DNA from: Nitrospirae bacterium RBG_16_64_22
Lineage (GTDB): Bacteria > Nitrospirota > RBG-16-64-22
Assembly (NCBI GenBank): GCA_001803795.1
Contig: MHEK01000082.1
Location: forward strand, 1-47,389
DNA length: 47,389 nucleotides
Direction of reading: 5' to 3'
Positions within the stretch are counted from its first letter, which is position 1; every line of letters starts with the position of its first letter. The notes under the pieces are model-generated. The model saw only the letters and a program-made list of their open reading frames with translations. It was not told where the DNA came from and made no database searches. Of the stretch, positions 1 to 47,389 are shown piece by piece. Both the position numbers and the translations under genes were made by a program.

Positions 1-70
1 GCGCAAAAAACCGCGCCTAACCCAACCTACACATCCGCGGAGGAGGTTCCGTAATTAATGGGTTCGGATA

Positions 71-361
71 CTAACGGGGGTCGTTGGATGCCGGCGGAAG
101 GGGCTCGGTTGTTCCGCCCGTTTCCAGTTCCCGGATGCGCCGGCGGGACGCCCGGAGTTCCTTGGAGAGCCGGACCCAGCGGACGCTGGCGAGGAGGGCC
201 GAGACGAGGGCCCCGGCCAGAGCGGATCCCAGCACGAGGATGACGAGGGACGTCTCGATGTTCCAGAAGAGAACGGAGACGACGACGGAGGCCGAGTTCT
301 GAATGGCGAACACGGCGACGGCTATGGAGATGATCAGGGCGACGATCAGGGTAATCTGCAT
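71..361 (-). CDS. Small inner-membrane protein, LapA/DUF1049-like
   Basis: 96-aa ORF with two hydrophobic helices (IVALIISIAVAVFAI; LVILVLGSALAGALVSALLA) followed by a basic tail. The architecture resembles LapA-type membrane proteins. Confidence 0.55.
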   Translation of the reverse strand: MQITLIVALIISIAVAVFAIQNSASVVVSVLFWNIETSLVILVLGSALAGALVSALLASVRWVRLSKELRASRRRIRELETGGTTEPLPPASNDPR

Positions 362-420
362 GTGCCCTCCAGGAAGCCAGCCGCGGATGAGAGCCTAGCA
401 AGGCGCAGGGGCGAATTCAA

Positions 421-529
421 GATAAAGACGGTGAAGATAAAGACGGTGAATCGGTGAATCGGAAACAGCCCTCCCCTTTGTAAGGCCCCGAAATCAAGTT
501 CGGGACAGGGGAGGCCGGGTGGGGTAGAG
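421..529 (+). repeat. Composite intergenic repeat A1: 15-mer x2, GGTGAATC octamer units, then a ~70-nt conserved tail with hairpin
   Basis: gataaagacggtgaa x2, then cggtgaat x2, then cctcccctttgtaaggccccgaaatcaagttcggg...ggtggggtagag. The same tail recurs at 42626-42694 and 43550-43618. Confidence 0.85.
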
Positions 530-535
530 TACGCA

Positions 536-1396
536 ATGGCTCGGACCGAAACCATGAAACCGCATTTCCTCATCATCACCGATCTCGACGGGACGCTTCT
601 CGACGCCCGGACGTATGCGTGGGAGCCGGCGGCCCCGGCACTGGCGGCGCTGAAGTCGCGGGGCGTCCCCGTCGTTTTTTGCACGAGCAAGACGCTGGCA
701 GAGGTCGTCGTTTGGGCGGAGAGACTCGGTCTCTCCGGTCCGCACATCGTGGAAAACGGCGGCGGGATCGCCTGGCCGCGGGACCTTCCTCTTCCGGAGG
801 GCGTCGCCGGCGAAATCGAGGAAGGGTGGACGATTGTTCCCTTGGGCGCCCCGTACGACATCCTGCGCGCGGCCCTTCGCGATATCGCTTTCGAAACGGG
901 GTGCCGCCTCTCCGGGCTCGGCGACTGGACGGTTGAGGAGCTTGCGGCGCTAACGGGGCTTCCAGCAGGGGAAGCCGAGCTGGCGCGGAGGCGGCGATTC
1001 GACGAGCCGTTCCGGATCGTCGGCGGCGATGAGGAGGCGTGCGGAGAAGCCGTCCGGCTGAGCGCGGCGAAGCGCGGGTTGTCCGTCGCGCGGGGCGGCC
1101 GGTTCCGGCATCTCTTCGGTCACGGCGGCAAAGGCGCGGCTTTGGAACGCCTTCTCGATCTCCTTCCGTGCCTCTCGGGTCGATGGCTCACGGTGGGACT
1201 CGGCGACGCAGAGAACGACCTTCCCATGCTCGATGTTGTGGACATTCCGATCCTTGTGCCCCGGCCGGATGGGACGTACGATCCGGCCGTTTCGCTCCCG
1301 GGTCTTCGGCGAGCAGAGAAACCGGGTCCGGAGGGATGGGGACGGGCTGTTCTTTCGGTTCTGGCGGAAGTAATCGGTGAATCGGCGAATGGGTGA
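536..1396 (+). CDS. HAD-IIB sugar-3-phosphoglycerate phosphatase (MpgP/GpgP/YedP family)
   Basis: HAD motif I LIITDLDGTLLD, FCTSKT, and C-terminal GLGDAENDLPML. Convergent with the glucosylglycerate/trehalose operon. The start could instead be ATG 554 (MKPHF). The last codons (GESANG-stop) are encoded by an octamer array. Confidence 0.75.
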   Translation: MARTETMKPHFLIITDLDGTLLDARTYAWEPAAPALAALKSRGVPVVFCTSKTLAEVVVWAERLGLSGPHIVENGGGIAWPRDLPLPEGVAGEIEEGWTIVPLGAPYDILRAALRDIAFETGCRLSGLGDWTVEELAALTGLPAGEAELARRRRFDEPFRIVGGDEEACGEAVRLSAAKRGLSVARGGRFRHLFGHGGKGAALERLLDLLPCLSGRWLTVGLGDAENDLPMLDVVDIPILVPRPDGTYDPAVSLPGLRRAEKPGPEGWGRAVLSVLAEVIGESANG

Positions 1397-1402
1397 ATGG
1401 GA
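1374..1402 (+). repeat. GGTGAAT-type octamer array A2
   Basis: atcggtgaatcggcgaatgggtgaatggg lies between two convergent gene ends and supplies the TGA stop of the phosphatase. Confidence 0.8.
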
Positions 1403-1421
1403 GGATGGAAGAAACGTTTCC

Positions 1422-4400
1422 TCAGTCTTCGTTCGCGAGGAGGGCGAGGGGGAAGGAGGCGAGGGCGCTGGAGAGAGGCACTCTTCCGCCGTCCGGCGTT
1501 ACGGTTTCGCCCGTAAAGACGTTCCGGTACGTTCCGTTCGAACCTTCCGGGAGACCGATCTCCGTGTCGTTCCAGACCGCCGGCCCGACGGGCGGGTCGG
1601 CCGCCTGGGTGAGCGACGCGAAGAGCCTGGGCGCGATCACGATTGCCTGGGAATTGCCTAGCCGTCGCGCGAAGGCGCAGACGTGCGCGGCCCTTTCGCC
1701 GGTCGCGTCGAGCGGAACGTAGTCGCCATCCCCGAACAGATCCGGCCGGGCCTTGCGAAAACCCAGCGTTTTCCAGATGACGTAGAACTTGATCCCGCCG
1801 TCCTCCATTCGGGCGAGAAGCTTCCGGACCGCCGCCGCCTCCCCTTCAGCCTCGACGCCGGCCTTGAGGCCCTCCAGGGTCCTCGCAAGGAGGTCGAAAT
1901 CCACTGCGCGGCGGTTGTCCGGATCGACAAGGGAGAAGTTCCAGGTCTCGCACCCCTGGTAGGTGTCGGGAACTCCCGGCGATGTGAGCCGGAGAAGCGT
2001 CTGTGAGAGCGAGTTGTACAATCCGATTCGAGAGACGCGCTTCTGGAAAGGGATGAAGTCGGACAGGAAGGCGGATGTGTCGGGGCTTTCGATCAGCGCC
2101 CCGATGAAGCCCTGAACGGCTTCCTCGTATCCGGAATTCGGATTGAGCCAGCTCGTATGGGTCTTGGCCTCGCGCGCGGCTTTGACCATGTACGCTTCGA
2201 TCCGCTCGCGGAAGTCAACGAGGCCGGCGTCGTCGAGATCCGCGAGCGGCCAGGCTCCGACCAAGGTCTGATACAGGAGGTACTCGTCGTTCCTCGACGG
2301 CGCAGGTTCGCCGTCCACGGCCTTTTTCTTCGGCTTGCCGATCCTGCTCCAGCGCCGGAGGTGAGTACGCCACTCGTCCGGAATCTCCGACAGAACGTTG
2401 ACGCGGGAACGGACGTCCTCGCTGCGCTTGCTGTCGTGGGTCGTGGTGTTGATCAGGGCGTGCGGCCAGCGCCTTCCGCGCTCGAAGTTCGCGTGGTGGA
2501 ATGCGGCCGCGGACACGCCGAAGCGGCGCGGATCTCCCCCCACTTCATTGAGCGAGACAAGGCGGTTGTAGATGTAGAACGCGGTGTCCTCCAGCCCCTT
2601 GGCCTTCACCGGGCCGGTGTACTGCTGGAACTTCATCACGAAGGCCGAGACCGCTCGACGGAACAACTCGGGTTTGCCTTCCGCCCCGGTCTTGAGGAGG
2701 ACGTCCCGGAGGAAGTCGAAGATCGTCACGTCAGCGGCCAGACTCCGTTTCTTGGCCACGCTGACGGCCCACTCGACGTGCCGGCGGTCGTCCTGGGACG
2801 GCTCGTCCGCGACGTAGGTGCGGTAGACGGGGAAGCAGGCGACGAGTTCCATGATGGCGCTTCGAAGCGCGGTGCGCGTGAAGTCGCGCGTCCGGCGATC
2901 GGCCTCGGCGATTCTGGAGAGCTGGTTGGCGAGGACTCCGAGCTCGCTCCCCATGGCCACCTTCATGATCAGCTTCTTTGCGCGGTAGAGGATCTCCTCG
3001 AAGTCCGTCTTGCGCCCGATGAACCTGGCGTAGATTCCGTCCATTGCGGCCTCCGCGGCTTGATCGACGAAGAGGCCGTTTGCGCTGTTGGCGAATCCGT
3101 ACCCGGTGGGTCCGTGCACGGGCCAGTGCTCCGGCAGGTACTCGTGAGCCGCGAGGATCTTCTCGACGACCACGTAGAGCGGCCGGGAGGCGTCGGTCCC
3201 TTCAGGCGCGAGCGGAGCGAAGCGCCCCTGGAGGCGCTGGAAGTACAGGAGAGGATTAGAGAGGCCGTCCGGGTGGTCGATCCGGAGACCGTCCACCTTA
3301 CCCTCCGCGATGAGCGCAACGACCTTCCTGTGCGTCTCCTCGAAGACGGTCTCGTCTTCCATTCGGAGCCCGGCGAGGTCGTTGATGTCGAAGAACCTGC
3401 GGTAGTTGATCTCGTCGGCGGCGACGCGCCAGTCGGCGAGCCTGTACGCCTGCGCCTCGAGGAGCCCGTGGAGCAACTCGAACGACGCGGGGACGCCGGG
3501 GGTGCCGTTGAAATCCCCGGCGTTTTCCTCGATGAACCACGCGATGTCAGGAGATCGCTCGACGAGCTGGACCAGTCGCCGCTTGTGGACCTCCTTGTCG
3601 CGGGCTCTCTCGGCGATCTTCCGCGGTTCGGTTTCAAGACGGTTCGGGAGATGATCGAATGCCGTAATGAGGCTCTGGAACTCGAGGAACAGCGGATTGT
3701 CCGCGCCGAGACGCGGCTCGAGACGGGCAATCCGGCGGGCCAGGATGCGCGGGTACTCGCGCGGATCGATCGGGAACAGGTGCTCGTGGTAGAAGATGCT
3801 GAACGCCCCGGTCTCCTTGTCGAAGACGAGCTTGAGAAGGCCTCCTTCAAGCGCAGCCCCGTAGGAGTCGCCCAGAACCGGGACCAGGACTTTGCCCCGA
3901 AGCGTCTCCGTGGCGGGCAGCCAGTCGATGTCGAAGAAGCGCGCGTGAACGGACGCAGGGCCGTTCTCGAGGACGTCCAGCCACCAGGCGTTGTCGGCGC
4001 CCATGATTCCCATGTGGTTGGGAACCAGGTCCAGTATGAGTCCCATCTTCCGCTCGCGGAGGGAGTCCACGAGGCGATCGAGATCCTCGGGCGACCCGAT
4101 CTCCGGGTTGATCGCGTTGTGGTCGATGATGTCGTATCCGTGCCGGCTCCCCGGCCGGGCCTTGAGGAACGGTGAGGCGTAGATGTGGCTGACGCCCAGC
4201 TCGTCCAGGTACGGCACGATCGCTCTTGCCTCCTGGAACGTGAGGCGGCGGCCGAGCTGGAGCCGGTAGGATGCGCGGGGGATGGTGCAGGGTATCGGCA
4301 TCGGCCCGGAGGGCGCCGGCGCCGGTGCCGGTTGCGACCGGGGGGCGTGGCCGCGTTGCTCGCCGAGCGCGGCCGCCAGATGGCGGACGCGCTCGTCTTC

Positions 4401-6533
4401 CATCCAGTCCTCCAGGTCGAGGGGGAGTTTTCGCCGCCAGTTCGGGTACTGGTCCGTTGTTCCGGGAAAGTTCACCTGTTCCGCCTGTCCCAGAACGTCA
4501 TCGGCCTGGACCGCCATGACCATGGACGGACCGCGGGCGACGTATTCGTGCACCGCCCGGGCAAGTTCGGGCGTCATCTCCGGGACAGAGACAGGGTGGA
4601 CCCCCATCCCCGCCGGGAGGAGCCCCTCCCTCTCCAGAGCCATGAGCATGTGCGCCCGGTCCCGCGCCCGCGCCGCGACCTGGGACTCGCGTTTTTCGTC
4701 GGAGGGGAAGAGGCCGAGCCGGGTCCGGACGTCCAGGTCCAGCCCGAGCCAAAACCCGTTCAGGGTGGGAAGATCGTGGGTGCTCACGGCGACGAGGGCC
4801 TGCCTTGTGAAGTCACGCGGCGCGGTGAAGCTGGCGTCCGGGTTCCTCTCGAAATAGAAGAGGCGGTACGAGAGGACTCGCATGGGCGCCAGCGCCTGGC
4901 GGACCTCGTCGGGGACGGTACCGAGGTCTTCCCCGATGACGAGGCAGCGGTTCCGCGTGCTTTCGAGCGCGAGAATCCCGAGAAGGTCCTGCATCGGGTA
5001 ATACACGTAGGCCCCGTCCGCCGGAGTTCCGCCCGGGGGGACCCAGAAGAGGCGCGAGAGCCCCATGACGTGGTCTATCCGCAGCGCGCCGGCGTGCCGC
5101 ATGTTCTCGCGAAGCGTGGCGATGAAGGGGGCGTAGGCGGCCTCGCGCAGCCGGTCCGGAATCGGCGGGGGGAGACCCCAGTCCTGCCCGTTGAGGTTGA
5201 AGTCGTCGGGGGGCGCGCCGATGCCGGCTTGCAAGGCGTACAGGTCCTGGCTCGCCCACGCCTCGGCGCCGCCGCGGTCAACGCTGACCGCGAGGTCCTG
5301 GTAGATTCCGATCCCGAGCCCCATGGAGAGGGCCGTCTCTCCGGCCGCGTGAAGCTGGAGATCGGCCTGCCACTGAAGGTACTCGCGGAACTCCACGCGA
5401 TCGATGTTTTCGGCTTCGAACGCGGCCACGTCGGGCGAGTCCGGAGAGCGGAACGCCTCCGGCCACGCGGGCCAGCCCCAGACGCCGGGGTCTTCCCCGT
5501 GGAAACGCTCCTGGAGCGCCTCGAACAGGGCGAGCCGCCTGAGCGGCGTCCCCCTGTCGGCCTGGAAGGCCCGGAACGACTGGCCGCGCGGCGTTCCGGG
5601 GTCCAGATGGTTTTTCCGGAAATGCCGGTACATGGTTTCGAGCGCCTGTTCCTTGGCCCTGGCGACGGACTTGTAGTCCAGCATCTCGTTCGCGCGGAGC
5701 GCCCTGAGCCGTGCCTGGAACGTGAGAGCGGAGGCGGCTTCCCGCGCGGCCGGGCACTCCGCGAAGTCGGGGATCGCCTCGACGTCCAGGTAGAGAGCGT
5801 TCAGGAAGAGACGGCTCGATGGGGAGTAGGGGCTTGCGTGTTCCGGGTTGTGCGGCAAGAGGGCGTGGAGCGGGTTGACGCCGACGAGGGAACCGCCGAG
5901 ACGAGACGTGAGATCGACGAGGGAAGCGAGATCCGAGAAATCGCCGATTCCCCAGTTTCGCCGCGACCGGACGCCGTAGAGCTGGACCGCCGGGCCCCAG
6001 ACGCGCCCTTCCTCCTCGAGGATCGGGGGGATGTGGCAGGTTTCCGGAGCGACGATGAGCGCCATGGAACCCCTGGCCGGGCCGTCCAGCGAAAAGCGGT
6101 GGTAGCCGGGCGGGAGGGCGAGAGCTAGCGCGAACGCGTATCGGACGCAGGAAAGGCTCCGGACGCGCTTGCCTTCCATGAATTCGAGTTCCGCGGGACG
6201 GAATTCTCCTTCGTGGAGGCGGCCGTCTTCCTGGGTCAGCGTCCATTTGAAGGTGTTTGATGCGAGGACGGCGGGCACGGAGAAAGCGATCCGGACCGGC
6301 GCTTCGCCCTCGCGCACGACCTGTACCGGGGGGAGGACCCGTGTCCACGGCTTGGACGAGCGTTCCTCAAGCGCGGCCTCGATCTCCTTGTCGCTGCCGG
6401 CCGGGACCATCATGGCCGAGAGGAGGGCCAGCCGCGTCTCGACGGAGATTTCGCGGCGATGTCCCCAGATGTCGAAGTAGTCGGGGGCGATCCCGCAGAT
6501 CTCGCATAGCCTGCCGAGAGCCTCGAGATTCAT
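1422..6533 (-). CDS. malQ-treY: Fused 4-alpha-glucanotransferase (MalQ, N-terminal) / malto-oligosyltrehalose synthase (TreY, C-terminal), 1703 aa
   Basis: The N-terminal ~730 aa is GH77-like (CGIAPDYFDIWG..., NPLHALLP, DHVMGLSRLFWVP). A Pro/Ala linker (PAPAPAPSGP) follows. The rest is TreY-like GH13 (YRLQL...GVSHIYASPFLKARPGSRHGYDIIDH, LILDLVPNHMG, GLRIDHPDGL). Confidence 0.9.
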   Translation of the reverse strand: MNLEALGRLCEICGIAPDYFDIWGHRREISVETRLALLSAMMVPAGSDKEIEAALEERSSKPWTRVLPPVQVVREGEAPVRIAFSVPAVLASNTFKWTLTQEDGRLHEGEFRPAELEFMEGKRVRSLSCVRYAFALALALPPGYHRFSLDGPARGSMALIVAPETCHIPPILEEEGRVWGPAVQLYGVRSRRNWGIGDFSDLASLVDLTSRLGGSLVGVNPLHALLPHNPEHASPYSPSSRLFLNALYLDVEAIPDFAECPAAREAASALTFQARLRALRANEMLDYKSVARAKEQALETMYRHFRKNHLDPGTPRGQSFRAFQADRGTPLRRLALFEALQERFHGEDPGVWGWPAWPEAFRSPDSPDVAAFEAENIDRVEFREYLQWQADLQLHAAGETALSMGLGIGIYQDLAVSVDRGGAEAWASQDLYALQAGIGAPPDDFNLNGQDWGLPPPIPDRLREAAYAPFIATLRENMRHAGALRIDHVMGLSRLFWVPPGGTPADGAYVYYPMQDLLGILALESTRNRCLVIGEDLGTVPDEVRQALAPMRVLSYRLFYFERNPDASFTAPRDFTRQALVAVSTHDLPTLNGFWLGLDLDVRTRLGLFPSDEKRESQVAARARDRAHMLMALEREGLLPAGMGVHPVSVPEMTPELARAVHEYVARGPSMVMAVQADDVLGQAEQVNFPGTTDQYPNWRRKLPLDLEDWMEDERVRHLAAALGEQRGHAPRSQPAPAPAPSGPMPIPCTIPRASYRLQLGRRLTFQEARAIVPYLDELGVSHIYASPFLKARPGSRHGYDIIDHNAINPEIGSPEDLDRLVDSLRERKMGLILDLVPNHMGIMGADNAWWLDVLENGPASVHARFFDIDWLPATETLRGKVLVPVLGDSYGAALEGGLLKLVFDKETGAFSIFYHEHLFPIDPREYPRILARRIARLEPRLGADNPLFLEFQSLITAFDHLPNRLETEPRKIAERARDKEVHKRRLVQLVERSPDIAWFIEENAGDFNGTPGVPASFELLHGLLEAQAYRLADWRVAADEINYRRFFDINDLAGLRMEDETVFEETHRKVVALIAEGKVDGLRIDHPDGLSNPLLYFQRLQGRFAPLAPEGTDASRPLYVVVEKILAAHEYLPEHWPVHGPTGYGFANSANGLFVDQAAEAAMDGIYARFIGRKTDFEEILYRAKKLIMKVAMGSELGVLANQLSRIAEADRRTRDFTRTALRSAIMELVACFPVYRTYVADEPSQDDRRHVEWAVSVAKKRSLAADVTIFDFLRDVLLKTGAEGKPELFRRAVSAFVMKFQQYTGPVKAKGLEDTAFYIYNRLVSLNEVGGDPRRFGVSAAAFHHANFERGRRWPHALINTTTHDSKRSEDVRSRVNVLSEIPDEWRTHLRRWSRIGKPKKKAVDGEPAPSRNDEYLLYQTLVGAWPLADLDDAGLVDFRERIEAYMVKAAREAKTHTSWLNPNSGYEEAVQGFIGALIESPDTSAFLSDFIPFQKRVSRIGLYNSLSQTLLRLTSPGVPDTYQGCETWNFSLVDPDNRRAVDFDLLARTLEGLKAGVEAEGEAAAVRKLLARMEDGGIKFYVIWKTLGFRKARPDLFGDGDYVPLDATGERAAHVCAFARRLGNSQAIVIAPRLFASLTQAADPPVGPAVWNDTEIGLPEGSNGTYRNVFTGETVTPDGGRVPLSSALASFPLALLANED

Positions 6534-8359
6534 GCGGCGGACTCCGGAGGCGGGATGCGGTCCAGGAACCAGGCGACGGACCAGGGGTCGCGCGCGAGGT
6601 TTTCCTCATCGGTTGCAAAGAGGAGAGCGCCCGCCGGCCGGTCCAGACCTCCGGACGGTCCGCGGCCGAGGTTGGCGGCGAGGCGCAGAACCGATCCGTC
6701 GCCCAGAGTCCAGCGGGCGCGAAAGCATCCGGGACCGGCGGTTTCGAACCGCGACCGGTTCCCCGCCGTTCCCGCGAGCCGCGGGACGATCTCGCGCGAG
6801 CGGATCGCGAGCAGGCGGCGGTAGAAAACGAGCGAGTCACGGTGGGGGGCGCGGGTCGCTTCTTGCCAGTCGAGCTTCGAGCGCTCGAACGTTTCCGCGG
6901 TACAGGGGTCCGGGATCTCCGTGTCCGCGAAGGGCGCGGACCGGGCGAACTCCCGCCGCCGGCCTTCCGCGACCGAGGCCGCCAGGTCCGGTCCGAAGTC
7001 GCAGAAGAACAGAAACGGCGATCCGGCCGCGAACTCCTCTCCCATGAAGAGGAGAGGCGGGGACGGAGCGAGAAGCAGGATCGCGGCCGCGGCGCGGACG
7101 GCGCGCGGATCCGCCAGAGCGGAGATCCGCTCGCCCAACGCCCGATTCCCCACTTGGTCGTGCGTCTGTAGAAACGAGACGAAAGCGGCCGGCGGGAGGT
7201 CTTTGCTCGGTTCGCCTCGGCTTTCGCCGCCGCGGCAGGCCGAGGCCTCTCCCTGGTAGGCGAACCCCTCGGCGAGGCACCGCCCCAGGTGACGGACGGG
7301 GTCGTCGGCGTAGTCCGCGTAGTAGCCGTCCGATTCCCCGGTGACGAGAACGTGGAGGACGTGGTGAATATCATCGTTCCACTGGGCGGCGTACCACCGG
7401 GGGCGGCCGGTCTCGCGCCGGGTCAGGTAGCGCGCCTCGTTGCGGTCGTTCTCGAGTACGAGATGCACGTGCCGGCCGCGCGCCGGACCGGCCTGGACGG
7501 CTTCCGCGAGTTCTTCCAGGACGTGGAGACTGGAGTCGTCCTCGATCGCGTGGACGGCGTCGAGACGCAGACCGTCCACGTTGTACTCCTCGATCCAGTA
7601 GAGGGCGTTGTGGATGAAGAAGTCGCGGACGGTCCGGCTCTCGGGGCCGTCGAAGTTTATCGCCGCGCCCCATGGGGTGCGGTGGCGCTCGGTGAAGAAC
7701 TGCGGCGCGTACAGATGCAGGTAGTTTCCCTCCGGACCGAAGTGGTTGTAGACGACGTCGAGAAAGACCATGAGTCCCGCGCCGTGCGCGGCCTGGATCA
7801 TCTCCTTGAGGGCTTCCGGGGTTCCGTACGATCCGTCCGGCGCGAAGGGAAGAACCCCGTCATACCCCCAGTTCCGGCGTCCGGGGAAGTCGGCAACCGG
7901 CATCAGCTGAAGGGCCGTCACGCCGAGGTCGGCCAGGTATCCAAGTCGTTCCTTGACGCCGCCGAACGTTCCCTCCGGCGTGAAGGTTCCGACGTGCAGT
8001 TCGTAGATGACCGCTTCCTCCCAGGGACGGCCTGTCCAACCCGCGTCGCTCCAGGCGAAGGCGCGCGGATCTACGACCAGGCTCGGACCGTGGACGTCCG
8101 CCGGGTTGCAACGCGAGGCCGGATCCGGGACGCGCTTTTCTCCGTCGATCCTGTAGCGATAGAGCGATCCCGCCCGCGCCAGGCCGGTGGTCAGGCGGAA
8201 CCAGCCGCCGGGCGCCCTTTCCATCCTGACGAACACCGGCTCCCGGTCGTCTTCGATGCAGAGATCGACCTCGCGTGCCGCGGGCGCCCAAAGCCCGAAG
8301 CGGACTCTTCCGTCCTCAAGAACCTCGGCGCCGAACGGCATTGCGCGGTTGCGTCTCAT
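6530..8359 (-). CDS. treZ: Malto-oligosyltrehalose trehalohydrolase
   Basis: MRRNRAMPFGAEVLEDGRVRFGLWAP..., YELHVGTFTPEGTF, GYDGVLPFAPDGSYGTP, FLDVVYNHFGPEGNY, GLRLDAVHAI. The start was chosen at ATG 8359, which overlaps the treT stop (TGATG). The longer track ORF to 9388 runs out of frame through treT. Confidence 0.9.
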   Translation of the reverse strand: MRRNRAMPFGAEVLEDGRVRFGLWAPAAREVDLCIEDDREPVFVRMERAPGGWFRLTTGLARAGSLYRYRIDGEKRVPDPASRCNPADVHGPSLVVDPRAFAWSDAGWTGRPWEEAVIYELHVGTFTPEGTFGGVKERLGYLADLGVTALQLMPVADFPGRRNWGYDGVLPFAPDGSYGTPEALKEMIQAAHGAGLMVFLDVVYNHFGPEGNYLHLYAPQFFTERHRTPWGAAINFDGPESRTVRDFFIHNALYWIEEYNVDGLRLDAVHAIEDDSSLHVLEELAEAVQAGPARGRHVHLVLENDRNEARYLTRRETGRPRWYAAQWNDDIHHVLHVLVTGESDGYYADYADDPVRHLGRCLAEGFAYQGEASACRGGESRGEPSKDLPPAAFVSFLQTHDQVGNRALGERISALADPRAVRAAAAILLLAPSPPLLFMGEEFAAGSPFLFFCDFGPDLAASVAEGRRREFARSAPFADTEIPDPCTAETFERSKLDWQEATRAPHRDSLVFYRRLLAIRSREIVPRLAGTAGNRSRFETAGPGCFRARWTLGDGSVLRLAANLGRGPSGGLDRPAGALLFATDEENLARDPWSVAWFLDRIPPPESAA

Positions 8360-9573
8360 CAGAGTCGGATGATCGTTTCTTCCGGCCGGTCCATGGCGTG
8401 GAGGAGAAAGAGATAGTCTCGCGCCTGGCGGGAGAGAAGGAAATGAAGCCGGACGTGATCCCGCCCCCGCTGGCCCATCCTTCGGGCGAGGGCGGGCCGC
8501 TTGAGGAGCGACCTGATCCGGAAGGCCGCGCCTTCCGGCGAGTGAACCAGGTATCCGGTCGCTCCCTCGATCACCTGCAATGGAAGGCCGCCCACGGCGC
8601 CGGCGATCACGGGCTTCTTCTTCCAAAGCGCCTCGGACACCGTGAGCCCGAACCCTTCCCGGGTCGATTTCTGAAGGACGATCGCCGCGGCCCTTTGCAA
8701 GGCGTTGATCGCCAGGTCGTCTTGGGGCATCGCGAGGACATGGATGTTGGGATCTTCCGCCGCCGCTTCCCGGACCTGAGCGAGAACCAGCGCTCCTTCC
8801 GGGTCGTCGGCCGCCGTTCCTCCGGCGAGGACGAGTCGGCAGTCGGCGTACGGCTTCACCATTCTGTACGCGGCGATCACGCCCAGGGGATCCTTGAACC
8901 GGTCGAACCGGGAGACTTGGAGGATGATCGGCTTGTCGCGCGGGACGGCGTACTTCTTGAGAGCCCGCTCGATTTCCCGGTCGCTCAGATCGCGGTTCTT
9001 CTGAGAGAAGGGATCGATCGCGGGAGGAATCCGGAACTGGAGAATCGGCAGGACCTGGGAGTAGCTGGCCATGGAGAAGACCGCCGCGTCGTATGATTCC
9101 ACGTAAGGACGCAGGAACTCCCAGACCGCGGGATGCGGATGGGAGGCGTCGATATGACAGCGCCAGCACCACTTCCCCCCCTTCCGCGACGCGATCAAGG
9201 CCGCCGGCTGGGGGTCGTGGATGAAAACGTAGTCGGCCGAGAGATCGAGACGCCGAGCGTTGTCCTCGTTCACCCGCCGGTACAGGTCGTACTGGGCGTC
9301 GGCGAGGCCCGTCGCCTCTCCCTGAAGGGCGTTGTGAAAGGTCTTCGTCACGTCGAAGAACTCCGGCGTGCCTGCGATCACCTCCCACCGGCAGTCGAGC
9401 CCCAACTCGCGGAAGATCGGGACGAGCTGGGTCAGGATCTCGGCGACGCCGCCGCCCGCCGCCGTAGAGTTGACGTGGAGGAATGAGCGCCCCCGAAGGG
9501 GAGCGGCCAGGCGCTCCAGCGTATGCACGGCCTCTGGGCCGATGACCTCGGCGTATGCGGAGAGGAGACTCAC
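8359..9573 (-). CDS. treT: Trehalose glycosyltransferring synthase (TreT, GT4)
   Basis: GRSFLHVNSTAAGGGVAEIL..., FFDVTKTFHNALQG, IHDPQPAAL, WRCHID, QVSRFDRFKDP and REGFGLTVSEALWKKKPVI closely follow the archaeal/bacterial TreT pattern as I recall it. GTG start overlaps the upstream stop (GTGA). Confidence 0.85.
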   Translation of the reverse strand: MSLLSAYAEVIGPEAVHTLERLAAPLRGRSFLHVNSTAAGGGVAEILTQLVPIFRELGLDCRWEVIAGTPEFFDVTKTFHNALQGEATGLADAQYDLYRRVNEDNARRLDLSADYVFIHDPQPAALIASRKGGKWCWRCHIDASHPHPAVWEFLRPYVESYDAAVFSMASYSQVLPILQFRIPPAIDPFSQKNRDLSDREIERALKKYAVPRDKPIILQVSRFDRFKDPLGVIAAYRMVKPYADCRLVLAGGTAADDPEGALVLAQVREAAAEDPNIHVLAMPQDDLAINALQRAAAIVLQKSTREGFGLTVSEALWKKKPVIAGAVGGLPLQVIEGATGYLVHSPEGAAFRIRSLLKRPALARRMGQRGRDHVRLHFLLSRQARDYLFLLHAMDRPEETIIRL

Positions 9574-10211
9574 GGCTTCTCGATGATCGCGAGGAGAGCG
9601 CGTCGGAGCTCTTCCAGCGTGAGAAGGTAGGGGTCGAGCCGGCGGATCCGGGCGGCGATCTCTCCGAGCCCGAGGCAGTCCTCGATCCAGATGGAGAAAT
9701 CGTCCGAAGGGAGATGGAGGCGCGTTCGGGCCTGGAAGAAGTGGTAGTAGAGGACGCTCGGGTTCACTCGTCCGAGGTTCTCCTTAAACGAGGCGAGATC
9801 GGCGGCCTCGTACCCCGTGTCCAGCACGATCGTCCGGGTGTCGTTGAAGAAAAACTCGCTTCCCGGGAGGACGGGGCGGGGGGCGGGATACTTCTGAAGG
9901 TAGGCGTCGACGATCCCGATGAGGACGCCGCGAAGGGTCTCGATATCGGGAAGACGGTAGGGATCTACCAGGGCGAAATGCTCGGCGAGGGCGGGGACGT
10001 GGAGATCGCGGTCGGCCCAGACCGCGAAGTCGTTGGGATACGGCATAGGAACGGCTTCGGCCTTGAGAAAGAACTGGTGCGTGTGGTGGAACAGGCAGCC
10101 ATGCGGGCACGCGCCGATCCCCCCGCGAAGCTCGTACAGGTCGGCGGCCTTCTTCCCCGTCGGCTGGACGAGGGAGACGCACTCGTGGAAGCGAAACGCC
10201 GGAATGCTCAC
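9570..10211 (-). CDS. Conserved hypothetical protein co-transcribed with trehalose genes (Cys/His-rich N-terminus)
   Basis: 213-aa ORF, GTG start overlapping the MscS stop (GTGA). N-terminal FHECVS...CPHGCLFHHTH. I recognise no catalytic motif. I vaguely recall similar DUF-type proteins beside trehalose or glucosylglycerate genes but cannot verify this. Confidence 0.5.
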   Translation of the reverse strand: MSIPAFRFHECVSLVQPTGKKAADLYELRGGIGACPHGCLFHHTHQFFLKAEAVPMPYPNDFAVWADRDLHVPALAEHFALVDPYRLPDIETLRGVLIGIVDAYLQKYPAPRPVLPGSEFFFNDTRTIVLDTGYEAADLASFKENLGRVNPSVLYYHFFQARTRLHLPSDDFSIWIEDCLGLGEIAARIRRLDPYLLTLEELRRALLAIIEKP

Positions 10212-11299
10212 GCCCGCGTCTCCGCGCTTTCCGGCCCGCCCTGGATGTGGACGGTCCGCTGCGGGAAGGGGATCTCGATTTTCTCCCGGCGGAACCGGGC
10301 CAGAATCAGCTTGCGGATCTCGTGCTGGGCGAGGTACTGATCGGTGAATTCGGCGACCTGGACGATGAGCGTGAAATCGAGTGACGATTCTCCGAACCCT
10401 GGAATGAGGCGAACGAAAGGAGCGGGGTCCTTCAGCAGACCGGGAACGGTTTCGGCGGCGGCCAGCGCTTCCTCTATCAATAAGCGCTCCACTTGACCCG
10501 GATCGGAATCATAGCTCACGCCGATCGGGATCAGAACGGACATCCGTTTTTCGGGGTAGTAGTAGTTCACGATCTGGCTCTGAGCCAGCTTGCCGTTCGG
10601 CACGATGATCAGGTTGTTCGGGAGCATCCGGATCCGGGTGCTCCGCCACCCGATGTCCACCACGTATCCTTCCTCCCCGCTCTCGATCTTGACAAAATCG
10701 CCCGGCCGGATCGGCTTCTCGATAAGGAGATGGAGTCCCGCAAAGAGGTTCGCGAGCGTGTCCTGGAGTCCGAGGGCCACGGCGAGTCCGCCGACGCCGA
10801 GGGCCGCCAGGATCGGCGCGATCGCGATTCCCTGGCTGGAGAGAAGGACCAGGATCCCCACGGTCAGGATGGCCCCCTTGAGGATGCCCACGGTGAGGCC
10901 GGTGATCGGGATCTCGATCGCCAGCCGCTCCACGGCGCCCCGGACCATCGAGCCGGCGAGGTTCGCCGCGGCCAGCGTGACGGAGAGGATCAGGATCGCG
11001 TGCAGGATCCGGAAAGCGTAGAAGGCGGCGTTCGGATCCATCGACGAGAGGCCGACCGTCAGGTAGAGCGCCAGGACCAGGCTCCAGAGGATGGAGGGGG
11101 CTCGGACTGCGGCGAGGACGGCGTCGTCGACACGGCTCTCGGTCCGCGAGGCCCACCGCGCGAGAGCGCCGATGACTCCCTTGCGGATAAGCAGGACGGC
11201 CGTGAGGCTGACGGCCAGGATGAGGAGGGGCGCGAGAGACTCCCGCCACTCCTGCCAGAGCGATGCCGCGTCCTGGCCTGTTGCGATTGCGGAAACCAT
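10208..11299 (-). CDS. Mechanosensitive ion channel, MscS family
   Basis: Multiple N-terminal TM helices followed by the MscS beta-domain signature LIEKPIRPGDFVKIESGEEGYVVDIGWRSTRIRMLPNNLIIVPNGKL. Confidence 0.85.
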   Translation of the reverse strand: MVSAIATGQDAASLWQEWRESLAPLLILAVSLTAVLLIRKGVIGALARWASRTESRVDDAVLAAVRAPSILWSLVLALYLTVGLSSMDPNAAFYAFRILHAILILSVTLAAANLAGSMVRGAVERLAIEIPITGLTVGILKGAILTVGILVLLSSQGIAIAPILAALGVGGLAVALGLQDTLANLFAGLHLLIEKPIRPGDFVKIESGEEGYVVDIGWRSTRIRMLPNNLIIVPNGKLAQSQIVNYYYPEKRMSVLIPIGVSYDSDPGQVERLLIEEALAAAETVPGLLKDPAPFVRLIPGFGESSLDFTLIVQVAEFTDQYLAQHEIRKLILARFRREKIEIPFPQRTVHIQGGPESAETRA

Positions 11300-11323
11300 G
11301 GGGTGCCTCCCGGGCGGGCCGTC

Positions 11324-12034
11324 TTAGAGGTGTTGGATCTCGTCGGGGCCGGACTCCTCCCGGTCCCGCGGGACGAACTTCTCCTCAAGGTACCTGCGGG
11401 CCATATCCTTCGCCCCGAGGCCGAAGGCGAGGGCCAGGGCGAGGGCCACGGCGGAGAAAGTGATCGTGAACGTCGCCAGGATGATGTTCCGGCCGATGGC
11501 GAGCTGGTCGAGCGCCACGGCGACGCCGAAGACGACGACGATCAGCCTGACCCCCCGGGCGAGGAGGTGCGCTCCCTCGATCCCCGCGTTGACGGCGCCG
11601 AGGAGGACGATCTTCTCGAAGAAGTTGGCGACGAGGAGCGAGAGAACGACGACGACCACGGCGACGAAGAGGTTCGGGATATAGATGAATATTTCGCTCA
11701 CGATCCGGTCGGCGGCCGCGAGGTTGAGGGTCGAGAGGCTGGCCAGGAGGAATACGAACGCCGCCGTCCAGTACACGCAACGGGACAGGATCACCGCCGG
11801 CTGGGTCCTGATGCCCGTCCGGGACAGCATCGCGGAGAGGCCGACCCGCTCGCAGAAGCGGTCGAAGTCCAGGGCCCTCAGGAGTCGGCGGAGGAGCCAT
11901 GCGATCACCCACGCGGCGACGAAGCCGGCGACCAGGACGGTGAGCATCGCCAGGACGTTCGGGAGGAAGGCCTTGACCTTGAGCCAGAGCCCTTGAAACG
12001 TTTCGAGGATCGCTTCCTGCCAGAGTTCGGTCAT
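11324..12034 (-). CDS. Membrane protein with repeated conserved-TM-helix segments (mechanosensitive-channel-associated type)
   Basis: Start chosen at ATG 12034 (MTELWQEAILETFQGLW), which overlaps the upstream stop (ATGA). About 6 hydrophobic helices are arranged as repeated units. Confidence 0.55.
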   Translation of the reverse strand: MTELWQEAILETFQGLWLKVKAFLPNVLAMLTVLVAGFVAAWVIAWLLRRLLRALDFDRFCERVGLSAMLSRTGIRTQPAVILSRCVYWTAAFVFLLASLSTLNLAAADRIVSEIFIYIPNLFVAVVVVVLSLLVANFFEKIVLLGAVNAGIEGAHLLARGVRLIVVVFGVAVALDQLAIGRNIILATFTITFSAVALALALAFGLGAKDMARRYLEEKFVPRDREESGPDEIQHL

Positions 12035-14364
12035 CGGACTTCCTCCTCCTGAAGTGGGAGCGGGGCCTCGCGTTCCTGCCATCGCTCGATCAGGTACGGT
12101 TTGGCTTTCCAGAACTCGCCGCAGAGCGCCTCGATCCGTTCTTCCGCCTGGCGGGACGAGGAGAGCCACGTCTCATGGACGAGCGAGGCGACCTTGGCGA
12201 GGTAAAGCGGCGTCAACGACTTGAGCAGGATCTCCGGGTTCTCGGCCCTCCTCCGGTGGGCGGCCGCGAAGTCGAAGAGGATCCGGGCCCAGAGATCGTC
12301 CGGGAGCCGGAAGGTCTCGATCGAATCGGCGTCCAGCCCGGAGAGGGCGGCGAGGTTGTCCGGATGGACGGCCTTGCGCCAGATGGGCATGAGCGACTGC
12401 CGTCCCAGCCGGAACGCCTGCGTCATCCGTTCGAGGTTGACCTGGATCGGCTCGGCGCCCGGCTCGTACTGGAAGCCGAAGAGAGGGACGCGGTCCGGCT
12501 CCTCCCGGACGACGGCCGACCAGACGGGCGTGTATTTTTCCATGAGACCGAAGACCGACCCGACGACCTGGACGAGCATCGCGGAGAGGTCCGCGCCGGG
12601 GTCCTTCGTGTCGTGGATTTTGGCGCCGAGGAACGCCTGGCAGATCTTGAACCGTTCGGCGACCGCCGTCGTCGTCATCCAGATGTCGATCCCGTACCTC
12701 GCGACGTCGGACTGCCAGACATCCTTCTCAAGGAAGCGGGCCGCGAGCCGGCCGGAAAAGCCGAAGTCGCCGCCTATCGGCTGGCGGATCTTGAGGCCGT
12801 AGAGAGCGCGCGTGAGCGGATAGACGATAGTATTCGTGATCGTGCCGTCGTACTTGTGGCGGAGGTAGTAGGGACAGACGTAGTCGTAGTCCTGACGGAA
12901 GACGGGCGAGAGGAGGAGGTCCACCCATTCCGGCGTGATGCTCCTAAGGTCCGAGTCCACGACGAGACAGCCGCGGGCGCCCAGGCGCGCCGCGATCTCG
13001 AAGACGTTCCGGAACGCGCTCCCCTTGCCGGGAACGCCCAGGTACGGAGAAACGAACCGCGGGACCTCCGTGATCGGATGATGGACGAGGATCTGGCGGA
13101 GGTCCTCGTCCCCCGTTGACCGGACGATCTCGGGCGTGCCGTCCGTCGAGCCGCCGTCGGAGTTCACGATGACGGCGCGGGCGTCGGGGAAATATTTGGA
13201 AAGCCCCACGGTGACCGCCCGGACCACGTGGCCGATCGTCCGGGCGTTGTTGAACGACGGTATCCCCACGACGATGTCGGCCGTGCCCACGTCCTCCAGC
13301 GTTTCCGGGCGGCGCGTCGCGATGGCGAGCGCCGTCCGCGGTTCCGGCGGCTGGGGCGGCTGAAGCGTCGCCGGGGCCGCGCCCCCGCGGATCTCGTGGT
13401 AGCCCGAGATCGTCTCGATCGGCCGGCGGATCTCCTCGTGGATCTCGATCTTCTTGAGCGTCGTGAGGTTCCCGAAGTGCGAGACGTAGTGGAAGGCGTC
13501 GGGGAACGGCGGCAGGCCGCTCAAGCGGCCCGTCTCGCGGGATTTCACGAGGAGAGCCTGGAGAATTCCGAACGACATCCGGCCGAGCGCTTCGAGCTTC
13601 TGGTTCCTGTGGATCCTCTGCTCGAGATCGACCTGGGCCAGGGCGTCCAGGCCGAACCTCCGCAAGAGGTCGATGAGAAGCCCGACCTCGACGCCATACC
13701 CCGTCGCGAAGGGGACCTGCTCGAGGGCGGCCCGCCGACCCGCGTATTCCCCGGACAGGGGCTGGACGAAGGCCGAAAGCTCGGGAAAAAGGAGGTTGAA
13801 GTACGGGCGGGCCAGGATCTCCGTCACGCGGCCGCCTCCGACGGGATGAAGGACTTCTCCGACGCGGATGGGGCGGAGGTAGAACCCCTTGACGTACATG
13901 ATCTCCGGCCGCCGGAGGAGCGGCCCCACGAGGCCGTAGATGAAACGCGGGTGGATGTTCCGGATGTCCGTGTCCACCCAGACGATGATGTCCCCCTTGA
14001 GGGCGGCGAGGCTCTTCCAGAGGGCTTCGCCCTTTCCGCGGAGTGATCCCGCCTCGGGGAGGACGTCCTTGTGGTTGACGACCGGAACGCCGCGCTCGCG
14101 GGCGATCTCCACCGTCCGGTCGGTCGAGGATGAGTCGATGACGACGATCTCGTCCAGGAGGGGCGCCTCGTTCATGAGCGCGCCTTTCAGAACGTCGATG
14201 ACGTTCCCGATCGTTTCTTCTTCGTTGAGCGCGGGAAGGCCGAGGCTGATCGTGACGCCCTGCTTCTCCTTGAGCGAGATGAGGGTGCCAATGTTCTCGA
14301 AGTCGTGGGAGTGGAACGTGTTCCGTGCGAACCACTCGTTGACGAGGTATTTTGTTTCGGTCAC
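12031..14364 (-). CDS. Bifunctional-type fusion: glucosyl-3-phosphoglycerate synthase (GpgS, GT81) plus a second retaining GT-A domain resembling mannosyl-/glucosylglycerate synthase
   Basis: N-terminal part: ISLGLPALNEEETIG, VIDSSSTDRT, GKGEALWKSL, VWVDTDI, GGGRVTEILARP, QPLSGEYAGRR, GYGVEVGLLIDL (GpgS pattern). C-terminal ~430 aa: IVVGIPSFNNARTIG, NSDGGSTDGT, GKGSAFRN, VVDSDLRSITPEW, QPIGGDFGF (MGS/Ggs-like layout). GTG start with GGAGG 6 nt upstream. Confidence 0.8.
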   Translation of the reverse strand: MTETKYLVNEWFARNTFHSHDFENIGTLISLKEKQGVTISLGLPALNEEETIGNVIDVLKGALMNEAPLLDEIVVIDSSSTDRTVEIARERGVPVVNHKDVLPEAGSLRGKGEALWKSLAALKGDIIVWVDTDIRNIHPRFIYGLVGPLLRRPEIMYVKGFYLRPIRVGEVLHPVGGGRVTEILARPYFNLLFPELSAFVQPLSGEYAGRRAALEQVPFATGYGVEVGLLIDLLRRFGLDALAQVDLEQRIHRNQKLEALGRMSFGILQALLVKSRETGRLSGLPPFPDAFHYVSHFGNLTTLKKIEIHEEIRRPIETISGYHEIRGGAAPATLQPPQPPEPRTALAIATRRPETLEDVGTADIVVGIPSFNNARTIGHVVRAVTVGLSKYFPDARAVIVNSDGGSTDGTPEIVRSTGDEDLRQILVHHPITEVPRFVSPYLGVPGKGSAFRNVFEIAARLGARGCLVVDSDLRSITPEWVDLLLSPVFRQDYDYVCPYYLRHKYDGTITNTIVYPLTRALYGLKIRQPIGGDFGFSGRLAARFLEKDVWQSDVARYGIDIWMTTTAVAERFKICQAFLGAKIHDTKDPGADLSAMLVQVVGSVFGLMEKYTPVWSAVVREEPDRVPLFGFQYEPGAEPIQVNLERMTQAFRLGRQSLMPIWRKAVHPDNLAALSGLDADSIETFRLPDDLWARILFDFAAAHRRRAENPEILLKSLTPLYLAKVASLVHETWLSSSRQAEERIEALCGEFWKAKPYLIERWQEREAPLPLQEEEVR

Positions 14365-14629
14365 GACACGCCTCCGAACCGTACGGCATGAAGACCCGCC
14401 GGGAAGAGCCGGCTGACGGGCGAATGAGAGCGGAAAGGAAAGAACTCGGCGGGTCTTGTTATAAAAGGTGAGTCATCCTACCACGCTCTGGACAGGCGGG
14501 CAAGCGCGGATGCTAAGTGGATGCAGAATGCAACGGAGGGGCGGTTTTGAGCCCAGATGTCCGAACGCGGGCCGAAAACGGTTGACCTCGCACCGGCAAA
14601 TGAAGTACCATTCGCCCGTAAAATCAAAC

Positions 14630-14649
14630 ATTGTTCCTCATTGTTCCTC
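14630..14649 (+). promoter_or_regulatory. Tandem direct 10-mer (ATTGTTCCTC x2) in a long AT-richer intergenic region
   Basis: Perfect head-to-tail duplication cattgttcctcattgttcctca, about 245 nt upstream of the beta-propeller gene. The one-helical-turn spacing is typical of response-regulator direct-repeat sites. Confidence 0.3.
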
Positions 14650-14894
14650 AGGCGCGCTCACGCAAGCGGATGAGGACGATGACTTATCGCGGAAAGGGGG
14701 TGGTCGGGCCGAAGGAAATGGTTGTTGTTTGGCGTGGGGGTCTTGGGTCGGCACCAGCGAGTGTTATAAAAGGACTTATTCTCTCGTTATGGCATGTCGT
14801 TTTCGTCCAGCAGTTCCCCGGGCGGAACCCGATAGGAAGCAACTCCCCAGATAAGTAACTCCCAAGAGACAGAAGAAAACTACAGGAGGGTGGA

Positions 14895-16373
14895 ATGAAA
14901 GCACAATTCAAAAGGACTATTTGCGTTGTTGCCGCGGCCGGGTTGATCGGTCTCGGAGGCTGTGCCACGACTGGGACGAAGGCCGAAGCGCCGGCTCCCG
15001 CGAAGGGACCGCAGTACGGAAAGATCGTCGGCGCTCCCACGGCCCAGAACTGGGTCGATCTGGCGCGCGTCGATGTCCAGTGGTCATGGCCGCGGACGTT
15101 CCGCGAACTGACCAACAACTTCACGAAGGACGTCGAGGGGAAGTTCTACAACGTCTCCACGCAGTCCGACTGGATGGACGTGATCGATCCCAAGTCGGGC
15201 AAGGTTCTGAAGAAGATCCCGCTCGACAAAGCCTCGCTCAAGACGGTCGGGATCGACTCGGACAAGTTCAAGAGCCAGGCGCTTCCCCACCACGCCTACG
15301 TCGTTCCCGGCGGGCGGTACATTTACGTGGGGAACGAGTCGCGCGAGCACGACGCCCTCTGGGTCGTCGACACGCAGACCGACCGGCTCGTCAAGATCCT
15401 CCGCATGGGATACGTCGGCAAGGAGAAGAAGTTCGACACGGCCGGTCCTCTGCACGGCTCATTCAGCCCGACCGAGCCGATCTTCCTGATCGGGAACGTC
15501 CAGAATTCCAAGCAGGGCCTCGTGACGGTGATCGACGCCGTCAGGCACGAGGTGATCGGCCACATCAAGACGACCGGCGTCAACGTCCGCGACGTGATCA
15601 TTACGCCCGACGGAAAGTGGGCGTACGTCGGACATCAGGGATGGAACCCGGACAAGGGACAGGTCGCGCCGATCGACCTCGTCGACATGAAGACGCGCAA
15701 GGTCGTGAAGACGTTCTCCGCGAAGAACGTCCCGTTCATGACGATGACGTACAGCGGGAAGTACATTGTCGGCTCGAGCCGCCAGGGTCAGGCCGTGATC
15801 ATCGACACGGCCAAGCAGGAACTGATCGCGACGATTGATCTCGGGACGGCGGAGGAGATGAAGCAGGCGGGCAAGAAGGGGTTCCTCGAGACCCGGAACC
15901 TGGAGGTCCATCCGAACGATTCCAAGGTCTACATCGGCATCCGGAATCCTCCGAGCCTCGCGATCGTCGATCTGAAGACGTTCAAGCTCATCAAGCGCGT
16001 TCCGGCCGGCGAACTCACGAACACGATCTACGTGGGCCCGAATCCCAAGTACCAGAAGCTCGCGCTCATCACGAACGAGAAGTCGGATTTCGTGTCCGTG
16101 ATCGACATCGACACCGACACGCCGAAGGGCGAGCTCTACATGGGCAAGGACACGCACAACATCGCCTACTCGGCCAACGGGCGGTACGGGGCGGTCTCCG
16201 TCCTGGCCGACGACAAGCTGGCCGTCGTGGACTACGAGAAAGGGATGGCCGTCAGCCAGTACAAGGTCGGCTGGGGGTCGAAGGGGATCCGCTGGGTGCC
16301 GTACATGCCCGGCCTCTCCACCGCGAAGCCGTATCAGGACGGCACGTACCTGAGCAACACGGCAAAGAAGTAG
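14895..16373 (+). CDS. Lipoprotein with YVTN/YncE-like beta-propeller repeats
   Basis: Signal peptide with lipobox (AAAGLIGLGGC). Repeated strand motifs (YIYVGN, LVTVID, WAYVGH, YIVGSS, VYIGIR, LAIVDL, VSVIDI, LAVVDY). AGGAGGG lies 5 nt upstream of the ATG. Confidence 0.7.
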   Translation: MKAQFKRTICVVAAAGLIGLGGCATTGTKAEAPAPAKGPQYGKIVGAPTAQNWVDLARVDVQWSWPRTFRELTNNFTKDVEGKFYNVSTQSDWMDVIDPKSGKVLKKIPLDKASLKTVGIDSDKFKSQALPHHAYVVPGGRYIYVGNESREHDALWVVDTQTDRLVKILRMGYVGKEKKFDTAGPLHGSFSPTEPIFLIGNVQNSKQGLVTVIDAVRHEVIGHIKTTGVNVRDVIITPDGKWAYVGHQGWNPDKGQVAPIDLVDMKTRKVVKTFSAKNVPFMTMTYSGKYIVGSSRQGQAVIIDTAKQELIATIDLGTAEEMKQAGKKGFLETRNLEVHPNDSKVYIGIRNPPSLAIVDLKTFKLIKRVPAGELTNTIYVGPNPKYQKLALITNEKSDFVSVIDIDTDTPKGELYMGKDTHNIAYSANGRYGAVSVLADDKLAVVDYEKGMAVSQYKVGWGSKGIRWVPYMPGLSTAKPYQDGTYLSNTAKK

Positions 16374-16404
16374 TCTTTCGACCTAGAGATCGGTCATCGA
16401 TCAA

Positions 16405-16440
16405 GGCCTTCCCCGGTTCGCCGGGGAGGGCCTTTTTCTT
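16405..16440 (+). terminator. Rho-independent terminator
   Basis: 12-bp stem ggccttccccgg / ccggggagggcc, loop ttcg, followed by tttttctt. Confidence 0.8.
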
Positions 16441-16467
16441 GACACTCTTCTCCGGTCTGCCTACCAT
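16439..16467 (+). promoter_or_regulatory. Sigma70-like promoter (TTGACA-17-TACCAT)
   Basis: Hexamers with 17-nt spacing lie upstream of the small two-gene module. The 17-nt string cctttttcttgacactc is identical to the one at 30056-30072. Confidence 0.4.
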
Positions 16468-16543
16468 TGGGCGGGTTCGGGAAGCATTTCCGCAGCCGCG
16501 ACGCCAAGTGCAGCATCGGTTGTGACGCCGAGGGTGGGGACGA

Positions 16544-16855
16544 ATGAGAACCTTGCGGGACTGCTTTGGTCAGGATGTGCGGCTCACGGATGAGCGGCTG
16601 GCCCACATTCTCGAACATCCTGAAATGAAGGAAATGGGAGCGGAGGTTGAGCGTGCGCTGCTCAAACCTCAATTGGTGCGCCGGTCGCGGTCAGATGCGG
16701 CGGTGCGGTTGTTCTACGAGTTTCACGCAGGAACATTGGTGGGTGACAAATGGCTGTGTGTCGTGGTTAAGTATGTCAAGAGCGGCGCGTTTGTCGTCAC
16801 TGCCTACCTGACGGACAAACCCAAATCCGGAGAAGACCTATGGCCGGAAAAGTAA
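16544..16855 (+). CDS. Small toxin-like protein (possible DUF4258-type partner of a DUF2283 protein)
   Basis: 103-aa ORF overlapping the next ORF by 16 nt, in a locally lower-GC segment. The family assignment is from memory of the common DUF4258/DUF2283 pairing and is not verified. Confidence 0.45.
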   Translation: MRTLRDCFGQDVRLTDERLAHILEHPEMKEMGAEVERALLKPQLVRRSRSDAAVRLFYEFHAGTLVGDKWLCVVVKYVKSGAFVVTAYLTDKPKSGEDLWPEK

Positions 16856-17049
16856 GAATCTGGTACGACGCGGAGGCGGATTTCCTGGAAGTGCGATTCT
16901 CGGACGCCGCTGGCTACGAGAAAGCAACCGATCACGACGCGGTTATGGAGCGCGTGGACGATCAGGGCCGCATCATCGGATTCAGCATTCTTGGCGTGAC
17001 TCGGTTTAAGAAGGAGAAGCCGCTGGAAGCCGACTTGACCGCGGCTTGA
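16840..17049 (+). CDS. DUF2283-like small protein (putative antitoxin)
   Basis: 69 aa. VRIWYDAEADFLEVRF...GRIIGFSILG matches the typical DUF2283 pattern (YD.e.D.l.i.f ... G.ivGiei). Confidence 0.6.
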   Translation: MAGKVRIWYDAEADFLEVRFSDAAGYEKATDHDAVMERVDDQGRIIGFSILGVTRFKKEKPLEADLTAA

Positions 17050-17099
17050 TTTCAGGATTCATCGTTTTTGCGGAACGAGAAGGAGTTTGATTGAAGGCG

Positions 17100-17137
17100 A
17101 AAAAAAGGGGCGGATGGCCGGGAAGGCCATCCGCCCC
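17100..17137 (-). terminator. Rho-independent terminator of the rhodanese gene
   Basis: 13-bp stem ggggcggatggcc / ggccatccgcccc. The A7 run on the plus strand reads as a T7 run after the stem on the minus strand. Confidence 0.75.
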
Positions 17138-17165
17138 TTGGCGGGTCGTCAGAGACGACCGGAGC

Positions 17166-18182
17166 CTACTTCTTCTTGCCTTCGAGCGCCTGGATCCTCT
17201 GTTCGAGCGCGCCCAGCTTCTTGAGCGCCGCGTTCACCTTCACGAAGTTGTAGTAGCTAACGTTCGCGACCGGAAGGTCGGGGTTCGATCCCCAGACGAT
17301 CCAGGAATCGTCGTAGTTCCGGACCTTCGTGTACCCCATGTCCCTCAGGACGGCGTACGTGAGTGTCGAGCGCGTCCCGGTCTGGCAGAGGGCGACGATA
17401 TCCTTCTTCGGGTCCAAGCCCTTGTAAAGGTCCTTGAGGCCCTTTTCGTCCTTCAGGGCCATTCCGTTGCGGTCCTTCACCTGACCCGCGCCGAGCTTCT
17501 TGGCGGCGTCCGGATCCACCCAGGCCTGCTCGTACGGGATGTTGACGCTTCCCGCAATGTGCCCGCCCCGGACCGCCCGGATGTCGTCACCGGAGAACTC
17601 CTTGGTTGTCCGGGCGTCGAGGAGCACGACGTCCTTGTTCTTCAGGTTCTTCTTTACGAAGTCGGTCGTGGCCAGGCGGTCGGCCCTAACCTTGGCAGTG
17701 AACTTCGCGGCCGGGAGCTTCTTGATGTCGGCCGAGAGCGGGTGCTTGGCGGCAACCCAGTCGTCGATCCCGCCCATGTAGACCTTGGCCTTCTCGGCCC
17801 CGAGGTATTCGAGGATCCAGAAGGGGACCGTGGCGCTCGTGTCTCCCTTGATGCTGTAGACGATGATATCGGCTTCCCGCTTGATCCCGGCGTCGCCCAG
17901 GATCTTTTCGAGCTTGGCGACGGGAAGGATCCGGGCGTCGACGTCGCGAAGGACCTTCGCGGCGCCCTTGCCGCCCAGGTTGATCGCGCCGGGGATATGC
18001 CCCTTCTTGTAGCCGTCCTCGGCACGGGCGTCCAGGAGGATCGTGCCCGCCTTGTCCTTGTTCTTGAGGACGTAGTCCGTGTTGACGATGACCGAGCCGG
18101 CATGAGCCGTCCCAACCAGTCCAACGGCCATGAGACCCACGAGCAAAGTGCCGAGCAATCCCTTTCCTTTTCGCTTGCGCAT
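17166..18182 (-). CDS. Secreted tandem-rhodanese thiosulfate/3-MP sulfurtransferase-like protein
   Basis: Signal peptide (LLVGLMAVGLVGTAHA), two rhodanese domains (LLDARAEDGYKKGHIPGAINL; LLDARTTKEFSG), active-site loop CQTGTRS, coiled-coil tail. Confidence 0.85.
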   Translation of the reverse strand: MRKRKGKGLLGTLLVGLMAVGLVGTAHAGSVIVNTDYVLKNKDKAGTILLDARAEDGYKKGHIPGAINLGGKGAAKVLRDVDARILPVAKLEKILGDAGIKREADIIVYSIKGDTSATVPFWILEYLGAEKAKVYMGGIDDWVAAKHPLSADIKKLPAAKFTAKVRADRLATTDFVKKNLKNKDVVLLDARTTKEFSGDDIRAVRGGHIAGSVNIPYEQAWVDPDAAKKLGAGQVKDRNGMALKDEKGLKDLYKGLDPKKDIVALCQTGTRSTLTYAVLRDMGYTKVRNYDDSWIVWGSNPDLPVANVSYYNFVKVNAALKKLGALEQRIQALEGKKK

Positions 18183-18407
18183 AGCGGTGCCCTCCCTTGT
18201 TATGGTTCTGTCTGTATTTCCGCCCGTCCGCCGATCCTTGTCACGGATTCGGAGGCCGGGGGCGCCCTCTCAGGAGATGGTTACGGCTTGCTGTCCAATG
18301 TCCATTTGGCTTGGAATAACTGCCATCGAGGAAGAAAATGATTTCGCGGTGTTCCCTCCGAGACTTTGTCCAGGGTGCCAACTTTTACTATGTACCGGGT
18401 CCGAAGG

Positions 18408-18429
18408 AAATGATGCATTTGCATCATTT
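18408..18429. promoter_or_regulatory. 22-bp palindromic operator candidate (AAATGATGCA-tt-TGCATCATTT)
   Basis: Perfect 10-2-10 inverted repeat in the divergent rhodanese/GT2 promoter region. A 21/22 match is present at 28963-28984. Confidence 0.6.
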
Positions 18430-18489
18430 TGCGATTGGGCTAACCAGTGAAAATCACGGGACTTTTTTGTTGGGGAATTTGCCGGTAGA

Positions 18490-19560
18490 ATGACGGTGTC
18501 GGATTGGCCGGGAAATGGACTGAAACCACGGGTCATTGAGCATGGCGGGAGCATGGCGGCGAGCTTCGTTTCTGTAGTTATCCCCAATCGAAACGGCGAG
18601 GCGACGATCGGCAAGTGCCTCGAAGCGGTCTTCGCGTCGCGATACGAGCCGTTCGAGGTGATCGTCGTGGACGACGGCTCGGAGGACGGGTCTGTCGAGA
18701 TCATCAAGCGCTTCCCGTGCAGGCTGATCCGATTGGAAAGACACTCCGGTGCGGCCAGGGCCAGGAACGTCGGCGCGCAAGAGGCGAAGGGTGATATCCT
18801 CTTCTTCACCGACGCCGACTGCCTCCTGCAAGAAGACACGCTTTCAACCGCCGCCCGGGCGTCCGCCGAGGCAGGGCCGGACACGATCGTGGGGGGGACC
18901 TACACTCGAATTCCTCACGACCGGCGGTTCTTCAGCCTGTTCCAGTCCGTCTTCATCAACTATTCCGAGACGAAGAGGCCGGAGAATCCCGACTATATCG
19001 CGACCCATGCGATGATGATCGACGCCGGGCTCTTCCGCCGGCAGGGCGGCTTCGACGAGAGATTCCTTCCGATCCTGGAGGACGTTGAGTTCAGCCACCG
19101 GCTGAGGAAGGCGGGCGTCCGGCTCGTCATGAGGCCCGAGGTTCTGGTTCAGCACATCTTCAACTTCTCCATGCTGAGGTCCCTCCGGAACGCCCTGAGA
19201 AAATCGACGTACTGGACGGCCTATTCCCTTCTCCGCAAGGACGTGTTCGCCGATTCCGGTACAGCTTCGACGGCCCTCAAGACGAACGTGGCCGCCTTTT
19301 TCCTCAGTGCCTTCATCGCGGGGGCCGCCCTCGCCACGGGAGAGGCGGGCCTCTTGTGGCTGGTGCTTGCGCCCCTCGTGGCGAATCTCGCGGCCAGCGG
19401 CGGACTGCTCCGGGCGTTCGGCCGGGCCGGAGGGTGGGTTTTCGGTCTTCTGGCGGGGGGCTACTACGCGGGCGTCTATCCCCTGGCCGTGGGTCTCGGG
19501 GCTCTTGCGGGAACGATCAAGTACCTGGGCCTCCTCGCGCGACCGGGGGAGGTCCGGTGA
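18490..19560 (+). CDS. Family 2 glycosyltransferase with C-terminal transmembrane region
   Basis: VSVVIPNRNGEATIGKCLEAV, VIVVDDGSEDGS, ARARNVGAQEAKGDILFFTDADC, then hydrophobic C-terminal helices. The start is uncertain (ATG 18490 or 18553). Confidence 0.8.
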   Translation: MTVSDWPGNGLKPRVIEHGGSMAASFVSVVIPNRNGEATIGKCLEAVFASRYEPFEVIVVDDGSEDGSVEIIKRFPCRLIRLERHSGAARARNVGAQEAKGDILFFTDADCLLQEDTLSTAARASAEAGPDTIVGGTYTRIPHDRRFFSLFQSVFINYSETKRPENPDYIATHAMMIDAGLFRRQGGFDERFLPILEDVEFSHRLRKAGVRLVMRPEVLVQHIFNFSMLRSLRNALRKSTYWTAYSLLRKDVFADSGTASTALKTNVAAFFLSAFIAGAALATGEAGLLWLVLAPLVANLAASGGLLRAFGRAGGWVFGLLAGGYYAGVYPLAVGLGALAGTIKYLGLLARPGEVR

Positions 19561-20672
19561 TGCACTCGCCGTTCCGGCACGCCGGGTCCATCTTCCGGAA
19601 GGGAAGGCCCATCCATCTCACCTTCTTCGTGACGCGGAAGTGCAACCTGACATGTCCCTTCTGCTTCTATTTGAGGAGCAAGGAAGAAGAGGCCCGAGGG
19701 GCGTCGGAGGAGTTGTCTCTGGACGAGATCCGGCGGGTCTCCGCCTCCCTGGGGAGAATGCTCTGGATCGCGTTCTCGGGAGGGGAGCCGTTCCTGAGGG
19801 ACGATCTGGCGGAGATAGGCCGGGTCTTCTACGAGCAGAACAAACCCGCGGTAATGCTGTTTCCGACCAACGGGTCTCTCCCTGAACTGATCGAGGAGAA
19901 GACCGAGAGGATCCTCAGGGAGTGCCCGAACAGCGTCGTCGTCGTGAAGCTCTCCCTGGACGGGATCGGCGAGGCGCACGACGCCCTCCGCTTGGGCCGT
20001 GACAGCTTCTCGAAGACGATGGAGACCTGTAGCCGGCTCGGGAGGCTGATCGCCCGGTATCCGAACTTCGATCTGGGGATCAACACCGTCTTTTCCGCCG
20101 CGAACGAGGACCGGATGGACGAGATCATCGAGTTCGCCCGAGGCCTTGAACACGTCAAGACGCACACGATCTCGATGGTCCGCGGAGACCTCGCCGACGA
20201 GAGCTTCCTCCGGGCGGACGTTCGGAAGTACGAGCGCGCCGCCTCCCGGCTCGCCGAGAACATGAGGCAGGGAAGGTCTCCGCACTACCGGTTTCGGGGA
20301 GGGCGATTGAAGGCCGCGCAGGACATCCTCCAGCGGCGGCTGATCCACCGGACGGCCGTGGAGAAACGGAGGGTCGTCCCTTGCTGGGCTGGGCGGCTGA
20401 ACGTCGTCCTGAGCGAGACGGGCGAGGTGTTCCCGTGCGAGATCCTGACCGAGAGCCTCGGGAACGTGAGGGACAACGGATACGACGTGAGGCGGGTCCT
20501 TCGCTCAGAGATGGCGGGGAACGCGGTCCGGGCCATCCGGGAGGGCCGGTGCCACTGCACGCACGAATGCAACTTCATCATGAACATTCTCTTCAACGCG
20601 CGCCTGTACCCGGCCCTGTTCGGGGAGTATCTCCGGCTGGGCGGCGGAGAACGGCCCGCCCTTCGTCCATAA
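19560..20672 (+). CDS. Radical SAM protein with SPASM-type C-terminal Cys cluster
   Basis: Start ATG 19560 overlaps the GT2 stop by 1 nt. CNLTCPFC (CxxxCxxC), GGEPFL, and a C-terminal CWAGR...PCE...RCHCTHEC. Confidence 0.8.
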   Translation: MHSPFRHAGSIFRKGRPIHLTFFVTRKCNLTCPFCFYLRSKEEEARGASEELSLDEIRRVSASLGRMLWIAFSGGEPFLRDDLAEIGRVFYEQNKPAVMLFPTNGSLPELIEEKTERILRECPNSVVVVKLSLDGIGEAHDALRLGRDSFSKTMETCSRLGRLIARYPNFDLGINTVFSAANEDRMDEIIEFARGLEHVKTHTISMVRGDLADESFLRADVRKYERAASRLAENMRQGRSPHYRFRGGRLKAAQDILQRRLIHRTAVEKRRVVPCWAGRLNVVLSETGEVFPCEILTESLGNVRDNGYDVRRVLRSEMAGNAVRAIREGRCHCTHECNFIMNILFNARLYPALFGEYLRLGGGERPALRP

Positions 20673-22079
20673 CCAAAGAAGGCTCTTCATTCCCTTGAGC
20701 GCCGCCCGGACGTCGTTCAGGCCGCGGAGAGCGAGGAGGCGCCTCAGGATGAACGACGGGCGGCCGTAAAAGCGCTTGAAGGCGGTCCGGCGGAGCGCGG
20801 AGATTTCATCCCGGGTCATCGTGTGGGGAACGAACGCCGCGCCCTGGTAGGTATAGTCTCTCATGTCCGCCGAGAGCGTCCCGTACTTTGCGTAGTGATC
20901 GTGGAGGTGCGTTCCAGGGAACGGAGTGAGGGCGTGAAAGTTCGCCAGGTGGGGATCAAGCTCCAGGGCGAACTCGATCGTCTTCAAGCCGTCTTTGTAC
21001 GTCTCGCCGGGGATCCCGAAGATGAACGGCGTGCTGACCTTGAGGCCGGCCTCCTTGGCGGCCCGCACGGCGCGCCGCGTCTGTTCGAGCGTGATCCCCT
21101 TCCGGAGGGCGTTCAGGTTCTTCTGGACGCCGCTCTCCGCGCCGAGGAGGATCGCCCAACATCCGGCTTCCTTGAAGGCGCGCATCAGCGGGCCGTCCAC
21201 CTGACTCACGCAGGCCGAGGCGAACCAGGTGATGTCGAGCCGCCGGGCCTTGATTTCCCTGGCGAGATCCATCGCCCTGCCGTAGTCGGCCGCCAGCGTG
21301 TCGTCGAGGAACTTGATCTCCCGGTATCCCTGGCGGACGCAAAGCTCGATCTCCTCCAGGACGTTGCCGATGCTCCGGAAACGGACGCCGCGCGCGCCGC
21401 TCTTGCGCTCCCTGTCGATCTGGAAGCAGAAGATGCACCTCTTGTCGCAGCCGCGCGAGGTGATGAGGACGGCGACCGGCTTTCTCCGGTACGTCGCGGG
21501 CGGGGGGAGGTAATGGGCGGTGTCGCCCAGGAGCTCTCGGGCGGGGAAGGGGACGGCGTCGAGGTCTTCGATCAGCGGCCGGGGAGGGTTCTTGACGATC
21601 TCCCCGCTCTTCCTGCAGACGGTTCCCGGAACGCCGTGGAGGTCTTGGCCGCGTTCGAGCCGTTCCAGGATTTCCGGGACGGTCCGCTCGCCTTCTCCCG
21701 TCACGACGGCGTCGATGCGGCCGCCGTCCTCCCCCAGGCACCGCTCCTGAACCGCGATGGGGTAGGGGCCGCCGACGCAGGTGAAGATGCTCCGGTCGAG
21801 GGCCTTGATATCCTTCGCCGTCTCGCGCGCCTTGCCCCATCCGAATGCCGTGGAATAGATTCCGGCGAAATCGGGCCGGAAGCCGGCGACGGCGTGCAGG
21901 ATCTCGGCGCGGGCCATGAACGCGCCGTTGTAGAACCGGACTTCGTGGCCGGCTGAGAGGAGGCTTGCGCCGACGTAGAGGATCCCGAGGGGCTGCCAGT
22001 AGTTGATCTGGGACCCAGCCGTGCGCGGCGAGAAGATCTCGTCAGGCGTCCATGAGGGGACGATCAGGGCGCATTTCAT
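20505..22079 (-). CDS. B12-binding-domain radical SAM enzyme
   Basis: N-terminal cobalamin-binding style (MKCALIVPSW...PLGILYVGASLLSAGHEV), then ITSRGCDKRCIFCFQ (CxxxCxxC) and a TIM-barrel core. The 3-prime end overlaps the convergent SPASM gene by 168 nt. Confidence 0.85.
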   Translation of the reverse strand: MKCALIVPSWTPDEIFSPRTAGSQINYWQPLGILYVGASLLSAGHEVRFYNGAFMARAEILHAVAGFRPDFAGIYSTAFGWGKARETAKDIKALDRSIFTCVGGPYPIAVQERCLGEDGGRIDAVVTGEGERTVPEILERLERGQDLHGVPGTVCRKSGEIVKNPPRPLIEDLDAVPFPARELLGDTAHYLPPPATYRRKPVAVLITSRGCDKRCIFCFQIDRERKSGARGVRFRSIGNVLEEIELCVRQGYREIKFLDDTLAADYGRAMDLAREIKARRLDITWFASACVSQVDGPLMRAFKEAGCWAILLGAESGVQKNLNALRKGITLEQTRRAVRAAKEAGLKVSTPFIFGIPGETYKDGLKTIEFALELDPHLANFHALTPFPGTHLHDHYAKYGTLSADMRDYTYQGAAFVPHTMTRDEISALRRTAFKRFYGRPSFILRRLLALRGLNDVRAALKGMKSLLWLWTKGGPFSAAQPEILPEQGRVQARVEENVHDEVAFVRAVAPALPDGPDRVPRHL

Positions 22080-22249
22080 CCTAAAAACCGCAGATCACTC
22101 ACCGCAGAGGACCCCGATCCGATCGGGGGAGGAATATCTTTTCGGGCGGTTTTGATGCTCACCTGCCTGGTGAGATCGATGTGTCTTCCAATCCCTGGAA
22201 CTCCTTTGCGTTCTCTGCGTGCTCCGCGGTTCAACTGCTTTTTCTAGGT

Positions 22250-23677
22250 TCATGCGTTCAATTCCGCCAGATCGGTGTCTTCCCCGTCCATCTCGAAATC
22301 GGCGGGGGTCCGCGCGATGATCCGCTGTGCAGTGTCGATGCCGGCCGCGATTACATGGTCCATGTTCTGGTACCTGAAAGCGCCGGTCCGTCCCGCGACG
22401 TGAAGGTTCTCGAAGCGGCTCAGGTAGTCGAGGATCGTCCGATAGCTGTTCTCGTACCCGACCTCGAAGACCGGGTAGGCGTGGGGGACCCTCACGACGG
22501 CGGCGTCTTCCACTTCGTCCGGCTTGACGAAGCCGAGGCGCGCCAGGTGGGAAACCGTGTTTCCGACGAGCCGTTCGTCGGTTGTCCGCCAGGCGTCGTC
22601 GCCCTGGAAGCAGAAGTGCTCCGTGACGAGAAGCGTCTTTCCCTCGGGGGCCATCTTCCCGCTCCAGTTCGTGGGCTCGTGGATCCGTCCGAAAGGGACC
22701 GACCGTTCGGGAATGTAGATCCACGTCTGGTCCGTGACGCGCGGCCGGCCGATCATGACCGCGACGATGACGAGGTCTCGGTACCTGAGCCGCGCGGCGG
22801 CGCGGGCGACCTCCTCCGGGGGCCGGGGTCGGAGCATGTCGACCAGGGACGTGAGGGGAAGGGTGGAGACGAATTCCCCCCCCGCGAAATCGCCGGTGGA
22901 GCCGGGGCCGTCCACGGCCGCCCTTTCCAGCCTGAGGCCGTCGTGGCGCAGTTCGCAGACGCGGGCGTCGGTGAGGACCCGGCCGGTCCGCTCGATCCCT
23001 TCCCGAAGGTTCTCCGCGATCCGGCCGATGCCGCGCGCCGGATAGAGGAAACGGTCCGCAAGCGTAGCCATCCCGCCGTTGGCCGAGGGGAAGAGGGCCT
23101 CCTTGATCGCCCGGCGGAGGGACAGCCCCTGGATCCGCTGGTCGATCCACTCCATGCAGATCCGCTCGCAGTCGATTCCCCAGACCTTCTCGCTGTACTC
23201 CTTGAAGTAGATGTTGAACAGCGTCCGCCCAAAGCGGTCCACGACCCAGTCCTCGAGCGAGACGATCGGCGTCTCCTTGAACCCGCGGGCGATCCGCCGT
23301 CCGGCGTAATCCAGAAGGCTCCGGATCGTGGTCGGGACCCCGAGGCCGAACAGGGCGTTGAGCGGCCTCAGCGGGTAGTCGAAGTAGCGGTTATTGAGGA
23401 GGATCTTGCTCGTTCGCGGGACCGTGACGAGTTCGGCGCCCATCAGGCCGCCCAAGAAGGCCGCGACCTTCTCGTCTTTCGTGAAGAACCTGTGTCCGCC
23501 GAGGTCGAAACGGAACCCTCCTCGGACGATCGTCCTGGCCAGGCCGCCGACTTCGGGACCCCGCTCGAGGACTTGGACGCTCCGCCCGGCCCTCGAGAGG
23601 ACGAGACCGGCGGTCAGTCCGGTCAGGCCCCCGCCGAGGATGACGATCCGATCGCTAGCGTCCTTCGGGCGGTCCAA
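22250..23677 (-). CDS. FAD-dependent oxidoreductase, UDP-galactopyranose-mutase/amine-oxidase-like
   Basis: Dinucleotide fold IVILGGGLTGLTAGLVL...VLERGPEVGGLART, then FFTKD, FNIYFKEYSEKVWG. Confidence 0.75.
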   Translation of the reverse strand: MDRPKDASDRIVILGGGLTGLTAGLVLSRAGRSVQVLERGPEVGGLARTIVRGGFRFDLGGHRFFTKDEKVAAFLGGLMGAELVTVPRTSKILLNNRYFDYPLRPLNALFGLGVPTTIRSLLDYAGRRIARGFKETPIVSLEDWVVDRFGRTLFNIYFKEYSEKVWGIDCERICMEWIDQRIQGLSLRRAIKEALFPSANGGMATLADRFLYPARGIGRIAENLREGIERTGRVLTDARVCELRHDGLRLERAAVDGPGSTGDFAGGEFVSTLPLTSLVDMLRPRPPEEVARAAARLRYRDLVIVAVMIGRPRVTDQTWIYIPERSVPFGRIHEPTNWSGKMAPEGKTLLVTEHFCFQGDDAWRTTDERLVGNTVSHLARLGFVKPDEVEDAAVVRVPHAYPVFEVGYENSYRTILDYLSRFENLHVAGRTGAFRYQNMDHVIAAGIDTAQRIIARTPADFEMDGEDTDLAELNA

Positions 23678-23714
23678 TTCCTTCTCCCAGCCGCGCCCCG
23701 CCGCCTGCGCCGCG

Positions 23715-24182
23715 CTATTTCGCCAACAGCACGGGGACCGTCGCGCGGTTGGCCACTTCCTTCGTGACGTCGCCCATGAAGAGCTTGTCGAGCGTGCTTC
23801 GCGTGTTCCCGATGATGATCACGTCCACGCCTTCTTCCCCGGCCGTCTCGATGATCGTTTCGGCCACGTGCCCGGGCTTGCTGACAGCCTTGATCCGGGT
23901 CATGCCGCTCTTTTCGAGGAAAGCCTTGTGCGAATCGAGGATCGTCTTCGAGCCGCTTTCCAGATCGTCCTCGACATTCGTTCCCTGCAAGTCCTCCTGG
24001 ACGGTCGAGAGCTCGGCGTCGCTGATCCGGTCATGGGCCAGGGTCTTCCCGCCCAATTGCCGCACGTGCAGGAGGATCACCGACTCGAACGGCGTGTCCG
24101 AGAACAATCGGGCGCACGCCGCGACGGACGCGCGGGCGCCCTTTGAATCGTCCACCGGGACAAGAATCTTCTTGACGCTCAT
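23715..24182 (-). CDS. Universal stress protein (UspA family)
   Basis: Start ATG 24182 (MSVKKILVPVDDS) with GGAGG upstream. C-terminal GVDVIIIGNTRSTLDKLFMGDVTKEVANRATVPVLL. Confidence 0.85.
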   Translation of the reverse strand: MSVKKILVPVDDSKGARASVAACARLFSDTPFESVILLHVRQLGGKTLAHDRISDAELSTVQEDLQGTNVEDDLESGSKTILDSHKAFLEKSGMTRIKAVSKPGHVAETIIETAGEEGVDVIIIGNTRSTLDKLFMGDVTKEVANRATVPVLLAK

Positions 24183-24216
24183 GGGAGGCCTCCGTTTTGT
24201 TGGATCGCGCGGGTCT

Positions 24217-24546
24217 CTATCCCCCGCCTGGCGAGACGGTGTATGAGGGGACACCCGGGGCCGCGGCGGGGGCGGAAGCCGCGGCCGGGGCCCCGTAGCC
24301 GCCCGAAGGGGCTGACGGCGCCCCGTATCCTCCGGATGGCGCCGCCGGCGCGCCGTAACCGCCTGATGGCGCTCCGTATCCCCCCGACGGGGCTCCATAA
24401 CCTCCGGAAGGAGCTCCATACCCGCCCGCGACGGCGCCTCCTCCGGCGCCTCCCTTCGCCCCCGTGTGGGATGATACGGCGTATCCGATCAGGAAGCTCA
24501 ACCATGCGACAGCAACGAGAAACACGGTCCAAAGAGTCGTTTTCAC
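24217..24546 (-). CDS. Membrane-anchored Gly/Tyr-rich repeat protein (GGYGAPS x6)
   Basis: One N-terminal TM helix, then six GGYGAP(S/A) units. The units use different synonymous codons, so the peptide rather than the DNA appears conserved. Confidence 0.6.
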   Translation of the reverse strand: MKTTLWTVFLVAVAWLSFLIGYAVSSHTGAKGGAGGGAVAGGYGAPSGGYGAPSGGYGAPSGGYGAPAAPSGGYGAPSAPSGGYGAPAAASAPAAAPGVPSYTVSPGGG

Positions 24547-24583
24547 GATCGGTCCCCTGGGTGAAAAGTTGAGAGCGGCATCC

Positions 24584-24844
24584 CTAAGCCCGTTCGGCTT
24601 TCTTGACCGTCCACTTGTATTTCCCGCCGTTCGTCGTCTTCTCCGCTATCTCGTCCCCCGTCGTGTCGCACATCGACGCGATCGACTCGCCCGAGGACGG
24701 GTTGTCGAAGATGATCTCCAGCGTGTCTCCGGTCCGCATCTTCTCCAGGGCCTTCTTCGTGTAGAGCTGGGGGTGCGGGCAGACGTATCCCGTCACGTCC
24801 AGCAGGAAAGCGCCTTCACCCTTTTTCTCGAACTTCATTGCCAT
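24584..24844 (-). CDS. TusA/SirA/YedF-family sulfur carrier
   Basis: 86 aa. LDVTGYVCPHPQL (CPxP active-site motif). Lies immediately downstream of YeeE/YedE. Confidence 0.85.
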   Translation of the reverse strand: MAMKFEKKGEGAFLLDVTGYVCPHPQLYTKKALEKMRTGDTLEIIFDNPSSGESIASMCDTTGDEIAEKTTNGGKYKWTVKKAERA

Positions 24845-24895
24845 GACTCACCCTCCCTTTTTCTGGATGTCTTTCTGTTTTGTTGGTGACTGGCT

Positions 24896-24919
24896 CTCAG
24901 CGGTCAGCCGTCAGCCGAG
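24896..24919 (+). repeat. Short GGTCAGC-type octamer array
   Basis: ctcagcggtcagccgtcagccgag lies between yeeE-like and tusA-like. It is the same unit type as 35271-35296. Confidence 0.6.
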
Positions 24920-24937
24920 ATGCCGAACACCTCCCTA

Positions 24938-26371
24938 TTATAGGTCACACGCGGCCATTTCCTTGGCCATCTTTCTATCCGTGTACCAGTTGAAGAACTT
25001 CACGCCGAGAAAAGCCCCGCCGATCATCCCGATCCCGAAGAGCCACCCCGAAACGTCGCCCTGGGAGACGCGGACGAAGAAGGCGCCGATGTTGCACCCG
25101 AGACCGAGCCGGGAGCCGATCCCCATGAGCGCCCCGCCGATCACCGCCCACATCGCGAGCTCGAGGGTGGGCGCCTTCCACTTGAACTCGTTGTGGGAAA
25201 GGGCCATGACGGCGGCGCCGAAAATCAGGGCGATCGACATCCAGTCCGCGGGGTTGATCAGCGGGTTCGGGATGCCGTTGTTGAGGCCGAAGTATATGTT
25301 GTCCATGTTGTCCGCGCCGAGCTTGTTGAACACCCACCCCACCCACTGCGCCTCCTGCGTCGTCACGTACCAGTAGCCGGGGTCGAAGACGGTGCCCTTC
25401 TCGGAGAGGCCGAACGTGATCCCCATCCTCTGCATCAGCTCGCCGAAGTTCTGGACGCCGAACTTGACCTGAAGCCCCTTCATCACGAACATGTGGAGGC
25501 CCGCCGCGATTCCCAGGATCAGTCCGGCGATCGCCGTCCGCTTGGAGGCGGCGATCATGCCCCAGTAACCGGCGAGCTCGACGCCGAGACCGGAGCTGGG
25601 CAGACCTTCCTTCTTCCGCTTGCCCAGGAAGGACTTCCGCACCCAGATGAGATAGACCCCGAGGAGGATCAACGCCGCGGGCAGGATGATGCCCACGAGA
25701 ACGTTCCCCACGTAGGCCGCGAGGAACGGGTTCTTGAACTTCACGATTTCGGCGTACGACGTGGTCGGGAGGTTCCACACGTGGCCGGCCAGGAACTGGT
25801 CCACCCACCCGTCGCCCGCGTTGATCGAGGCGGGGAGCCCCTTGGCGACGGCCGAGTCGTGCCAGGACTGCGGGGCCAGCTTGTTGGCCCAGCCGCCGAT
25901 GTCCGCGAAGATCGCCTGCGTCACGCTGATCGAAAGGATCACGAGGAAGGCCACGCCGTTCCCCTCTCCGGCCTTGTAGAGCGAGCCGGAGGCGCACCCT
26001 CCAGTCAGGACCATCCCGACGCCGAAGATGAGCCCGGCGATGACGGCGTGAACGCCGTAGGGCGCGGAGTGGAACGTGCTCATCCCGACGGCCGTGACGA
26101 AGGCTGAGACGAGGCCGAAGAGGGCCATCGCGATCATGATCCCGACGGCCATCCGGGGGACGCCGACGGCGAAGAGGTCCCGGAACGCCGAGGAGAAGCA
26201 GAACCGACCGTACTGGAGGCTCATGCCGTAGATGAAGCCGAACCACAAGTAAGCCGTGAGGTAGATGTAGTACTCGTTCATCGCGTACGTGACGATGCTG
26301 ACGACGGACAGGAACACCACGATGGCTAGAATCCAGAGCTGATTTTTCCGGTTTGTTTCATCCATTGCCAT
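24938..26371 (-). CDS. YeeE/YedE-family (thio)sulfate/selenium-type transporter, 477 aa long form
   Basis: Polytopic membrane protein with the conserved Cys loops (QYGRFCFSSAF, LTGGCASGSLYKAGEGN, LGLGCNIGAFF). Confidence 0.85.
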   Translation of the reverse strand: MAMDETNRKNQLWILAIVVFLSVVSIVTYAMNEYYIYLTAYLWFGFIYGMSLQYGRFCFSSAFRDLFAVGVPRMAVGIMIAMALFGLVSAFVTAVGMSTFHSAPYGVHAVIAGLIFGVGMVLTGGCASGSLYKAGEGNGVAFLVILSISVTQAIFADIGGWANKLAPQSWHDSAVAKGLPASINAGDGWVDQFLAGHVWNLPTTSYAEIVKFKNPFLAAYVGNVLVGIILPAALILLGVYLIWVRKSFLGKRKKEGLPSSGLGVELAGYWGMIAASKRTAIAGLILGIAAGLHMFVMKGLQVKFGVQNFGELMQRMGITFGLSEKGTVFDPGYWYVTTQEAQWVGWVFNKLGADNMDNIYFGLNNGIPNPLINPADWMSIALIFGAAVMALSHNEFKWKAPTLELAMWAVIGGALMGIGSRLGLGCNIGAFFVRVSQGDVSGWLFGIGMIGGAFLGVKFFNWYTDRKMAKEMAACDL

Positions 26372-28094
26372 CCCCCCCCAAGTGTGCCGTTTTCTGTGTC
26401 GGTGAGTATATCCTGATGAGACTTCTGTAGGCGAACACTTCGTCCGATACGGCGAATTCCCCGGCCAGGCGATACCCTTCGATTCGACGGCGGATCGAGG
26501 CGAGCGATGCCTCGTCGAAATTTGACGCGATGACCGCCAGCGCGGGCCGGCCTCCGGGAGAATCGGGCCGCCCGGCGTAATAGCGCGGGTTCTCGTATTC
26601 CCAGGTGAACCTCAGCGGGGACGTGGAGGCGTCTCCCGGCGAGGCGGAAGGCTCACCCGGGCGATAGACGATGTTCTTCTCGGTAAAGAGATCGAGGAGC
26701 GGAACGGAGACGGCCGGATTGATGGAGACGCGCGCTTGGGGAAGCGTGATGACTTCGACTCCGTCCGCGTCCATCGCGTCGAGGTGCCTGCCGGCGTCCC
26801 GCAGGTTGGCGGCGCTCATGTTTTGGAGGAACGGGAGGTAGCCGAAGAGGGCGATGACGATCGAAACAGCCGCGATTGACGCGACGGCGAACCTCTTTGC
26901 CGCCGTGTCCTTGATCCGGCTGAGCCCGTAAGAGGCCATGAGCGCGAGCATCGGGAGGACGGGGATGATGTATCTTGCCCGCCTGATCCCCAAGGCGACC
27001 ACCAGGAGGACGGGCCAGGCGGCGATCGCGAACTTCAGGTCCTTCCTTAGGACCGCCGCGGCTGCGCCGGCCAGCGCGGACAGCGTGATGAAGGGGTGAA
27101 TCTGAAAGAAGAACGTGGACGCGAAGCTTTCCGTCCATCGGCCCAGGCCGGGCGCTTGAAAGGTCCGCAGGAGCCCGATCTGTTCCGAGACGATGTCGAA
27201 CTTGAACGCCGCGAGGCCGCCGACGATGAAGAGCGAGACGGCCAGGATGGACAACCCCCTCCGGAGGACGGTCTTCGGCCCGTTCGGCCCCTTCGAAACC
27301 CGCGCCAGGACGATGACGGGGAGGACGGTAAGCATCAGCCAGGCCGAGTACTTGGACAAGACGGCCAGGGCGACGGCTGTGCCCGACAAGACCAGGGGGC
27401 CCGTTCCGCCACGGCCGAGGGTCTTGACGACCGAGAAGACGGCGAGCGTCAGGAAGAACATGGTCGGGACGTCCGCGAGCATCAGCGGTACTTGCGTGAG
27501 AAGGTAGGGCATCCCGAGAAGGAGCGCGCCGGCGAAGAGCCCGGTCGTCCTGTCCCAAAGTTCTCTTCCGATTAGATACGTGAGAAAAACCGTGCCCGAG
27601 AAAAGGAGCGTCGTGAACACCTGGATATAGATCCTCGTCTCGCCGAAAAGGCTGAAGATCAGGCCGTAGAGAAGGGGGACCAGGGGCAGGTCGGTCCAGG
27701 CCTTGATCTCCGCGCCCCATTCCGCGAGGAAATAGCCGATGCCGTAGACCTCCAGATGCTTGGCCTGGGTGAAGTAACGCGCGGCGTCGGCGATCGCCTC
27801 GGGCTCGCTCCAGAAGAGCGCCCCCGCCGCGAACGATCCCAGGAAAAGGGCGGCGGGAAGGAAGCGGCCGGGAATCGGGAGTCTCGTGAAAACGTATGCG
27901 GCGGCAAGTCCGATGCCGAGGAGGGGGAGCACCTTGAATACGGCTATGCCGGCGAACACCCATTGCCAGCTCGTCAGCCTGTTATCGTCCAGCGCGCGAA
28001 GAACGAAAAGGGTCAGAAAGACGGCGAGCGAAAGAAGGGAAACTAGAACGAGGAGATGGTTGTTGTCTTCAGTCTTCGGCCTAATCACGCTCAC
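26358..28094 (-). CDS. GT-C fold membrane glycosyltransferase (ArnT/PMT-like)
   Basis: 578 aa, about 11 TM helices plus a C-terminal soluble domain. The layout and loop motifs (DAARYF..., DLPLVPLLYG) resemble 4-amino-arabinose/dolichyl-phosphate-mannose transferases. Overlaps the yeeE-like start by 14 nt. Confidence 0.65.
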   Translation of the reverse strand: MSVIRPKTEDNNHLLVLVSLLSLAVFLTLFVLRALDDNRLTSWQWVFAGIAVFKVLPLLGIGLAAAYVFTRLPIPGRFLPAALFLGSFAAGALFWSEPEAIADAARYFTQAKHLEVYGIGYFLAEWGAEIKAWTDLPLVPLLYGLIFSLFGETRIYIQVFTTLLFSGTVFLTYLIGRELWDRTTGLFAGALLLGMPYLLTQVPLMLADVPTMFFLTLAVFSVVKTLGRGGTGPLVLSGTAVALAVLSKYSAWLMLTVLPVIVLARVSKGPNGPKTVLRRGLSILAVSLFIVGGLAAFKFDIVSEQIGLLRTFQAPGLGRWTESFASTFFFQIHPFITLSALAGAAAAVLRKDLKFAIAAWPVLLVVALGIRRARYIIPVLPMLALMASYGLSRIKDTAAKRFAVASIAAVSIVIALFGYLPFLQNMSAANLRDAGRHLDAMDADGVEVITLPQARVSINPAVSVPLLDLFTEKNIVYRPGEPSASPGDASTSPLRFTWEYENPRYYAGRPDSPGGRPALAVIASNFDEASLASIRRRIEGYRLAGEFAVSDEVFAYRSLIRIYSPTQKTAHLGGDGNG

Positions 28095-28159
28095 GCTTCA
28101 TCCTCATGCCGTCGGGCTCATGCCGTCGGGCGGCCTCTCTTCGTGCCTGCGCTGGCACT

Positions 28160-28330
28160 TCACCAAGTCGTGACCTTGTCGTGCGAGAAGATCTCGTCCA
28201 CCAGGTCTTCGTAGGAAACGCTCTTCTTGGAAAGGTCAATGACCTTCACCTGATGGCTCTTGGACTGCACGCTGATGATCCGGTCCGCCGGCTTCCCTGC
28301 CGCTGAAACCAGGATGTGGAGAATCTTCAT
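28160..28330 (-). CDS. Unlisted 56-aa ORF, miniature DsrH/TusB-like
   Basis: My own translation: MKILHILVSAAGKPADRIISVQSKSHQVKVIDLSKKSVSYEDLVDEIFSHDKVTTW. The N-terminus (ILH) and C-terminus (Y..LVD.....DKV..W) resemble the ends of DsrH/TusB. It falls below the size cutoff of the track. The track ORF 28106-28306(+) is antisense to it. Confidence 0.45.
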   Translation of the reverse strand: MKILHILVSAAGKPADRIISVQSKSHQVKVIDLSKKSVSYEDLVDEIFSHDKVTTW

Positions 28331-28368
28331 CGGTCATCCTCCGCGATCGGCCCGCCCGAATTCGGCCC

Positions 28369-28671
28369 TCACAAAATGACGATACGATCCGCTTCCTTGT
28401 TCATCACGGCGTTGTTGAACTGACTGCCGCACTTGATCGTCTCAGGAATCGCTTCGATGTTGACGTGGTACTCCAGGGCGCTGTAATCGCACACGCTCAT
28501 CGAGACGCCCGGAAGCTTGCTCAGCCCGGTGTACGAAGGGTCCTCGACGAGGCGCGTCCCTTCGTCCATCGCGAAGAGAATCACCTCGTGCCCCTTGGAC
28601 ACGGCGGCATTCGTGAGTCCCACGACGTCCTGGAGATGCTTGTCGGTGTTGACGAGGATCCCGAGTTTCAT
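28369..28671 (-). CDS. DsrE/DsrF-like small sulfur-relay family protein
   Basis: 100 aa. MKLGILVNT...GHEVILFAMDEG...KCGSQF...ADRIVIL matches the DsrE/F-like Rossmann layout. AAGGAG lies 7 nt upstream. Confidence 0.6.
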   Translation of the reverse strand: MKLGILVNTDKHLQDVVGLTNAAVSKGHEVILFAMDEGTRLVEDPSYTGLSKLPGVSMSVCDYSALEYHVNIEAIPETIKCGSQFNNAVMNKEADRIVIL

Positions 28672-28962
28672 GAAGTTGCTCCTTATTTGCGCATGTGTCC
28701 AGCACGCACGGTCCGCTGGACAGGTCCATGGCCTCAGCCTTGGGGGATAGGCGCCCTTGTGGAACCGACAGACCTGGCCCCTTGAGCCCTGGCCTGTCGC
28801 TCAAGGCAGAACAGGCGGATCCGCTTCTCGATCGGGGGGGATCTTCAGGGATCTGAATCTTGCCGCCGGCGCCGCCTGGATGTCGGCGCACAAGGGTCGT
28901 GCCCCCGGAACCGGCAAACGCAGTTTAGCCCTCGAACTATTACAGAGGACGGCCAAGGAAGA

Positions 28963-28984
28963 AAATAATGCAAATGCATCATTT
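28963..28984. promoter_or_regulatory. Second copy of the 22-bp palindromic operator (AAATAATGCA-aa-TGCATCATTT)
   Basis: 21/22 identical to the reverse strand of the site at 18408-18429. It heads a 325-nt non-coding gap upstream of the dsrE/F-like gene. Confidence 0.55.
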
Positions 28985-28995
28985 TACCCGACGTC

Positions 28996-29268
28996 CTAAT
29001 AAGGCAGAACGTGGTCGTATTCGGCCAGTTTCTCCGCGATCTCGTCCGTGGAAAGGTACTTCATTTCGGCGTTTTCCCGGGCATTCGTGTAGACGTTCAT
29101 GTCCATTTCCTTCATCGTTTCGAAGTTAAGAAGGTTCTTCTCCGTCTCCTCCATCTTCCTGCCCAGCACGAAGACGTCGACCGCGTCGTCCAGCAGGATC
29201 AGACCGACCGACATCCTCAGAGCTTCTCCCTGCCTGTCCGTGACGAGAACCGCTATTTTCTTTGCCAT
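28996..29268 (-). CDS. Small DsrE/F/H-superfamily-like protein
   Basis: 90 aa. MAKKIAVLVTDRQGEALRMSVGLILLDDAVDVFVLG matches the DsrEFH-type beta-alpha start. Lies 9 nt downstream of the LuxR-type regulator. Confidence 0.5.
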   Translation of the reverse strand: MAKKIAVLVTDRQGEALRMSVGLILLDDAVDVFVLGRKMEETEKNLLNFETMKEMDMNVYTNARENAEMKYLSTDEIAEKLAEYDHVLPY

Positions 29269-29277
29269 TTTTCCTCC

Positions 29278-29928
29278 TTAGAGAAGATTGTGCCGGTAGG
29301 CATAGGCCACCGCTTCCATCTGGCTGTGGACGCCGAGCTTGGTGAGGAGGTGCTGGATGTGGTTTCGGACCGTGACGGGGCTGATGCAGAGGCGCTGGGA
29401 CAGCGCCGGCACGGAGAGGCCTTCCGCCAGCAAGTGAAGGATTTCGTGCTCCCGCGCGGTCAGGCAGGAACTGACCGTCGACGGGGACGTCCGGCCGTTG
29501 GTCTTTCTGCGCGAGGGGCCCCGCCGGGGCGCGAAGGACCGTCCCAGGGATTCGAGAGCGTCCGCGGCTTCTCCGCGGTGCAGAAGATGGACGACCGTCC
29601 AGAGATCTTTCCGCTGGGACGGAACGAGGATGATGCTGACCGAGAGGCTCAGGTCCTTTCCCCAGGCATCGCGGACCCGGAGCGAGAACGTCTCCGGGGC
29701 GCTCCCTCCCCGGGAAAGGTGAGCGACGTTGCAGTCCGTCTTGCAGAACGATTGACCCGCGGGCGTACAGGTTTTGAAGACGTCGCCGCACGGACGCTCG
29801 AGTGCGTCCTTGGAGGGGATCCCCATCAACTGCTCGCAAGCCGGGTTCCAAAAAACGATCCGGCTCGTGGAGTCGACGGCGAACACGCCGTCGACGGCTC
29901 GGAAGAAAAGGTCCGCGAGTGTCGGCAT
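29278..29928 (-). CDS. PAS-domain / LuxR(GerE)-type HTH transcriptional regulator with a Cys cluster
   Basis: N-terminal PAS-like (VFAVDSTSRIVFWNPACEQLMG) carrying C-x6-C-x7-C-x3-C (CGDVFKTCTPAGQSFCKTDC). C-terminal LTAREHEILHLLAEGLS...ISPVTVRNHIQHLLTKLG. Confidence 0.8.
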   Translation of the reverse strand: MPTLADLFFRAVDGVFAVDSTSRIVFWNPACEQLMGIPSKDALERPCGDVFKTCTPAGQSFCKTDCNVAHLSRGGSAPETFSLRVRDAWGKDLSLSVSIILVPSQRKDLWTVVHLLHRGEAADALESLGRSFAPRRGPSRRKTNGRTSPSTVSSCLTAREHEILHLLAEGLSVPALSQRLCISPVTVRNHIQHLLTKLGVHSQMEAVAYAYRHNLL

Positions 29929-30062
29929 CGATCGTCCTTCCTGTCCCTGGCTGCCGGCGCCCTCGTTCCAGTCGTGCCGCCAGGCCGCAATTACGGAAGA
30001 AAATATGCTATATCAAACAGCCGGGAAAGTCCATTGCGAGCTTTCCCGCGGCGGCCTTTTTC

Positions 30063-30091
30063 TTGACACTCCATGCGCGTCCGCCTACGAT
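30063..30091 (+). promoter_or_regulatory. Sigma70-like promoter (TTGACA-17-TACGAT) upstream of thrB
   Basis: Hexamers with 17-nt spacing, preceded by hairpin cgggaaag/ctttcccg. The cassette resembles 16405-16467. Confidence 0.45.
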
Positions 30092-30155
30092 CTGGACGGA
30101 TTTCCTTCGAGACGATCAATCCGCGTGACGGCGTGGAGAACGGACTTCAACCGCT

Positions 30156-31103
30156 ATGGAAAAGAAGCCTAAGACCGCCTCCGGGCGGGTGACCGTTTTC
30201 GCCCCGGCGTCGATCGGGAACGTGGGGCCGGGGTTCGACGTGCTCGGGATGGCGGTCACGGGACGCGGGGACACGGTGACCGCGCGGGTCACGCTCGCCC
30301 GCGGGGTCCGGATCCTGGCGATCACGGGTGACTCCCGGAATCTGCCGCTCGACCCGGGGAAAAATACGGCCGGAATCGCGGCGGCGGAGGTCCTTCGGCT
30401 GTTGGGCGTGAAGCAGGGCGTGGAGCTTTCCATCCACAAGAACATTCCGGGCTCGGGGATGGGGTCGTCCGCCGCCTCGGCCGTGGCGGGCGCCTTCGCC
30501 GTGAACGCGCTCTTCGGCGGGAAGCTCTCGAAGCAGGACCTGCTGATTCCGGCCGCGAACGCGGAGTCGCGCGTGTCCGGAGGCTACTTCCTGGACAACG
30601 TCGGGGCGTCGCTCCTGGGAGGGATCATCGTCACCAACCCGTTCAGCAAGCACACCGTTTCGCTCGGGACGATCCCCGGCCTCCACGTCGTCGTCGTGAC
30701 GCCCTCCGTGGAGGTCCTCACGAAGAAGGCGAGGGCGATCCTCCCGAAGGAGATCCCGATGGACGACTTCGTGACAAACATGGCGAACGCCTGCGGCATG
30801 GTGCGGGCCGTGCAGATCAAGGACGCCGTCCTCTTCGGGACGTCGATTCACGACGCCGTCGTCGAGCCGCACCGGGCGGGGCTGATCCCCGGCTTCTTCG
30901 ACGTGAAGAGGTCGGCCCTTTCGGCGGGCGCGCTGGGCTGTTCCATCTCGGGGGCCGGCGCCTCCGTCTTTGCCGTTGCGGACCGGAAGGAGACGGCCGC
31001 CGAGGTCGGCCGGGCCATGCAGGAGGCCTTCCTCCGGCACAAGGCGACCTCCGTCGTGACGCTCGCCCGGGTGGACAAGGAAGGGGCGAGGGTGATCGGA
31101 TGA
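30156..31103 (+). CDS. thrB: Homoserine kinase
   Basis: APASIGNVGPGFDVLG, GHMP-kinase motif IPGSGMGSSAASAVAG, SGAGASVFA. Confidence 0.9.
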   Translation: MEKKPKTASGRVTVFAPASIGNVGPGFDVLGMAVTGRGDTVTARVTLARGVRILAITGDSRNLPLDPGKNTAGIAAAEVLRLLGVKQGVELSIHKNIPGSGMGSSAASAVAGAFAVNALFGGKLSKQDLLIPAANAESRVSGGYFLDNVGASLLGGIIVTNPFSKHTVSLGTIPGLHVVVVTPSVEVLTKKARAILPKEIPMDDFVTNMANACGMVRAVQIKDAVLFGTSIHDAVVEPHRAGLIPGFFDVKRSALSAGALGCSISGAGASVFAVADRKETAAEVGRAMQEAFLRHKATSVVTLARVDKEGARVIG

Positions 31104-31105
31104 GA

Positions 31106-31273
31106 AAGGGCGGATTGAAAATTGTAAATTGGAAATTGTAAAACTTGAGAACACAAACCCGGCCCAGGGGCCGCGAGGCACTCTGTAAATTGCAATTTTT
31201 GTCCTGTCCTCGCCTTTCACTTTGAAATTTCCAATTTCCAGTTTACAATTTACAATTCTTGCCCTGTCCTCGC
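31106..31273 (+). repeat. AT-rich heptamer-array element B1 (GTAAATT/GGAAATT arrays as inverted arms around a GC core)
   Basis: gggcggattgaaaattgtaaattggaaattgtaaaacttgaga...ctctgtaaattgcaatt...cctgtcctcgccttt...gaaatttccaatttccagtttacaatttacaatt. Shares a long core with B2. Confidence 0.85.
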
Positions 31274-31360
31274 CTTTGAAGAACCCCGCCTCGAAAGGCG
31301 GGGTTCTCCGACCTCTAAGGTACCTATCGTTATTTTCATTCGTGCGCCTTCGGCGCACTT
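31274..31360 (-). terminator. Conserved two-hairpin 3-prime element (copy 1) ending in a terminator-like hairpin
   Basis: Read on the minus strand: AAGTGCGCCGAAGGCGCAC-GAATGAAAATA...CTTAGAGGTCGGAGAA-CCCCGCCTTTCGAGGCGGGG-TTCTTCAA. It lies directly after the stop of the squalene-synthase-like gene. Confidence 0.55.
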
Positions 31361-31366
31361 TGCCGT

Positions 31367-32209
31367 TCAGACCGGCGTCAAAAGGGTTCGGAGGACAACT
31401 CCCGCCTTAACCAACGACGAGAGCCGGATCTTCCGGGTGAAGACGTCGTAGTTCCTCCGCTCGATCTCGTCCAGGAGCCGGAGGTACACCTCTCCCATCA
31501 GGCGCGTGGCGAGCCGGGCGTCGGCGTCGACGAGCGGCAGAATCTTCATCCCCTCCCGGAAATATCCCCGCGCGCGGTCGGCGGAGAACTTCATGAGCGC
31601 CGCGAACTCGGGCGTCAGGCGGCGGGCCGATAGGGATTCTTCCGTCACGCCGAATCGTTCGCGCTCCTCGCTGGGCAGGTAGATCCTCCCGCGGTCCAGG
31701 TCTTCCCCCACGTCGCGGAGGATGTTCGTGAGCTGAAGGGCCGTCGAGAACGACCGGCCGAGTCGGACCGCTTCCTCTCCCCTCGCGCCAAAGATGGCGA
31801 GCGTGATGTCCCGGATTGTCGTCGCGACGAGATCGCAGTAGACGACCAGCTCCGAGAACGTCTCGTACCTCGTCTTCGCAAGGTCCATCCGGCATCCGGC
31901 GATGAGCCCCTCGAAGGCTTCCTTGGGGATCGGATAGCGCGCGAGGGCGTCGGCCAGGGCGATTCCAGCCGGGTGCGTCGGTCTGCCGGCGTACGTACGC
32001 TCAAGTTCCGCTTCCCATTCCTTGAGTCTCTCCTCCGGGTTTCCGGCCCCCGGCAGATCGACCTGGTCGTCGAGGTAGCGGCAGAAGGCGTAGGCCGCTT
32101 CCGTGGCCCGTCTTTTATCCCTTGGGAGGAACCGGAACCCGACGGAGAAGTTGGGTCCCGCCCGACGGGTGAGGTTGTGGCAGTGGCGATAGGCCTGGTC
32201 GGGAGTCAT
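31367..32209 (-). CDS. Squalene/phytoene synthase family protein (HpnC/HpnD/CrtB-like)
   Basis: YAFCRYLDDQVD (first Asp-rich motif), LQLTNILRDVGEDLDRGRIYLP (second motif). 280 aa. Confidence 0.8.
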   Translation of the reverse strand: MTPDQAYRHCHNLTRRAGPNFSVGFRFLPRDKRRATEAAYAFCRYLDDQVDLPGAGNPEERLKEWEAELERTYAGRPTHPAGIALADALARYPIPKEAFEGLIAGCRMDLAKTRYETFSELVVYCDLVATTIRDITLAIFGARGEEAVRLGRSFSTALQLTNILRDVGEDLDRGRIYLPSEERERFGVTEESLSARRLTPEFAALMKFSADRARGYFREGMKILPLVDADARLATRLMGEVYLRLLDEIERRNYDVFTRKIRLSSLVKAGVVLRTLLTPV

Positions 32210-32215
32210 GGGAAC

Positions 32216-32432
32216 TTAGAATTGTAAATTGGAAATTGGAAATTGGAAATTTCAAAGGCGAGGACAGGGCGAGAATTGAGAATTGGAAATTGGAAATTGT
32301 AAATCGTAAAACTTGAGAATCCAAACTCGGCCGAGCGGCGCGAGGCGCTCTGTAAATTGCAATTCTTGCCCTGTCCTCGCCTTTCACTTTGAAATTTCCA
32401 ATTTCCAATTTCCAATTTCCAATCCGCCCTTT
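32216..32432 (+). repeat. AT-rich heptamer-array element B2
   Basis: Arrays of gtaaatt/ggaaatt, an inverted copy of the GC box (tcaaaggcgaggacagggcgagaattg), a core near-identical to B1 (aaacttgagaa..ctctgtaaattgcaatt..ccctgtcctcgcctttcac), then inverted arrays (aatttcc x4). Confidence 0.85.
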
Positions 32433-33587
32433 TCATCCGATCTCCCCCAGCGGCGGCGGGGCTGCGGCCGGGCGTCTTCGGCACCAGTGGTCGGGCGGGC
32501 GGTGCGCGCAGGGACCGCGGCGGCCCCAAGCGAGGCGGACGAGGGGCAACATGAGGCGGCGGATCGCGGAGGGCTTCTGCCAGGCCATCAGGTAGTCGCG
32601 GAAGTCCTTCCGGGCCGCCTGCCGGGCGAAGTGGGCCAGACCCGCGTTCCCCGACGCCTCGTAAAGGAACCGGCCGACAAGGGAGGCCGCCTGGCGGTCC
32701 TTCTGCTTCACGGTTTCGGCGAGCACTCCCTCGCCCAGCAGACGCCGAGCCGCGAGGCGGCCCGTTTCAAGAGCCCTCCTGATTCCGAGCCCAAAGAGGT
32801 AGTCCTGGTACCCCCCGGCCTCGCCGGCGAGGAGAGGTGCTTCGGTGGGATGTGGATCGATTTGAAATCCCCCCTCTTGGTTGATCGTGAAGTTCATGTA
32901 GGAATAGGCGGTTCGGACATTCTCTTTCCTTAACGTCTCGATCGCGTCGAACCGTTCTTCGCACGACCTGGCAAACCCGTCGATCCCCTTGAAGTGCCGC
33001 GTGACGGCGCAGCCCATCGTTCCCCATCCGTCCAGAACGAAGAGATAGGCGTACCCGCCGGGAGAGACGGCCTGGTCGAAGAGGACCCAGACGCGATCGC
33101 GCCCCGCCGTCCGGAAGACCGTTTCGCGGGCGAGGCCGTCGGCGGCGGCCGGGCCAGTCGCAACGATGTCGGCCTGATACGGTTCGGCGGGACCGATCCG
33201 CCGGTTGAACTCCACCCGAGCGCCCATCCTTTCCGCCTGCAGGAGGAGGCCGCGGTCGAGCGTTCCTTCGTCCGGGCCGCGCTTGAGGAAATAGCCGTAC
33301 GGAAGGCCGCTCTTCACGGGATGGCCGTTCATCCGGTGGTCAAAGAGGACGGCGTCCCAGACCGGCTTGAGCCAGAAGTTCGTGTCGATTCCGACGGCAT
33401 GAAGGAAAGAGAGCGCGTCTTCCGGCCGGGAGTGGTTCTCAAGAATCTGGAAGCCGCCGATGAAGCGGCCGCCGACCGTTCCGCGGGCCTCGGCCACCGT
33501 CACGGAGAGCCCGGCGCCGGCGAGCGTCATGGCCGCCGTGAGGCCGGCGGGACCGGCCCCCGCGATCAGGATGGGAGAATCGGGCAT
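32433..33587 (-). CDS. FAD-dependent oxidoreductase (geranylgeranyl-reductase-like)
   Basis: Start chosen at ATG 33587 (MPDSPILIAGAGPAGLTAAMTLAGAGLSVTVAEARGTVGGR). The longer track ORF begins inside an octamer array. Confidence 0.7.
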   Translation of the reverse strand: MPDSPILIAGAGPAGLTAAMTLAGAGLSVTVAEARGTVGGRFIGGFQILENHSRPEDALSFLHAVGIDTNFWLKPVWDAVLFDHRMNGHPVKSGLPYGYFLKRGPDEGTLDRGLLLQAERMGARVEFNRRIGPAEPYQADIVATGPAAADGLARETVFRTAGRDRVWVLFDQAVSPGGYAYLFVLDGWGTMGCAVTRHFKGIDGFARSCEERFDAIETLRKENVRTAYSYMNFTINQEGGFQIDPHPTEAPLLAGEAGGYQDYLFGLGIRRALETGRLAARRLLGEGVLAETVKQKDRQAASLVGRFLYEASGNAGLAHFARQAARKDFRDYLMAWQKPSAIRRLMLPLVRLAWGRRGPCAHRPPDHWCRRRPAAAPPPLGEIG

Positions 33588-33603
33588 CGAGGCTCCGAAC
33601 GGG

Positions 33604-33702
33604 CGGTGAATGGGTGAATCGGTGAGTCGGTGAATCGGGGAAACTGCATAATTCCAGCCCTTGGTCCATTCACCCATTCACCGATTAACCGATTCACCAA
33701 TT
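33604..33702. repeat. Inverted pair of GGTGAAT octamer arrays (A3)
   Basis: cggtgaatgggtgaatcggtgagtcggtgaatcgg ... ccattcacccattcaccgattaaccgattcacc, separated by about 28 nt. Confidence 0.85.
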
Positions 33703-33770
33703 GATCATTCTTCATGCTAGAATATCGCACGTTCAGGGACAAGAGCTAAACCCTTTAGTTGAAGGAGGCC

Positions 33771-34139
33771 ATGGTGTCGGTATCGGGAACCCGGTTCTAC
33801 TACAAATCGACCTGAAACGCCTGCCGCAGAGCGAGGAGTTTCCTTGCCAAGACGGGCGCGAAGTATGAAGAGCGGGATATGGCGAAGACCCCTCCGAACG
33901 AGGACGAAGTCCGGGAACTGGTCGGCAATCGTCCCATCGAGCAGTTCCTGAATCCCCGGTCGGAGATCTTTCGGGAGCGGCGGATGAAGGAGAACCCCCC
34001 CAGCAAGGAGGAGGCGGTCAAGCTGATGGCGGGGGACGCCAACCTGATCCTCCGGCCGATCCTCGTGCGCGGGGCGCGGATCCATATCGGTTTCGAGGGG
34101 CTGCGGGACGAGCGCGCCTATCGCGACCTGATCGCCTGA
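33771..34139 (+). CDS. Spx/ArsC/YffB-family redox protein with in-frame TGA (candidate selenocysteine, U-N-A-C)
   Basis: ATG 33771 (GAAGGAGG upstream) opens MVSVSGTRFYYKST-TGA(33813-33815)-NACRRARSFLAKTGAKYEERD, in frame with the 86-aa track ORF 33879-34139. The TGA aligns with the first Cys of the Spx CxxC (..SCTSCRKARAWL..). Confidence 0.65.
33824..33855 (+). other. Candidate bacterial SECIS hairpin
   Basis: Upper stem gcgagg/ccttgc with loop aguuu, lower stem ccg/cgg. It starts 8 nt after the TGA. Confidence 0.35.
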
Positions 34140-34145
34140 CGACCC

Positions 34146-35216
34146 ATGGCCGCGCGAATCGTCTTCAACGAGGCGGTCGATGACCAGGTCGTGAACCTGA
34201 TCGCGGCTTGCGGCGGCTCGCCCAACGCCGACCTCGTGAAGGACATCATTCACACGGCCCTCCGGGCCGTCATCGACGGAACGGACCGGGGCGACCTCAA
34301 GATCCTCTCCCGCTCCCTCCGCGAGCTCAGGTACGCGTTCAAGGTCTTCGCGCCGTACAAGGACAGGCGGAAGATCTCGATCTTCGGCTCCGCGCGGACG
34401 AGCGAGGACGAGCCGATCTACGCCTACGCCGCCGAGTTCGGCCGGCGGATCGCCGACGCGGGGTTCATGGTCATCACGGGCGCCGGGGAGGGGATCATGG
34501 AGGCGGGTCACCGGGGGGCCGGCCGCGACCGCTCCTTCGGCCTCAACATCCGGCTCCCGTTCGAGCAGGCCCCCAACGAGGTGATCGAGAACGACCCCAA
34601 GCTGATCCTCTTCCACTACTTCTTCACGCGGAAGCTCTTCTTCGTGAAAGAGGCGGACGGCCTCGTCTTTTTCCCCGGCGGGTTCGGCACCAACGACGAG
34701 ACGTACGAGTCGATGACGCTCGTCCAGACGGGGAAGAGCGAGATGGTCCCGCTCGTCATGCTCGATGTTCCCGGCGGGACCTACTGGCGGGAGTGGGAGG
34801 GGTTCGTGAGCGACCACCTCGTCCGCCGCGGGCTGATTGCGCCGGAGGACCTCTCCCTGTTCACCGTGACCGACTCGATCGACGCGGCGATCGGCGAGAT
34901 CGAGCGTTTCTACCGCGTGTATCATTCGTCGCGCTACGTCCACGACGCGCTGGTTCTCCGGCTGACCGCGCACCTGCCCCCGGAGACCGTCGAGGCGCTG
35001 AACGATTCCTTTTCGGACATCCTCGCGGACGGGCGGATCGAGAGCGCCCACGCTTTCCCGGAGGAGGCCAACGAGCCCCAGACGTTCCACCTGCCGAGAC
35101 TGGTCCTCCGTTTCAACCGCAAGAGGTTCGGGAGGCTCCGACAGCTCATCGACGCGGTCAACAGGGCGCCCGTGACGCCCGAAGCACACCACGCGGTCCG
35201 GACGCCGGGGGCATGA
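34146..35216 (+). CDS. LOG-family (TIGR00730-type) nucleotide phosphoribohydrolase with C-terminal extension
   Basis: ISIFGSAR, VITGAGEGIMEAGHRGA, PGGFGTNDETYE (PGGxGTxxE). Confidence 0.8.
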   Translation: MAARIVFNEAVDDQVVNLIAACGGSPNADLVKDIIHTALRAVIDGTDRGDLKILSRSLRELRYAFKVFAPYKDRRKISIFGSARTSEDEPIYAYAAEFGRRIADAGFMVITGAGEGIMEAGHRGAGRDRSFGLNIRLPFEQAPNEVIENDPKLILFHYFFTRKLFFVKEADGLVFFPGGFGTNDETYESMTLVQTGKSEMVPLVMLDVPGGTYWREWEGFVSDHLVRRGLIAPEDLSLFTVTDSIDAAIGEIERFYRVYHSSRYVHDALVLRLTAHLPPETVEALNDSFSDILADGRIESAHAFPEEANEPQTFHLPRLVLRFNRKRFGRLRQLIDAVNRAPVTPEAHHAVRTPGA

Positions 35217-35220
35217 AGGC

Positions 35221-35388
35221 CGGTGAATGGGTGAAACGGTGAATGGGCGAATGGGTGAATGGACAAGCACTCAGCCGTCAGCGATCAGCGGTCAGCAAGA
35301 ATGGAATACGTCTCTTGAATTGTGCTGAAAGCCGAAAGCTGAATGCTGACTGCTGACAGCTATCGGTGAGCGCGTGAATCGGCGAAGC
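35221..35388. repeat. Composite array element: GGTGAAT units, GGTCAGC units, spacer, inverted GCTGAC units, degenerate GGTGAAT units
   Basis: cggtgaatgggtgaaacggtgaatgggcgaatgggtgaat...tcagccgtcagcgatcagcggtcagc...gctgaaagccgaaagctgaatgctgactgctgacagc...cggtgagcgcgtgaatcggcgaag. Confidence 0.8.
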
Positions 35389-35396
35389 TGGAGCGT

Positions 35397-36959
35397 ATGA
35401 CGACACACCGCGCTGGCGGACAGAACTTCCTCTCTCCTGAGCCGGAGGTCCGCCTGACGAAAGCCTTCCCCAAGGCGTTCCGGAACGCCGTCGCCGCCGC
35501 CCAGACCTGCTACTCGTCGAAGGGGATCGTCGACGACGACGGCGTGGCGCCCAGGTACGCCGACCTCGCGCGCGAGATCTACCGGGCGGGGCACCACACC
35601 GTTTTTCAGCACGCCCATTTCCAGTTCGCGCTGTCGGGAATCTCCCGCCACTTCATCTGGAGCTTCCTCCACGCCCATCCCTTCTACAACTCGGAGCAGG
35701 TGAGCCAACGGTATGTTGAGGTCAAGGCGGGGTCCGCGGTCGTGCCGCCGCTCGCCGGTTCGGCGCTCCAGCGGTACATGGAGACGGTTTCGTACCAGAC
35801 GGAGGCCTATCGGAAGCTCACGGACCTGCTGGTTCCCGTCGTGGACGCGGAGTTCGCGAAGCGGTTTCCGCGCCGGCGGAAGGGATTCGAAAAGGACGTC
35901 CGGAAGAAGGCCATGGAACTCGCGCGGTACGTCCTGCCGGTGGCGACGACGGCCTGCCTCTACCACACTGTCTCCGGCATCACGCTCCTCCGGTACCACC
36001 GGCTTTGCCGCTCGTTCGATGCCCCGCTGGAACAGCGGATCGTCGTGGAGAAGATGGCGGCGGCGGTGCTCGCCGCCGAGCCCGACTATATCCACGTCCT
36101 CCAGGAGCCGCTGGCCCTGGAGGAGACGCCCGAGTACCGGTTCTTTGCCTCCCGGTCCGAATGGGCGGCTCCGGAGACGCGGCGCGCCTTCCTCCGGGAG
36201 TTCGACGAGGCGCTCGACGGATGGACGTCGAAGCTCGTCGATATCAAGCCGGGAAACGAGGCGGTCCTGGCCCGGGCCGTCCGCGAGGTCCTCGGCGTGC
36301 CCCGCGCCGCCCTCTCGAACGAAGAAGCGATCCGGCTGGCCCTCGATCCCGCCGTCAACCGGCTCCATGGAGAGACGCTCAACCTGTCGAGCGTCTCGAA
36401 GCTCTCCCGGACGCTCGTCCATCCCGGCTACACGTTCCGGAAGAAGATCTCCCTCACGGCGGACTCGCAGGACCAGCGCCACCGGATGACGCCGGCCTCC
36501 AGGCCGGTCCTGACGGCCCACCTGACGGCCGAACCCGACGCGGTGACGCCCGATCTGATCCGGACGGACGACCGGACCTCCCGCCTCTATGACGAGACGA
36601 TGGCGGTGACGTGGGAATCGATCGACGCGCTCCGGCGCGAGGGGATCCCCGACGAGTTCGTCCTCTACCTTCTCCCCAACGCGGCGGCTGTCCGGTACAC
36701 GGAGTCGGCCGACCTCATGGGTCTCCGGCACAAGCACGCCATGCGCCTGTGCTACAACGCCCAGGAGGAGATCTGGCGGGCCACGCTGGACGAGGCCCTT
36801 CAGGTCCGCGAGGCGAACCCGCTCATCGGGAAGTACCTCCTTCCACCCTGCGCGCTTCGAGAGATGGCGGGCGCCCATCCGATCTGCCCCGAAGGCGCGC
36901 GCTACTGCGGCGTCAAGGTCTGGAGGCTCGGCCTGCACGAGTACGAAAGGAAGATCTGA
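35397..36959 (+). CDS. ThyX-like (flavin-dependent thymidylate synthase family) protein, tandem-domain form
   Basis: ThyX-type motif remnants: SRHFIWSF...NSEQVSQRY in the first half and DSQDQRHRMT in the second half. At 520 aa it is about twice the canonical ThyX length. Confidence 0.5.
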   Translation: MTTHRAGGQNFLSPEPEVRLTKAFPKAFRNAVAAAQTCYSSKGIVDDDGVAPRYADLAREIYRAGHHTVFQHAHFQFALSGISRHFIWSFLHAHPFYNSEQVSQRYVEVKAGSAVVPPLAGSALQRYMETVSYQTEAYRKLTDLLVPVVDAEFAKRFPRRRKGFEKDVRKKAMELARYVLPVATTACLYHTVSGITLLRYHRLCRSFDAPLEQRIVVEKMAAAVLAAEPDYIHVLQEPLALEETPEYRFFASRSEWAAPETRRAFLREFDEALDGWTSKLVDIKPGNEAVLARAVREVLGVPRAALSNEEAIRLALDPAVNRLHGETLNLSSVSKLSRTLVHPGYTFRKKISLTADSQDQRHRMTPASRPVLTAHLTAEPDAVTPDLIRTDDRTSRLYDETMAVTWESIDALRREGIPDEFVLYLLPNAAAVRYTESADLMGLRHKHAMRLCYNAQEEIWRATLDEALQVREANPLIGKYLLPPCALREMAGAHPICPEGARYCGVKVWRLGLHEYERKI

Positions 36960-37008
36960 TGCCGGGAGGATCGAAACCCGTCAGAGGGCTGAAAAACTTT
37001 TAACCGCG

Positions 37009-37124
37009 AAGTGCGCCGCAATCCCCGCCCCTTGGGGCGGGTCAAGGCGCGCGAATGCAAAATACCTCCAAGCAACTTAGAGGCCGGAGAATCCCCGCCT
37101 TTCAAGGCGGGGTTCTTCAATAGG
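37009..37124 (+). terminator. Conserved two-hairpin 3-prime element (copy 2) with an extra hairpin nested in the first loop
   Basis: AAGTGCGCCG[caatccccgccccttggggcgggtcaag]GCGCGC-GAATGCAAAATA...CTTAGAGGCCGGAGAA-TCCCCGCCTTTCAAGGCGGGG-TTCTTCAA. It lies 50 nt after the thyX-like stop. Confidence 0.55.
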
Positions 37125-37561
37125 ACCCTCCCCTTCAAGGGGAGGGTTAGGGCGGGGATGGGGTTGGGTCCGTGAAAGGCCAGACGAATAAGCTCATTGC
37201 CGGCGGGAAACTCCAACGCACATTGCGAAAGAACATGACGGAGGCGGAGCGCCGGCTTTGGCAATGCCTCAGGAAGGAACAGATGCGGGGCATGAAATTC
37301 CGCCGACAACATCCGTTTGGGGACTTCGTTCTTGATTTTGTTTGTCTTGAGGCGAGGCTTGTTGTGGAAGTCGATGGTGGTCAACATCTTGAGCGGAGGG
37401 AGATCGATCTTGTCCGCTCAAGGTTTCTCGAAACGGCTGGGTTTCGTGTTCTCAGATTTTGGAATCATGAGGTCTTGCGAGATCCGGAGGCGGTTGCAAG
37501 CGCGGTATGGGAGGCGCTGGGAAACCCATCCCCACCCCGCCCCTCCCCTTGAAGGGGAGGG
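37125..37561 (+). mobile_element. DUF559 gene bracketed by ~40-bp inverted repeats (candidate small mobile unit)
   Basis: Left: accctccccttcaaggggagggttagggcggggatggggttgggt. Right: aacccatccccaccccgcccctccccttgaaggggagggt, which is the reverse complement with few mismatches. The ORF fills the space between them and its stop lies inside the right repeat. Confidence 0.5.
37172..37552 (+). CDS. DUF559 endonuclease-domain protein (Vsr/restriction-endonuclease-like fold)
   Basis: LRKNMTEAERRLWQCLR...FRRQHPFGDFVLDFVC...LVVEVDGGQH...D..R...L...GFRVLRFWNHEV matches the typical DUF559 pattern. GTG start. Confidence 0.8.
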   Translation: MKGQTNKLIAGGKLQRTLRKNMTEAERRLWQCLRKEQMRGMKFRRQHPFGDFVLDFVCLEARLVVEVDGGQHLERREIDLVRSRFLETAGFRVLRFWNHEVLRDPEAVASAVWEALGNPSPPRPSP

Positions 37562-37688
37562 TGTTGCAAGAGTCCCTTCTCAAAGAGATGTCCCTTTTGA
37601 CAACGTTGCGGTCGGTACGGGGGGAGGCTCGTCGATACACGACCCTTCGGCGTGTACTTGGGCCTACGTGCCATGCTGGAGGAAAGAC

Positions 37689-38243
37689 ATGACGAAGCGC
37701 GTACTGGTGCCGCTGGCGGCGGGGTTCGAGGAGATAGAGGCCGTATCGGTGATCGACATCCTCCGTCGGGCCGAGATCGAGGTCGTCGTGGCCGGCCTGG
37801 AGGAAGGCCCTCTGGCCGGGCGGACGGGGATCCGTCTCGTTCCGGACGCTCTTCTCGCTGACGTCGCGGACCGGGAGTTCGACATGGTTGTCCTGCCGGG
37901 AGGGCTGGAGGGAACGCGGCGCCTGGCCGCCGATCCGACGGTGAAGAGAGTGCTCGCGAAGATGATGGGCGCGGAGGGAAAGTTCGTCGGCGCGATCTGC
38001 GCCGCTCCCACGATCCTGGCCGAGCACGGCCTCGCCGTAGGGCGGCGCGTGACGAGTCATCCGACCGTCCAGGAAAAGATGAAGGACACCGTTTACGATT
38101 CGTCGCGCGTCGTTCGGGACGACCGCCTGATCACGAGCCGGGGAGCGGGAACGGCCGTCGAGTTCGCGTTCGCCCTGGTGGAAGCCCTCCTGGGGCCGGA
38201 GGCCGTCGCCCGGGTCAACCAGGGCGTGCTGGCGCGACTGTAG
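37689..38243 (+). CDS. DJ-1/PfpI/YajL-family protein
   Basis: Start ATG 37689 with GGAGG 6 nt upstream. VLVPLAAGFEEIEAV, nucleophile elbow GAICAAP, ITSRGAGTAVEFA. Confidence 0.85.
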   Translation: MTKRVLVPLAAGFEEIEAVSVIDILRRAEIEVVVAGLEEGPLAGRTGIRLVPDALLADVADREFDMVVLPGGLEGTRRLAADPTVKRVLAKMMGAEGKFVGAICAAPTILAEHGLAVGRRVTSHPTVQEKMKDTVYDSSRVVRDDRLITSRGAGTAVEFAFALVEALLGPEAVARVNQGVLARL

Positions 38244-38260
38244 TTCGAGTTTTCCCAGTC

Positions 38261-39340
38261 TCAGGGTTTCCCCGTTTCTCCGTTTCCGCCTTTCTCGCCT
38301 TCCGCCTCCTGGCTCCACTCACGCCACAGGGTGAGGGCGATGGACAGGAGGAGGGGGCCGAGGAAGAGGCCCAGCAGGCCGAAGGCCGCGACCCCGCCGA
38401 TGACGCCGAAGAAGACGAGAAGGAACGGAATCCGCGTGACCCGGCTGATGACGAGGGGGCGCAGGAGGTTGTCGATCGTGCTGACGGCCGTGACGCCCCA
38501 GATCAGGAGGCCGATCCCCTGCCACGTGCTCCCCTGGGCGATGAGCAGGGCCGACACGGGAAGCCAGACGAACGGCGCCCCGAACGGGACGAGGGCCAGG
38601 AGGACGGTCGCCGCGCCGAGGAGGGCGGGAGCGGGCACGCCCGCGGCCAAGTAGCCGATTCCGGCGAGGGTCCCCTGGGCGACGGCCGTGAGAAGCAGGC
38701 CGTAGACGACGGCCCGGACCGTCTCCGCCGTTGCGTGGATGAGCGGCCAGCGCGGCTCCCCGATGAAGCGGTTGAAGACGCGGCGTCCCTGCTCGACCAG
38801 ATCGTCCCCCCAGCGGAAGAAGAAGAACGCGACGAAGAGCGCGGCGGCGCCTTCGAGGATGTTCCGGCCGACGTCCCCCACCAGGCCAAGGATCCTCTTG
38901 GAAGAGCCGGCCATTTCTTCCCCGAGCCATGCCTGCCATTCCTGCGGGTCCGACCAGATCCGGTCGAGGATTCCGCTCAACCACTCTCCCAGCCACGGAA
39001 GACCGGCGAGCCACCCGGGGAGAGCGGGCTGGGGGCCGGCCAGCCAGGACTTGAGCCCCGCGTAGAGGAACGTGATTTCGTGCGTGACGGCCCAAGCGAG
39101 GAGGAGGATCGGGGCGATCACGAGGGCGACTAGGAAAAGGGTCATGCCGATTGCCGCCCAGGTCTCGCCCACGCGGTTTCGCAGGCGGACGAAGACGGGC
39201 CACGAGGCGGCCGTCACGATTCCCGCCCACAGGACCGGGACGAGGAACGGGCGGAGGACGAGATAGAGCCCGAGGAGGAGGGCGACGAGCGTCGTCCCCC
39301 AGACGACTTGTCTCACGAGTTCCGATTCGATGCGTCTCAA
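38261..39340 (-). CDS. AI-2E family transporter (PerM/UPF0118)
   Basis: 359 aa, about 8 TM helices, with the typical FGLLGLFLGPLLLSIALTLW C-terminal helix. Confidence 0.85.
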   Translation of the reverse strand: MRRIESELVRQVVWGTTLVALLLGLYLVLRPFLVPVLWAGIVTAASWPVFVRLRNRVGETWAAIGMTLFLVALVIAPILLLAWAVTHEITFLYAGLKSWLAGPQPALPGWLAGLPWLGEWLSGILDRIWSDPQEWQAWLGEEMAGSSKRILGLVGDVGRNILEGAAALFVAFFFFRWGDDLVEQGRRVFNRFIGEPRWPLIHATAETVRAVVYGLLLTAVAQGTLAGIGYLAAGVPAPALLGAATVLLALVPFGAPFVWLPVSALLIAQGSTWQGIGLLIWGVTAVSTIDNLLRPLVISRVTRIPFLLVFFGVIGGVAAFGLLGLFLGPLLLSIALTLWREWSQEAEGEKGGNGETGKP

Positions 39341-39353
39341 CGCGGGATTCCCC

Positions 39354-40076
39354 TTAGCTGTCGGCGAACGCGGCCAGGTCCTTGACGACGGCCTCAGCGG
39401 CGACGTCGAGGAAGCGTTTTCCGTGCTCCGGCCGGGCGAGGGAAGGGTCGGAGAGCATCCGGCCGTCGGGGAAGATCTCGCGGAATCTTTCGGGAGAGAC
39501 GGGCCAGGGGTAGCTGACCGGCTCCACGCGGCACCCCGGGATCTCTCTCACCCGGTCCGGGTGGAGATGGGCGGTGAGCGACACCTCCGACGGCGTCGCG
39601 TGGTGCCCTTCGCGGCCGCCGAACAGGGTCCCGGCGAGTCCGGTGATTTCGGGGAGCAGCCACCAGGACGCGATCTTGAACGAGGCCAGGGGGCAGTCGG
39701 AGAGGATGGACGAAAACGACGCGCCCAGCGTCGGCGTGTTTCCGCCGTGCCCATTCACGACGTAGAACCGGCGAAAGCCGTGACGGTAGAGGGACGAGAC
39801 GATGTCCTTCATCAAGGCGAGAAGGGTCTCGGGCGAGAGCGAGATCGTTCCGGGAAATCCCATGTGGTGGTGCGACATCCCGAACGGGATCGTGGGAGCC
39901 ACGATCGTTCCGGCGCGGGCCCCAGCCTCCCTGGCGATCGCCTCCGCGGCGATGTGGTCCGTTCCCATGAGGCCGTTCGGGCCGTGCTGTTCGGTGCTTC
40001 CGATGGGAACGAGAATCGAGTCTTTCTGCTTGAGATAGCTTTCAACGTCGGCCCACGTCAAGAGCGCGAGAAGCAC
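39354..40076 (-). CDS. Creatininase-family amidohydrolase
   Basis: ILVPIGSTEQHGPNGLMGTDHIAAEAIA, VVNGHGGN. Confidence 0.8.
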   Translation of the reverse strand: MLLALLTWADVESYLKQKDSILVPIGSTEQHGPNGLMGTDHIAAEAIAREAGARAGTIVAPTIPFGMSHHHMGFPGTISLSPETLLALMKDIVSSLYRHGFRRFYVVNGHGGNTPTLGASFSSILSDCPLASFKIASWWLLPEITGLAGTLFGGREGHHATPSEVSLTAHLHPDRVREIPGCRVEPVSYPWPVSPERFREIFPDGRMLSDPSLARPEHGKRFLDVAAEAVVKDLAAFADS

Positions 40077-40123
40077 GGTTCACCCCTCCGAAGCGCGAAA
40101 CGTCCGGAACAAATGAGAAATGA

Positions 40124-40262
40124 AGATTGAAAATTGTAAATTGGAAATTGGAAATCGCAAATCGAGAATCCGGAGCGCAGGTATTTGCGCGGCGCCATGC
40201 CGCTTCGCCTGCTCTTTGAATTTACAATTTGCAATTTACAACTTACAATTTCCAATTCTCTT
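40124..40262 (+). repeat. AT-rich heptamer-array element B3
   Basis: gattgaaaattgtaaattggaaattggaaatcgcaaatcgagaatc - GC core - gaatttacaatttgcaatttacaacttacaatttccaattctc. The left end matches the B1 left end. Confidence 0.8.
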
Positions 40263-40955
40263 GGTTCTCAAACCCTGTGTCAGCCGCTCCGCGACGTCGG
40301 CCGTCAGATCGGCGATGGATGGAATAACGTCGTCCGCGTCCCGGAGCGACTCGGCCGGATAGGTGTGGGCGACGGCCAGGACCGGCATTTCCGCGCGCCG
40401 GGCGGCTTCGATCCCGGCGTGGGAATCTTCAACGACCAGGCATTCCTCCGGCTGGAGGACCGATCCGCCCGTCTCGCGCTCGTTTATCTTGGCAAGCGCC
40501 GTGACGAACCCTTCCGGGTCCGGCTTGCCGGCCGACACGTCCTCGGCCGCGACGACGACGCGAAACAGGTTCCGGATTCCGGCGCGCCCGAGGATGTCGT
40601 CGATCTCGCTCCTGAGCGCTCCCGAGACGACGGCGAGCGCGTACCGCCCCGACATCCGCCAGACGGCCTCGGCGGCGCCCGGATAGAGAACGTTGTGTCC
40701 CGCGACGTGGGCCGTGTAGTAGGCCGACTTGCGGCCGATCAGGTCCGCGAGGTCCCCGTCCGAGAGCCCCCGCCCCGCGGCCAGGCAGGCCGCGCGGAAA
40801 CACCCCCGGTCGTCGTATCCCAGGTACTCGCCGTAGTACTTCTCATGCGTGAGCAGAATCCCTTCCTCGCCCAGGACGCGCTGGAACATGAGGAAGTGCA
40901 CCTCTTCGTCATCGGCGAGGACGCCGTTGAAATCGAAAATGATCGCTCTTGGCAT
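40236..40955 (-). CDS. HAD-IA hydrolase (beta-phosphoglucomutase/phosphatase-like)
   Basis: Start ATG 40955 (MPRAIIFDFNGVLADD, DxD motif I), VVSGA, AGKPDP, VVEDSHAGIEAA. The last ~8 codons and the TAA stop lie inside element B3. Confidence 0.8.
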   Translation of the reverse strand: MPRAIIFDFNGVLADDEEVHFLMFQRVLGEEGILLTHEKYYGEYLGYDDRGCFRAACLAAGRGLSDGDLADLIGRKSAYYTAHVAGHNVLYPGAAEAVWRMSGRYALAVVSGALRSEIDDILGRAGIRNLFRVVVAAEDVSAGKPDPEGFVTALAKINERETGGSVLQPEECLVVEDSHAGIEAARRAEMPVLAVAHTYPAESLRDADDVIPSIADLTADVAERLTQGLRTKRIGNCKL

Positions 40956-41058
40956 GGCGGGGCGTATAATGCCGTCCGCCTTGCGGGCGCCGCAAGGAAT
41001 TTCTGCGGACGGAGCGCCGTCTCCTTCTCCTTCGCGGGCCCCGGTTCCATTTGTTATG

Positions 41059-41153
41059 CCTTCCCCCTCAGGGGGAAGGTCGGGATGGGGGCGGGGTTCG
41101 ACTGGCGGAACAATCCCATCCCCACCCTGGCCCTCCCCTTGAAGGGGATGGGA
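41059..41153. mobile_element. ORF-less miniature of the DUF559-flanking inverted repeats (MITE-like)
   Basis: ccttccccctcagggggaaggtcgggatgggggcggggtt - ~12 nt - aatcccatccccaccctggccctccccttgaaggggatgg. Both arms resemble 37125-37169 and 37522-37561, with no gene between them. Confidence 0.5.
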
Positions 41154-41211
41154 TAAAAAAAGGAGGCCAAGCAGCCGTGGTGAAGAAACTCGATCGCATG
41201 GAAGGGCTGGG

Positions 41212-41850
41212 ATGAAACCGATTGTCGAGACGTTTCCCGTTGGTTTTCTCGAAGTAAATTGCACGATCGTCGGTTGTCCCGAAACGCGCGAGGCCCTCGT
41301 CATCGACCCGGGGGACGAGGCCGAGAAGATTCTGGCGGCCCTTGGAAAGCACAGGCTCCGGGCCGTCGCGGTCGTTCTGACGCATGCCCACTTCGACCAC
41401 CTCGGGGCGGCCCGCGAGATTCAGGAGACGTCGGGCGCCAAGGTCTACATCCACCGGGAGGACCTTCCGCTCCTGGAGAACCTCACGGCGCAGTCGAGGT
41501 CGTTCGGTCTTCCGCCGCCGCCTCCGCCGGAGATCGACGGGTTCCTCGCGGACGGCCGGTCGATTCCGTTCGGGCGTCACGATGCAGTCGTGATCCATAC
41601 GCCGGGTCACTCGCCCGGAAGCGTCTGCTTTGCGGTCCTGGCCCTCGGCAAGGTCCTCTTTTCGGGCGATACGCTCTTTCGCGAGGGGATCGGGCGGACG
41701 GACCTCTGGGGGGGCGACGCCGAGAAGATTCTCCGCTCGATCCGCGAACGCCTCTTCTCCCTGGACGACGAAACGATCGTCGTTCCCGGCCACGGGGAGA
41801 GCACGACGATCGGACACGAAAAGGCGCACAATCCGTTCGTCGGGCAGTGA
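41212..41850 (+). CDS. MBL-fold metallo-hydrolase (glyoxalase II-like)
   Basis: THAHFDHLGA (HxHxDH), HTPGHSPGS, GDTLF, VVPGHG. Confidence 0.85.
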   Translation: MKPIVETFPVGFLEVNCTIVGCPETREALVIDPGDEAEKILAALGKHRLRAVAVVLTHAHFDHLGAAREIQETSGAKVYIHREDLPLLENLTAQSRSFGLPPPPPPEIDGFLADGRSIPFGRHDAVVIHTPGHSPGSVCFAVLALGKVLFSGDTLFREGIGRTDLWGGDAEKILRSIRERLFSLDDETIVVPGHGESTTIGHEKAHNPFVGQ

Positions 41851-41851
41851 G

Positions 41852-41902
41852 CCGGTGAATCGGTGAATGGGTGAGTCGGTGAGTCGGTGAATCGGTGAAT
41901 CG
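41852..41902 (+). repeat. GGTGAAT octamer array A5
   Basis: ccggtgaatcggtgaatgggtgagtcggtgagtcggtgaatcggtgaatcg. Confidence 0.85.
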
Positions 41903-41931
41903 AAGTCCCTTGCTGTGATAGAATTCCCCCT

Positions 41932-42603
41932 ATGTTCCGGCGGCTGAACAGCGAAATACAGGTCTTCCTGGAGCGGGACCCGGCGGCGCGGAGCGTTCTG
42001 GAGGTCGTCACCTGCTATCCCGGCCTCCATGCGATCCTTTTCCACCGCTTCGCCCACTGGCTGTGGGGGCGGGGGCTGAGGCTCCTTGCGCGGATGGTCT
42101 CCCAGACGTCCCGGTTCCTGACGGGGATCGAGATCCATCCCGGCGCCCGCGTCGGCGAGCGGTTCTTCATCGACCACGGATCGGGCGTGGTGATCGGTGA
42201 GACGGCCGAGATCGGCGACGACGTCCTGATCTACCAGGGCGTCACGCTGGGCGGGACGGGGAAGGAGAGGGGCGGGAAGCGCCATCCGACCATCGGCGAC
42301 CGGGTGACCGTCGGCGTCGGCTCGGTCGTCCTGGGACCGATTACGATCGGCCACGACGTGCGCATCGGCGCGGGCTCCGTGGTCGTCAAGCCGGTCCCCG
42401 ACAACTGCACGGTTGTCGGTGTTCCGGGCCGGATCGCCCGGATGGAGGGGAGGAAGCTCACGGACGACGAGCTGCTCGCCCACGGGAACCTTCCCGATCC
42501 CGAGGTCCAGTTGATCCGAGAGATGCAGGATCGCGTCTCGGAACTGGCCGAACGGCTCAGGGTGCTGGAAAAGCGGATGCGGGATGAGTCGGTGAATGGG
42601 TGA
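41932..42603 (+). CDS. cysE: Serine O-acetyltransferase
   Basis: [54 protein letters not shown], and hexapeptide repeats. The tail DESVNG-stop is encoded by array A6. Confidence 0.85.
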
Positions 42604-42694
42604 ATCGGTGAATCGGTGAATCGGAAAGGCACTCCTCCCCTTTGTAAGGCCCCGAAATCACGTTCGGGGCAGAAGAGGATGGGTGGGGTAGAGA
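42588..42694 (+). repeat. Array A6 plus conserved ~70-nt tail
   Basis: gtcggtgaatgggtgaatcggtgaatcggtgaatcgg, then aaaggcactcctcccctttgtaaggccccgaaatcacgttcggggcagaagaggatgggtggggtagag. Confidence 0.85.
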
Positions 42695-42702
42695 ATGGCG
42701 TG

Positions 42703-43536
42703 ATGCGAAACGAAACCGTCGGGAAGCTGAAGACAGCCATGTGTATCCTCCGGGAGACGGGAGGATGCGTCGTCGCTTTCTCGGGCGGCGTCGATTCGGC
42801 CGTTGTCACGGCCGTCGCGCGCGAGGTCCTGGGGGACCGCGTTCTCGCCGTGACGGGGGATTCGGCATCCCTCCCGGCGCGGGAGCGGGGGGACGCGGTC
42901 CGCGTGGCCGCCTTCACGGGTGTCCGCCACCGCTTCATCCGAACGAAGGAACTCTCCGACGGTCGGTACGCCGCGAACCCCCCCGATCGGTGCTTCTACT
43001 GCAAGGACGAGTTGTATTCCCGGCTGTTCGAGATCGCGGGAGACGAGGGACTGCCGGCCGTCGTGGACGGGCAGAACGCGGACGACGCTTCGGACTACCG
43101 GCCGGGCTCCGAGGCCGCGCGCAGGCATGCCGTCCGGTCTCCGCTCAAGGAGGCGGGTCTTTCGAAGGCGGAAGTCCGGGAGATTGCGCGGGACCGCGGG
43201 ATCCCGATCTGGGACAAGCCGGCCTCGCCCTGCCTGGCTTCGCGGTTCCCCTACGGAACGACGATCACGGCTGACGCGCTGGCGCGGGCGGACACGGCGG
43301 AAATATTCGTACGGTCGCTGGGGTTTCGGGATGTGCGGGTGCGGGTCCGGGGCGGCTCCGCGACGGTAGAGGCGGAGCCTGGGAGCGTCGCCCGCCTGTT
43401 GGATCCTGCCTTGGCGGCGCGCGTGGTCGAGGCGCTTCAGGGCATGGGTTTCGCGGACGTCCGGATCGATCCGGAAGGGTTCCGGAGCGGGAAGATGAAT
43501 GAAGGAATGATCAACGGTGAATCGGTGAATGGGTGA
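42703..43536 (+). CDS. PP-loop ATPase of the LarE/TIGR00268 type (ATP-dependent sulfur transferase-like)
   Basis: VVAFSGGVDSAVV (SGGxDS PP-loop), CFYCKDELY, VVDGQNADD, PCLASRFPYG. The start is uncertain (42679 or 42703). The earlier track start lies inside the repeat. Confidence 0.7.
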   Translation: MRNETVGKLKTAMCILRETGGCVVAFSGGVDSAVVTAVAREVLGDRVLAVTGDSASLPARERGDAVRVAAFTGVRHRFIRTKELSDGRYAANPPDRCFYCKDELYSRLFEIAGDEGLPAVVDGQNADDASDYRPGSEAARRHAVRSPLKEAGLSKAEVREIARDRGIPIWDKPASPCLASRFPYGTTITADALARADTAEIFVRSLGFRDVRVRVRGGSATVEAEPGSVARLLDPALAARVVEALQGMGFADVRIDPEGFRSGKMNEGMINGESVNG

Positions 43537-43618
43537 ATGGGTGAATCGGAAAGACACTCCTCCCCTTTGTAAGGCCCCGAAAGCATGCTCGGGGCAGGGA
43601 AGGTTGGGAGGGGTAGAA
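43515..43618 (+). repeat. Array A7 plus conserved ~70-nt tail
   Basis: cggtgaatcggtgaatgggtgaatgggtgaatcgg, then aaagacactcctcccctttgtaaggccccgaaagcatgctcggggcagggaaggttgggaggggtaga. An inverted partner of the tail start (ccttacaaaggagggg) lies at 43658-43673. Confidence 0.85.
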
Positions 43619-43675
43619 GTCGCGGATGATCGATCCGTCTACCTCCCCTCTCCCCTCCTTACAAAGGAGGGGAAC

Positions 43676-44806
43676 ATGCACAACGCGGGTCGGGGTTTGA
43701 ATTTGGATCGTGTCATTGTCGGAATGTCGGGAGGCGTGGACTCGTCGGTCGCCGCGCTCCTTCTCAAGGAGAGGGGATACGAGGTCATCGGCGTGACACT
43801 CCACGTCTGGTCGAATCCGGCGCCCTCGCCGAGCGACCGTGAACGGGGTTGCTGTGCCGTGGAGGCCGTCGGCGATGCGCTCGAGGTCTGCGAGCGGCTG
43901 GGGATTGCCCACCGCCTCGTGGACGCGCGGGAGGCGTTCACGTCCGGCGTGATTGAACCGTTCGCCGACGCCTACCTGAACGGTCGGACGCCGAACCCCT
44001 GCATCGACTGCAACAGGATGGTCAAGTTCGCCGCGCTCATGGACGAAGCGGAACGGCTCGGGGCGCGATGGATCGCGACCGGCCACTACGCCCGCCTGAG
44101 CGGGGAGCCGGGCGGCCGCGTGGAGATCCGACGGGCAGGGGATCGCCGCAAGGACCAGAGCTACGTCCTCTACGCCCTCTCTCAGGCGGTCCTGGGGCGC
44201 CTCCTTCTGCCTCTTGGCGATCTTTCCAAGGAAGACGTCCGGCGGATCGCCCGGGACAACGCCTTGCCCGTAGCCGACAAGGCAGACAGCGTGGAGATCT
44301 GCTTCGTTCCGGACGGCGACCACGGGGCGTTCCTGTCGCGTTTTCGTCCGGGGGCCGTGCGGCCGGGGCCGATCACGGACGCGGCCGGACGAACCGTTGG
44401 GACGCACGCGGGGATCGCCCGCTATACGATCGGCCAGCGGCGCGGGCTCGGCGTGGCCGCGGGGGAGCGGCGGTACGTCGTCGGGCTGGATCCCGCGAGG
44501 AACGAAGTCGCCTTGGGGGACCGGTCCGATCTGGCCGTCTCCGGGATAGAGATCGCCGGCGTGAACTGGGTCTCGGTTGCGGGAGGGGCGTCGGGTTCGG
44601 TGAAGGTCCAGTACCGGTCGATGATGGCGGCGGTTCCGGGGGAATTTTCGCCGGGGCGGGACGGCGGCGGCAGGGTCCGTTTCGCCGAGCCCCAGTACGG
44701 CGTCGCGGCCGGGCAGGCCGCTGTCCTGTACGACGGGGACCGCCTCCTGGGCGGGGGCACGGTGGCTGGGGCGAGATCGGCTGGTATAGGCGAACAGAGG
44801 GACTGA
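43676..44806 (+). CDS. mnmA: tRNA-specific 2-thiouridylase
   Basis: Start ATG 43676 with AAGGAGGGG upstream. VIVGMSGGVDSSVAA (PP-loop), GCC..EAV, NPCIDCN, ATGHYAR, KDQSYVL. Confidence 0.9.
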   Translation: MHNAGRGLNLDRVIVGMSGGVDSSVAALLLKERGYEVIGVTLHVWSNPAPSPSDRERGCCAVEAVGDALEVCERLGIAHRLVDAREAFTSGVIEPFADAYLNGRTPNPCIDCNRMVKFAALMDEAERLGARWIATGHYARLSGEPGGRVEIRRAGDRRKDQSYVLYALSQAVLGRLLLPLGDLSKEDVRRIARDNALPVADKADSVEICFVPDGDHGAFLSRFRPGAVRPGPITDAAGRTVGTHAGIARYTIGQRRGLGVAAGERRYVVGLDPARNEVALGDRSDLAVSGIEIAGVNWVSVAGGASGSVKVQYRSMMAAVPGEFSPGRDGGGRVRFAEPQYGVAAGQAAVLYDGDRLLGGGTVAGARSAGIGEQRD

Positions 44807-44838
44807 GGCACAAAGGCACAAAGGCGCATAGGCACGGA
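44807..44838 (+). repeat. GGCACAAA-type octamer array
   Basis: ggcacaaaggcacaaaggcgcataggcacgga lies between the mnmA stop and the redoxin start. Confidence 0.75.
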
Positions 44839-44849
44839 GGGATGTTGCG

Positions 44850-45383
44850 ATGAGGCGTTTCAATATTGCCATTCTTGGGCTTGTCCTGTTTTCGCTCTTC
44901 TCCATGGATGCGGGCACGGCAGCGGCGGCGCCGGTCGCCGTCGGATCGAAGGCCCCCGACTTCAAGACGACGGACCACGACGGCCGGTCGGTGACCCTCT
45001 CCGGGCTCCGGCACGGCCGGAAGCTCGTCCTCGTCTTCTACCGGGGGGAGTTCTGAGGGGCCTGCCGCTCGCAGTTGGCGGGCCTGAGCGAAAAGATCCT
45101 GGAGTTCCGCGGCACGGGGGCAGGCGTCGCCGCCGTGAGCGCGGATCAGACTCATGTCTCGAAAGGTCTCCGAGACCGGCTGAGCCTGTCGTTCCCGCTT
45201 CTCTCCGATCCCAAGAGGATCGTCATCCGGAAGTACGGCGTGCTGAACAAGGATCAAGCGGCGAAACCGGCCGTCTTCATCCTGGACAGCAAGGGAATCG
45301 TCCGGTGGGAATACATCGGGAAGAGCCCGTCCGACCGGCCCGAGCCCGAGACCCTGCTGACGGAGTTGGCGAAGATCAATTAG
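44850..45383 (+). CDS. Secreted Prx-like/redoxin-family thiol:disulfide oxidoreductase with in-frame TGA (candidate selenocysteine, U-G-A-C)
   Basis: Track ORFs 44850-45056 and 45075-45383 share one frame (225 nt apart). Joined, they read ...KLVLVFYRGEF-TGA(45054-45056)-GACRSQLAGLSEKILEF..., the FYRG.W-CxxC-..QL pattern of AhpC/TSA-redoxin proteins. N-terminal signal peptide. Confidence 0.65.
45059..45084 (+). other. Candidate bacterial SECIS hairpin
   Basis: 8-bp stem ggccugcc/ggcgggcc (one G-U pair) with a 10-nt loop gcucgcaguu. It starts 2 nt after the TGA. Confidence 0.35.
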
Positions 45384-45441
45384 GCGTCCTTTTCAAATGC
45401 CGGCCCTGCTTGTTCCCAACCGGCCAGAAAGGAGCTCTTCG

Positions 45442-46116
45442 ATGAAACGAGCCCAAGTCTTCAGACGAATCGTTCTTGCAACCGCTGCCGTCATTCTGCT
45501 TGGCGCGGGCGCCGGGATCGGCGCGGCGTCCGCGGACGACAAGTTCCCCCTGCCGCCCCCGCCCCCGCTCCCCGGCTCGGACCTCGCCTACAAGGCGGCG
45601 AAGGAGTTCTTCAGGTTCAACGAGAAGATGGTGGAGAAGACGGCGAGGGTCCTCCCCCAACATGACATGAGCGTCCTCATGTTTCTCGCCCGCGAGGCGA
45701 ACCGCCCGCTCGACCATCTGGTCGATCTCAGGCACAAAGGTCTTCCCTTTCCCGACATCGCCGCGCGGATCGGGCTTCCGCCCACTGTCTTTCTCGTTCC
45801 CATGCCGGTCGACGCGCGCGTGGGCCCGCCTTACGGCAAGGCCCACGGCTACTGGAAGCACCACAAACACGGCAGGTCCGTGAAGATCGTCTTTACGGAT
45901 GCCGAAGTGATCGATCTCGTGAACCTGCGGATCGTCTCAGGGTTCTACGGCGTTCCGGTGATCGACGTGATCCGGATGCGGGAGAGGGGGACTTTCTTTC
46001 CCGGAGTCTACGAGCACTATCACGGAAAGCACAAAATGAAAGGGAAGAAGCACAAGGAGAAGCACTGGGACGACCACCCCGGCAAGGGAAAGGGGAAGGG
46101 GCGAGGCAGGGATTAG
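45442..46116 (+). CDS. Secreted hypothetical protein with His/Lys/Gly-rich C-terminal tail
   Basis: Start ATG 45442 (AAAGGAG 7 nt upstream). Signal peptide (VLATAAVILLGAGAGIGAASA), PPPPPLP, and tail HYHGKHKMKGKKHKEKHWDDHPGKGKGKGRGRD. Confidence 0.5.
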   Translation: MKRAQVFRRIVLATAAVILLGAGAGIGAASADDKFPLPPPPPLPGSDLAYKAAKEFFRFNEKMVEKTARVLPQHDMSVLMFLAREANRPLDHLVDLRHKGLPFPDIAARIGLPPTVFLVPMPVDARVGPPYGKAHGYWKHHKHGRSVKIVFTDAEVIDLVNLRIVSGFYGVPVIDVIRMRERGTFFPGVYEHYHGKHKMKGKKHKEKHWDDHPGKGKGKGRGRD

Positions 46117-47093
46117 GATATCGGGATGTATTTTCGCAGGGTGTTGACGAGATCGGTCATCTGGAACGGCTTGACCAGGTATTCGTTGGCGCCCTGGCGG
46201 AGCCCCCAGATTCTGTCCGAGGCTTCGTTCTTCGACGAGATGAAGATGATCGGAAGGTACTGGTAGTTCGGGTCCTTCCGAAGCTCGCGGCAGACCTGGT
46301 AGCCGTTCTTCTTCGGCATGACGATGTCGATGATGGCGGCGTCGAGCGGTTCGGTGCGGATCTTCCGGTCCGCTTCCTCCCCGTCCGTGGCCGTGACCGT
46401 CTCGTACCCCGCGTCGGCGAGGGCTTTCTCGATCAGCTTGAGGCCGGTGAGAGAGTCCTCCGCGACGAGCACGCGCTTGGTCCGCTTTGCCTCGGGTTCG
46501 GACGCGGCGGACGCCGGCGCGGGATTTGATCGCGCGGGCGGCGGCATGGGCTGGGGGGCCCTTGCCTGCGAGGTCCCTTTCCGTTTCTCGATCTGCTTGG
46601 GGATGCGGTTGGCCGTCTGAACGTACGTCGACAGCAAGGACTTGAGAATCTCCATAGCGACCTGCCGCTTGGTCCGTCCCTTGATTTCCTGGTTCGTGAT
46701 CCTCTTTTCGAACTGCTCGAGGGCGGTCTGAATCTCGTACTTGCGGATCTCCTGGGTATTCGAAGCGAATTGCAGGGGAACGTGGATCCCCCGGTCGGCC
46801 AGCCAGCGCTTGGCTTCCTCCAGAAGAGAGTTCGACCGGTTTCCCATGAGGATGACTGTCGGGGGACGGTTCTGATAGAGACCAACCTTGATGGCTTCGG
46901 CCACCGCCTCGCCGTTCTCTTCCAGGCTGATCGCCTCCCCGACGAGAAGACCCGTCGAAAGCTCGATCGCGACCTCCCAGTTGAACTGGAATCGCTCGTC
47001 GAGGAAGGAGATCTCGACCGTCTTCCCTTCGACGTACCACTTTCCGCCCGACTGACGTCGTTCGACGATTTCATCCATGGTTGGTTTCCTCAA
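46113..47093 (-). CDS. Response regulator: C-terminal receiver domain, uncharacterised ~170-aa N-terminal domain
   Basis: The receiver domain (VLVAEDSLTGLK...IIDIVMPKKNGYQVCREL...IIFISSK...GANEYLVKPF) is at the C-terminus. I do not recognise the N-terminal domain (possibly PATAN-like). The start may be ATG 47076. Confidence 0.7.
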   Translation of the reverse strand: MRKPTMDEIVERRQSGGKWYVEGKTVEISFLDERFQFNWEVAIELSTGLLVGEAISLEENGEAVAEAIKVGLYQNRPPTVILMGNRSNSLLEEAKRWLADRGIHVPLQFASNTQEIRKYEIQTALEQFEKRITNQEIKGRTKRQVAMEILKSLLSTYVQTANRIPKQIEKRKGTSQARAPQPMPPPARSNPAPASAASEPEAKRTKRVLVAEDSLTGLKLIEKALADAGYETVTATDGEEADRKIRTEPLDAAIIDIVMPKKNGYQVCRELRKDPNYQYLPIIFISSKNEASDRIWGLRQGANEYLVKPFQMTDLVNTLRKYIPIS

Positions 47094-47389
47094 TATTCAG
47101 CAGGCGATCGTGCGAGGGGAAGGACGCTTCCATGCTCGTGACAAGGCTGCCTCTTTTTCCCTTGGGAAAAAAGTGCGAGTCCTCTTGTCGGCAGCCAAGC
47201 ATGGGGACCGGGGAGGGAATGTTCCGATTCTCCGTCGGCTCCGGCGCCATCGAGGCTTTCCGCCCCCCCGGCCCGGTTCCATCCTTGCCCGCGGCTGGGG
47301 ATTCGGCTTTTCGGAGTTGGACTCGCAATCAAAATCTATCCAATCCCGGCGAGGATGTCAAAGGGTTTTTCCTGGGGGAAGGGACGTTA

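Follow-up and report, generated by a model that had tools for sequence, protein, structure and literature searches.

A conserved gene cluster linking sulfur import and relay genes to radical SAM, glycosyltransferase and flavoprotein genes in a Nitrospirae bacterium

Why should genes for sulfur import and relay lie among genes for two radical SAM enzymes, two glycosyltransferases and a flavoprotein? The question is raised by a 47,389-nucleotide stretch of DNA (the whole stretch that was analysed, here called the window) from Nitrospirae bacterium RBG_16_64_22 (contig MHEK01000082.1, assembly GCA_001803795.1), in which an original prediction, made from the sequence alone, had described these genes as a candidate undescribed system. 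All 14 genes were present at the predicted positions, and their content and order agreed with Pfam and NCBIfam profile matches (Table 1). The predicted 1-nt overlap between the stop codon of the GT2 gene and the start codon of the SPASM-type radical SAM gene was found as TGATG (19558–19562). Additionally, the GT-C gene and yeeE shared 14 nt, and the two radical SAM reading frames, which converge, had 168 nt in common at their 3′-ends. The description of the arrays as having almost no spacing held for most junctions; the exceptions were 324 nt separating the 90-aa and DsrE-like genes and 170 nt separating the flavoprotein and B12 radical SAM genes. The true start of the GT2 gene is likely to be at 18553 (335 aa), which matches the gene call in relatives.

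Table 1. Genes and palindromic motifs of the cluster, with positions in the window
Feature	Position	Strand	Basis or context
Secreted tandem-domain rhodanese (338 aa)	17166-18182	-	Pfam Rhodanese; divergent from GT2
Palindrome copy 1, putative operator	18408-18429	.	Rhodanese/GT2 divergent intergenic region
GT2 glycosyltransferase, membrane-anchored	18490-19560	+	Glycos_transf_2
Radical SAM with C-terminal SPASM/twitch-type Cys-rich domain (370 aa)	19560-20672	+	Radical_SAM
B12-binding-domain radical SAM (524 aa)	20505-22079	-	B12-binding + Radical_SAM
UDP-galactopyranose-mutase-like flavoprotein, amine-oxidase/GLF-type (475 aa)	22250-23677	-	4dsg match
Universal stress protein, USP (155 aa)	23715-24182	-	Usp 68 bits (Pfam)
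GGYGAP x6 repeat protein, membrane-anchored (109 aa)	24217-24546	-	Repeats + TM segment
TusA sulfur carrier (86 aa)	24584-24844	-	TusA 67.9 bits (Pfam)
YeeE/YedE-family sulfur transporter, long form (477 aa)	24938-26371	-	Sulf_transp 131.9 bits (Pfam)
GT-C fold glycosyltransferase, PMT_2/ArnT-like (578 aa)	26358-28094	-	PMT_2
56-aa protein, candidate DsrH (type II) subunit	28160-28330	-	Weak TusB/DsrH match
100-aa DsrE (type II-like) sulfurtransferase subunit	28369-28671	-	Predicted fold
Palindrome copy 2, putative operator	28963-28984	.	Between 90-aa and DsrE-like genes
90-aa protein, candidate DsrF (type II) subunit	28996-29268	-	Predicted fold
PAS-LuxR (GerE) transcription factor, Cys-rich PAS domain	29278-29928	-	GerE + PAS_9

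The sulfur half of the locus matched in composition the yeeE-tusA-dsrEFH type II genes, a re-identification (2026) of the published 'YTD gene cluster', for which a role in dissimilatory sulfur metabolism has been proposed (PMC9751629, PMC13293266, PMC12998232). In vitro, the DsrEFH type II complex receives sulfur from TusA and passes it on to DsrC (PMC13293266), the first of these transfers having been demonstrated with cable-bacterial homologs. The claim of an undescribed system therefore did not stand for the import and relay genes. It stood for the remainder, and the flavoprotein, B12 radical SAM, SPASM-type radical SAM, GT2, GT-C, USP, secreted rhodanese and exported G-Y-G repeat protein are the undescribed part. 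As predicted, the radical SAM, glycosyltransferase and flavoprotein genes reached no curated family of known function (the HpnJ, HpnI, MftC and MftF scores all fell below cut-off, that for HpnI being 16 against 310), and a full-text literature search returned no paper joining YeeE/YedE-TusA-DsrE to radical SAM and glycosyltransferase genes.

Cysteines of the sulfur genes were conserved throughout the homologs compared: Cys58, Cys126 and Cys426 of YeeE in 41/41, Cys22 of TusA (in its CPxP motif) in 46/46 and Cys61 of the 100-aa DsrE-like protein in 38/38. The prediction of three small DsrE/F/H-like proteins held to different degrees. The 100-aa protein was firmly assigned a DsrE fold from its predicted structure (AF2 pLDDT 96.8), with DsrE/DsrF-like 2qs7 (E=6e-7), DsrE 2hy5_A (3e-6) and YchN among its best Foldseek matches in the PDB; many of its orthologs have PF02635 or bear the name 'DsrE family protein'. 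With moderate strength, the model of the 90-aa protein (pLDDT 93.7) suggests a DsrF-like candidate subunit, its two best PDB folds being DsrE/DsrF-like 2pd2 (9e-3) and DsrE 2hy5_A (1.5e-2). Its family comprised at least 3091 representatives, every one annotated as hypothetical, and its gene varied in place: it stood next to luxR, in one run with the two other small genes, or following GT2. Weakest was the assignment of the 56-aa protein as a candidate DsrH, as only its C-terminus, which ends in a conserved V-I/V-S-W, matched the TusB/DsrH model (E=0.037); its gene lay directly 3′ of the DsrE-like gene in 28/42 loci. The secreted rhodanese aligned to the Pfam model over two stretches (116.7 bits), began with a Sec-type signal containing one hydrophobic segment (residues 8–26) and had its active-site Cys266 (CQTGTRS) retained in 23/23 homologs. 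A homolog was encoded in 20 of the 44 loci having at least 6 kb downstream, and a second, single-domain secreted rhodanese replaced or supplemented it in six other loci.

A scan with the B12 radical SAM protein, using one genome per species, gave 389 relatives, and neighbourhoods were taken from the 80 best loci. Of these, 42 had at least 7.5 kb upstream, and in all 42 a YeeE gene preceded the B12 radical SAM gene on the same strand; so did genes for the flavoprotein (37/42), TusA (35/42), DsrE (34/42) and GT-C (32/42). These figures may not hold for more distant relatives, as the 80 loci are the most similar of the 389. Convergently downstream, the SPASM-type radical SAM was found in 31/51 loci and GT2 in 29/51. 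The full gene order recurred in Nitrospirota, Rokubacteria and Alpha-, Beta- and Gammaproteobacteria, and also in another Nitrospirae genome whose B12 radical SAM was only 68% identical; searches begun from DsrE or 90-aa homologs recovered the same extended cluster. The linkage of the radical SAM and glycosyltransferase genes to sulfur-relay genes across phyla is thus not chance adjacency, and comparison of the loci supports a conserved, co-regulated unit. Within it the dependence is one-way: among the 42 loci the B12 radical SAM was never without YeeE, whereas in the literature the YTD cluster occurs on its own. Minimal variants that were examined kept the G-Y-G protein and the B12 radical SAM and had no GT2, GT-C or SPASM-type radical SAM within 10 kb.

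The B12 radical SAM (B12-binding 58 bits, Radical_SAM 81 bits) scored 184 against the HpnJ cut-off of 577.6 and 145 against the BchE cut-off of 481 and therefore belongs to neither family; the closest solved structure was AprD4 (6fd2, E=6e-28). It had 2355 homologs, the best 120 at 66–93% identity, was ~70% identical across phyla, and contained invariant C290 and C307 besides the CX3CX2C motif. In the SPASM-type enzyme (Radical_SAM 50 bits) the CX3CX2C motif and C276, C294, C332 and C334 were kept in 35/35 homologs and C338 in 34/35. Its nearest PDB sequences (viperin, GDGT-MAS, SkfB and BlsE) were all weak matches, and it has no N-terminal RRE since the cysteine motif begins at about residue 29. 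The flavoprotein matched the eukaryote-type UGM 4dsg over its full length (E=5e-23), and the GGH loop, R181, R331, Y401, R430, Y436 and N438, which correspond to UGM catalytic and diphosphate-binding residues, were invariant in 61/61 family members; the only model it passed was NF005548 (434 bits), a family annotated 'hypothetical protein'. GT2 scored 112 bits with Glycos_transf_2, 25.8 bits with Glyco_transf_21, and 95 with the arsenosugar glycosyltransferase model (cut-off 182), and had at least three hydrophobic segments in its C-terminal region (residues 266–350). GT-C was above cut-off for both PMT_2 (48.5 bits) and PMT (33 bits) and had at least nine hydrophobic segments; at least 93% of the 31 homologs compared kept D36-D37-N38, right after TM1, and a PDB sequence search gave no match.

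The GGYGAP protein consists of one N-terminal TM segment (residues 7–25) and six GGYGAP units. Nearly every locus had a positional homolog, encoded between the TusA and flavoprotein genes, that conserved the TM helix and carried 1–13 G-Y-G units; in Nitrospira-type loci this protein is a lipoprotein, with LVSC as its lipobox. At 29 bits, which is below cut-off, the lipoprotein repeats weakly resembled amphipathic repeats found in apolipoprotein, perilipin and HSP12, a likeness which is compositional only. USP occupied the equivalent position in 24/42 loci.

A 22-nt palindrome occurred twice in the window, with 0 expected from 100 shuffles. Copy 1 was AAATGATGCA-TT-TGCATCATTT and copy 2 carried one mismatch on the minus strand. 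The prediction that it stands in both outer promoter regions was right as to the two copies, but the second was not upstream of the PAS-LuxR gene: it lay 11 nt past the stop codon of the 90-aa gene, with the DsrE-like gene following ~290 nt downstream, so the minus-strand array probably comprises two transcription units. The consensus AATGATGCA-NN-TGCATCATT was kept across phyla at the same two intergenic positions in loci with PAS-LuxR, the rhodanese/GT2-side motif in Nitrospirota and Alpha-, Beta- and Gammaproteobacteria and the copy 2 position in LuxR-carrying loci. The exact motif ATGATGCANNTGCATCAT was present in 18 copies in 1.3 Mb of loci (~6e-4 expected), all of them in the two equivalent intergenic regions of loci that carry LuxR or are incomplete on that side. 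The presence of PAS-LuxR (GerE 57.9 bits, PAS_9 30.4 bits) coincided with that of the palindrome except in five loci incomplete on that side, and the palindrome is probably its operator. Cys47, Cys62 and Cys66 of the regulator were kept in 12/13 homologs and Cys31 in 10/13.

What the relay sulfur is used for can be read in several ways. The main rival to the reading favoured below, possible and on balance doubtful, is a sulfur-acquisition coat. Here the relay would work as published, bringing in sulfane sulfur or thiosulfate for dissimilation or assimilation, while the co-regulated flavoprotein, radical SAM enzymes and glycosyltransferases make an unusual sulfur-free sugar that decorates the G-Y-G protein or another envelope acceptor. 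The resulting periplasmic matrix, likened to sulfur-globule envelope proteins, would with the rhodanese bind or solubilise hydrophobic S0 or polysulfide and present it to YeeE. Known sulfur-globule proteins are exported and have a high Gly and Tyr content. The G-Y-G protein belongs to the invariant core of the cluster, is extracytoplasmic and, in its lipoprotein versions, has the faint apolipoprotein-like repeats noted above. The recurrence of two kinds of secreted rhodanese, DsrC-like genes at most 10 kb away in three loci (L008, L027 and L085), and a literature that places the relay in energy metabolism, with up-regulation of the YTD/DsrEFH type II module during thiosulfate disproportionation, also favour a coat. 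It leaves the strict tie of a two-radical-SAM sugar pathway to YeeE unexplained, there is no glycosyltransferase near the minimal variants, and the apolipoprotein-like match is compositional. The cluster was also found in Nitrospira MAGs (L020 and L044), which are not known to respire sulfur; as dsrAB is not known from this genus, their possession of the cluster points to a non-Dsr sink for the sulfur and so speaks for the reading favoured below.

That the GGYG protein is instead a multi-core precursor, its Tyr modified by both radical SAM enzymes and glycosylated by GT2 to give a Tyr-derived cofactor or RiPP like mycofactocin or PQQ, is improbable. Among the functional residues of the repeats only Tyr is invariant, many homologs terminate in GGYG-K/H/R or GGY, the protein is core to the cluster and MftF was the best NCBIfam match of GT2, but this score (104 against 280) and that of the weak radical SAM match to MftC (58 against 265) were far under cut-off. 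An RRE/PqqD domain is absent from both radical SAM enzymes, genes for a stand-alone PqqD, a peptidase or an MftD-like protein are lacking from the cluster, and the TM anchor or lipoprotein signal would place the repeat tail outside the cytoplasm, away from the cytoplasmic radical SAM enzymes; moreover, minimal variants retain the repeat protein and the B12 enzyme with no SPASM-type or GT2 homolog within 10 kb. Two unrelated modules travelling together by horizontal transfer or operon hitch-hiking would fit the YTD clusters of Desulfobacterota that lack these genes and the differences in accessory gene content between lineages. Such an association is very improbable given that GT-C lies between dsrEH and the yeeE gene that it overlaps, that the G-Y-G and USP genes sit between tusA and the flavoprotein gene, that the 42/42 linkage holds at protein identities down to ~50% across phyla and that one operator sequence precedes both operons across phyla. 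Least probable of all is the use of selenium, which the original prediction had offered as an alternative, for a seleno-sugar or seleno-glycoconjugate: although, among NCBIfam models, the transporter matched the selenium-associated YedE/FdhT best and TusA also matched YedF, both were far under cut-off (148 against 350 and 40.7 against 79). Neither selD, senB nor another selenium gene was among the conserved neighbours of the cluster loci, and the DsrE-like and rhodanese partners and the published biochemistry concern sulfur.

We tentatively favour, as a plausible reading short of an even chance, that relay sulfur feeds radical SAM tailoring of a furanose-derived envelope glycoconjugate. The invariant relay cysteines, the DsrE fold, the published in vitro transfer, the invariant UGM residues, the nearest relatives of the two radical SAM enzymes, the DD motif of GT-C, the one-way dependence on YeeE and the conserved, co-regulated unit speak for it. 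The published role of YTD/DsrEFH type II, which is dissimilatory and feeds DsrC, counts against it, as do the SPASM domain just below the Pfam cut-off (19.0 against 21.5) and a core G-Y-G protein without a necessary role in a pure thio-sugar pathway. Under the favoured scheme, the secreted rhodanese would mobilise sulfane sulfur or thiosulfate in the periplasm, and import would follow through the YeeE-family channel, as family knowledge and its three invariant channel cysteines suggest. By analogy, the 100-, 90- and 56-aa proteins would form a DsrEFH type II-like complex whose Cys61 receives the sulfur carried as a persulfide on TusA Cys22; in E. coli, TusA-TusBCD offers a precedent, a DsrEFH-like relay supplying an enzyme of biosynthesis. 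The flavoprotein, judging by its catalytic residues, would convert a nucleotide-pyranose to the furanose. More speculatively, the two radical SAM enzymes may remodel this sugar, since their nearest relatives AprD4, HpnJ, viperin and BlsE act on sugars or nucleotide sugars, and one of the two may insert the relay sulfur, although we know of no B12-domain radical SAM enzyme that is a sulfur inserter. GT2 could then place the product on a lipid carrier and GT-C transfer it on the periplasmic face, most likely to the co-encoded membrane- or lipid-anchored G-Y-G protein with its invariant Tyr; the cluster encodes no flippase, and the minimal variants indicate that this lipid-linked branch is not universal. 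From the phylogenetic footprint, PAS(4-Cys)-LuxR would bind the 10-2-10 palindrome, which precedes each of the two operons, and switch them jointly. The two-operon regulon would thus join a line of sulfur import and relay to one of sugar tailoring and envelope glycosylation, with relay sulfur the likely co-substrate of the tailoring enzymes.

The window derives from a groundwater MAG, and its 90-aa protein was 100% identical to A2V83_02930 of RBG_16_64_22. Open reading frames and domain matches agreed with the gene list originally predicted for the 17.2–29.9 kb region. A gene for a secreted two-domain rhodanese is divergent from the plus-strand array, which consists of a GT2 gene followed by a radical SAM gene with a cysteine-rich C-terminal domain (referred to here as the SPASM radical SAM gene); the 1-nt stop/start overlap proposed for these two genes corresponds to the junction TGATG. 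The minus-strand array encodes, in order, a PAS-LuxR regulator, proteins of 90 aa, 100 aa and 56 aa, a GT-C of the PMT_2 type, a long YeeE and TusA. These are followed by a GGYGAP x6 protein (the G-Y-G protein), which has a single membrane helix at its N-terminus, and then by a USP, a flavoprotein of the amine-oxidase/GLF type and a radical SAM enzyme with a B12 domain (B12 radical SAM). As the second copy of a palindrome sits between the 90-aa and 100-aa genes, the minus-strand array is probably two transcription units, one comprising luxR and the 90-aa gene and the other extending from the 100-aa gene through the B12 radical SAM gene.

The B12 radical SAM protein was 524 aa long in the window compared to approximately 480 aa in most relatives; the tail of approximately 45 aa was present only in the closest relatives (524–536 aa). 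The 3′-ends of the two convergent radical SAM genes overlap in the window and do not overlap in more distant loci, such as L004. The tail may be functional or may be the mere consequence of a lost stop codon.

Positions of features in the window and in related loci (L numbers denote loci fetched around B12 radical SAM relatives in other genomes)
Feature	Sequence	Position (bp)	Details
Gene cluster	Window	17,166–29,928	14 genes
Palindrome, copy 1	Window	18,408–18,429	Between rhodanese and GT2 genes
Palindrome, copy 2	Window	28,963–28,984	Between 90-aa and DsrE-like (100-aa) genes
Leader	Window	28,672–28,962	~290 nt, from palindrome copy 2 to the DsrE-like start codon
Overlap of B12 and SPASM radical SAM ORFs	Window	20,505–20,672	168 nt, 3′-ends
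Glucan/compatible-solute block	Window	1,422–14,364	1703-aa MalQ-amylase fusion; 952-aa amylase/CBM48 protein; DUF5752; two MscS-type channels; 777-aa GT2 with a mannosylglycerate-synthase-like domain
Beta-propeller protein	Window	14,895–16,373	492 aa; cytochrome d1 heme-domain match, 49.7 bits
DUF4258-like/DUF2283 pair	Window	16,544–17,049	Small, overlapping; DUF4258 match weak and below the Pfam cut-off
Squalene/phytoene synthase	Window	31,367–32,209	248 bits
Same synthase with Thi4/amine-oxidase-like flavoprotein	Window	31,367–33,677	Beyond the GHMP kinase gene beside PAS-luxR
MnmA	Window	43,529–44,806	tRNA 2-thiouridylase; ~14 kb from the cluster
G-Y-G lipoprotein	L031	6,220–6,660	11-residue (A/S/G)GYG(D/E)KAKEAV repeats
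G-Y-G lipoprotein	L077	9,428–9,802	11-residue (A/S/G)GYG(D/E)KAKEAV repeats
Divergent TusA-like protein	L015, L028, L031, L036, L038, L044, L060, L061, L074, L077, L092		74–79 aa; between short yeeE and flavoprotein gene
Old-Yellow-Enzyme-type FMN oxidoreductase	L088 (also L089)	12,185–13,303	After GT-C
DsrC/TusE-like, ending PKPTGCV	L008	20,316–20,831	Within 10 kb of the cluster
DsrC/TusE-like, ending PKPTGCV	L027	21,067–21,417	Within 10 kb of the cluster
DsrC/TusE-like, ending PKPTGCV	L085	5,768–6,112	Within 10 kb of the cluster

The B12 radical SAM protein is a member of a very tightly conserved family: a search at E ≤ 1e-20 returned 2355 homologs, of which the best 120 were 66–93% identical despite belonging to different phyla. 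A scan of one genome per species revealed a relative in 389 genomes, from which the best 80 loci were fetched. These were nearly all from MAGs and represented Nitrospirota (including Thermodesulfovibrionia and Nitrospira), Rokubacteria, Beta-, Gamma- (Acidiferrobacterales) and Alphaproteobacteria, Deferribacteres and Actinomycetota. Linkage was counted by tblastn with the 14 window proteins, the denominators being loci with enough flank among the best 80 of 389; as these are the most similar loci, the figures describe the core of the B12 radical SAM family. YeeE was encoded upstream of the B12 radical SAM gene, on the same strand, in 42/42 loci with at least 7.5 kb upstream; the same position was held by the flavoprotein (37/42), TusA (35/42), the DsrE-like 100-aa protein (34/42), GT-C (32/42) and the 56-aa gene (28/42). 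Downstream and convergent, the SPASM radical SAM and GT2 genes were found in 31 and 29, respectively, of the 51 loci with at least 4 kb downstream, and rhodanese was encoded anywhere in the locus in 20 of 44 with at least 6 kb downstream. The radical SAM and glycosyltransferase genes recur with the relay genes across phyla, and the gene-neighbourhood check suggested with the original prediction shows that the adjacency is not due to chance.

The genome of a Nitrospirae bacterium from the Juan de Fuca Ridge, whose B12 radical SAM was 68% identical, had the same gene order as the window: DsrE-like protein, 56-aa protein, a 559-aa membrane protein, YeeE, TusA, a 130-aa GGYG protein, USP, flavoprotein and B12 radical SAM, with a radical SAM and a GT2 gene convergent to this array. 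Look-ups that started from homologs of the DsrE-like or 90-aa protein led to the same extended cluster in 2/2 cases with enough flank; on a third, short contig only the first genes were visible. All-against-all clustering of the remaining ORFs in the 80 loci found no further conserved partners beyond lineage-specific extras, namely a second rhodanese, a histidine kinase with a sigma-54 regulator, heptosyltransferase-like genes, a short YeeE form and, in three loci, DsrC.

Comparison of the loci showed that the minimal variants encode YeeE, TusA or a TusA-like protein, a G-Y-G protein, an optional USP, the flavoprotein and the B12 radical SAM. This set is the invariant core of the cluster, and the DsrEFH-like trio, GT-C, SPASM radical SAM, GT2, rhodanese and LuxR are frequent additions to it. 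The small G-Y-G protein was encoded between tusA and the flavoprotein gene in nearly all loci and carried a conserved helix at its N-terminus (MKxxLWxxIxxV...FLIGYS) and, after it, 1 to 13 G-Y-G units. At Nitrospira-type loci it was replaced by a lipoprotein with an LVSC lipobox, which places the repeat tail outside the cytoplasm; here the repeats were (A/S/G)GYG(D/E)KAKEAV or the protein had a GGY end. The repeats of the L031 and L077 lipoproteins weakly matched the amphipathic-repeat models of apolipoprotein, perilipin and HSP12, all below cut-off. Looking for the sequence features that characterise sulfur-globule proteins was unproductive. In Nitrospira-type loci, YeeE was a short form and its partner a divergent TusA-like protein ending in Cys-Cys (TusA model, E = 7e-5). 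This protein was without the CPxP cysteine, and its conserved Cys-Cys-(V/A/I/T) end, which is C-x-C in three loci, recalls the C-terminal arm of DsrC. L088 and L089 represent a further variant in which there was no UGM-like flavoprotein beside the B12 radical SAM and the three DsrEFH-like genes were contiguous behind rhodanese.

In gene composition and in the DsrE fold, the sulfur half of the cluster matches the published YTD or yeeE-tusA-dsrEFH type II module; the system, put forward as a candidate undescribed one, is therefore not wholly so. The original interpretation holds in part, as the genes form one conserved, co-regulated unit. By profile scores and residue conservation, YeeE (Sulf_transp, 131.9 bits; Cys58, Cys126 and Cys426 invariant), TusA (TusA model, 67.9 bits; Cys22 kept in 46/46) and rhodanese (Cys266 invariant) are robust members of their families, and every predicted catalytic cysteine of the relay is invariant, Cys61 of the 100-aa protein being kept in 38/38. 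The model of the 100-aa protein (pLDDT 96.8) had as its best PDB folds DsrE/DsrF-like 2qs7, DsrE of A. vinosum DsrEFH (2hy5_A; Foldseek E = 3e-6, TMq 0.86) and YchN, and PF02635 was present in many of its orthologs. For the 90-aa protein (pLDDT 93.7) the two best PDB folds were DsrE/F-like (E = 9e-3 and 1.5e-2). When PDB sequences were searched with profiles built from the alignments of the 100-aa and 90-aa families, DsrE matches were non-significant (0.098, 0.42) or there were none, and a profile-profile comparison of the two families was not significant. On the predicted structures, we consider the DsrE fold of the 100-aa protein settled and a DsrE/F-like fold of the 90-aa protein moderately supported. 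The 56-aa protein gave only a weak match, of its C-terminus to TusB/DsrH (E = 0.037).

The YTD gene cluster (Umezawa et al. 2020, as cited in PMC9751629) shares with the window a YeeE/YedE transporter, TusA, a DsrE-like protein of approximately 100 aa with one conserved cysteine and two small, conserved hypothetical proteins, which in the window are candidates for DsrF- and DsrH-like folds. The YTD cluster has been put forward as an indicator of sulfur disproportionation, and it was up-regulated during thiosulfate disproportionation (PMC9751629, PMC12998232). Sulfur transfer from TusA through DsrEFH II to DsrC has been shown in vitro (PMC13293266, ISME J 2026). The same study found dsrEFH type II genes in 985 genomes, with 'subtype 1' comprising 57% Nitrospirota, 21% Pseudomonadota and 8% Actinomycetota; all three were among the loci fetched here, which match the taxa of this subtype. 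RBG_16_64_22 was not found in the supplements of PMC13293266. Unlike the YTD cluster, the module described here is split and interleaved with GT-C, the G-Y-G protein, USP, the UGM-like flavoprotein and the B12 radical SAM: in the window the 90-aa gene is set apart by the predicted operator, with GT-C and yeeE inserted between dsrE/H and tusA, whereas in L031 and L088 all three small genes adjoin tusA without interruption. The window module additionally faces a convergent GT2/SPASM radical SAM operon and a secreted rhodanese, and has a predicted LuxR operator in common with that operon. Radical SAM and glycosyltransferase genes were unmentioned in the YTD papers PMC9751629, PMC13293266 and PMC12998232, and a literature search linking YeeE/YedE, TusA, radical SAM and glycosyltransferase found no relevant paper. 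What appears to be new is the conserved, co-regulated fusion of the YTD/DsrEFH II module with a mutase, two radical SAM enzymes, two glycosyltransferases and a G-Y-G protein.

The other half of the cluster corresponds to no known pathway: its radical SAM, glycosyltransferase and flavoprotein genes reached no curated NCBIfam family, with the exception of NF005548 ('hypothetical protein') for the flavoprotein. The flavoprotein aligned over its full length to the eukaryote-type UDP-galactopyranose mutase (UGM) 4dsg (E = 5e-23) and shares with it the GGH flavin loop, two diphosphate-binding arginines and conserved Tyr, Arg and Asn residues; these were invariant in 61/61 family members and correspond to residues to which the UGM literature assigns roles. 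It is very likely, from these residues, a nucleotide-sugar pyranose/furanose mutase. Its score against the bacterial UGM equivalog TIGR00031 (64.9 bits) was below the cut-off of 303.75. At the positions that contact uridine, residues are changed (F to L, Q to K/R and N to S), so its nucleotide or sugar may differ from that of UGM, and it possibly acts on a different nucleotide sugar. The gene was translationally coupled to that of the B12 radical SAM in related loci. An exact-sequence look-up of the window flavoprotein returned no record.

By its domain make-up (PF02310, 58.3 bits; PF04055, 81.2 bits) the B12 radical SAM was assigned to class B, the radical SAM enzymes with a B12-binding domain. 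The nearest solved structure was the sugar diol-dehydratase AprD4, which is reported not to bind cobalamin, and the nearest curated family was HpnJ, which contracts a sugar ring, with a score one-third of the cut-off (184 vs 577.6 bits). In the second radical SAM protein the CX3CX2C motif was invariant and five C-terminal cysteines were kept, four in 35/35 and C338 in 34/35; as the SPASM HMM scored 19.0 bits against a Pfam cut-off of 21.5, this domain could be a twitch or partial SPASM domain. Its nearest relatives, weakly, were viperin, BlsE and GDGT-MAS, and no RRE domain was found in it. GT2 had at least three C-terminal membrane segments and also matched the lipid-acceptor GT21 model. GT-C (PMT_2, 48.5 bits vs a cut-off of 26.1) had at least nine hydrophobic segments, with D36 and D37 conserved directly after TM1 in the first extracytoplasmic loop; HMM, topology and acidic residues together assign it to the PMT_2/ArnT-like glycosyltransferases. 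Such a membrane GT2 with a PMT_2/ArnT-superfamily GT-C and an acidic first periplasmic loop is also found in the ArnC/ArnT, GtrB/GtrC and Ppm1/Pmt pairs. Unlike those lipid-linked pairs, the cluster has no flippase, its GT2 is nearer to the MftF/EpsD types than to ArnC (24 bits), and the pair is missing from the minimal variants.

Like the cluster, the hopanoid HpnH/HpnI/HpnJ/HpnK pathway combines GT2 with a B12-domain radical SAM enzyme, which in that pathway remodels a sugar ring, and HpnJ was the best-scoring curated family. A hopanoid side-chain pathway was nevertheless rejected on the HpnJ score, on an HpnI score of 16.4 vs 310 and because the squalene/phytoene synthase gene is not conserved beside the cluster elsewhere; no HpnH, HpnK or shc was linked to the cluster.

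The 22-nt palindrome that had been predicted occurs in the window in two copies, with 0 expected by chance. It had been placed at both outer promoters; the two copies exist, but copy 2 lies in the gap between the 90-aa and 100-aa genes and not upstream of PAS-luxR, where no third operator was found in the window. The palindrome AATGATGCA-NN-TGCATCATT recurs in loci from Nitrospirota and Beta-, Gamma- and Alphaproteobacteria and keeps two positions, the 90-aa/DsrE gap and the GT2/rhodanese gap. It was present in 12/12 loci with a PAS-LuxR match and, at the same positions, in 5 further loci, all incomplete on the LuxR side; it was not found in Thermodesulfovibrionia-type loci with ample flank and without LuxR. 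The exact core of 16 specified bases occurred 18 times in the 1.3 Mb of fetched loci, where approximately 6e-4 occurrences were expected. A weaker third copy was found upstream of luxR in L022, L023 and L067. This pattern marks the palindrome as the phylogenetic footprint of a predicted operator common to both operons, which would most simply be that of PAS-LuxR itself. Of the four cysteines conserved in the PAS domain, three are kept in 12/13 homologs and the fourth in 10/13. As their pattern resembles that of Fe-S-binding PAS sensors such as NreB, the signal may, by analogy, be redox or sulfur. In LuxR-less loci (L011, L012, L029, L031, L048, L057, L084 and L091) the flanking genes encode a HAMP-PAS histidine kinase and a sigma-54-dependent response regulator, which suggests that the same set of genes has come under the control of another regulator. 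The leader between operator copy 2 and the DsrE-like gene, unusually long in the window, is much shorter in other lineages; a riboswitch or structured leader was rejected, the single Rfam match being 14 bits against a gathering threshold of 88.5 and the folding (z = -1.17) not unusual. Neither operator region gave a match when scanned for sigma-70 promoters and for terminators.

The flanks of the cluster in the window contain unrelated housekeeping genes that are not conserved at this place in other phyla, including a GHMP kinase gene, the squalene/phytoene synthase gene, the DUF4258/DUF2283 pair, compatible-solute and glucan genes, MscS channel genes and mnmA. The synthase gene was also adjacent in the closest relatives (L001) and not in other phyla. 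Directly downstream of rhodanese, the DUF4258-like/DUF2283 pair resembles a toxin-antitoxin system and is kept only in the closest relatives, as is the adjoining beta-propeller gene. MnmA is, in E. coli, the classical client of the TusA-TusBCD-TusE relay; its gene was unlinked to the cluster in other genomes.

The analysis demonstrated conserved synteny, a shared operator, intact catalytic residues in the relay proteins and the mutase, and predicted DsrE-type folds. Members of the YeeE family import thiosulfate or sulfane sulfur, TusA and DsrE carry sulfur as persulfides, UGM-type mutases make furanose nucleotide sugars, and GT2/GT-C pairs transfer a sugar via a lipid carrier to a periplasmic acceptor. 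The two radical SAM enzymes would then tailor the mutase-derived sugar, the relay sulfur may be their co-substrate, and the tyrosines of the G-Y-G protein may be the glycan acceptor. We rank the incorporation of sulfur into sugar first, tentatively and at somewhat less than an even chance, for three reasons. The dependence is one-way, as the B12 radical SAM was never seen without YeeE in the fetched loci with enough flank, whereas YTD is described in the literature as occurring alone in Desulfobacterota. The E. coli TusA-TusBCD-TusE-MnmA relay, in which a TusA persulfide is passed to the DsrE-like cysteine of a three-subunit complex and on to a biosynthetic enzyme, provides a precedent; the cluster would resemble it in these respects, and differs in being without TusE or MnmA, in its much smaller subunits and in its presumed clients, the radical SAM enzymes and the flavoprotein. 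Finally, the cluster is present in MAGs of Nitrospira, a genus not known to have Dsr. Further precedents are AbmM of the albomycin and 4′-thiothymidine clusters (PMC12691670), likened here by description, for radical SAM-dependent entry of sulfur into a furanose ring, and BexX-type systems for sulfur-carrier-dependent thiosugar synthesis; unlike the cluster, these have no YeeE/TusA/DsrE relay and no GT-C.

The main rival, which we rank somewhat lower, is that the relay keeps its published dissimilatory role and that the glycan and G-Y-G proteins form an extracytoplasmic, sulfur-capturing coat; it explains an exported protein in the core better than the incorporation of sulfur into sugar does. 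Taking the GGYG protein as the origin of a RiPP or cofactor draws on the mycofactocin system (MftA-F), where a small Tyr-containing protein, a SPASM-type radical SAM and an MftF-like GT2 also share a neighbourhood. The small protein here, unlike that of mycofactocin, is membrane-anchored and exported, no RRE (MftB), peptidase (MftE) or MftD was found among the conserved neighbours, and the MftC (58.3 vs 265) and MftF (104 vs 280) scores were below cut-off; this reading is improbable. That the relay and the radical SAM/glycosyltransferase genes are unrelated modules is more improbable still given their recurrence together, and a selenium version of the pathway is the least probable. A more specific proposal is as follows: relay persulfide would pass to the UGM-like flavoenzyme and the radical SAM pair, giving a new sulfur-containing, furanose-derived sugar that GT2/GT-C attach to G-Y-G tyrosines as a periplasmic handle for the capture and import of zero-valent sulfur. 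This full scheme is speculative and unlikely to be right in its entirety; if true, it would represent a new class of Tyr-linked, sulfur-bearing glycoprotein and a long-sought extracytoplasmic handle for zero-valent sulfur.

Whether YTD/DsrEFH II is a marker of sulfur disproportionation or part of a reverse-Dsr route of sulfur oxidation is actively debated, and the module fusion is directly relevant to this debate in sulfur microbiology. The Nitrospirota/Proteobacteria form of the module is firmly tied, under one conserved predicted operator, to a near-invariant B12 radical SAM, a sugar mutase and an exported G-Y-G protein, usually with the GT2/GT-C pair as part of the same set, and these genes are concrete new components for the field. 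If sulfur enters the sugar, they would constitute a new relay-fed radical SAM thiosugar pathway; if it stays out, the glycan and G-Y-G proteins would be candidates for the missing periplasmic machinery of S0/polysulfide uptake. Either way, the regulator/operator pair offers a ready handle on the inducing signal in the carriers, which are abundant groundwater and subsurface lineages, nearly all of them uncultured.

Follow-up and report, generated by a model that had tools for sequence, protein, structure and literature searches.

Twin palindromes in a sulfur-relay, glycosyltransferase and radical-SAM gene cluster as predicted binding sites of a neighbouring PAS-LuxR regulator

Two near-identical palindromes lie 10.6 kb apart in a stretch of 47,389 bp (the window, by which the whole of the DNA analysed is meant), and the question they raise is which protein reads them, and with what effect on the genes around them. 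Both were scored with a PWM built from 58 independent protein-anchored sites.

18408-18429: site 1, AAATGATGCATTTGCATCATTT, composed as AAATGATGCA-TT-TGCATCATTT; a perfect 10-2-10 inverted repeat; PWM score 44.6
28963-28984: site 2, AAATAATGCAAATGCATCATTT, composed as AAATAATGCA-AA-TGCATCATTT; 9/10 pairs; PWM score 43.3

The initial annotation had described the first of these as a perfect 10-2-10 inverted repeat in a divergent rhodanese/GT2 promoter region, and this is borne out by the sequence and by the gene map. Its second point, that 28963-28984 matches site 1 at 21 of 22 positions, holds for the reverse-complement reading (1/22 mismatch, as against 3/22 on the same strand). The two sites are the sole matches at ≤3 mismatches in the 47,389 bp, and 100 dinucleotide shuffles of the window gave 0 matches at that threshold. 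In a PWM scan of the window, the next best position after the two sites scored 0.6, the maximum in the shuffles being 8.9. Window DNA averages ~64% G+C; recurrence of an AT-rich 22-mer in such DNA is therefore not a matter of chance, and the improbability claimed for it at the outset stands.

The genes concerned were mapped by ORF, codon-position-GC and Pfam/NCBIfam analysis, and are given here in order along the window.

17166-18182, minus strand: tandem-rhodanese sulfurtransferase (Pfam Rhodanese, 116.7 bits); predicted target of the left promoter of site 1
18490-19560, plus strand: GT2 glycosyltransferase; predicted target of the right promoter of site 1
~19550-20672, plus strand: radical-SAM/SPASM protein; with GT2, the predicted target operon 18490-20672
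20505-22079, minus strand: B12-binding radical SAM protein, HpnJ-like with a score far under the cutoff
22250-23677, minus strand: FAD amine-oxidase-like protein
23715-24419, minus strand: Usp
24584-24844, minus strand: TusA
24938-26371, minus strand: YeeE/YedE-type sulfur transporter
26358-28094, minus strand: PMT_2/ArnT-like glycosyltransferase
28369-28671, minus strand: 100-aa DsrE-like protein
20505-28671, minus strand: predicted target operon of site 2, from the 100-aa DsrE-like gene through the B12-binding radical SAM gene
28996-29268, minus strand: 90-aa DsrE/F/H-like protein, always directly downstream of the regulator gene
29278-29928, minus strand: PAS-LuxR regulator, 216 aa
30156-31103: thrB, outside the cluster, past the regulator
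31367-32209: hpnD, outside the cluster (NCBIfam 280.2 bits against a cutoff of 278.6 bits, a narrow pass)

This map places site 1 in a divergent promoter region. Site 2 heads the long operon that runs on the minus strand from 28671 to 20505, and is found 11 nt past the stop codon of the 90-aa gene. The regulator gene had been thought to be encoded between the sites; it falls just outside the pair, 294 nt beyond site 2, with the 90-aa gene in between. The two genes are probably co-transcribed. As the 90-aa window protein has no Pfam or NCBIfam match, its DsrE/F/H-like label is a reading of the sequence only; a weak precomputed Pfam DsrE match concerns orthologues of the 100-aa gene and has no bearing on the 90-aa one. 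Gene order after the motif is the same in loci L001, L002, L111, L119 and others. Identification of cluster genes as the hopanoid genes HpnI, HpnJ, HpnH or HpnE was rejected, their NCBIfam scores being far under the cutoffs; the neighbour hpnD alone passes. No Rfam family or tRNA was found in the window. A small ORF across site 1 (18338-18493) was likewise discarded, since conservation there is symmetric, confined to the palindrome and without codon periodicity.

The protein encoded beside site 2 has a C-terminal GerE domain (PF00196; residues 155-210, 57.9 bits against the Pfam cutoff of 23.5 bits) and an N-terminal PAS domain (PAS_9, 30.4 bits with a cutoff of 27; PAS, 29.1 bits with a cutoff of 22.6). 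Its Pfam matches include neither a receiver domain (PF00072) nor an autoinducer-binding domain (PF03472). This is the ~200-aa, one-component architecture of PAS plus LuxR HTH that is seen in PimM and VqmA. The recognition helix reads TVRNHIQH, and T186, R188, N189 and H190 are invariant in the PAS-LuxR family. In the PAS domain, C47, C62 and C66 are invariant and H114 is ≥90% conserved, down to homologues of ~30% identity; this signature suggests a sensor of metal, of a cluster or of cysteine chemistry. Given the sulfur-relay targets, sulfane sulfur or redox state would be an attractive, if speculative, guess at the signal.

Sequence relatives in the PDB are limited to the HTH domain (LiaR, VraR, NarL, GerE and DosR, dimeric binders of palindromes without exception); LiaR, VraR, NarL and DosR are the closest (E 1e-9 to 1e-6), with 41% identity to the DNA-binding domains of LiaR and VraR. 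The AF2 model of the regulator has a mean pLDDT of 74.7, with about 85-90 for the PAS and HTH domains and a disordered linker (120-152), and its best structural matches are VqmA (including the DNA complex 6ide), EL222 and 3clo. An exact-protein look-up of the window regulator gave no match. PAS-LuxR homologues number >1,000, and those with a taxon name are mostly from Gammaproteobacteria MAGs.

Seen from the regulator gene, the palindrome is a constant companion. The contigs of three homologues (92%, 61% and 58% identity) carry the same cluster and the palindrome at orthologous positions. Metagenome contigs were scanned with the protein as anchor, which gave 80 loci, and the motif was called in these at ≤3 mismatches over 18 specified bases. 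An orthologue test set was drawn up of 45 loci with a regulator of ≥43% identity and ≥1 kb of downstream sequence; 43 of them have the motif no further than 1 kb downstream of that gene, and the other two, L127 and L172, lack it. In the 43 loci it is situated 290-970 nt past the end of the regulator gene, just after the 90-aa gene; the chance expectation (uniform) is about 3e-4 per kb.

There are two conserved positions, one between the rhodanese and GT2 genes and one between the DsrE-like 90-aa gene and the DsrE-like 100-aa gene. An identical or near-identical palindrome is kept at these two intergenic positions in dozens of orthologous clusters even though the flanks are unalignable (regulators 43-92% identical), and contig JAUXMZ010000012 has its two sites 11.1 kb apart. 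CP070733.1 is an example of a complete MAG with the cluster. An extra site is present 48-171 nt upstream of the regulator gene in 7/47 orthologue loci, the window not being among them. Homologues with <43% identity share the recognition helix, and a full site nearby is mostly absent (2/13); in their loci, the core TGATGCA-NN-TGCATCA occurs 22 times against 0.56 expected.

The consensus of the motif is rAAATGATGyA-ww-TrCATCATTTy, with symmetric information and two nearly free central bases. Its core consists of two inverted TGATGCA heptamers with a 2-bp spacer (7-2-7), to which AT-rich extensions are added. The relation of the motif to promoters was examined for 78 sites in GC-rich loci, a −10-like hexamer being defined as T-A-n-n-n-T with at least 4/6 matches. 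Such hexamers are most frequent at a distance of 18-22 nt from the 20-mer's edge (33/156 flanks, vs ~0.8 per position elsewhere). The implied palindrome centre is at about −40.5 to −43.5, so that the proximal half covers a poor −35 region; where a −35 hexamer would stand, the DNA matches TTGACA poorly. Three such hexamers were noted in the window.

18385-18390, minus strand: −10-like TAGTAA, 18 nt from the site 1 core on the rhodanese side; low confidence individually
18449-18454, plus strand: weak −10-like GAAAAT, 20 nt from the site 1 core on the GT2 side; low confidence
28937-28942, minus strand: −10-like TAATAG, 21 nt from the site 2 20-mer core, the predicted operon promoter; low confidence individually

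All three are imperfect, and a scan for sigma-70 consensus promoters called none at either site. At the distance of GAAAAT, other rhodanese/GT2 loci have TACACTATACTT or CAATAT. The predicted leaders are long, at roughly 200-260 nt.

The common flanks that the initial annotation had pointed out are real; they are, however, shifted by about 4 nt relative to the palindrome (ccgaagga|AATGATG at site 1, ccaagga-agaa|AATAATG at site 2). Read toward the downstream gene, the common flank is a TyCTTCsG stretch 10 nt from the −10-like hexamer at both sites, so that its spacing is held relative to the hexamer and not relative to the palindrome.

The exact 10-mer GGAAGAAAAT has three copies in the window (18330, 28957 and 29995). 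The copy at site 2 forms the flank on the promoter side, kept as TyCTTCC in close relatives; the 10-mer was considered as an extra half-site, a −35 element or SD+ATG. The 'weaker partial copy' formerly proposed at 29995-30008 (GGAAGAAAATATGC) is present as sequence, yet it amounts to the flank and a few half-site bases, namely GGAAGAAAAT plus ATGC. Its PWM score is outside the top 15 window matches, and in the orthologous locus L001, which is 92% identical and comes from Hainich groundwater, indels and substitutions disrupt it, the neighbouring DNA there being conserved. A third site at this position was ruled out on both counts, the below-noise score and the lack of conservation.

The reverse approach, starting from the motif, used an exact scan with AATGATGCANNTGCATCATT of one genome per species (185,579 species), which gave ≥120 loci. 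The composition-corrected expectation is about 0.1-0.3 matches per 100 Gb at 60-65% G+C and ~3-4 in AT-rich DNA. The matches listed were split into 78 loci in genomes with ≥42% G+C and 42 in genomes with <42% G+C, and the latter served as an internal control. Nearly all of these 42 AT-rich loci are inside long ORFs or are A/T-flanked and hairpin-like; the ORF matches come down to a few orthologous coding positions in SAR11 and marine Bacteroidetes, with the peptide NDAxASL.

Among the GC-rich matches listed, the motif lies between divergent rhodanese and GT2 genes at 14-15 loci, and between the 90-aa and 100-aa genes, with PAS-LuxR upstream, at 11-12; a further 20 of the 78 have a GerE-HTH gene no more than 3 kb away. 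When all ORFs in that 3-kb range around the motif were clustered all against all, GerE came out as the largest neighbour family among the matches listed (31 loci), and no other regulator family recurred in that set. By tblastn with the window regulator, a neighbour was found at 25/78 GC-rich vs 1/42 AT-rich matches listed (Fisher p = 5e-5). About 33 GC-rich motif loci among the matches listed have no LuxR gene within the 8 kb examined; the binder there would presumably be encoded elsewhere. Genomes with numerous sites include JBGOZF, JACPTZ and CBDVBZ.

The motif-adjacent GerE proteins are of three architectures, all with a recognition helix of the form T[V/A]RNHx[Q/S/K]. The first consists of PAS-LuxR homologues (28-40% identity) and occurs in Thermoanaerobaculia, Acidobacteriota, Nitrospiraceae, Anaerolineales and Chloroflexota. 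The second comprises ~330-400-aa proteins with a C-terminal GerE domain and an N-terminal region (~270 aa) without an assigned domain; its members come from Variovorax, Acidovorax, Diaphorobacter, Gallionella, Nitrosomonadales and Rhodocyclaceae. The third, that of receiver-GerE response regulators (e.g. at L061 and L076), is seen in Bacteroidota and Ignavibacteria, with a motif on either side of the gene. In other lineages, the genes downstream of the motif encode DUF1631, isocitrate/isopropylmalate dehydrogenase, VWA, GcvT, thiolase, PEP-CTERM and secreted proteins; with targets so diverse, the box would belong to an HTH specificity class, and regulons would differ by lineage.

The motif, its conservation, its co-occurrence with the regulator gene and its constant spacing from −10-like elements are matters of observation, to which the identity of the binder has to be fitted. 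Palindromes 1 and 2 are very probably binding sites of the neighbouring PAS-LuxR regulator; the assignment is made because of the conserved positions, the 43/45 orthologue loci, the enrichment of GerE neighbours and the fixed −10 distance. These four comparative lines support the original proposal of a shared operator for a local dimeric LuxR/GerE protein as far as a shared predicted site goes. The sense of repression that the word 'operator' carries does not hold up as well, since the geometry favours activation. Binding by PAS-LuxR, activation over repression and the nature of the signal are all inferred from comparison of sequences, and what follows should be read accordingly. A PAS-LuxR dimer would place one GerE helix-turn-helix on each TGATGCA half-site. 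Site 1 would serve the divergent rhodanese and GT2/radical-SAM promoters, and site 2 the promoter of the minus-strand operon (DsrE-like, ArnT-like GT, YeeE, TusA, Usp, FAD oxidase, B12-radical SAM), so that with two sites and three promoters the entire ~11.5-kb cluster would come under one regulator. A signal picked up by the PAS domain, with its three invariant cysteines and conserved histidine, would act as the trigger.

With sites ~41-44 bp upstream of the predicted start and over a poor −35, class-II-type activation would be most likely. The lux box, an 18-20-bp palindrome centred near −42.5, replaces the −35 element in this way and supports class-II-type activation by a LuxR-HTH dimer. 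Activation is accordingly the mode to which we incline, by reason of a class-II-like geometry shared with the lux box and with Streptomyces PAS-LuxR sites at −35. The same protein could instead sit at the same sites as a repressor, occluding the −35 region until the signal releases it; this is rather unlikely, though it deserves to be taken seriously. Overlap with −35 suits promoter occlusion as well as it suits class-II activation, the sulfur-responsive SoxR, sHdrR and SqrR are repressors (PMC11582611 in part), and the second site upstream of the regulator gene in 7/47 orthologue loci could mean negative autoregulation. Against this, the poor TTGACA match is typical of activator-dependent promoters, a centre at about −41 to −44 is lux-box or class-II geometry, and the Streptomyces PAS-LuxR proteins with sites at −35 are activators (PMC9774167, PMC9394381).

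Readings in which the PAS-LuxR protein plays no part fare worse. It is improbable that an unlinked factor, such as a PhaR/AniA-like or other TGCA-repeat global regulator, binds the palindrome and that the LuxR gene is a mere neighbour: this leaves unexplained both the co-occurrence with PAS-LuxR in 43/45 loci and the three adjacent LuxR architectures, and GerE is the sole recurring regulator family near the motif among the matches listed. Sinorhizobium PhaR sites such as AAATGCTGCATTGCATCATTG (consensus YGCRNYGCR) are strikingly similar (PMC12542648), and many LuxR-less motif matches come from alpha- and beta-proteobacteria, where PhaR is common. Yet PhaR sites are TGC-N3-GCA, of odd length, while all sites here are TGC-N4-GCA, a 1-bp difference in the phasing of half-sites, and no phasin, PhaR or PHB genes are found beside the 10 alpha-/beta-proteobacterial matches tested. 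With a central spacing one base shorter, another protein family and no PHB context here, the PhaR/AniA site is a look-alike. Boxes for sigma-54, Fur/Zur, FNR/CRP, NsrR/IscR, LexA and RirA were ruled out by spacing or sequence.

An RNA hairpin, with site 2 as an intrinsic terminator or an attenuator that follows the regulator gene and the 90-aa gene, or a DNA cruciform is more improbable still. Site 2 does sit 11 nt past a stop codon, with UUUUCUUCC following in the mRNA sense, and the region folds at −10 to −14 kcal/mol (z-score −2.2); but this fold is modest, the stem is A+U-rich, neither site was called as an intrinsic terminator, and at site 1 the two genes start in opposite directions, so that no transcript ends there. 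The sequence itself is conserved, beyond pairing: one-sided C->T/G->A changes at positions 8 and 13 often give C·A mismatches on the mRNA strand, e.g. AATGATGCAAATACATCATT in >10 loci. The distance to the upstream stop codon also varies, from 11 to ~190 nt, whereas the element is in register with the downstream −10. As for chance recurrence or a dispersed mobile repeat (MITE/REP-like) with no regulatory role, the ≥120 genome loci with the 20-mer, 42 of them AT-rich and mostly inside ORFs, might be cited in favour, and the probability is nonetheless close to nil. The AT-rich matches go back to a few coincidences in coding sequence (NDAxASL) that related species have inherited, <0.5 matches per 100 Gb are expected in genomes with GC ≥ 0.6, and copies are intergenic at fixed orthologous positions. 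Copies within one genome have unrelated flanks, and the motif is therefore not a MITE or REP element. The initial annotation had named a dispersed repeat family at many unrelated loci as one outcome that would refute it; many loci and phyla are indeed involved, but what recurs is an isolated 20-22-bp site with unrelated flanks, typically beside LuxR-type genes.

The preferred reading, binding by a PAS-LuxR dimer, has counterparts among known systems. NarL sites consist of two inverted heptamers with a 2-bp gap, bound by an HTH dimer, and the window motif has the same layout. NarL, LiaR, VraR and DosR, the closest solved HTH domains, all bind palindromes as dimers; unlike the window protein, which has PAS and no receiver, they are phosphorylation-controlled response regulators, and their half-sites differ. 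The TraR box, ATGTGCAGATCTGCACAT, shares an ATG..TGCA flavour with the window motif. In contrast to the AHL-dependent proteins LuxR, TraR and LasR, the window regulator is without an autoinducer domain, and both spacing and sequence of the sites differ.

VqmA (the Vibrio DPO quorum-sensing receptor) and EL222 (LOV-HTH) are the best full-length matches of the AF2 model (6ide, 6ugl, 7dwm, 8a5r and 3p7n), and bind DNA as dimers via a GerE-type HTH, 6ide being a VqmA-DNA complex. At 15-18% identity they are missed by sequence search, and TM-scores are 0.3-0.5 because the domain arrangement of the model is uncertain. Their ligands, DPO and flavin, have no indicated counterpart here, and the DNA sites differ.

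Streptomyces PAS-LuxR proteins (PimM, PteF, AmphRIV and NysRIV) bind the 16-bp palindrome CTVGGGAWWTCCCBAG in the −35 region (PMC9774167). The likeness extends to the ~200-aa PAS plus LuxR HTH protein, the 7-WW-7 palindrome, its −35 position, and targets in the regulator's own cluster. The half-sites differ, however (CTVGGGA there, TGATGCA here), as do the hosts, which are actinomycetes there and Gram-negative uncultured bacteria of sulfur-oxidiser type here. Targets are polyene PKS genes in the one case and sulfur-relay, glycosyltransferase and radical-SAM genes in the other, and the PAS domain here has the invariant Cys3(+His) signature. Membership of the PimM regulon was rejected: AATGATGyAwwTrCATCATT does not match the PimM operator, and layout and −35 position alone are shared.

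A broader reading is possible, if doubtful as a whole: the palindrome could be the box of one GerE specificity class (T[V/A]RNHxQ) across phyla, read through interchangeable sensors (the Cys3-His PAS, a receiver, or the ~270-aa domain without assignment). In the present cluster, a Cys3-His PAS that senses sulfane sulfur, metal or Fe-S/redox state would then activate a pathway in which a persulfide relay (rhodanese, TusA, YeeE and two DsrE-like proteins) is coupled to glycosyltransferases and two radical-SAM enzymes. If true, uncultured sulfur-oxidising bacteria could be making a glycoconjugate or lipid that contains sulfur by way of this pathway.

In kind, a dimer of LuxR type that binds a palindrome across the −35 region would be textbook, the gene system itself being apparently without earlier characterisation; no prior description of the motif, the regulator subfamily or the gene cluster was found in the literature. 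The predicted site offers a testable code, AATGATGyA-ww-TrCATCATT with its centre near −42, for a regulator family of >1,000 homologues without a characterised member. It would also delimit a conserved cluster of 11 genes (17166-28671, with the regulator in addition) and mark its members as co-regulated; in this cluster, sulfur-carrier proteins are tied to glycosyl and radical-SAM chemistry. The motif may be used for regulon prediction in these uncultured organisms, and in heterologous reporters to find the signal of the Cys-rich PAS domain. The cluster is found in Acidiferrobacterales, Burkholderiales-type and 'Nitrospirae' MAGs, from groundwater, sediments and vents.

The two palindromic sites (18408-18429 and 28963-28984) lie within a conserved gene cluster (window 17166-29928) that ends with the gene of the PAS-LuxR regulator, the predicted binder of both. 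Its members include a tandem rhodanese, a GT2 glycosyltransferase and a radical-SAM/SPASM protein, together with Usp, TusA, a YeeE/YedE transporter, an ArnT/PMT_2-like glycosyltransferase and two small DsrE/F/H-like proteins. The cluster also has an FAD amine-oxidase-like protein (NF005548) and a B12-radical SAM protein that is HpnJ-like, scoring 184 bits against a cutoff of 577 bits; most cluster genes fall below every curated family cutoff. The gene order is common to Acidiferrobacterales, Betaproteobacteria/Burkholderiales and 'Nitrospirae' MAGs, and a literature search returned no paper describing the cluster. The radical-SAM/SPASM (+) and B12-radical-SAM (−) genes are convergent, and their 3' ends overlap by ~170 nt (20505-20672). 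Gene calls on L001 and L002, two contigs that carry PAS-LuxR homologues and the same cluster, show this overlap as well.

In the PAS domain of the regulator (29278-29928), Cys47, Cys62 and Cys66 are invariant among homologues down to ~30% identity, and His114 is kept in at least 90% of them over the same range. Together, the four residues could make up a sensor site for a metal, Fe-S or persulfide.

The predicted −10 elements, if real, would give mRNA leaders of ~200 nt for the rhodanese gene and ~260 nt for the gene of the 100-aa DsrE-like protein. Neither region matches an Rfam family. In other genomes, the motif lies between 57 and 346 nt from the start codon.

Predicted leader regions (predicted −10 to gene start)
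18182-18385, − strand gene, rhodanese
28671-28937, − strand gene, 100-aa protein

A shorter repeat, the 10-mer GGAAGAAAAT, occurs in three exact copies in the window, each followed after 0-4 nt by an ATG (3/3). One copy is the flank of the second palindrome, and the copy at 29995 is not kept in the closest relative. With up to one mismatch allowed, the window contains 7 matches versus 2.4 expected.

Exact copies of GGAAGAAAAT
18330-18339, + strand
28957-28966, + strand, flank of the second palindrome
29995-30004, + strand

Raw counts of the 20-mer across genomes are inflated by copies in many AT-rich marine genomes, which lie within conserved ORFs at orthologous positions and encode N-D-A-x-A-S-L or its reverse-strand reading. 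These copies, in Pelagibacteraceae (L036, L062, L079, L081, L086, L088, L089, L124) and marine Bacteroidetes (L011, L030, L059, L069, L106), are coding coincidences.

In the Planctomycetota MAG JACPTZ, the 20-mer sits inside a palindrome of ~38 bp, catttccatAATGATGCAnnTGCATCATTrtggaaatg, which suggests that recognition in that lineage involves a longer element or a second one.

Extended palindromes in JACPTZ
L016, 631-670
L057, 6448-6487
L110, 7177-7216

Two loci of a distant PAS-LuxR homologue (~41% identity), L195 (58-6710) and L197 (4037-10690), hold six core-like sites (TGATGCA-NN-TGCATCA, at most 2 mismatches) in ~6.6 kb; such a grouping is a possible multi-site regulon block.

The exact 20-mer is also present in cultured isolates. 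The most tractable for experimental work on the box is Variovorax paradoxus (NBRC 15149 chromosome; L039, position 4962), in which a 345-aa GerE-type regulator, its N-terminal domain without family assignment, starts 26 nt downstream. The closest GerE gene in Diaphorobacter caeni (L087) ends ~1.4 kb from the motif, and a search of the 8-kb Duganella radicis locus (L027) turned up none.

Elsewhere in the window, a 777-aa protein (12031-14364) matches glucosyl-3-phosphoglycerate synthase over its N-terminal ~310 aa (417 bits) and holds a second GT-like region. An hpnD-type presqualene diphosphate synthase gene (31367-32209), which narrowly passes its cutoff (280.2 versus 278.6 bits), adjoins thrB.

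Follow-up and report, generated by a model that had tools for sequence, protein, structure and literature searches.

The window analysed here, by which we mean the whole stretch of 47,389 nucleotides from Nitrospirae bacterium RBG_16_64_22, raises the question of whether an in-frame TGA at positions 33813-33815 ends a reading frame or is read as selenocysteine (Sec) inside a longer gene. The first-pass annotation had pointed out that the list of open reading frames contains at this place only an 86-residue fragment starting at 33879, and indeed the sole piece listed mechanically is 33879-34139. The evidence presented below makes it very probable that 33771-34139 encodes a 122-residue thioredoxin-fold selenoprotein of the ArsC/Spx superfamily, with the motif U-N-A-C, decoded through a SECIS element and likely acting as a small oxidoreductase.

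Gene structure and conservation of the in-frame TGA

Translated from ATG 33771, the frame reads MVSVSGTRFYYKST-TGA-NACRRARSFLAKTGAKYEERDMAKT... and continues through the 86-residue ORF, up to the genuine stop of the coding sequence at TGA 34137-34139. The continuity of the frame suggested by the first-pass annotation is therefore real. The features of the gene are the following.

33771-34139, + strand: coding sequence of the proposed ArsC/Spx-fold selenoprotein, 122 codons including that of Sec (translation, Pfam, alignment with Cys homologues)
33813-33815, + strand: proposed UGA codon for Sec, residue 15, opening the U-N-A-C motif (alignment with Cys forms)
33822-33824, + strand: TGC codon of the putative resolving Cys, residue 18, in UxxC (aligned Cys and Sec forms)
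33761-33768, + strand: Shine-Dalgarno-like GAAGGAGG (read directly)
33715-33723, + strand: possible extended -10 promoter element TGCTAGAAT, which we only infer

The AGGAGG core of the ribosome-binding site is also present in two related assemblies (L001 and L002). Because GGAGG lies only 2 nt from ATG 33771 but 5 nt from GTG 33774, the real start may be the GTG rather than the ATG from which the frame had first been read; the choice between them leaves the selenoprotein conclusion unaffected. Further upstream, a block TTCATGCTAGAATATCGC is common to the window and L001 with diverged flanks (the alignment of L002 in the promoter region began only at GAATATCGC), and a scan with consensus promoters returned no full -35/-10 site.

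As had been proposed, the TGA falls on the first Cys of a CxxC motif: in Cys homologues sharing 48-58% identity its counterpart is the leading Cys of FYYKSTCSTCRKAR, the correspondence holds for P0002-P0004, L003, L005-L007 and about 55 further loci, and sequence alignment brings the CxxC of the PDB homologues 2m46 and 3fz4 and of Spx (3l78) to the same position. Wherever Cys and Sec forms were aligned, the resolving Cys does not vary, except that the noisy assembly L001 has AGC there.

The TGA could instead be a real stop, arising as a pseudogene lesion or a sequencing error of TGC/TGT, or with the true gene being the 86-residue ORF from ATG 33879, a reading that we regard as very unlikely. 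It agrees with the automatic calls, as gene callers give only the 86-residue product in the window and in the relatives P0001 and P0005, and the called gene or mechanical ORF of the window, L001, L002 and L004, where available, is the 86-residue fragment devoid of the active site. Dozens of similarly truncated representatives came out of an exhaustive protein search run with Cys homologues and the 86-residue fragment, many of those in the databases being 92-97 residues long and beginning directly after the redox motif, as expected if they were truncated calls of Sec forms. Homologues do not, however, begin at the downstream Met, as a real stop might have led one to expect: in the full-length Cys homologues (P0002-P0004, L003, L005-L007) the start lies 3-8 residues ahead of the motif F-Y-Y-K-S-T-C-x-x-C. 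The strong ribosome-binding site also precedes 33771 and not 33879, and the 86-residue product would be deprived of strand 1 and of the active-site helix of the fold.

A lesion or a sequencing error is at odds with the conservation of the codon. The TGA is kept in three independent assemblies of related Nitrospirota besides the window (L001, L002 and L004), whose ArsC-like proteins are about 92-98% identical to that of the window, and also in 23 more distant metagenomic loci. Differences between the window and these three assemblies are in frame and mostly synonymous third-position changes on both sides of the TGA; the 14 codons before it and the 21 codons from it to Met37 change in the manner of coding sequence and have their counterparts in full-length homologues. 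Scanning metagenomes at the active-site codon gave TGA in 25 loci and Cys in 60. In the tree, Sec and Cys forms are interleaved, and we therefore conclude that Sec and Cys have been exchanged repeatedly in this family.

A covarying hairpin specific to the TGA forms

The first-pass annotation had also placed a hairpin at 33824-33855. A hairpin is present after the TGA, and its predicted extent is wider, with the span quoted earlier lying inside it.

33818-33858, + strand: whole predicted stem-loop, lower stem 33818-33823 / 33853-33858 (minimum free energy, MFE, fold)
33831-33847, + strand: SECIS-like upper hairpin, 5' arm 33831-33837 GCGAGGA, loop 33838-33840 GUU, 3' arm 33841-33847 UCCUUGC

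The MFE fold of 33813-33872 has an energy of -19.2 kcal/mol, and its lower stem also appears in individual folds of several other Sec forms. The stability of the window hairpin is in itself unremarkable and too weak alone, with a z-score of -1.86 against dinucleotide shuffles and with synonymous recodings folding as stably at p of about 0.10 (codon usage of the window) or 0.045 (uniform codons), which is a point in favor of a real stop. The significance of the hairpin comes from the comparative data and not from the energy of a single sequence.

The mean local MFE over nucleotides 15-40 is -9.0 kcal/mol for Sec forms vs -3.5 for Cys forms (Mann-Whitney p = 1.8e-12). Stacks were counted in 27 distinct Sec-form sequences and 56 Cys forms, as well as in recoded sequences, always in the best register and by one and the same procedure. 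All 27 Sec forms combine a stack of 5 bp or more with G26U27, vs 0 of the 56 Cys forms; only 9% of the synonymous recodings attain a 5 bp stack. The hairpins of the Sec forms have 5-8 bp, their 5' arm begins 19 nt from the U of UGA and the loop G26-U27 is invariant. In the stem alignment, 92.9% of the cells are paired, vs 39-60% when it is slid by one or two positions and 29% at +3. Four of the six stem pairs change on both sides, a covariation score reached by none of 500 shuffles; this count uses a stem-only alignment with fitted register, for which the identical fitting on Cys forms serves as control. A pair count in fixed register did not separate Sec from Cys forms, and RNAalifold found no consensus helix in the ungapped, codon-register alignment of the 27 Sec forms, as the position of the 3' arm shifts by one nucleotide in either direction from subgroup to subgroup. 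That a hairpin with a G-U loop is confined to the TGA forms argues against the TGA being a stop.

The loop leaves its mark on the protein. Of the Sec forms, 24 have AGU as their loop codon and 3 have GGU, whereas 46 of the 56 Cys forms have Ala there, so that the SECIS element would dictate the protein sequence, imposing Ser (AGU) or Gly (GGU) at this codon in all Sec forms. In the window the G-U of the loop is supplied by the Ser codon AGT, which accounts for 5 of the 514 Ser codons (1%) in 23 window genes.

Published constraints on bacterial SECIS elements (PMC13188914) ask for a loop of 3-9 nt, a stem of 4-16 bp, a spacing of 16-37 nt, a G among the first two nucleotides of the loop within N1-G-U-N-N2 and an MFE of -7.5 kcal/mol or lower. 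The window hairpin lies within all of these, with A-G-U-U-U, a stem of 6-7 bp, a spacing of 21-22 nt and a core of -9.0 kcal/mol, and the combination of features is specific to the TGA forms. Rfam gave no match at gathering thresholds in the whole window, nor at E up to 10 in 33750-33900. With the bacterial SECIS consensus (the bSECISearch model, of the E. coli fdhF type) the hairpin shares its place, a stem-loop inside the ORF after the UGA, and the G-U that comes first in the apical loop. It differs in that the 5' arm is fixed in Ala-Arg/Lys codons and in that the loop varies from 3 to 6 nt, owing to the sliding of the 3' arm.

Proposed selenocysteine decoding and the gene neighborhood

In the mechanism that we propose, the UGA at 33813 would be decoded as Sec owing to a bacterial SECIS hairpin with the apical loop A-GUU-U, formed by the mRNA immediately after it, to which SelB carrying Sec-tRNA(Sec) would bind as the ribosome arrives at the UGA. 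Pfam scans of about 37 ORFs and a search with ARAGORN revealed neither selA, selB, selC nor selD in the 47-kb window; ARAGORN detected no tRNA in the window and no tRNA-Sec in 21 related loci. That Sec machinery is not seen in the window is a further point for the reading of the TGA as a stop. A YedE/FdhT-like match at 24938-26371 was considered as a selenium-related gene and rejected, since it scores 148 bits vs a cutoff of 350.

A global reassignment of TGA was also rejected. TGA is the commonest stop of the window and ends 20 of its 32 genes, the ArsC-like gene among them, and the genetic code is therefore not reassigned.

The window contains a second candidate selenoprotein gene.

44850-45383, + strand: peroxiredoxin-like (AhpC/TSA) candidate selenoprotein with an in-frame TGA at 45054-45056 (translation)

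Its motif is FYRGEF-U-GAC, the TGA aligning with the first Cys of FYRG(H/E)WCxxC in homologues, and its N-terminus, judged by eye, is hydrophobic and resembles a signal peptide. Two further loci, L087 and L089, keep the TGA and encode proteins of 81-85% identity; about 70 nt around it are invariant in four assemblies, and a hairpin follows it. In addition, there is a published report of selB-selC for a Nitrospirae lineage from groundwater (PMC8124441). The support for Sec decoding in the organism of the window is only indirect, coming from this second TGA/Cys gene and from that report.

Two genes follow the ArsC-like gene on the same strand.

34146-35216, + strand: LOG / TIGR00730-like gene (Pfam Lysine_decarbox 80.7 bits, LDcluster4; TIGR00730 93.3 bits)
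35397-36959, + strand: ThyX-like double-domain gene, 520 aa (Pfam Thy1 158.6 bits in two stretches)

The LOG-like gene begins 6 nt after the stop of the ArsC-like gene, with which it is probably co-transcribed, and the same arrangement is found in L002 and in L004, the latter being a groundwater Nitrospirae MAG. The ThyX-like gene scores 93.5 bits with TIGR02170 (cutoff 87.9), and the nearest Cys homologues (L003, L005 and L007) have ThyX-like homologues of 512-516 aa located 12-125 nt downstream of their ArsC-like gene. The neighborhood is not conserved across the family: the ThyX-like neighbor occurs only in the nearest subclade, and next to the numerous Cys forms of the KFLQKPSCTTCRKAKAFLEK type stands another neighbor, of 185 aa. 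The neighborhood therefore offers no general clue to function, even if the co-located LOG-like and ThyX-like genes might conceivably point to a partner.

Fold, proposed function and relation to known families

The first-pass annotation had labeled the protein as belonging to the Spx/ArsC family, which holds at the level of the superfamily: with Cys substituted for Sec, Pfam ArsC (PF03960) matches residues 10-109 with 47.8 bits (cutoff 24), and residues 18-73 in the fragment alone. The label does not show the protein to be an arsenate reductase or a regulator of the Spx type. The AlphaFold model of the Cys homologue P0002, 58% identical to the window protein, has a pLDDT of 89.5, puts the Cys of the motif at the N-terminal end of helix 1 and superimposes on structures of Spx, ArsC-like proteins and YffB with TM scores of 0.75-0.84. 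In such a fold, Sec would replace the first, nucleophilic Cys of the CxxC motif, and the mature protein would most likely be a small selenol/thiol oxidoreductase, cycling between a reduced form and a U15-C18 selenenyl-sulfide.

Profile scores set the protein apart from the models available. It remains below the cutoff of every NCBIfam model that it matches, including the selenoprotein-aware ones. With NF041106 (cutoff 85) it reaches 33.5 bits, and five of the six other members of the family that were scanned, Sec and Cys forms alike, reach 31-39, the model not being among the matches listed for the sixth; these scores are so far below the cutoff that the family forms a separate branch of the superfamily missed by that model. 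The best NCBIfam model is TIGR01617 (arsC_related, 'Spx/MgsR family', cutoff 75.05), with 64.8 bits for the window protein, 84.7 for P0002, 85.6 for L010, 74.4 for L085 and 69.7 for L020.

The match with TIGR01617 is one of the reasons for asking whether the selenoprotein is an Spx-like redox sensor, binding the alpha-CTD of RNA polymerase through a selenenyl-sulfide switch, and not an enzyme. Compared with known structures, the homologue model comes closest to complexes of Spx with the alpha-CTD (1z3e, 3gfk and 7f75, TM 0.82-0.84), and UxxC stands at the place of C10-xx-C13 of Spx. Nevertheless, we consider such a sensor quite unlikely. The Spx-specific models are far below cutoff for the window protein (NF002459 45.1 vs 123, NF009210 28.4 vs 159 and NF009885 27.9 vs 152 bits); the uncharacterized ArsC-like CxxC proteins 2m46 and 3fz4 are slightly closer by sequence; and the proteins of the family have 109-122 aa, vs 131-132 for Spx, without its C-terminal tail. 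The Gly of E-N-G-T in Spx of S. mutans (3l78), which we take to be G52 of the alpha-CTD interface in B. subtilis, appears from the alignment to face Pro55, at a position that is variable in the family. Repeated exchange of Sec and Cys is, moreover, typical of catalytic redox residues. Its occurrence in the tree of this family (compare PMC1794560) thus fits an enzyme better than a sensor. A wider proposal for the whole UxxC/CxxC branch, namely that it is no general oxidoreductase and constitutes a selenium version of the Spx-type transcription switch or a dedicated electron donor for the unusual ThyX-like enzyme of 512-520 aa, is unlikely; if true, either role would be a new physiological one for a selenoprotein.

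The protein could also be taken for a true glutaredoxin-coupled arsenate reductase, as it is a member of the Pfam ArsC family and as ArsC-type selenoproteins exist in marine metagenomes, among them 'Arsenate reductase 1' with UxxS (PMC2398784). We find this very improbable: the motif here is UxxC and not the UxxS of that catalogued selenoprotein, TIGR00014 (arsC) gives only 27 bits vs a cutoff of 106, ArsC of E. coli R773 is a distant fold match (TM of about 0.72, E of about 1e-4) absent from the sequence matches, and Pfam scans of the window ORFs revealed no ars genes nearby.

For selenoproteins of this kind, precedents exist. 'Arsenate reductase-like protein' selenoproteins with UxxC are present in catalogues of prokaryotic selenoproteomes (PMC9312934, PMC13188914), 'Arsenate reductase 2' (cd03032 ArsC_Spx, UxxC) was described in the Global Ocean Sampling (GOS) metagenome (PMC2398784) and 'ArsC-like' selenoproteins in Desulfotalea and Desulfuromonas (PMC1794560). 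Because ArsC-like UxxC selenoproteins are thus already catalogued, the window gene adds a member and mainly corrects an annotation; it does not overturn current understanding. The users of these proteins now include groundwater Nitrospirota and many lineages from soils and sediments. Automatic pipelines will probably keep missing the gene, since no NCBIfam cutoff is reached and NF041106 misses the relatives too.

Compared with known systems, the family resembles the ArsC_rel_Se_1 family of NF041106 (UxxC, COG1393) in its ArsC/Spx fold, in Sec being the first residue of UxxC, in having Cys homologues and in a SECIS element within the coding sequence immediately after the UGA. By description, the GOS 'Arsenate reductase 2' and the ArsC-like proteins of Desulfotalea and Desulfuromonas also belong to a Spx-like ArsC subfamily with UxxC and many Cys homologues, but they come from marine plankton and Deltaproteobacteria, whereas the family of the window comes from groundwater Nitrospirota and from soil and sediment metagenomes. 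Spx of Bacillus subtilis and Streptococcus, the best structural match, has the L-(I/L)-R-R-P-I motif in common and carries its CxxC at the same place, the N-terminus of helix 1; the window protein differs from it by an identity of only about 28%, an interface Gly that is not conserved, a shorter C-terminus and a different phylum. Finally, the closest proteins of known structure by sequence (E = 9e-12 to 6e-9) are 2m46 (SACOL0876), 3fz4 (S. mutans), 3gkx (B. fragilis) and 1rw1 (YffB), which have about 114-120 aa and the same F-Y-x-x-x-x-C-x-x-C-(R/K)-(R/K)-A start, and which differ in that they are all Cys forms and uncharacterized proteins.

The reading frame and fold of the ArsC-like gene

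The plus-strand frame from ATG 33771 was translated and reads MVSVSGTRFYYKST-TGA-NACRRARSFLAKTGAKYEERD-MAKTPP..., running into 33879-34139 (86 aa), the sole mechanically listed ORF there; this confirmed the first-pass annotation, which had proposed a continuous reading through the TGA into that fragment. Because the ribosome-binding site ends 2 nt before ATG 33771, GTG 33774 is as plausible a start as that ATG.

33761-33768 (+), GAAGGAGG, ribosome-binding site
33813-33815 (+), in-frame TGA
33822-33824 (+), second Cys codon of the motif
34137-34139 (+), TGA, genuine stop codon of the ArsC-like gene

Once Cys is put in for the TGA, residues 10-109 of the protein match Pfam ArsC (PF03960) with 47.8 bits, while the match of the 86-aa fragment begins only at profile position 17 and is therefore without the active-site part. 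Sequence matches in the PDB were the uncharacterised ArsC-like CxxC proteins 2m46, 3fz4 and 3gkx and the Spx structures 3l78 and 1z3e, and the CxxC of every one of them falls on U-N-A-C of the window protein. The AlphaFold model of P0002, a Cys homologue with 58% identity, has a pLDDT of 89.5 and places the motif Cys at the N-terminus of helix 1; superposition gives TM 0.82-0.84 with Spx and TM 0.75-0.79 with 3fz4, YffB, 3gkx and 2m46. Judged by the Spx-specific models, the window protein and its relatives are not Spx; the interface Gly of Spx aligns with a Pro in the window protein, and the Spx C-terminal tail is missing here. Nor are they ArsC as judged by TIGR00014 (27 bits versus a cutoff of 106). 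With 31-39 bits on the selenoprotein-aware model NF041106 (cutoff 85) and 65-86 bits on TIGR01617, either side of its cutoff of 75, these proteins constitute a branch of the superfamily that NF041106 misses.

TGA and Cys forms among homologues

Searching the indexed proteins yielded three Cys homologues of full length (P0002-4), which start MRTFYYKSTCSTCRKAR, plus P0001 and P0005, close relatives whose gene calls are 86-aa fragments. Alignment placed the TGA at the first Cys position of the Cys homologues, and the DNA of the fragment-called relatives (L001, L002) keeps the TGA, as does L004, a locus in a groundwater Nitrospirae MAG (JACPZO010000169) with an ArsC-like protein 98% identical to that of the window and DNA about 92% identical over the shared region. 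Either side of the TGA, the changes in these three related loci are mostly synonymous and at third positions (e.g., CGC to CGG, AAG to AAA, GAA to GAG, GAT to GAC), and divergence is much greater upstream of the ribosome-binding site. L001, whose ENA contig contains many frameshifts and fragmented gene calls, has AGC (Ser) where TGC would encode the second motif Cys (L001 6323-6376); this is probably a mistake of assembly and not a UxxS variant, and it was left out of the weighing.

Scanning reference genomes brought in the Cys forms L005 and L006, from an uncultured bacterium and an Actinomycetes MAG, and a metagenome scan gave 80 further loci. Pooled with the loci fetched earlier, they present TGA at the motif position in 25 loci and Cys in 60; L001 and L008, missed by the search pattern, carry TGA too. 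An exhaustive profile search gave 2133 representatives with E-values no higher than 1e-3; of the top 150, many have 92-97 aa and begin just past the motif, as is characteristic of Sec (TGA) forms whose gene calls are truncated. In a neighbour-joining tree at least five Sec clades are interleaved with Cys clades, with the Cys forms L003 and L005-L007 as the sister group of the window clade.

A LOG/TIGR00730-like gene starts 6 nt downstream of the ArsC-like gene and, in the window, precedes a double-domain ThyX-like gene of 520 aa; in L004, too, a ThyX-like gene lies one gene further on. Among the nearest Cys homologues this unusually long gene (512-520 aa across loci) lies immediately 3' of the ArsC-like gene.

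Two-domain ThyX-like gene: window 35397-36959 (+); L003 10360-11898; L005 ~3640-5190; L007 3929-5476

The linkage is conserved within the nearest subclade only, and because other neighbours flank more distant family members, a functional link to ThyX is only a lead. The KFLQKPSCTTCRKAKAFLEK group of Cys forms, made up of L016 and about 35 more loci, has a conserved gene of ~185 aa 27-29 nt downstream, whose product looks by eye like a putative macro (ADP-ribose-binding) domain.

Short repeats were also observed. The octamer CGGTGAAT forms tandem arrays of 4-6 copies at many gene boundaries of the window, and GGTGAATSGGTGA, one mismatch allowed, was counted 25 times where 0.16 would be expected. 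Immediately 5' of the ArsC-like gene, two arrays (33604-33642 and 33666-33702) are inverted relative to each other, ~24 nt apart, and L001 and L002 have similar repeats upstream as well. Intergenic heptamer arrays (AATTGGA, AATTTCC, AATTTAC, ATTGTAA; 3-5 copies each) form another class of short AT-rich repeats in a window otherwise of 60-68% GC.

CGGTGAAT arrays: 33604-33642, 33666-33702, 445-457, 1372-1398, 35222-35262, 41853-41902, 42585-42624, 43515-43549
Heptamer arrays: 31114-31257, 32220-32423, 40121-40257

The hairpin downstream of the TGA

Folding of the 60 nt that begin with the TGA gives a stem-loop with an energy of -19.2 kcal/mol, which contains the hairpin proposed at first pass.

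33818-33823/33853-33858 (+), lower stem
33831-33837/33841-33847 (+), upper stem
33838-33840 (+), loop GUU

Its energy alone is unremarkable (z-score -1.86, with ~10% of synonymous recodings of the window sequence folding equally well), and its meaning therefore rests on comparison with related sequences. The hairpin agrees with all constraints of a published bacterial SECIS model, among them the loop pattern N1-G-U-N-N2 (PMC13188914): the loop of 3-5 nt fits as A-G-U-U-U, the stem has 6-7 bp, the spacing is 21-22 nt and the core MFE is -9.0 kcal/mol.

A stem of 5-8 bp is present in all 27 distinct Sec-form sequences. Counting from the U of UGA, the 5' arm begins at nt 19, within Ala-Arg/Lys codons, G26-U27 of the loop is invariant, and the 3' arm lies in Phe/Trp/Leu-Leu codons, shifting one nt either way among subgroups. 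The loop codon is AGU (n=24) or GGU (n=3) in Sec forms versus mostly Ala codons in Cys forms, and AGT accounts for only 5 of the 514 Ser codons of the high-GC window. The mean local MFE of nt 15-40 is -9.0 kcal/mol for Sec forms and -3.5 for Cys forms (Mann-Whitney p = 1.8e-12, a value that overstates independence since the sequences are related). In a stem-only alignment, 92.9% of cells are paired, versus 39-60% when slid by 1-2 positions and 29% at +3; its covariation score was equalled by none of 500 shuffles, and four of the six stem pairs show both-sided changes, the stem variants being GCGAGG/CCUUGC, GCCAGG/CCUGGC, GCAAGA/UCUUGC and GCGAAG/CUUCGC. Because this alignment was fitted to the structure, the Cys-form control is the fairer test: with identical register fitting, G26U27 together with at least 5 stacked bp was found in 27/27 Sec forms and 0/56 Cys forms. 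A stack of 5 bp or more appears in 9% of synonymous recodings of Sec forms.

Probable Sec decoding and known relatives

Domain scans of the 47-kb window found no SelA, SelB or SelD, no tRNA was found there, and no tRNA-Sec in 21 related loci; one described lineage of groundwater Nitrospirae does carry selB-selC (PMC8124441). TGA is the stop of 20 of the 32 window genes and is therefore not reassigned. A scan of the window for in-frame TGAs with coding-like flanks revealed a second case.

44850-45383 (+), AhpC/TSA (peroxiredoxin-like) gene, candidate selenoprotein, TGA 45054-45056

The N-terminus of its product is signal-peptide-like and the motif reads VFYRGEF-U-GAC; gene callers split the gene into pieces of 65 and 102 aa. 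In homologues, the first Cys of FYRG(H/E)WCxxC stands at the position of this TGA. The TGA persists in L088 and, at 81-85% protein identity, in L087 and L089; the ~70 nt around it, with a GC-rich hairpin within, are invariant in four assemblies. Two independent candidate UxxC genes within 47 kb are a strong, if indirect, argument for Sec decoding. The window also encodes a Sulf_transp/YedE-like membrane protein (24938-26371 (-); 148 bits versus a cutoff of 350 on NF033796, 'selenium metabolism membrane protein YedE/FdhT') and a tandem-rhodanese sulfurtransferase (17166-18182 (-)), which may handle sulfur or selenium, both scoring far under selenium-specific model cutoffs.

The first-pass proposal of a hidden selenoprotein with TGA at the first Cys of CxxC was borne out by the Cys/TGA correspondence, the conservation of the TGA and the hairpin, which covaries, is confined to Sec forms and lies at the distance of a SECIS, all of them, like the gene structure, direct observations. 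The UGA at 33813 very probably encodes Sec, and we conclude that the ArsC-like gene is a genuine, mis-called selenoprotein gene with a convincing SECIS. From what is established for bacterial Sec insertion, SelB carrying Sec-tRNA(Sec) would bind the hairpin and decode this UGA. The fold and the pattern of Sec/Cys exchange suggest that U15 would be the nucleophile of a UxxC redox centre, forming a selenenyl-sulfide with C18 in a small oxidoreductase.

The value of these results lies in the correction of the annotation and in a fuller distribution of ArsC-like selenoproteins, with nothing conceptually surprising. Such proteins have been in catalogues since 2006 to 2008, as 'ArsC-like' selenoproteins in Desulfotalea and Desulfuromonas (PMC1794560) and as 'Arsenate reductase 2, cd03032, UxxC' in marine metagenomes (PMC2398784), and recent catalogues list an 'Arsenate reductase-like protein, COG1393 / NF041106, UxxC' (PMC9312934, PMC13188914); the window protein belongs to this already known kind.

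Follow-up and report, generated by a model that had tools for sequence, protein, structure and literature searches.

In bacteria of many phyla, a small gene for a predicted DUF559 nuclease lies between inverted copies of the BoxC/triplex-motif (TM) repeat. We met this architecture in a 47,389-nucleotide stretch of Nitrospirae bacterium RBG_16_64_22 (MHEK01000082.1:1-47389; hereafter the window, meaning the whole stretch analysed) and found it conserved across phyla. We give an even chance to the reading that gene and repeats make up a widespread module of ~440 bp, in which nuclease and repeat are partners in a RAYT/REPIN-like or homing-like manner. Repeat family and protein family are each known separately; the link between them, general across phyla, appears to be new and undescribed, and a search of literature outside subscription-only sources found nothing connecting DUF559 or ycjD with the BoxC/TM repeat.

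In the window, the DUF559 open reading frame (ORF; 37172-37552, plus strand) has a GTG start, encodes 126 aa and is neighboured by thyX on one side and a DJ-1 family gene on the other. A previous reading of the sequence alone had proposed that inverted repeats of ~40 bp frame this gene, which would start 3 nt past the left repeat and end within the right one with a repeat-encoded tail, NPSPPRPSP; the coordinates confirm each point. The arms (37125-37165 and 37522-37562) are 41-nt inverted repeats, 88% complementary and 356 nt apart, and the whole unit spans ~440 bp. The left arm, annotated with its junction to the gene as 37125-37171 on the plus strand, is a BoxC/TM-type motif: a hairpin at 37126-37146 (CCCTCCCC-TTCAA-GGGGAGGG) is followed by the loop TTA and the mirror G-tract GGGCGGGGATGGGGTTGGG, which occupies the position expected for the ribosome-binding site of the GTG start, 3 nt past the final G-run. 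The folded domain of the protein comprises residues 15-116. Beyond it, the right arm (37522-37562, minus strand), an inverted copy of the left with its C-tract at 37524-37540 and hairpin at 37541-37561, holds the TGA stop (37550-37552) within the hairpin loop (ccc tcc cct TGA agg gga ggg), so that residues 118-126 are arm-encoded. The repeats supply the gene's ribosome-binding region, last codons and stop codon. A sigma-70 scan found no promoter within or ahead of the left arm, and inspection by eye found no GTAG/CGTC tags of the RAYT type beside the arms. Between thyX and the left arm, at 37020-37041 and 37090-37111, are two related GC hairpins, AATCCCCGCC(CC)..GG(GG)CGGG, that fall outside the arm family; the second is followed by TTCTTC and may terminate thyX transcription.

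About 3.5 kb from the DUF559 unit, between divergent HAD-hydrolase and MBL-fold genes, two further arms face each other at 41059-41153 with ~12-17 nt between them and no ORF. The miniature, gene-less, back-to-back copy claimed for this site is real, judged by its arm sequences, the arm profile and the missing ORF. The window contains the hairpin core CCCTCCCCTTSAAGGGGAGGG at three places (37126, 37541 and 41131), against 0.01 expected from shuffles, and an nhmmer profile built from the four arms matches those four alone within the 47 kb. The left arm of the doublet (41059-41100, plus strand) reads CCTTCCCCC-TCA-GGGGGAAGG, TC, GGGATGGGGG and more G-runs; it is of another subtype, in which stem and third strand covary, and the pairing of CCTTCCCCC with GGGGGAAGG is kept through compensatory changes relative to CCCTCCCC/GGGGAGGG. 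The right arm (41111-41153, minus strand) is 90% identical to the gene's right arm, and the unstranded spacer (41101-41110) together with the inner right arm (CTGGCGGAACAATCCCATCCCC) resembles the end of the DUF559 ORF (CTGGGAAACCCATCCCC). Each arm hairpin folds as single-stranded DNA in computed folding. As one part of the module reading, and with the same even standing, the doublet would be its non-autonomous form, comparable to a REPIN or a MITE. An Rfam scan of 36800-41400 returned only microRNA-like matches to the doublet hairpin, which we judged meaningless.

The arms belong to the known BoxC/PIT/intrastrand triplex motif family. Such repeats were recognised in E. coli K-12 as early as the 1990s, and the BoxC and PIT elements reportedly go back to work by Bachellier et al. 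in that decade and by Hoyne and Maher in 2000 and 2002. All four window arms are intergenic, one doublet of unlike subtypes among them, and all four show the same anatomy: pyrimidine stem, loop, purine stem, a loop of 2-3 nt, and a G-rich strand that mirrors the purine stem. This mirror rule is quantitative: across 121 DUF559-framing arms, an A of the purine stem faces an A or T of the third strand at 212 of 242 positions (88%), against 44%, and at most 55%, under permutation. The window stems do not match the E. coli TM_ECO consensus (CCCTCNCCC N3-6 GGGNGAGGG N3 GGGNGAGGG); CCCTCCCC/GGGGAGGG and CCTTCCCCC/GGGGGAAGG are of the same class and a different subtype, and arms matching the E. coli type occur at three of our loci (L026, L062 and L067). 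Only 8 of 48 arm pairs have an identical stem.

Holder et al. (2015), who renamed the E. coli BoxC/PIT element TM_ECO, reported 23 copies in E. coli MG1655 and five inverted doublets, each made of an A and a B subtype, as well as TM motifs in >260 genomes; they demonstrated the intrastrand triplex of the E. coli motif in vitro and described TM loci as rearrangement hot spots with raised rates (PMC4666352). BoxC/PIT elements also stall DNA polymerase in vitro (PMC4666352), and a preprint interprets these sequences as a switch between G-quadruplex and hairpin (bioRxiv 10.1101/032615). The idea that the arms are private to the element is thus contradicted, the repeats being BoxC/PIT/triplex-motif repeats already on record (PMC4666352), and the arms themselves are not novel. 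Window and published repeats share the stem/loop/mirror-strand anatomy, intergenic placement, occurrence singly or as inverted unlike doublets, distribution over many phyla and strain-variable loci; they differ in their stems (GGGGAGGG/GGGGGAAGG here, GGGNGAGGG in the E. coli consensus) and in that for the published repeats no associated gene is on record, with mobility functions explicitly reported as absent, whereas those described here frame a nuclease gene. One 34-nt arm variant, CCCTCACCCCAGCCCTCTCCCTGRAGGGAGAGGG, is common in exact form to Chloroflexota, Gamma- and Alphaproteobacteria, Elusimicrobia and Binatia (L140-L166); the same exact 34-mer is found in Pseudomonas, Enterobacter and Rosenbergiella besides Alphaproteobacteria, Elusimicrobia and Binatia. 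This sharing reflects either horizontal spread or strong structural convergence. In general, arms of such low complexity might converge easily, a point against the module reading.

The window protein is a predicted Vsr-like PD-(D/E)XK nuclease. It matches Pfam DUF559 (PF04480) over residues 15-116 with E=4e-40 (136.5 bits, cut-off 20.6), PDB entry 3HRL with E=3e-28 and NCBIfam PRK09767 (YcjD) with E=3e-29, and its only Pfam matches are DUF559 and MTES_1575. Searched with Foldseek, its AlphaFold model (pLDDT 80) has 3HRL as best hit (TM-score 0.85), then the catalytic domain of the homing endonuclease I-Bth0305I (3R3P; probability 1.00, TM-score 0.75), then Vsr (1CW0). D55, E66, D68 and H72, together with the RRQHP and RFWN motifs, are invariant among 36 homologues. 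A survey of PD-(D/E)XK folds groups the structures 1cw0, 3hrl and 3r3p together (PMC3424549), and although the sequence-only reading knew of no description of DUF559, with its Vsr-like fold, as the nuclease of a mobile element, that fold is on record in one such nuclease, I-Bth0305I (3R3P; PMC3424549). The Caulobacter DUF559 protein VsrA triggers an SOS response in vivo when a cognate methylation is missing (PMC12907096), which indicates that members of this family can damage DNA in cells. The DUF559 model (37172-37549) is also matched by several mitoribosomal proteins of Toxoplasma and Tetrahymena, with query-normalised TM-scores of ~0.6; a DUF559-like nuclease fold is apparently embedded in these organellar ribosomal proteins.

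Framing of DUF559 genes by the repeat extends far beyond the window. Across ~200 loci from many phyla, a strict detector found both arms at ~40-60% and at least one arm at ~80-90%. In the first set (80 loci plus the window, from Beta-, Gamma-, Alpha- and Deltaproteobacteria, Nitrospirota, Dehalococcoidia, Rokubacteria and Planctomycetota), 48 of 81 loci had both arms and a further 25 a single one, against both arms at 1 of 1600 control placements in the same loci; two independent replicate sets gave both, one and no arm at 21, 21 and 11 of 53 loci, and at 27, 24 and 15 of 66. Some 10-20% of related genes have no detectable arms, and at several loci scored as having none the arms are present with one mismatch, which the strict detector rejects. 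The register is kept as well: the right hairpin begins 12-60 nt past codon 116, mostly 21-27 nt, and 114 of the 120 best homologues (of ~3000; 58-69% identical to the window protein) carry arm-encoded tails in the frames ...PSPSRPSP, followed by the stop, or ...HPHPNPPLEGEG.... Most of these 120 start MKGQTN..., and some homologues have an N-terminal read-through that spells out the left arm (LPLQGEGWDGDG). Convergent hairpins fall into two spacing classes, 25-110 nt for doublets versus 350-475 nt where the gene is present. Gene and arms co-diverge: protein identity and arm similarity are correlated (Spearman 0.42; permutation maximum 0.19), and the two arms of one locus are more alike than arms of different loci.

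These regularities make it distinctly improbable that BoxC/TM repeats spread by some other route and only land or persist at DUF559 genes, where they serve as ribosome-binding site, stop or hairpin. Such a passive association would suit the observations that most arms are far from any DUF559 gene, that arms cluster in certain intergenic regions, that E. coli strains devoid of ycjD still carry TM copies and that no mobility gene close to a TM site turned up in the work of Holder et al. (PMC4666352). It would leave unexplained a register that is conserved across phyla (hairpin 21-27 nt past codon 116, stop in the loop, start after the G-tract), the joint divergence of protein and arms, and the arm-to-arm units common to different contexts; control placements are almost never framed, and random insertion would not repeat one geometry ~150 times. 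The proposed tie between arms and DUF559 stands as far as the framing is concerned, which is general, but not for most arm copies of a genome, which are away from the DUF559 gene. That is what a MITE- or REPIN-like family predicts, and the element reading is not refuted by it.

Evidence that gene and arms behave as one unit comes from paralogues. Two copies in a Desulfosarcina metagenome-assembled genome (MAG) are 90% identical over 447 nt and two in a Nitrosomonadales MAG 87% over 391 nt, and in both pairs, which come from MAG bins whose strains may differ, homology is confined arm to arm, between unrelated flanks. What copies in different contexts have in common is the unit itself. Where a genome has both forms (L019, L025 and L026), the doublet spacer lines up collinearly with the two inner junctions of the gene-bearing copy. 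Together with the bimodal spacing, the arm-to-arm homology and these collinear junctions bear out the suggestion that gene and arms form a unit with the ORF-less copy as its gene-less counterpart.

Close relatives differ in the doublets and solo arms they have. In three of them, whose flanking genes are 86-91% identical, the orthologous HAD-MBL interval contains no counterpart of the window's doublet, and one relative (L084, ~91% identical) has no gene-bearing unit between thyX and DJ-1 and carries two solo arms that have no counterpart in the window. Presence/absence between relatives, which the sequence-only reading had named as a check, is thus seen for the doublet in three genomes and for the unit in one, but not as a clean empty site for the gene copy, L084 having another ORF there. 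That ORF (4596-5207; JGI Ga0494959_0009829) encodes a Cys-rich protein of 203 aa with no Pfam match on record, and a tblastn search of the window found no trace of it (best E=0.22). The relatives' contigs encode no DUF559 protein. The best database homologues of the window protein, mostly from Betaproteobacteria, are only 67-69% identical to it, whereas relatives of the adjacent ThyX and MBL proteins are 86-94% identical; these values, with the lack of DUF559 in the relatives, point to a recent acquisition of the window's unit. As to a vehicle, the DUF559 unit is found on two viral contigs and on 46 of 72,556 plasmids, mostly chromids, and given this rarity phages and plasmids offer no evident route.

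Target-site duplications, also named as a check by the sequence-only reading, are not detectable above chance: flanking direct repeats follow the control distribution, and there are none at the boundaries of loci L087 and L121. An insertion sequence with its MITE would have inverted termini like these, 41 nt long and 88% complementary, but it would also have a target-site duplication and a transposase, and the only ORF here is DUF559, not a recognised transposase. Of the pairing of an autonomous element with a MITE-like derivative, the inverted repeats and the gene-less form hold, but the target-site duplication and a recognised transposase are missing.

The two most familiar members of the protein family carry remnants of the same arrangement. 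E. coli ycjD ends in ...NRRSPSP followed by a TGA that lies within a degenerate hairpin, and an intact TM copy (TM_ECO #9) stands 170 nt downstream of the gene (L081, NC_000913.3 1351150-1351480). Ahead of this copy is an 85-nt degenerate duplicate of the ycjD 3' end with its arm-like hairpin (alignment score 82, shuffle maximum 39). Neisseria gonorrhoeae NGO0050 (PDB 3HRL) retains a single arm, a degenerate left one, ~55 nt ahead of its ATG. YcjD and NGO0050 form one family with the window protein and keep arm remnants at both genes, but in both the framing has decayed, whereas the window copy is intact.

Across complete E. coli genomes, ycjD is present in 3378 of 5426; the others (~2000, ~38%) carry the 8-kb eefRABCD efflux operon at the sapF-fabI site. 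According to a published survey, eef was lost at least twice, ycjD taking its place (PMC12817139). At the sites of both the ycjD unit and the window unit, relatives have other genes instead. Some TM copies are kept in ycjD-less genomes: in 30 E. coli genomes, TM-like matches numbered 10-21 (one genome 5) with ycjD and 1-10 without it, a difference confounded with phylogroup that we do not count as evidence. A blastn search with an Erwinia locus as query found no E. coli match.

Where copies can be counted, arms far outnumber genes. E. coli K-12 has one ycjD and 23 arms (arm count from PMC4666352). A pattern scan of the complete Dehalococcoidia chromosome OZ244908.1 detected one DUF559 gene. 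One 34-nt arm variant is present there in at least 23 exact copies, part of them arranged in tandem, and 11 arm-bearing 8-kb stretches of the chromosome contain that one DUF559 gene only. A few MAGs hold two or three DUF559 copies, some of them at contig ends. In another Dehalococcoidia sequence (L041, CBDCUJ010000001.1), a tandem array of ~9 units with a period of ~92 nt lies at 5115-5926, 2 kb from the DUF559 gene, and alternates arm-type hairpins CCTTCCCCCC... and CCCCTCCCCC...; arrays of this sort, with periods of 85-157 nt, are also present at L062, L074, L080, L144, L153 and L157.

This imbalance weighs on the idea of a strict free-standing homing endonuclease, which would cut the centre of an empty doublet and be copied in by repair from a filled one, making doublets its targets and not derivatives. 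With one detected gene beside many doublets, as in OZ244908.1 and E. coli, homing should have filled the doublets. Nowhere did the same orthologous site turn up as a doublet in one genome and with the gene in another, and the arms would offer only ~45 bp of homology for repair. We regard strict homing as quite unlikely, even though the collinearity of doublet spacers with gene-copy junctions, a fold like that of I-Bth0305I, the lack of target-site duplications that homing predicts and the MAGs with two or three copies, some at contig ends, are all in its favour. Like I-Bth0305I and other free-standing homing genes, the DUF559 gene encodes a Vsr-like catalytic fold, leaves no target-site duplication and has the look of a selfish nuclease gene within a sequence that also exists without it. 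Unlike I-Bth0305I, it has neither an intron or intein context nor an extra DNA-binding domain, its active-site residues are spaced E66-x-D68-x3-H72, and its gene-less sites are a multicopy repeat family instead of one host gene.

An unlikely, though not negligible, alternative makes the DUF559 protein a host repair or maintenance nuclease, either a solitary Vsr-type enzyme that removes T.G mismatches or a structure-specific endonuclease that resolves triplex, G-quadruplex or hairpin, with the arms regulatory or hitch-hiking. Vsr itself is a repair nickase with the same fold, Caulobacter VsrA is SOS-induced and functionally linked to a cytosine methyltransferase (PMC12907096), the gene is usually single-copy with strongly constrained catalytic residues, and BoxC/PIT elements block DNA polymerase in vitro (PMC4666352). 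The window gene, however, differs from very-short-patch repair in that its Pfam matches do not include the Vsr profile (PF03852) and no methyltransferase gene adjoins it, its neighbours being thyX and DJ-1. Nor does its distribution resemble that of a core repair gene: close relatives and ~38% of E. coli genomes lack it, its closest homologues are in other phyla, and the copied unit is delimited by the arms.

Among known mobile systems, one that the module reading resembles in outline is RAYT/REPIN, in which a small gene likewise lies between inverted hairpin repeats, the repeat is also scattered as singlets and inverted doublets, there is no target-site duplication, and repeats far outnumber genes, as they do in E. 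coli K-12 and apparently in OZ244908.1. The present system differs in having a hydrolytic PD-(D/E)XK, Vsr-like nuclease in place of an HUH/Y1 (IS200-like) transposase and in arms that carry a triplex/G-quadruplex tract and no GTAG/CGTC tag; its gene looks horizontally mobile, with the closest homologues in other phyla and none detected in close relatives, whereas RAYTs are mainly vertical. It fits none of the three models fully: the HUH/Y1 transposase of RAYT/REPIN and the transposase with target-site duplication of an IS/MITE pair are missing, and for homing no site turned up both filled and empty.

If nuclease and repeat are partners, how might they act on each other? PD-(D/E)XK enzymes cut DNA by hydrolysis without joining strands. 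Mobility, if any, must therefore be the work of the host, and a hydrolytic nuclease of this kind cannot by itself be called a transposase. We infer that the nuclease would recognise the folded arm, as hairpin, triplex or G-quadruplex, and nick or cut there; host repair, recombination or replication might then copy, move or delete the arms and neighbouring DNA. From one arm to the other, a doublet of unlike subtypes seems to vary mainly by transitions within the short loop (in E. coli, TTA versus CCG, CTG or TCG), so that a folded doublet would contain T.G and A.C mismatches; short-loop differences between doublet arms comprise 14 transitions and 4 transversions, from few cases that include non-independent E. 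coli doublets. Such mismatches are the substrate class of Vsr-type enzymes, and those of the folded unlike-arm doublet may be the feature recognised. A left/right asymmetry in the loop from purine stem to third strand (20 versus 11) was not significant. A nuclease acting together with host repair or replication fits the lack of target-site duplications, the replacement of adjoining DNA seen at two loci and the instability that has been published for TM loci.

With somewhat less than even confidence, we further propose that nucleases of the DUF559/YcjD type are the missing partner enzymes of BoxC/PIT/TM repeats and that the two make up a second, independent RAYT/REPIN-like replicator, whose nicking would drive both spread and rearrangements. 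BoxC/TM has been an orphan repeat family for 30 years and now has its first candidate partner enzyme; DUF559 (YcjD, the Neisseria structure) is a large family without an assigned role, and the link gives each a testable function. E. coli K-12, which has YcjD and 23 defined repeat copies, lends itself to a direct test. Action of the nuclease on folded repeats, if borne out, would establish a repeat-enzyme partnership of a new kind and give a mechanistic handle on structure-driven genome instability.

The window holds two other repeat families. AT-rich heptamer arrays (AATTGGA, AATTTAC or ATTGTAA, 3-5 copies) are found in this genome of 64% G+C in the intergenic regions 31114-31257, 32220-32423 and 40121-40257, at each of the three sites as an inverted pair flanking a GC-rich spacer of ~60-100 nt; the pair at 40115-40260 is 83% complementary over 41 nt. 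Tandem octamers of CGGTGAAT (3-6 copies) lie at gene ends, once as an inverted pair, at 1372-1408, 33604-33702, 35222-35262, 41853-41902, 42585-42624 and 43515-43549, and arrays of the same octamer occur in the relative L084 (1218-1320).

Follow-up and report, generated by a model that had tools for sequence, protein, structure and literature searches.

Two short open reading frames (ORFs) on the forward strand of contig MHEK01000082.1, from Nitrospirae bacterium RBG_16_64_22, raise the question of whether they represent two proteins, the remains of a broken one, or a single selenoprotein whose internal UGA is read as selenocysteine (Sec). The first-pass annotation of this 47,389-nucleotide stretch, referred to in its entirety as the window, had proposed the last of these, with Sec as the first residue of a UxxC motif. 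That proposal is supported by the pairing of Cys and Sec among homologs, conservation of the TGA, purifying selection and the enrichment of hairpins that fit a bacterial SECIS model. We consider it very likely that 44850-45383 is one Nitrospiria gene, encoding an exported, thioredoxin-fold, Prx-like thiol:disulfide oxidoreductase with its UGA recoded to Sec.

A Single Reading Frame and Redoxin Domain Span the TGA

Translation of 44850-45383 (+) yields a single frame with one internal stop (KLVLVFYRGEF-stop-GACRSQLAGL), confirming that the two ORFs read in one frame across the TGA at 45054-45056. The ORF list splits this frame into 44850-45056 (68 aa) and 45075-45383 (102 aa). As a single predicted gene it comprises 177 codons, including Sec69 (U69) at the TGA, and ends at TAG 45381-45383. 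A Shine-Dalgarno-like GGAGGG, read from the sequence, lies at 44836-44841 (+), 8 nt 5' of the ATG at 44850.

For comparison with Pfam, the TGA was replaced by Cys in the 177-aa product. Joined, the halves give an unbroken match to AhpC-TSA (PF00578) that extends from position 1 to position 123 of the 124-position profile (E=3.7e-31; 108 bits, cut-off 26). Taken singly, the N half reaches only positions 1-36, and the C half accounts for 45-123. Because coverage is contiguous only when the halves are joined, each is an incomplete AhpC-TSA domain, in agreement with the earlier statement that neither is a complete redoxin. That the locus instead encodes two separate proteins, a secreted 68-aa peptide that stops at the TGA and a cytoplasmic 102-aa protein initiated at TTG 45075, is hardly credible: mechanical ORF calls and the Pfam score of the C half by itself (E=4.7e-15) speak for it, but the domain runs on across the gap, the 18 nt from TGA to TTG are in frame and invariant, the C-R-S-Q that follows the TGA aligns with full-length homologs, the TTG lacks a well-spaced Shine-Dalgarno sequence, and the first downstream start codon varies in position among distant Sec forms.

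Conservation of the TGA among Near and Distant Homologs

The four closest database proteins (81-95% identity) all correspond to the 102-aa C-terminal fragment. In seven orthologous contigs from independent assemblies, L001-L007, whose proteins are 81-95% identical to that of the window, TGA occupies the same codon within a shared architecture of N-terminal ORF, TGA, 18 in-frame nt and C-terminal ORF. Gene order is also shared (mnmA / prx-like / hypothetical secreted protein / response regulator / polA). The same TGA-split gene is found in L008, a GTDB species-representative contig of a Nitrospiria MAG from Hainich groundwater, which is collinear with 39.3-45.6 kb of the window at 78-90% nucleotide identity and is the only close relative found in the genome scan. 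This collinearity assigns the window to class Nitrospiria. In the DNA alignment, the TGA and ∼75 surrounding nt are invariant in the close orthologs.

In all ortholog pairs dN is lower than dS on either side of the TGA, with dN/dS mostly 0.1-0.4, and these substitution ratios indicate that purifying selection acts on both halves. Codons directly after the TGA vary less than those in the remainder of the C half (1/12 against 51/99 variable; p=0.005), a pattern that would be consistent with an RNA constraint on top of the coding constraint. The first-pass annotation had made its case depend on the two halves being conserved as one domain; the contiguous AhpC-TSA match, the identical split in every contig encoding the closest proteins and the low dN relative to dS in both halves indicate that they are.

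When the C half was used as query in an exhaustive HMMER search of 1.84 billion representatives, 1399 matches were obtained. Among the best 149 representatives (the window's own cluster excluded), 105 are no longer than 135 aa and begin at or just after the Sec site, a count that somewhat overstates the Sec fraction since P0063/L094, rejected as a Sec form, is a Cys form truncated by the end of its contig. Some of these short matches begin M-x-C-R-x-Q-L, that is, within the UxxC motif. When seven short matches were sampled at the contig level, six proved to be TGA-split genes. Seven distant exported homologs, ∼35-49% identical to the window protein, carry TGA at the homologous codon: L011 (FYRGEW-U-PFC), L012 (FYLGDW-U-IYC), the two tandem genes L013a (FYRGMW-U-PNC) and L013b (FYRGMF-U-PFC), L077 (FYRGYW-U-PFC), L095 (FHRGHW-U-PFC) and L096 (FRTFG-U-SHC).

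These data bear directly on whether the locus is a pseudogene or an assembly error, in which a nonsense mutation or sequencing error would have split a former Cys redoxin into two non-functional pieces. The gene callers of all source databases do give two ORFs, and Sec machinery is not visible in the window. Against this, the same TGA is present in at least eight independent close-clade assemblies and in the seven distant homologs, the frame is otherwise never disrupted while selection appears to act on either side, and SECIS-like hairpins accompany the TGA forms, not the Cys forms (see below). We regard a lesion as very improbable; conservation of the TGA effectively refutes it, as far as comparison of sequences can. 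TGA at this codon is thus an ancient, recurrent and selected feature.

Cysteine Occupies the TGA Column in Full-Length Homologs

The TGA had been placed at the CxxC position of related redoxins, and alignment bears this out: its column coincides with the first Cys of a thioredoxin-like WCxxC in full-length homologs (FYRGHWCGAC in P0005, FYRGEWCPVC in P0010 and FYRGGWCPYC in P0017). Classical BCP-type peroxiredoxins have Thr or Ser in this column. A metagenome scan gave 586 stretches that were confirmed relatives. LVFYRGxWCxxC is found at 79 of the 80 loci kept, a proportion that reflects a scan pattern ending in Cys, which therefore returned almost only Cys forms; L077 is the sole kept locus with TGA at the motif position. 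The search for Cys- and Sec-containing orthologs that had been suggested thus recovered both, with Cys forms at these 79 loci and TGA forms in L001-L008 and the seven distant homologs. The Cys-form loci served as a negative control for SECIS-like hairpins.

Candidate SECIS Hairpins Downstream of the UGA

TGA is the commonest ordinary stop in the window, terminating 21 of its 36 likely genes. The code is therefore not globally reassigned, and decoding at 45054 must hinge on local context. We compared the RNA downstream of the UGA with a bacterial SECIS model that specifies a stem of 4-16 bp, a UGA-to-loop distance of 16-37 nt and an energy of <=-7.5 kcal/mol (PMC13188914).

A hairpin beginning almost immediately after the TGA had been cited in support of recoding. 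It exists as the minimum free energy (MFE) structure at 45058-45085 (+), with 10-12 bp and -18.9 kcal/mol, and a C-to-U change in L008 retains a pair within it as G-U. Its significance did not hold up: in this GC-rich sequence, 21-143 of 200 dinucleotide shuffles fold equally well or better (z=-0.3 to -1.3), so the long hairpin alone is not counted as evidence. Its loop, 11-13 nt past the UGA, is also nearer than the 16-37 nt of the model.

The hairpin that conforms to the model lies in another register, at 45067-45083 (+). This structure, GCUCGC-AGUUG-GCGGGC, has 6 bp, begins its loop 16 nt past the UGA and has an energy of -8.5 to -9.6 kcal/mol. Its 5-nt loop (45073-45077) has G second and U third, and it agrees with the model on all four criteria, with spacing at the extreme lower limit. 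The free RNA has a different MFE structure, but this hairpin takes its place if the first 12-13 nt following the U of the UGA are kept unpaired, as would be expected with a ribosome sitting at the UGA.

The distant Sec form L077, which is 36% identical in its best aligned segment, has a hairpin of the same layout and spacing of 16 (UCGGC-AGUUA-GCCGA). It differs from that of the window by two compensatory pairs (C-G to U-A and C-G to G-C) and one one-sided change, and L077 is unable to form the long hairpin. The covariation support comes from this one distant sequence, the hairpin region being invariant in the close clade, without covariation. The remaining Sec forms have another hairpin design, centered one codon downstream with a spacing of 20-21 (GCAGCUC-GUG-GAGCUGC, GCAACUC-GGC-GAGUUGC, GCAGCUC-GGU-GGGCUGC, GCCAGCU-CGUGC-AGCUGGC and CCAGCU-CGGGC-AGCUGG).

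A strict, bulge-free scan for model-compliant hairpins in 8 Sec forms and 72 distinct Cys forms showed a clear enrichment in the former. At the published energy threshold, hairpins are found in 6/8 Sec forms and 3/72 Cys forms (Fisher p=7e-6), and at -6 kcal/mol in 8/8 and 4/72, respectively (p=2e-8). The three exceptions among the Cys forms (L030, L034 and L041) constitute one closely related group. The enrichment cannot be put down to protein sequence, as Q-L-x-x-L is encoded by the Cys forms as well.

The likeliest SECIS element of the window gene would thus be the 6-bp hairpin with the AGUUG loop, formed once the approaching ribosome unwinds 45058-45085. A two-state signal of this kind, in which the long hairpin is melted by the ribosome and its 3' arm re-pairs in the shifted register as 45067-45083, is put forward tentatively and we think it rather doubtful. 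If true, it would couple Sec insertion to ribosome arrival, so that read-through could be tuned. Such a SECIS architecture is not known from other bacterial selenoprotein genes, and it would occur in an exported selenoprotein of a lineage seldom regarded as selenium-dependent.

The hairpins also bear on the identity of the inserted residue. The UGA might be recoded to something other than Sec, either to Cys by a SelB-dependent selC*-type tRNA(Cys) or to Trp or Cys by near-cognate read-through. Such a tRNA has been described for some anaerobic Nitrospirae and Deltaproteobacteria, with selC* tRNA(Cys) genes reported in Thermodesulfovibrio and some metagenomic contigs among the Nitrospirae (PMC5389517), and Cys is the aligned residue in homologs. 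However, selC* was reported alongside complete Sec systems in the genomes studied (PMC5389517), the family to which the window protein would belong is catalogued as Sec-containing, and decoding by SelB with Sec calls for just such a dedicated hairpin, with G in its loop and the spacing of a SECIS element. Insertion of a residue other than Sec is quite unlikely, and we proceed with Sec as the probable residue at position 69.

Predicted Export, Active Site and Proposed Function

The N terminus had been described as a signal peptide, and by inspection it does resemble one: after MRR come a hydrophobic core with Kyte-Doolittle values of 2.5-2.7 and then an Ala-rich end. We place the predicted Sec-type signal peptide at approximately residues 1-27 (44850-44930, +), with an approximate cleavage site. 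Tat export was considered and rejected, the RR at residues 2-3 not being kept (L002 reads MRG). The N termini of the distant Sec forms are all signal peptides, lipobox-like or membrane anchors, consistent with an extracytoplasmic location of this subfamily, which we infer.

The redox motif U-G-A-C occupies 45054-45065 (+), and its C72 aligns with the peroxidatic Cys of peroxiredoxins in the alignments to BCP structures (PDB 2cx3 and 2ywn). Of the four active-site residues of a Prx, the window protein lacks three. The PxxxTxxC of peroxiredoxins reads RGEF-U-GAC in the window protein, with Pro replaced by Arg and Thr by Sec and the Cys alone kept, and the conserved Prx Arg (AKRAVF in 2cx3) is replaced by Pro (AKPAVF). 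Because of this loss, the protein most likely works outside the cytoplasm through a U-x-x-C selenenylsulfide, in the manner of thioredoxins.

The principal alternative is a genuine peroxidase of the GPx/PrxU-like kind, in which peroxide would oxidize Sec69 to a selenenic acid and Cys72 would resolve it. The closest solved structures are indeed BCP/PrxQ peroxiredoxins, namely Aeropyrum pernix BCP (2cx3; E=3.4e-18 over residues 29-176) and 2ywn, which share with the window protein a Cys at the peroxidatic position. As the glutathione peroxidases illustrate, Sec does not need the Prx Arg to react with peroxides. The window protein nevertheless departs from BCP/PrxQ in the three substitutions just described, in having UxxC rather than S/TxxC and in its signal peptide; moreover, its Cys homologs have a thioredoxin-type WCxxC, and its family is catalogued as a thiol:disulfide oxidoreductase with UxxC, distinct from the Sec-peroxiredoxin with TxxU. 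Peroxidase activity is accordingly the less probable function, but one that deserves serious consideration.

For a thiol:disulfide oxidoreductase, the following sequence of events can be envisaged. SelB carrying Sec-tRNA(Sec) would bind the SECIS hairpin located just downstream in the coding sequence, and Sec would be inserted at UGA 45054. The protein would then be exported by the Sec pathway, giving a mature form with a U69-G-A-C72 redox center at the position of the thioredoxin CxxC. The U69 selenolate may attack an oxidized substrate (a disulfide or sulfenic acid, perhaps also a peroxide), and C72 would resolve the intermediate to give an intramolecular U69/C72 selenenylsulfide, the center presumably being regenerated by a reductant. 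To our knowledge, no member of the Prx-like UxxC family has a demonstrated substrate. Pfam scans of the window ORFs found no DsbD/CcdA-type reductant or cytochrome-c maturation genes near the window gene.

Relation to Known Redoxin Families

The Prx-like selenoprotein family reportedly goes back to Kryukov and Gladyshev (2004) and Zhang et al. (2005-2008). As reference for Prx-like 1, a pfam00578 group with UxxC or UxxU, we take WP_010940744.1 of Geobacter sulfurreducens. Prx-like (pfam00578, UxxC) is listed as a selenoprotein family in several surveys (PMC2398784, PMC1088965, PMC9312934, PMC13188914). With UxxC, not TxxU, it was among the early predicted bacterial selenoprotein families, including 22 Sargasso Sea sequences (PMC1088965); "Prx-like 1, pfam00578, UxxC" accounts for 225 sequences in GOS (PMC2398784), and members occur in the genomes of Geobacter, Syntrophus and Desulfotalea (PMC1794560).

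The window protein shares with Prx-like 1 the PF00578 domain, Sec as the first residue of UxxC and a second Cys at the peroxidatic position, and the genes have in common abundant Cys homologs and an intragenic hairpin after the UGA. By sequence, the window gene appears to match every criterion of the Prx-like UxxC family. It differs from Prx-like 1 as described in its occurrence in Nitrospiria from groundwater and soil metagenomes and in its N-terminal export signal. Its spacer is G-A where P-x is common in Prx-like 1, and its SECIS candidate has the minimal 16-nt spacing and overlaps a larger, competing hairpin.

Comparison with NCBIfam models places the protein outside the groups that they describe. 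All NCBIfam matches fall under their curated cut-offs, the best being SelL_rel_redox (NF040769) with 63.9 bits against 120. The SelL-related redox proteins have a Prx-like fold and a CxxC/UxxU-type center; only residues 34-131 of the window protein align, and it is not a member. PrxU (TxxU; NF040737) likewise combines the AhpC-TSA fold with Sec, which in the window protein is predicted. In PrxU, however, Sec replaces the peroxidatic Cys, whereas the window protein keeps that Cys and has its Sec at the Thr position, three residues toward the N terminus; at 46.3 bits against a cut-off of 270, the protein falls outside that family. The extracytoplasmic thiol-disulfide oxidoreductases of the TlpA, ResA and CcmG type resemble it in being thioredoxin-fold members of the AhpC-TSA/Redoxin Pfam families that are exported or anchored and have a WCxxC-type center. 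The ResA model (NF002854) aligns residues 10-159 with 57.3 bits, well below its cut-off of 170, and membership is again not indicated. The CDD model PRX_like2 (cd02970) presumably describes CxxC Prx-like proteins in which the second Cys is peroxidatic and the other catalytic residues are absent, and all of these features are visible in the window protein.

The window gene joins a well-catalogued predicted selenoprotein family as one more candidate and is no conceptual advance. Its points of interest are modest, comprising the Nitrospiria host, the extracytoplasmic subfamily and the two mutually exclusive hairpins. The Prx-like UxxC family would gain a Nitrospiria representative from groundwater and soil and, with it, many exported relatives. 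This reading would also mean that every public assembly of the clade carries an annotation error, two short ORFs standing for one 177-aa selenoprotein gene, and would imply that part of the extracytoplasmic redox defense of these bacteria is selenium-dependent.

Search for Selenocysteine Machinery and a Second Candidate in the Window

Neither the 47-kb window nor the related loci that were scanned yielded selA, selB, selC or selD. SelA, SelB and SelD were absent from Pfam scans of the ∼45 window ORFs, ARAGORN detected no tRNA or tRNA-Sec in the window, L001, L002, L004 or L008, and at gathering thresholds Rfam gave no match over the whole window. Indirect support comes from the literature, a Nitrospirae lineage from groundwater being reported to have both selB and selC (PMC8124441), and from the second candidate selenoprotein described below. 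A YedE/YeeE-like and TusA/YedF-like pair at 24584-26371 was considered as a possible selenium link and is not used as evidence; its NCBIfam scores are under all cut-offs, and YedE/FdhT is not separated from the thiosulfate transporter TsuA.

The window contains a second candidate selenoprotein gene, ArsC/Spx-like, at 33771-34139 (+), with TGA at 33813-33815 (YYKST-U-NACRRA). It corresponds to the catalogued selenoprotein family "arsenate reductase 2, cd03032, UxxC", and a hairpin 22 nt past its UGA (GCGAGGA-GUU-UCCUUGC) conforms to the bacterial SECIS model. The two candidates had been noted to share the context that follows their TGAs. The 9-mer GCCTGCCGC is indeed present after both (33813 and 45054), but we rejected it as a nucleotide signal: it encodes A-C-R in the commonest GC3 codons and distant Sec forms are unrelated there, so that it is best explained by a common x-A-C-R peptide and GC3 bias.

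A second TGA-split gene

The window holds a second gene split by an in-frame TGA (33771–34139, + strand; TGA at 33813–33815), whose joined halves match the Pfam ArsC family (E = 1.9e-12) and read YYKST-U-NACRRA across the TGA. Its hairpin, GCGAGGA-GUU-UCCUUGC, lies 22 nt 3′ of the UGA and satisfies the published bacterial SECIS model (PMC13188914). This ArsC/Spx-like candidate gene corresponds to a selenoprotein family already catalogued as “arsenate reductase 2 / ArsC-like UxxC.”

Sec and Cys forms of the prx-like gene

Sec forms of the prx-like gene also occur in tandem on L013, a contig carrying distant homologues, at 262–837 and 834–1412, with motifs U-PNC and U-PFC, respectively. The SECIS hairpins of the two are identical, and together they constitute a duplicated predicted selenoprotein gene pair. 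Three further contigs (L030, L034, and L041) carry Cys-form homologues that are near kin of one another, with the motif GDWCPYCNGQLAAY. These retain a SECIS-like hairpin, CGGCC-AGUU/AGCU-GGCCG, 16 nt 3′ of the Cys codon, starting at 1641, 501, and 1656, respectively; it may be a relic of recent Sec-to-Cys conversion, or may have arisen by chance. On the short ENA contig L094, the 5′ end (1–105) translates to an adapter-like peptide (...SFPTRRSSDL) joined to the Cys-form gene. This fusion is probably an assembly artefact and accounts for one “short” HMMER match that does not represent a Sec form.

Within the prx-like gene itself, all close orthologues share without change a small second hairpin (CCUGG-AGUU-CCGCGG; 45098–45112, + strand). 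The AGUU loop of this hairpin matches the SECIS loop pattern, but its distance from the UGA, 46 nt in the 3′ direction, exceeds the 37 nt that the model allows.

Genomic surroundings

The prx-like gene’s Shine-Dalgarno sequence is immediately preceded by a tandem 9-mer repeat (44806–44835; GGCACAAAG, GGCACAAAG, GGCGCATAG, GGCAC...). The equivalent place in the close orthologue contig L004 (1–40) has ∼4 copies of another 9-mer, GGGACAGAG. The downstream neighbor (45443–46116, + strand), kept in L001–L005, has its own Shine-Dalgarno sequence, AAGGAG, and encodes a product with a signal peptide, a C-terminal tail rich in Lys/His/Gly, and no Pfam match; this product may serve the predicted selenoprotein as partner or substrate.

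Elsewhere on the − strand are a two-domain rhodanese (17166–18182) and an adjoining pair comprising a TusA/YedF-like gene (24584–24844) and a YedE/YeeE (Sulf_transp) membrane protein gene (24938–26371). The top NCBIfam match to this pair is “selenium metabolism membrane protein YedE/FdhT,” with the thiosulfate transporter TsuA scoring similarly; none of its NCBIfam matches reaches its cut-off.

Short repeats (40–140 nt, 82%–97% identity) are interspersed through the window in both orientations, at 444–529, 31090–31350, 32218–32446, 33604–33717, 35211–35264, 37044–37166, 37522–37561, 40113–40171, 41111–41151, 41853–41899, 42585–42693, and 43499–43617. They occupy intergenic regions and the annotated 5′ ends of ORFs, inflating the annotated N termini of ORFs 42616 and 43529. 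The family resembles REP- or MITE-type elements, and copies are also present in the Nitrospiria contig L008.
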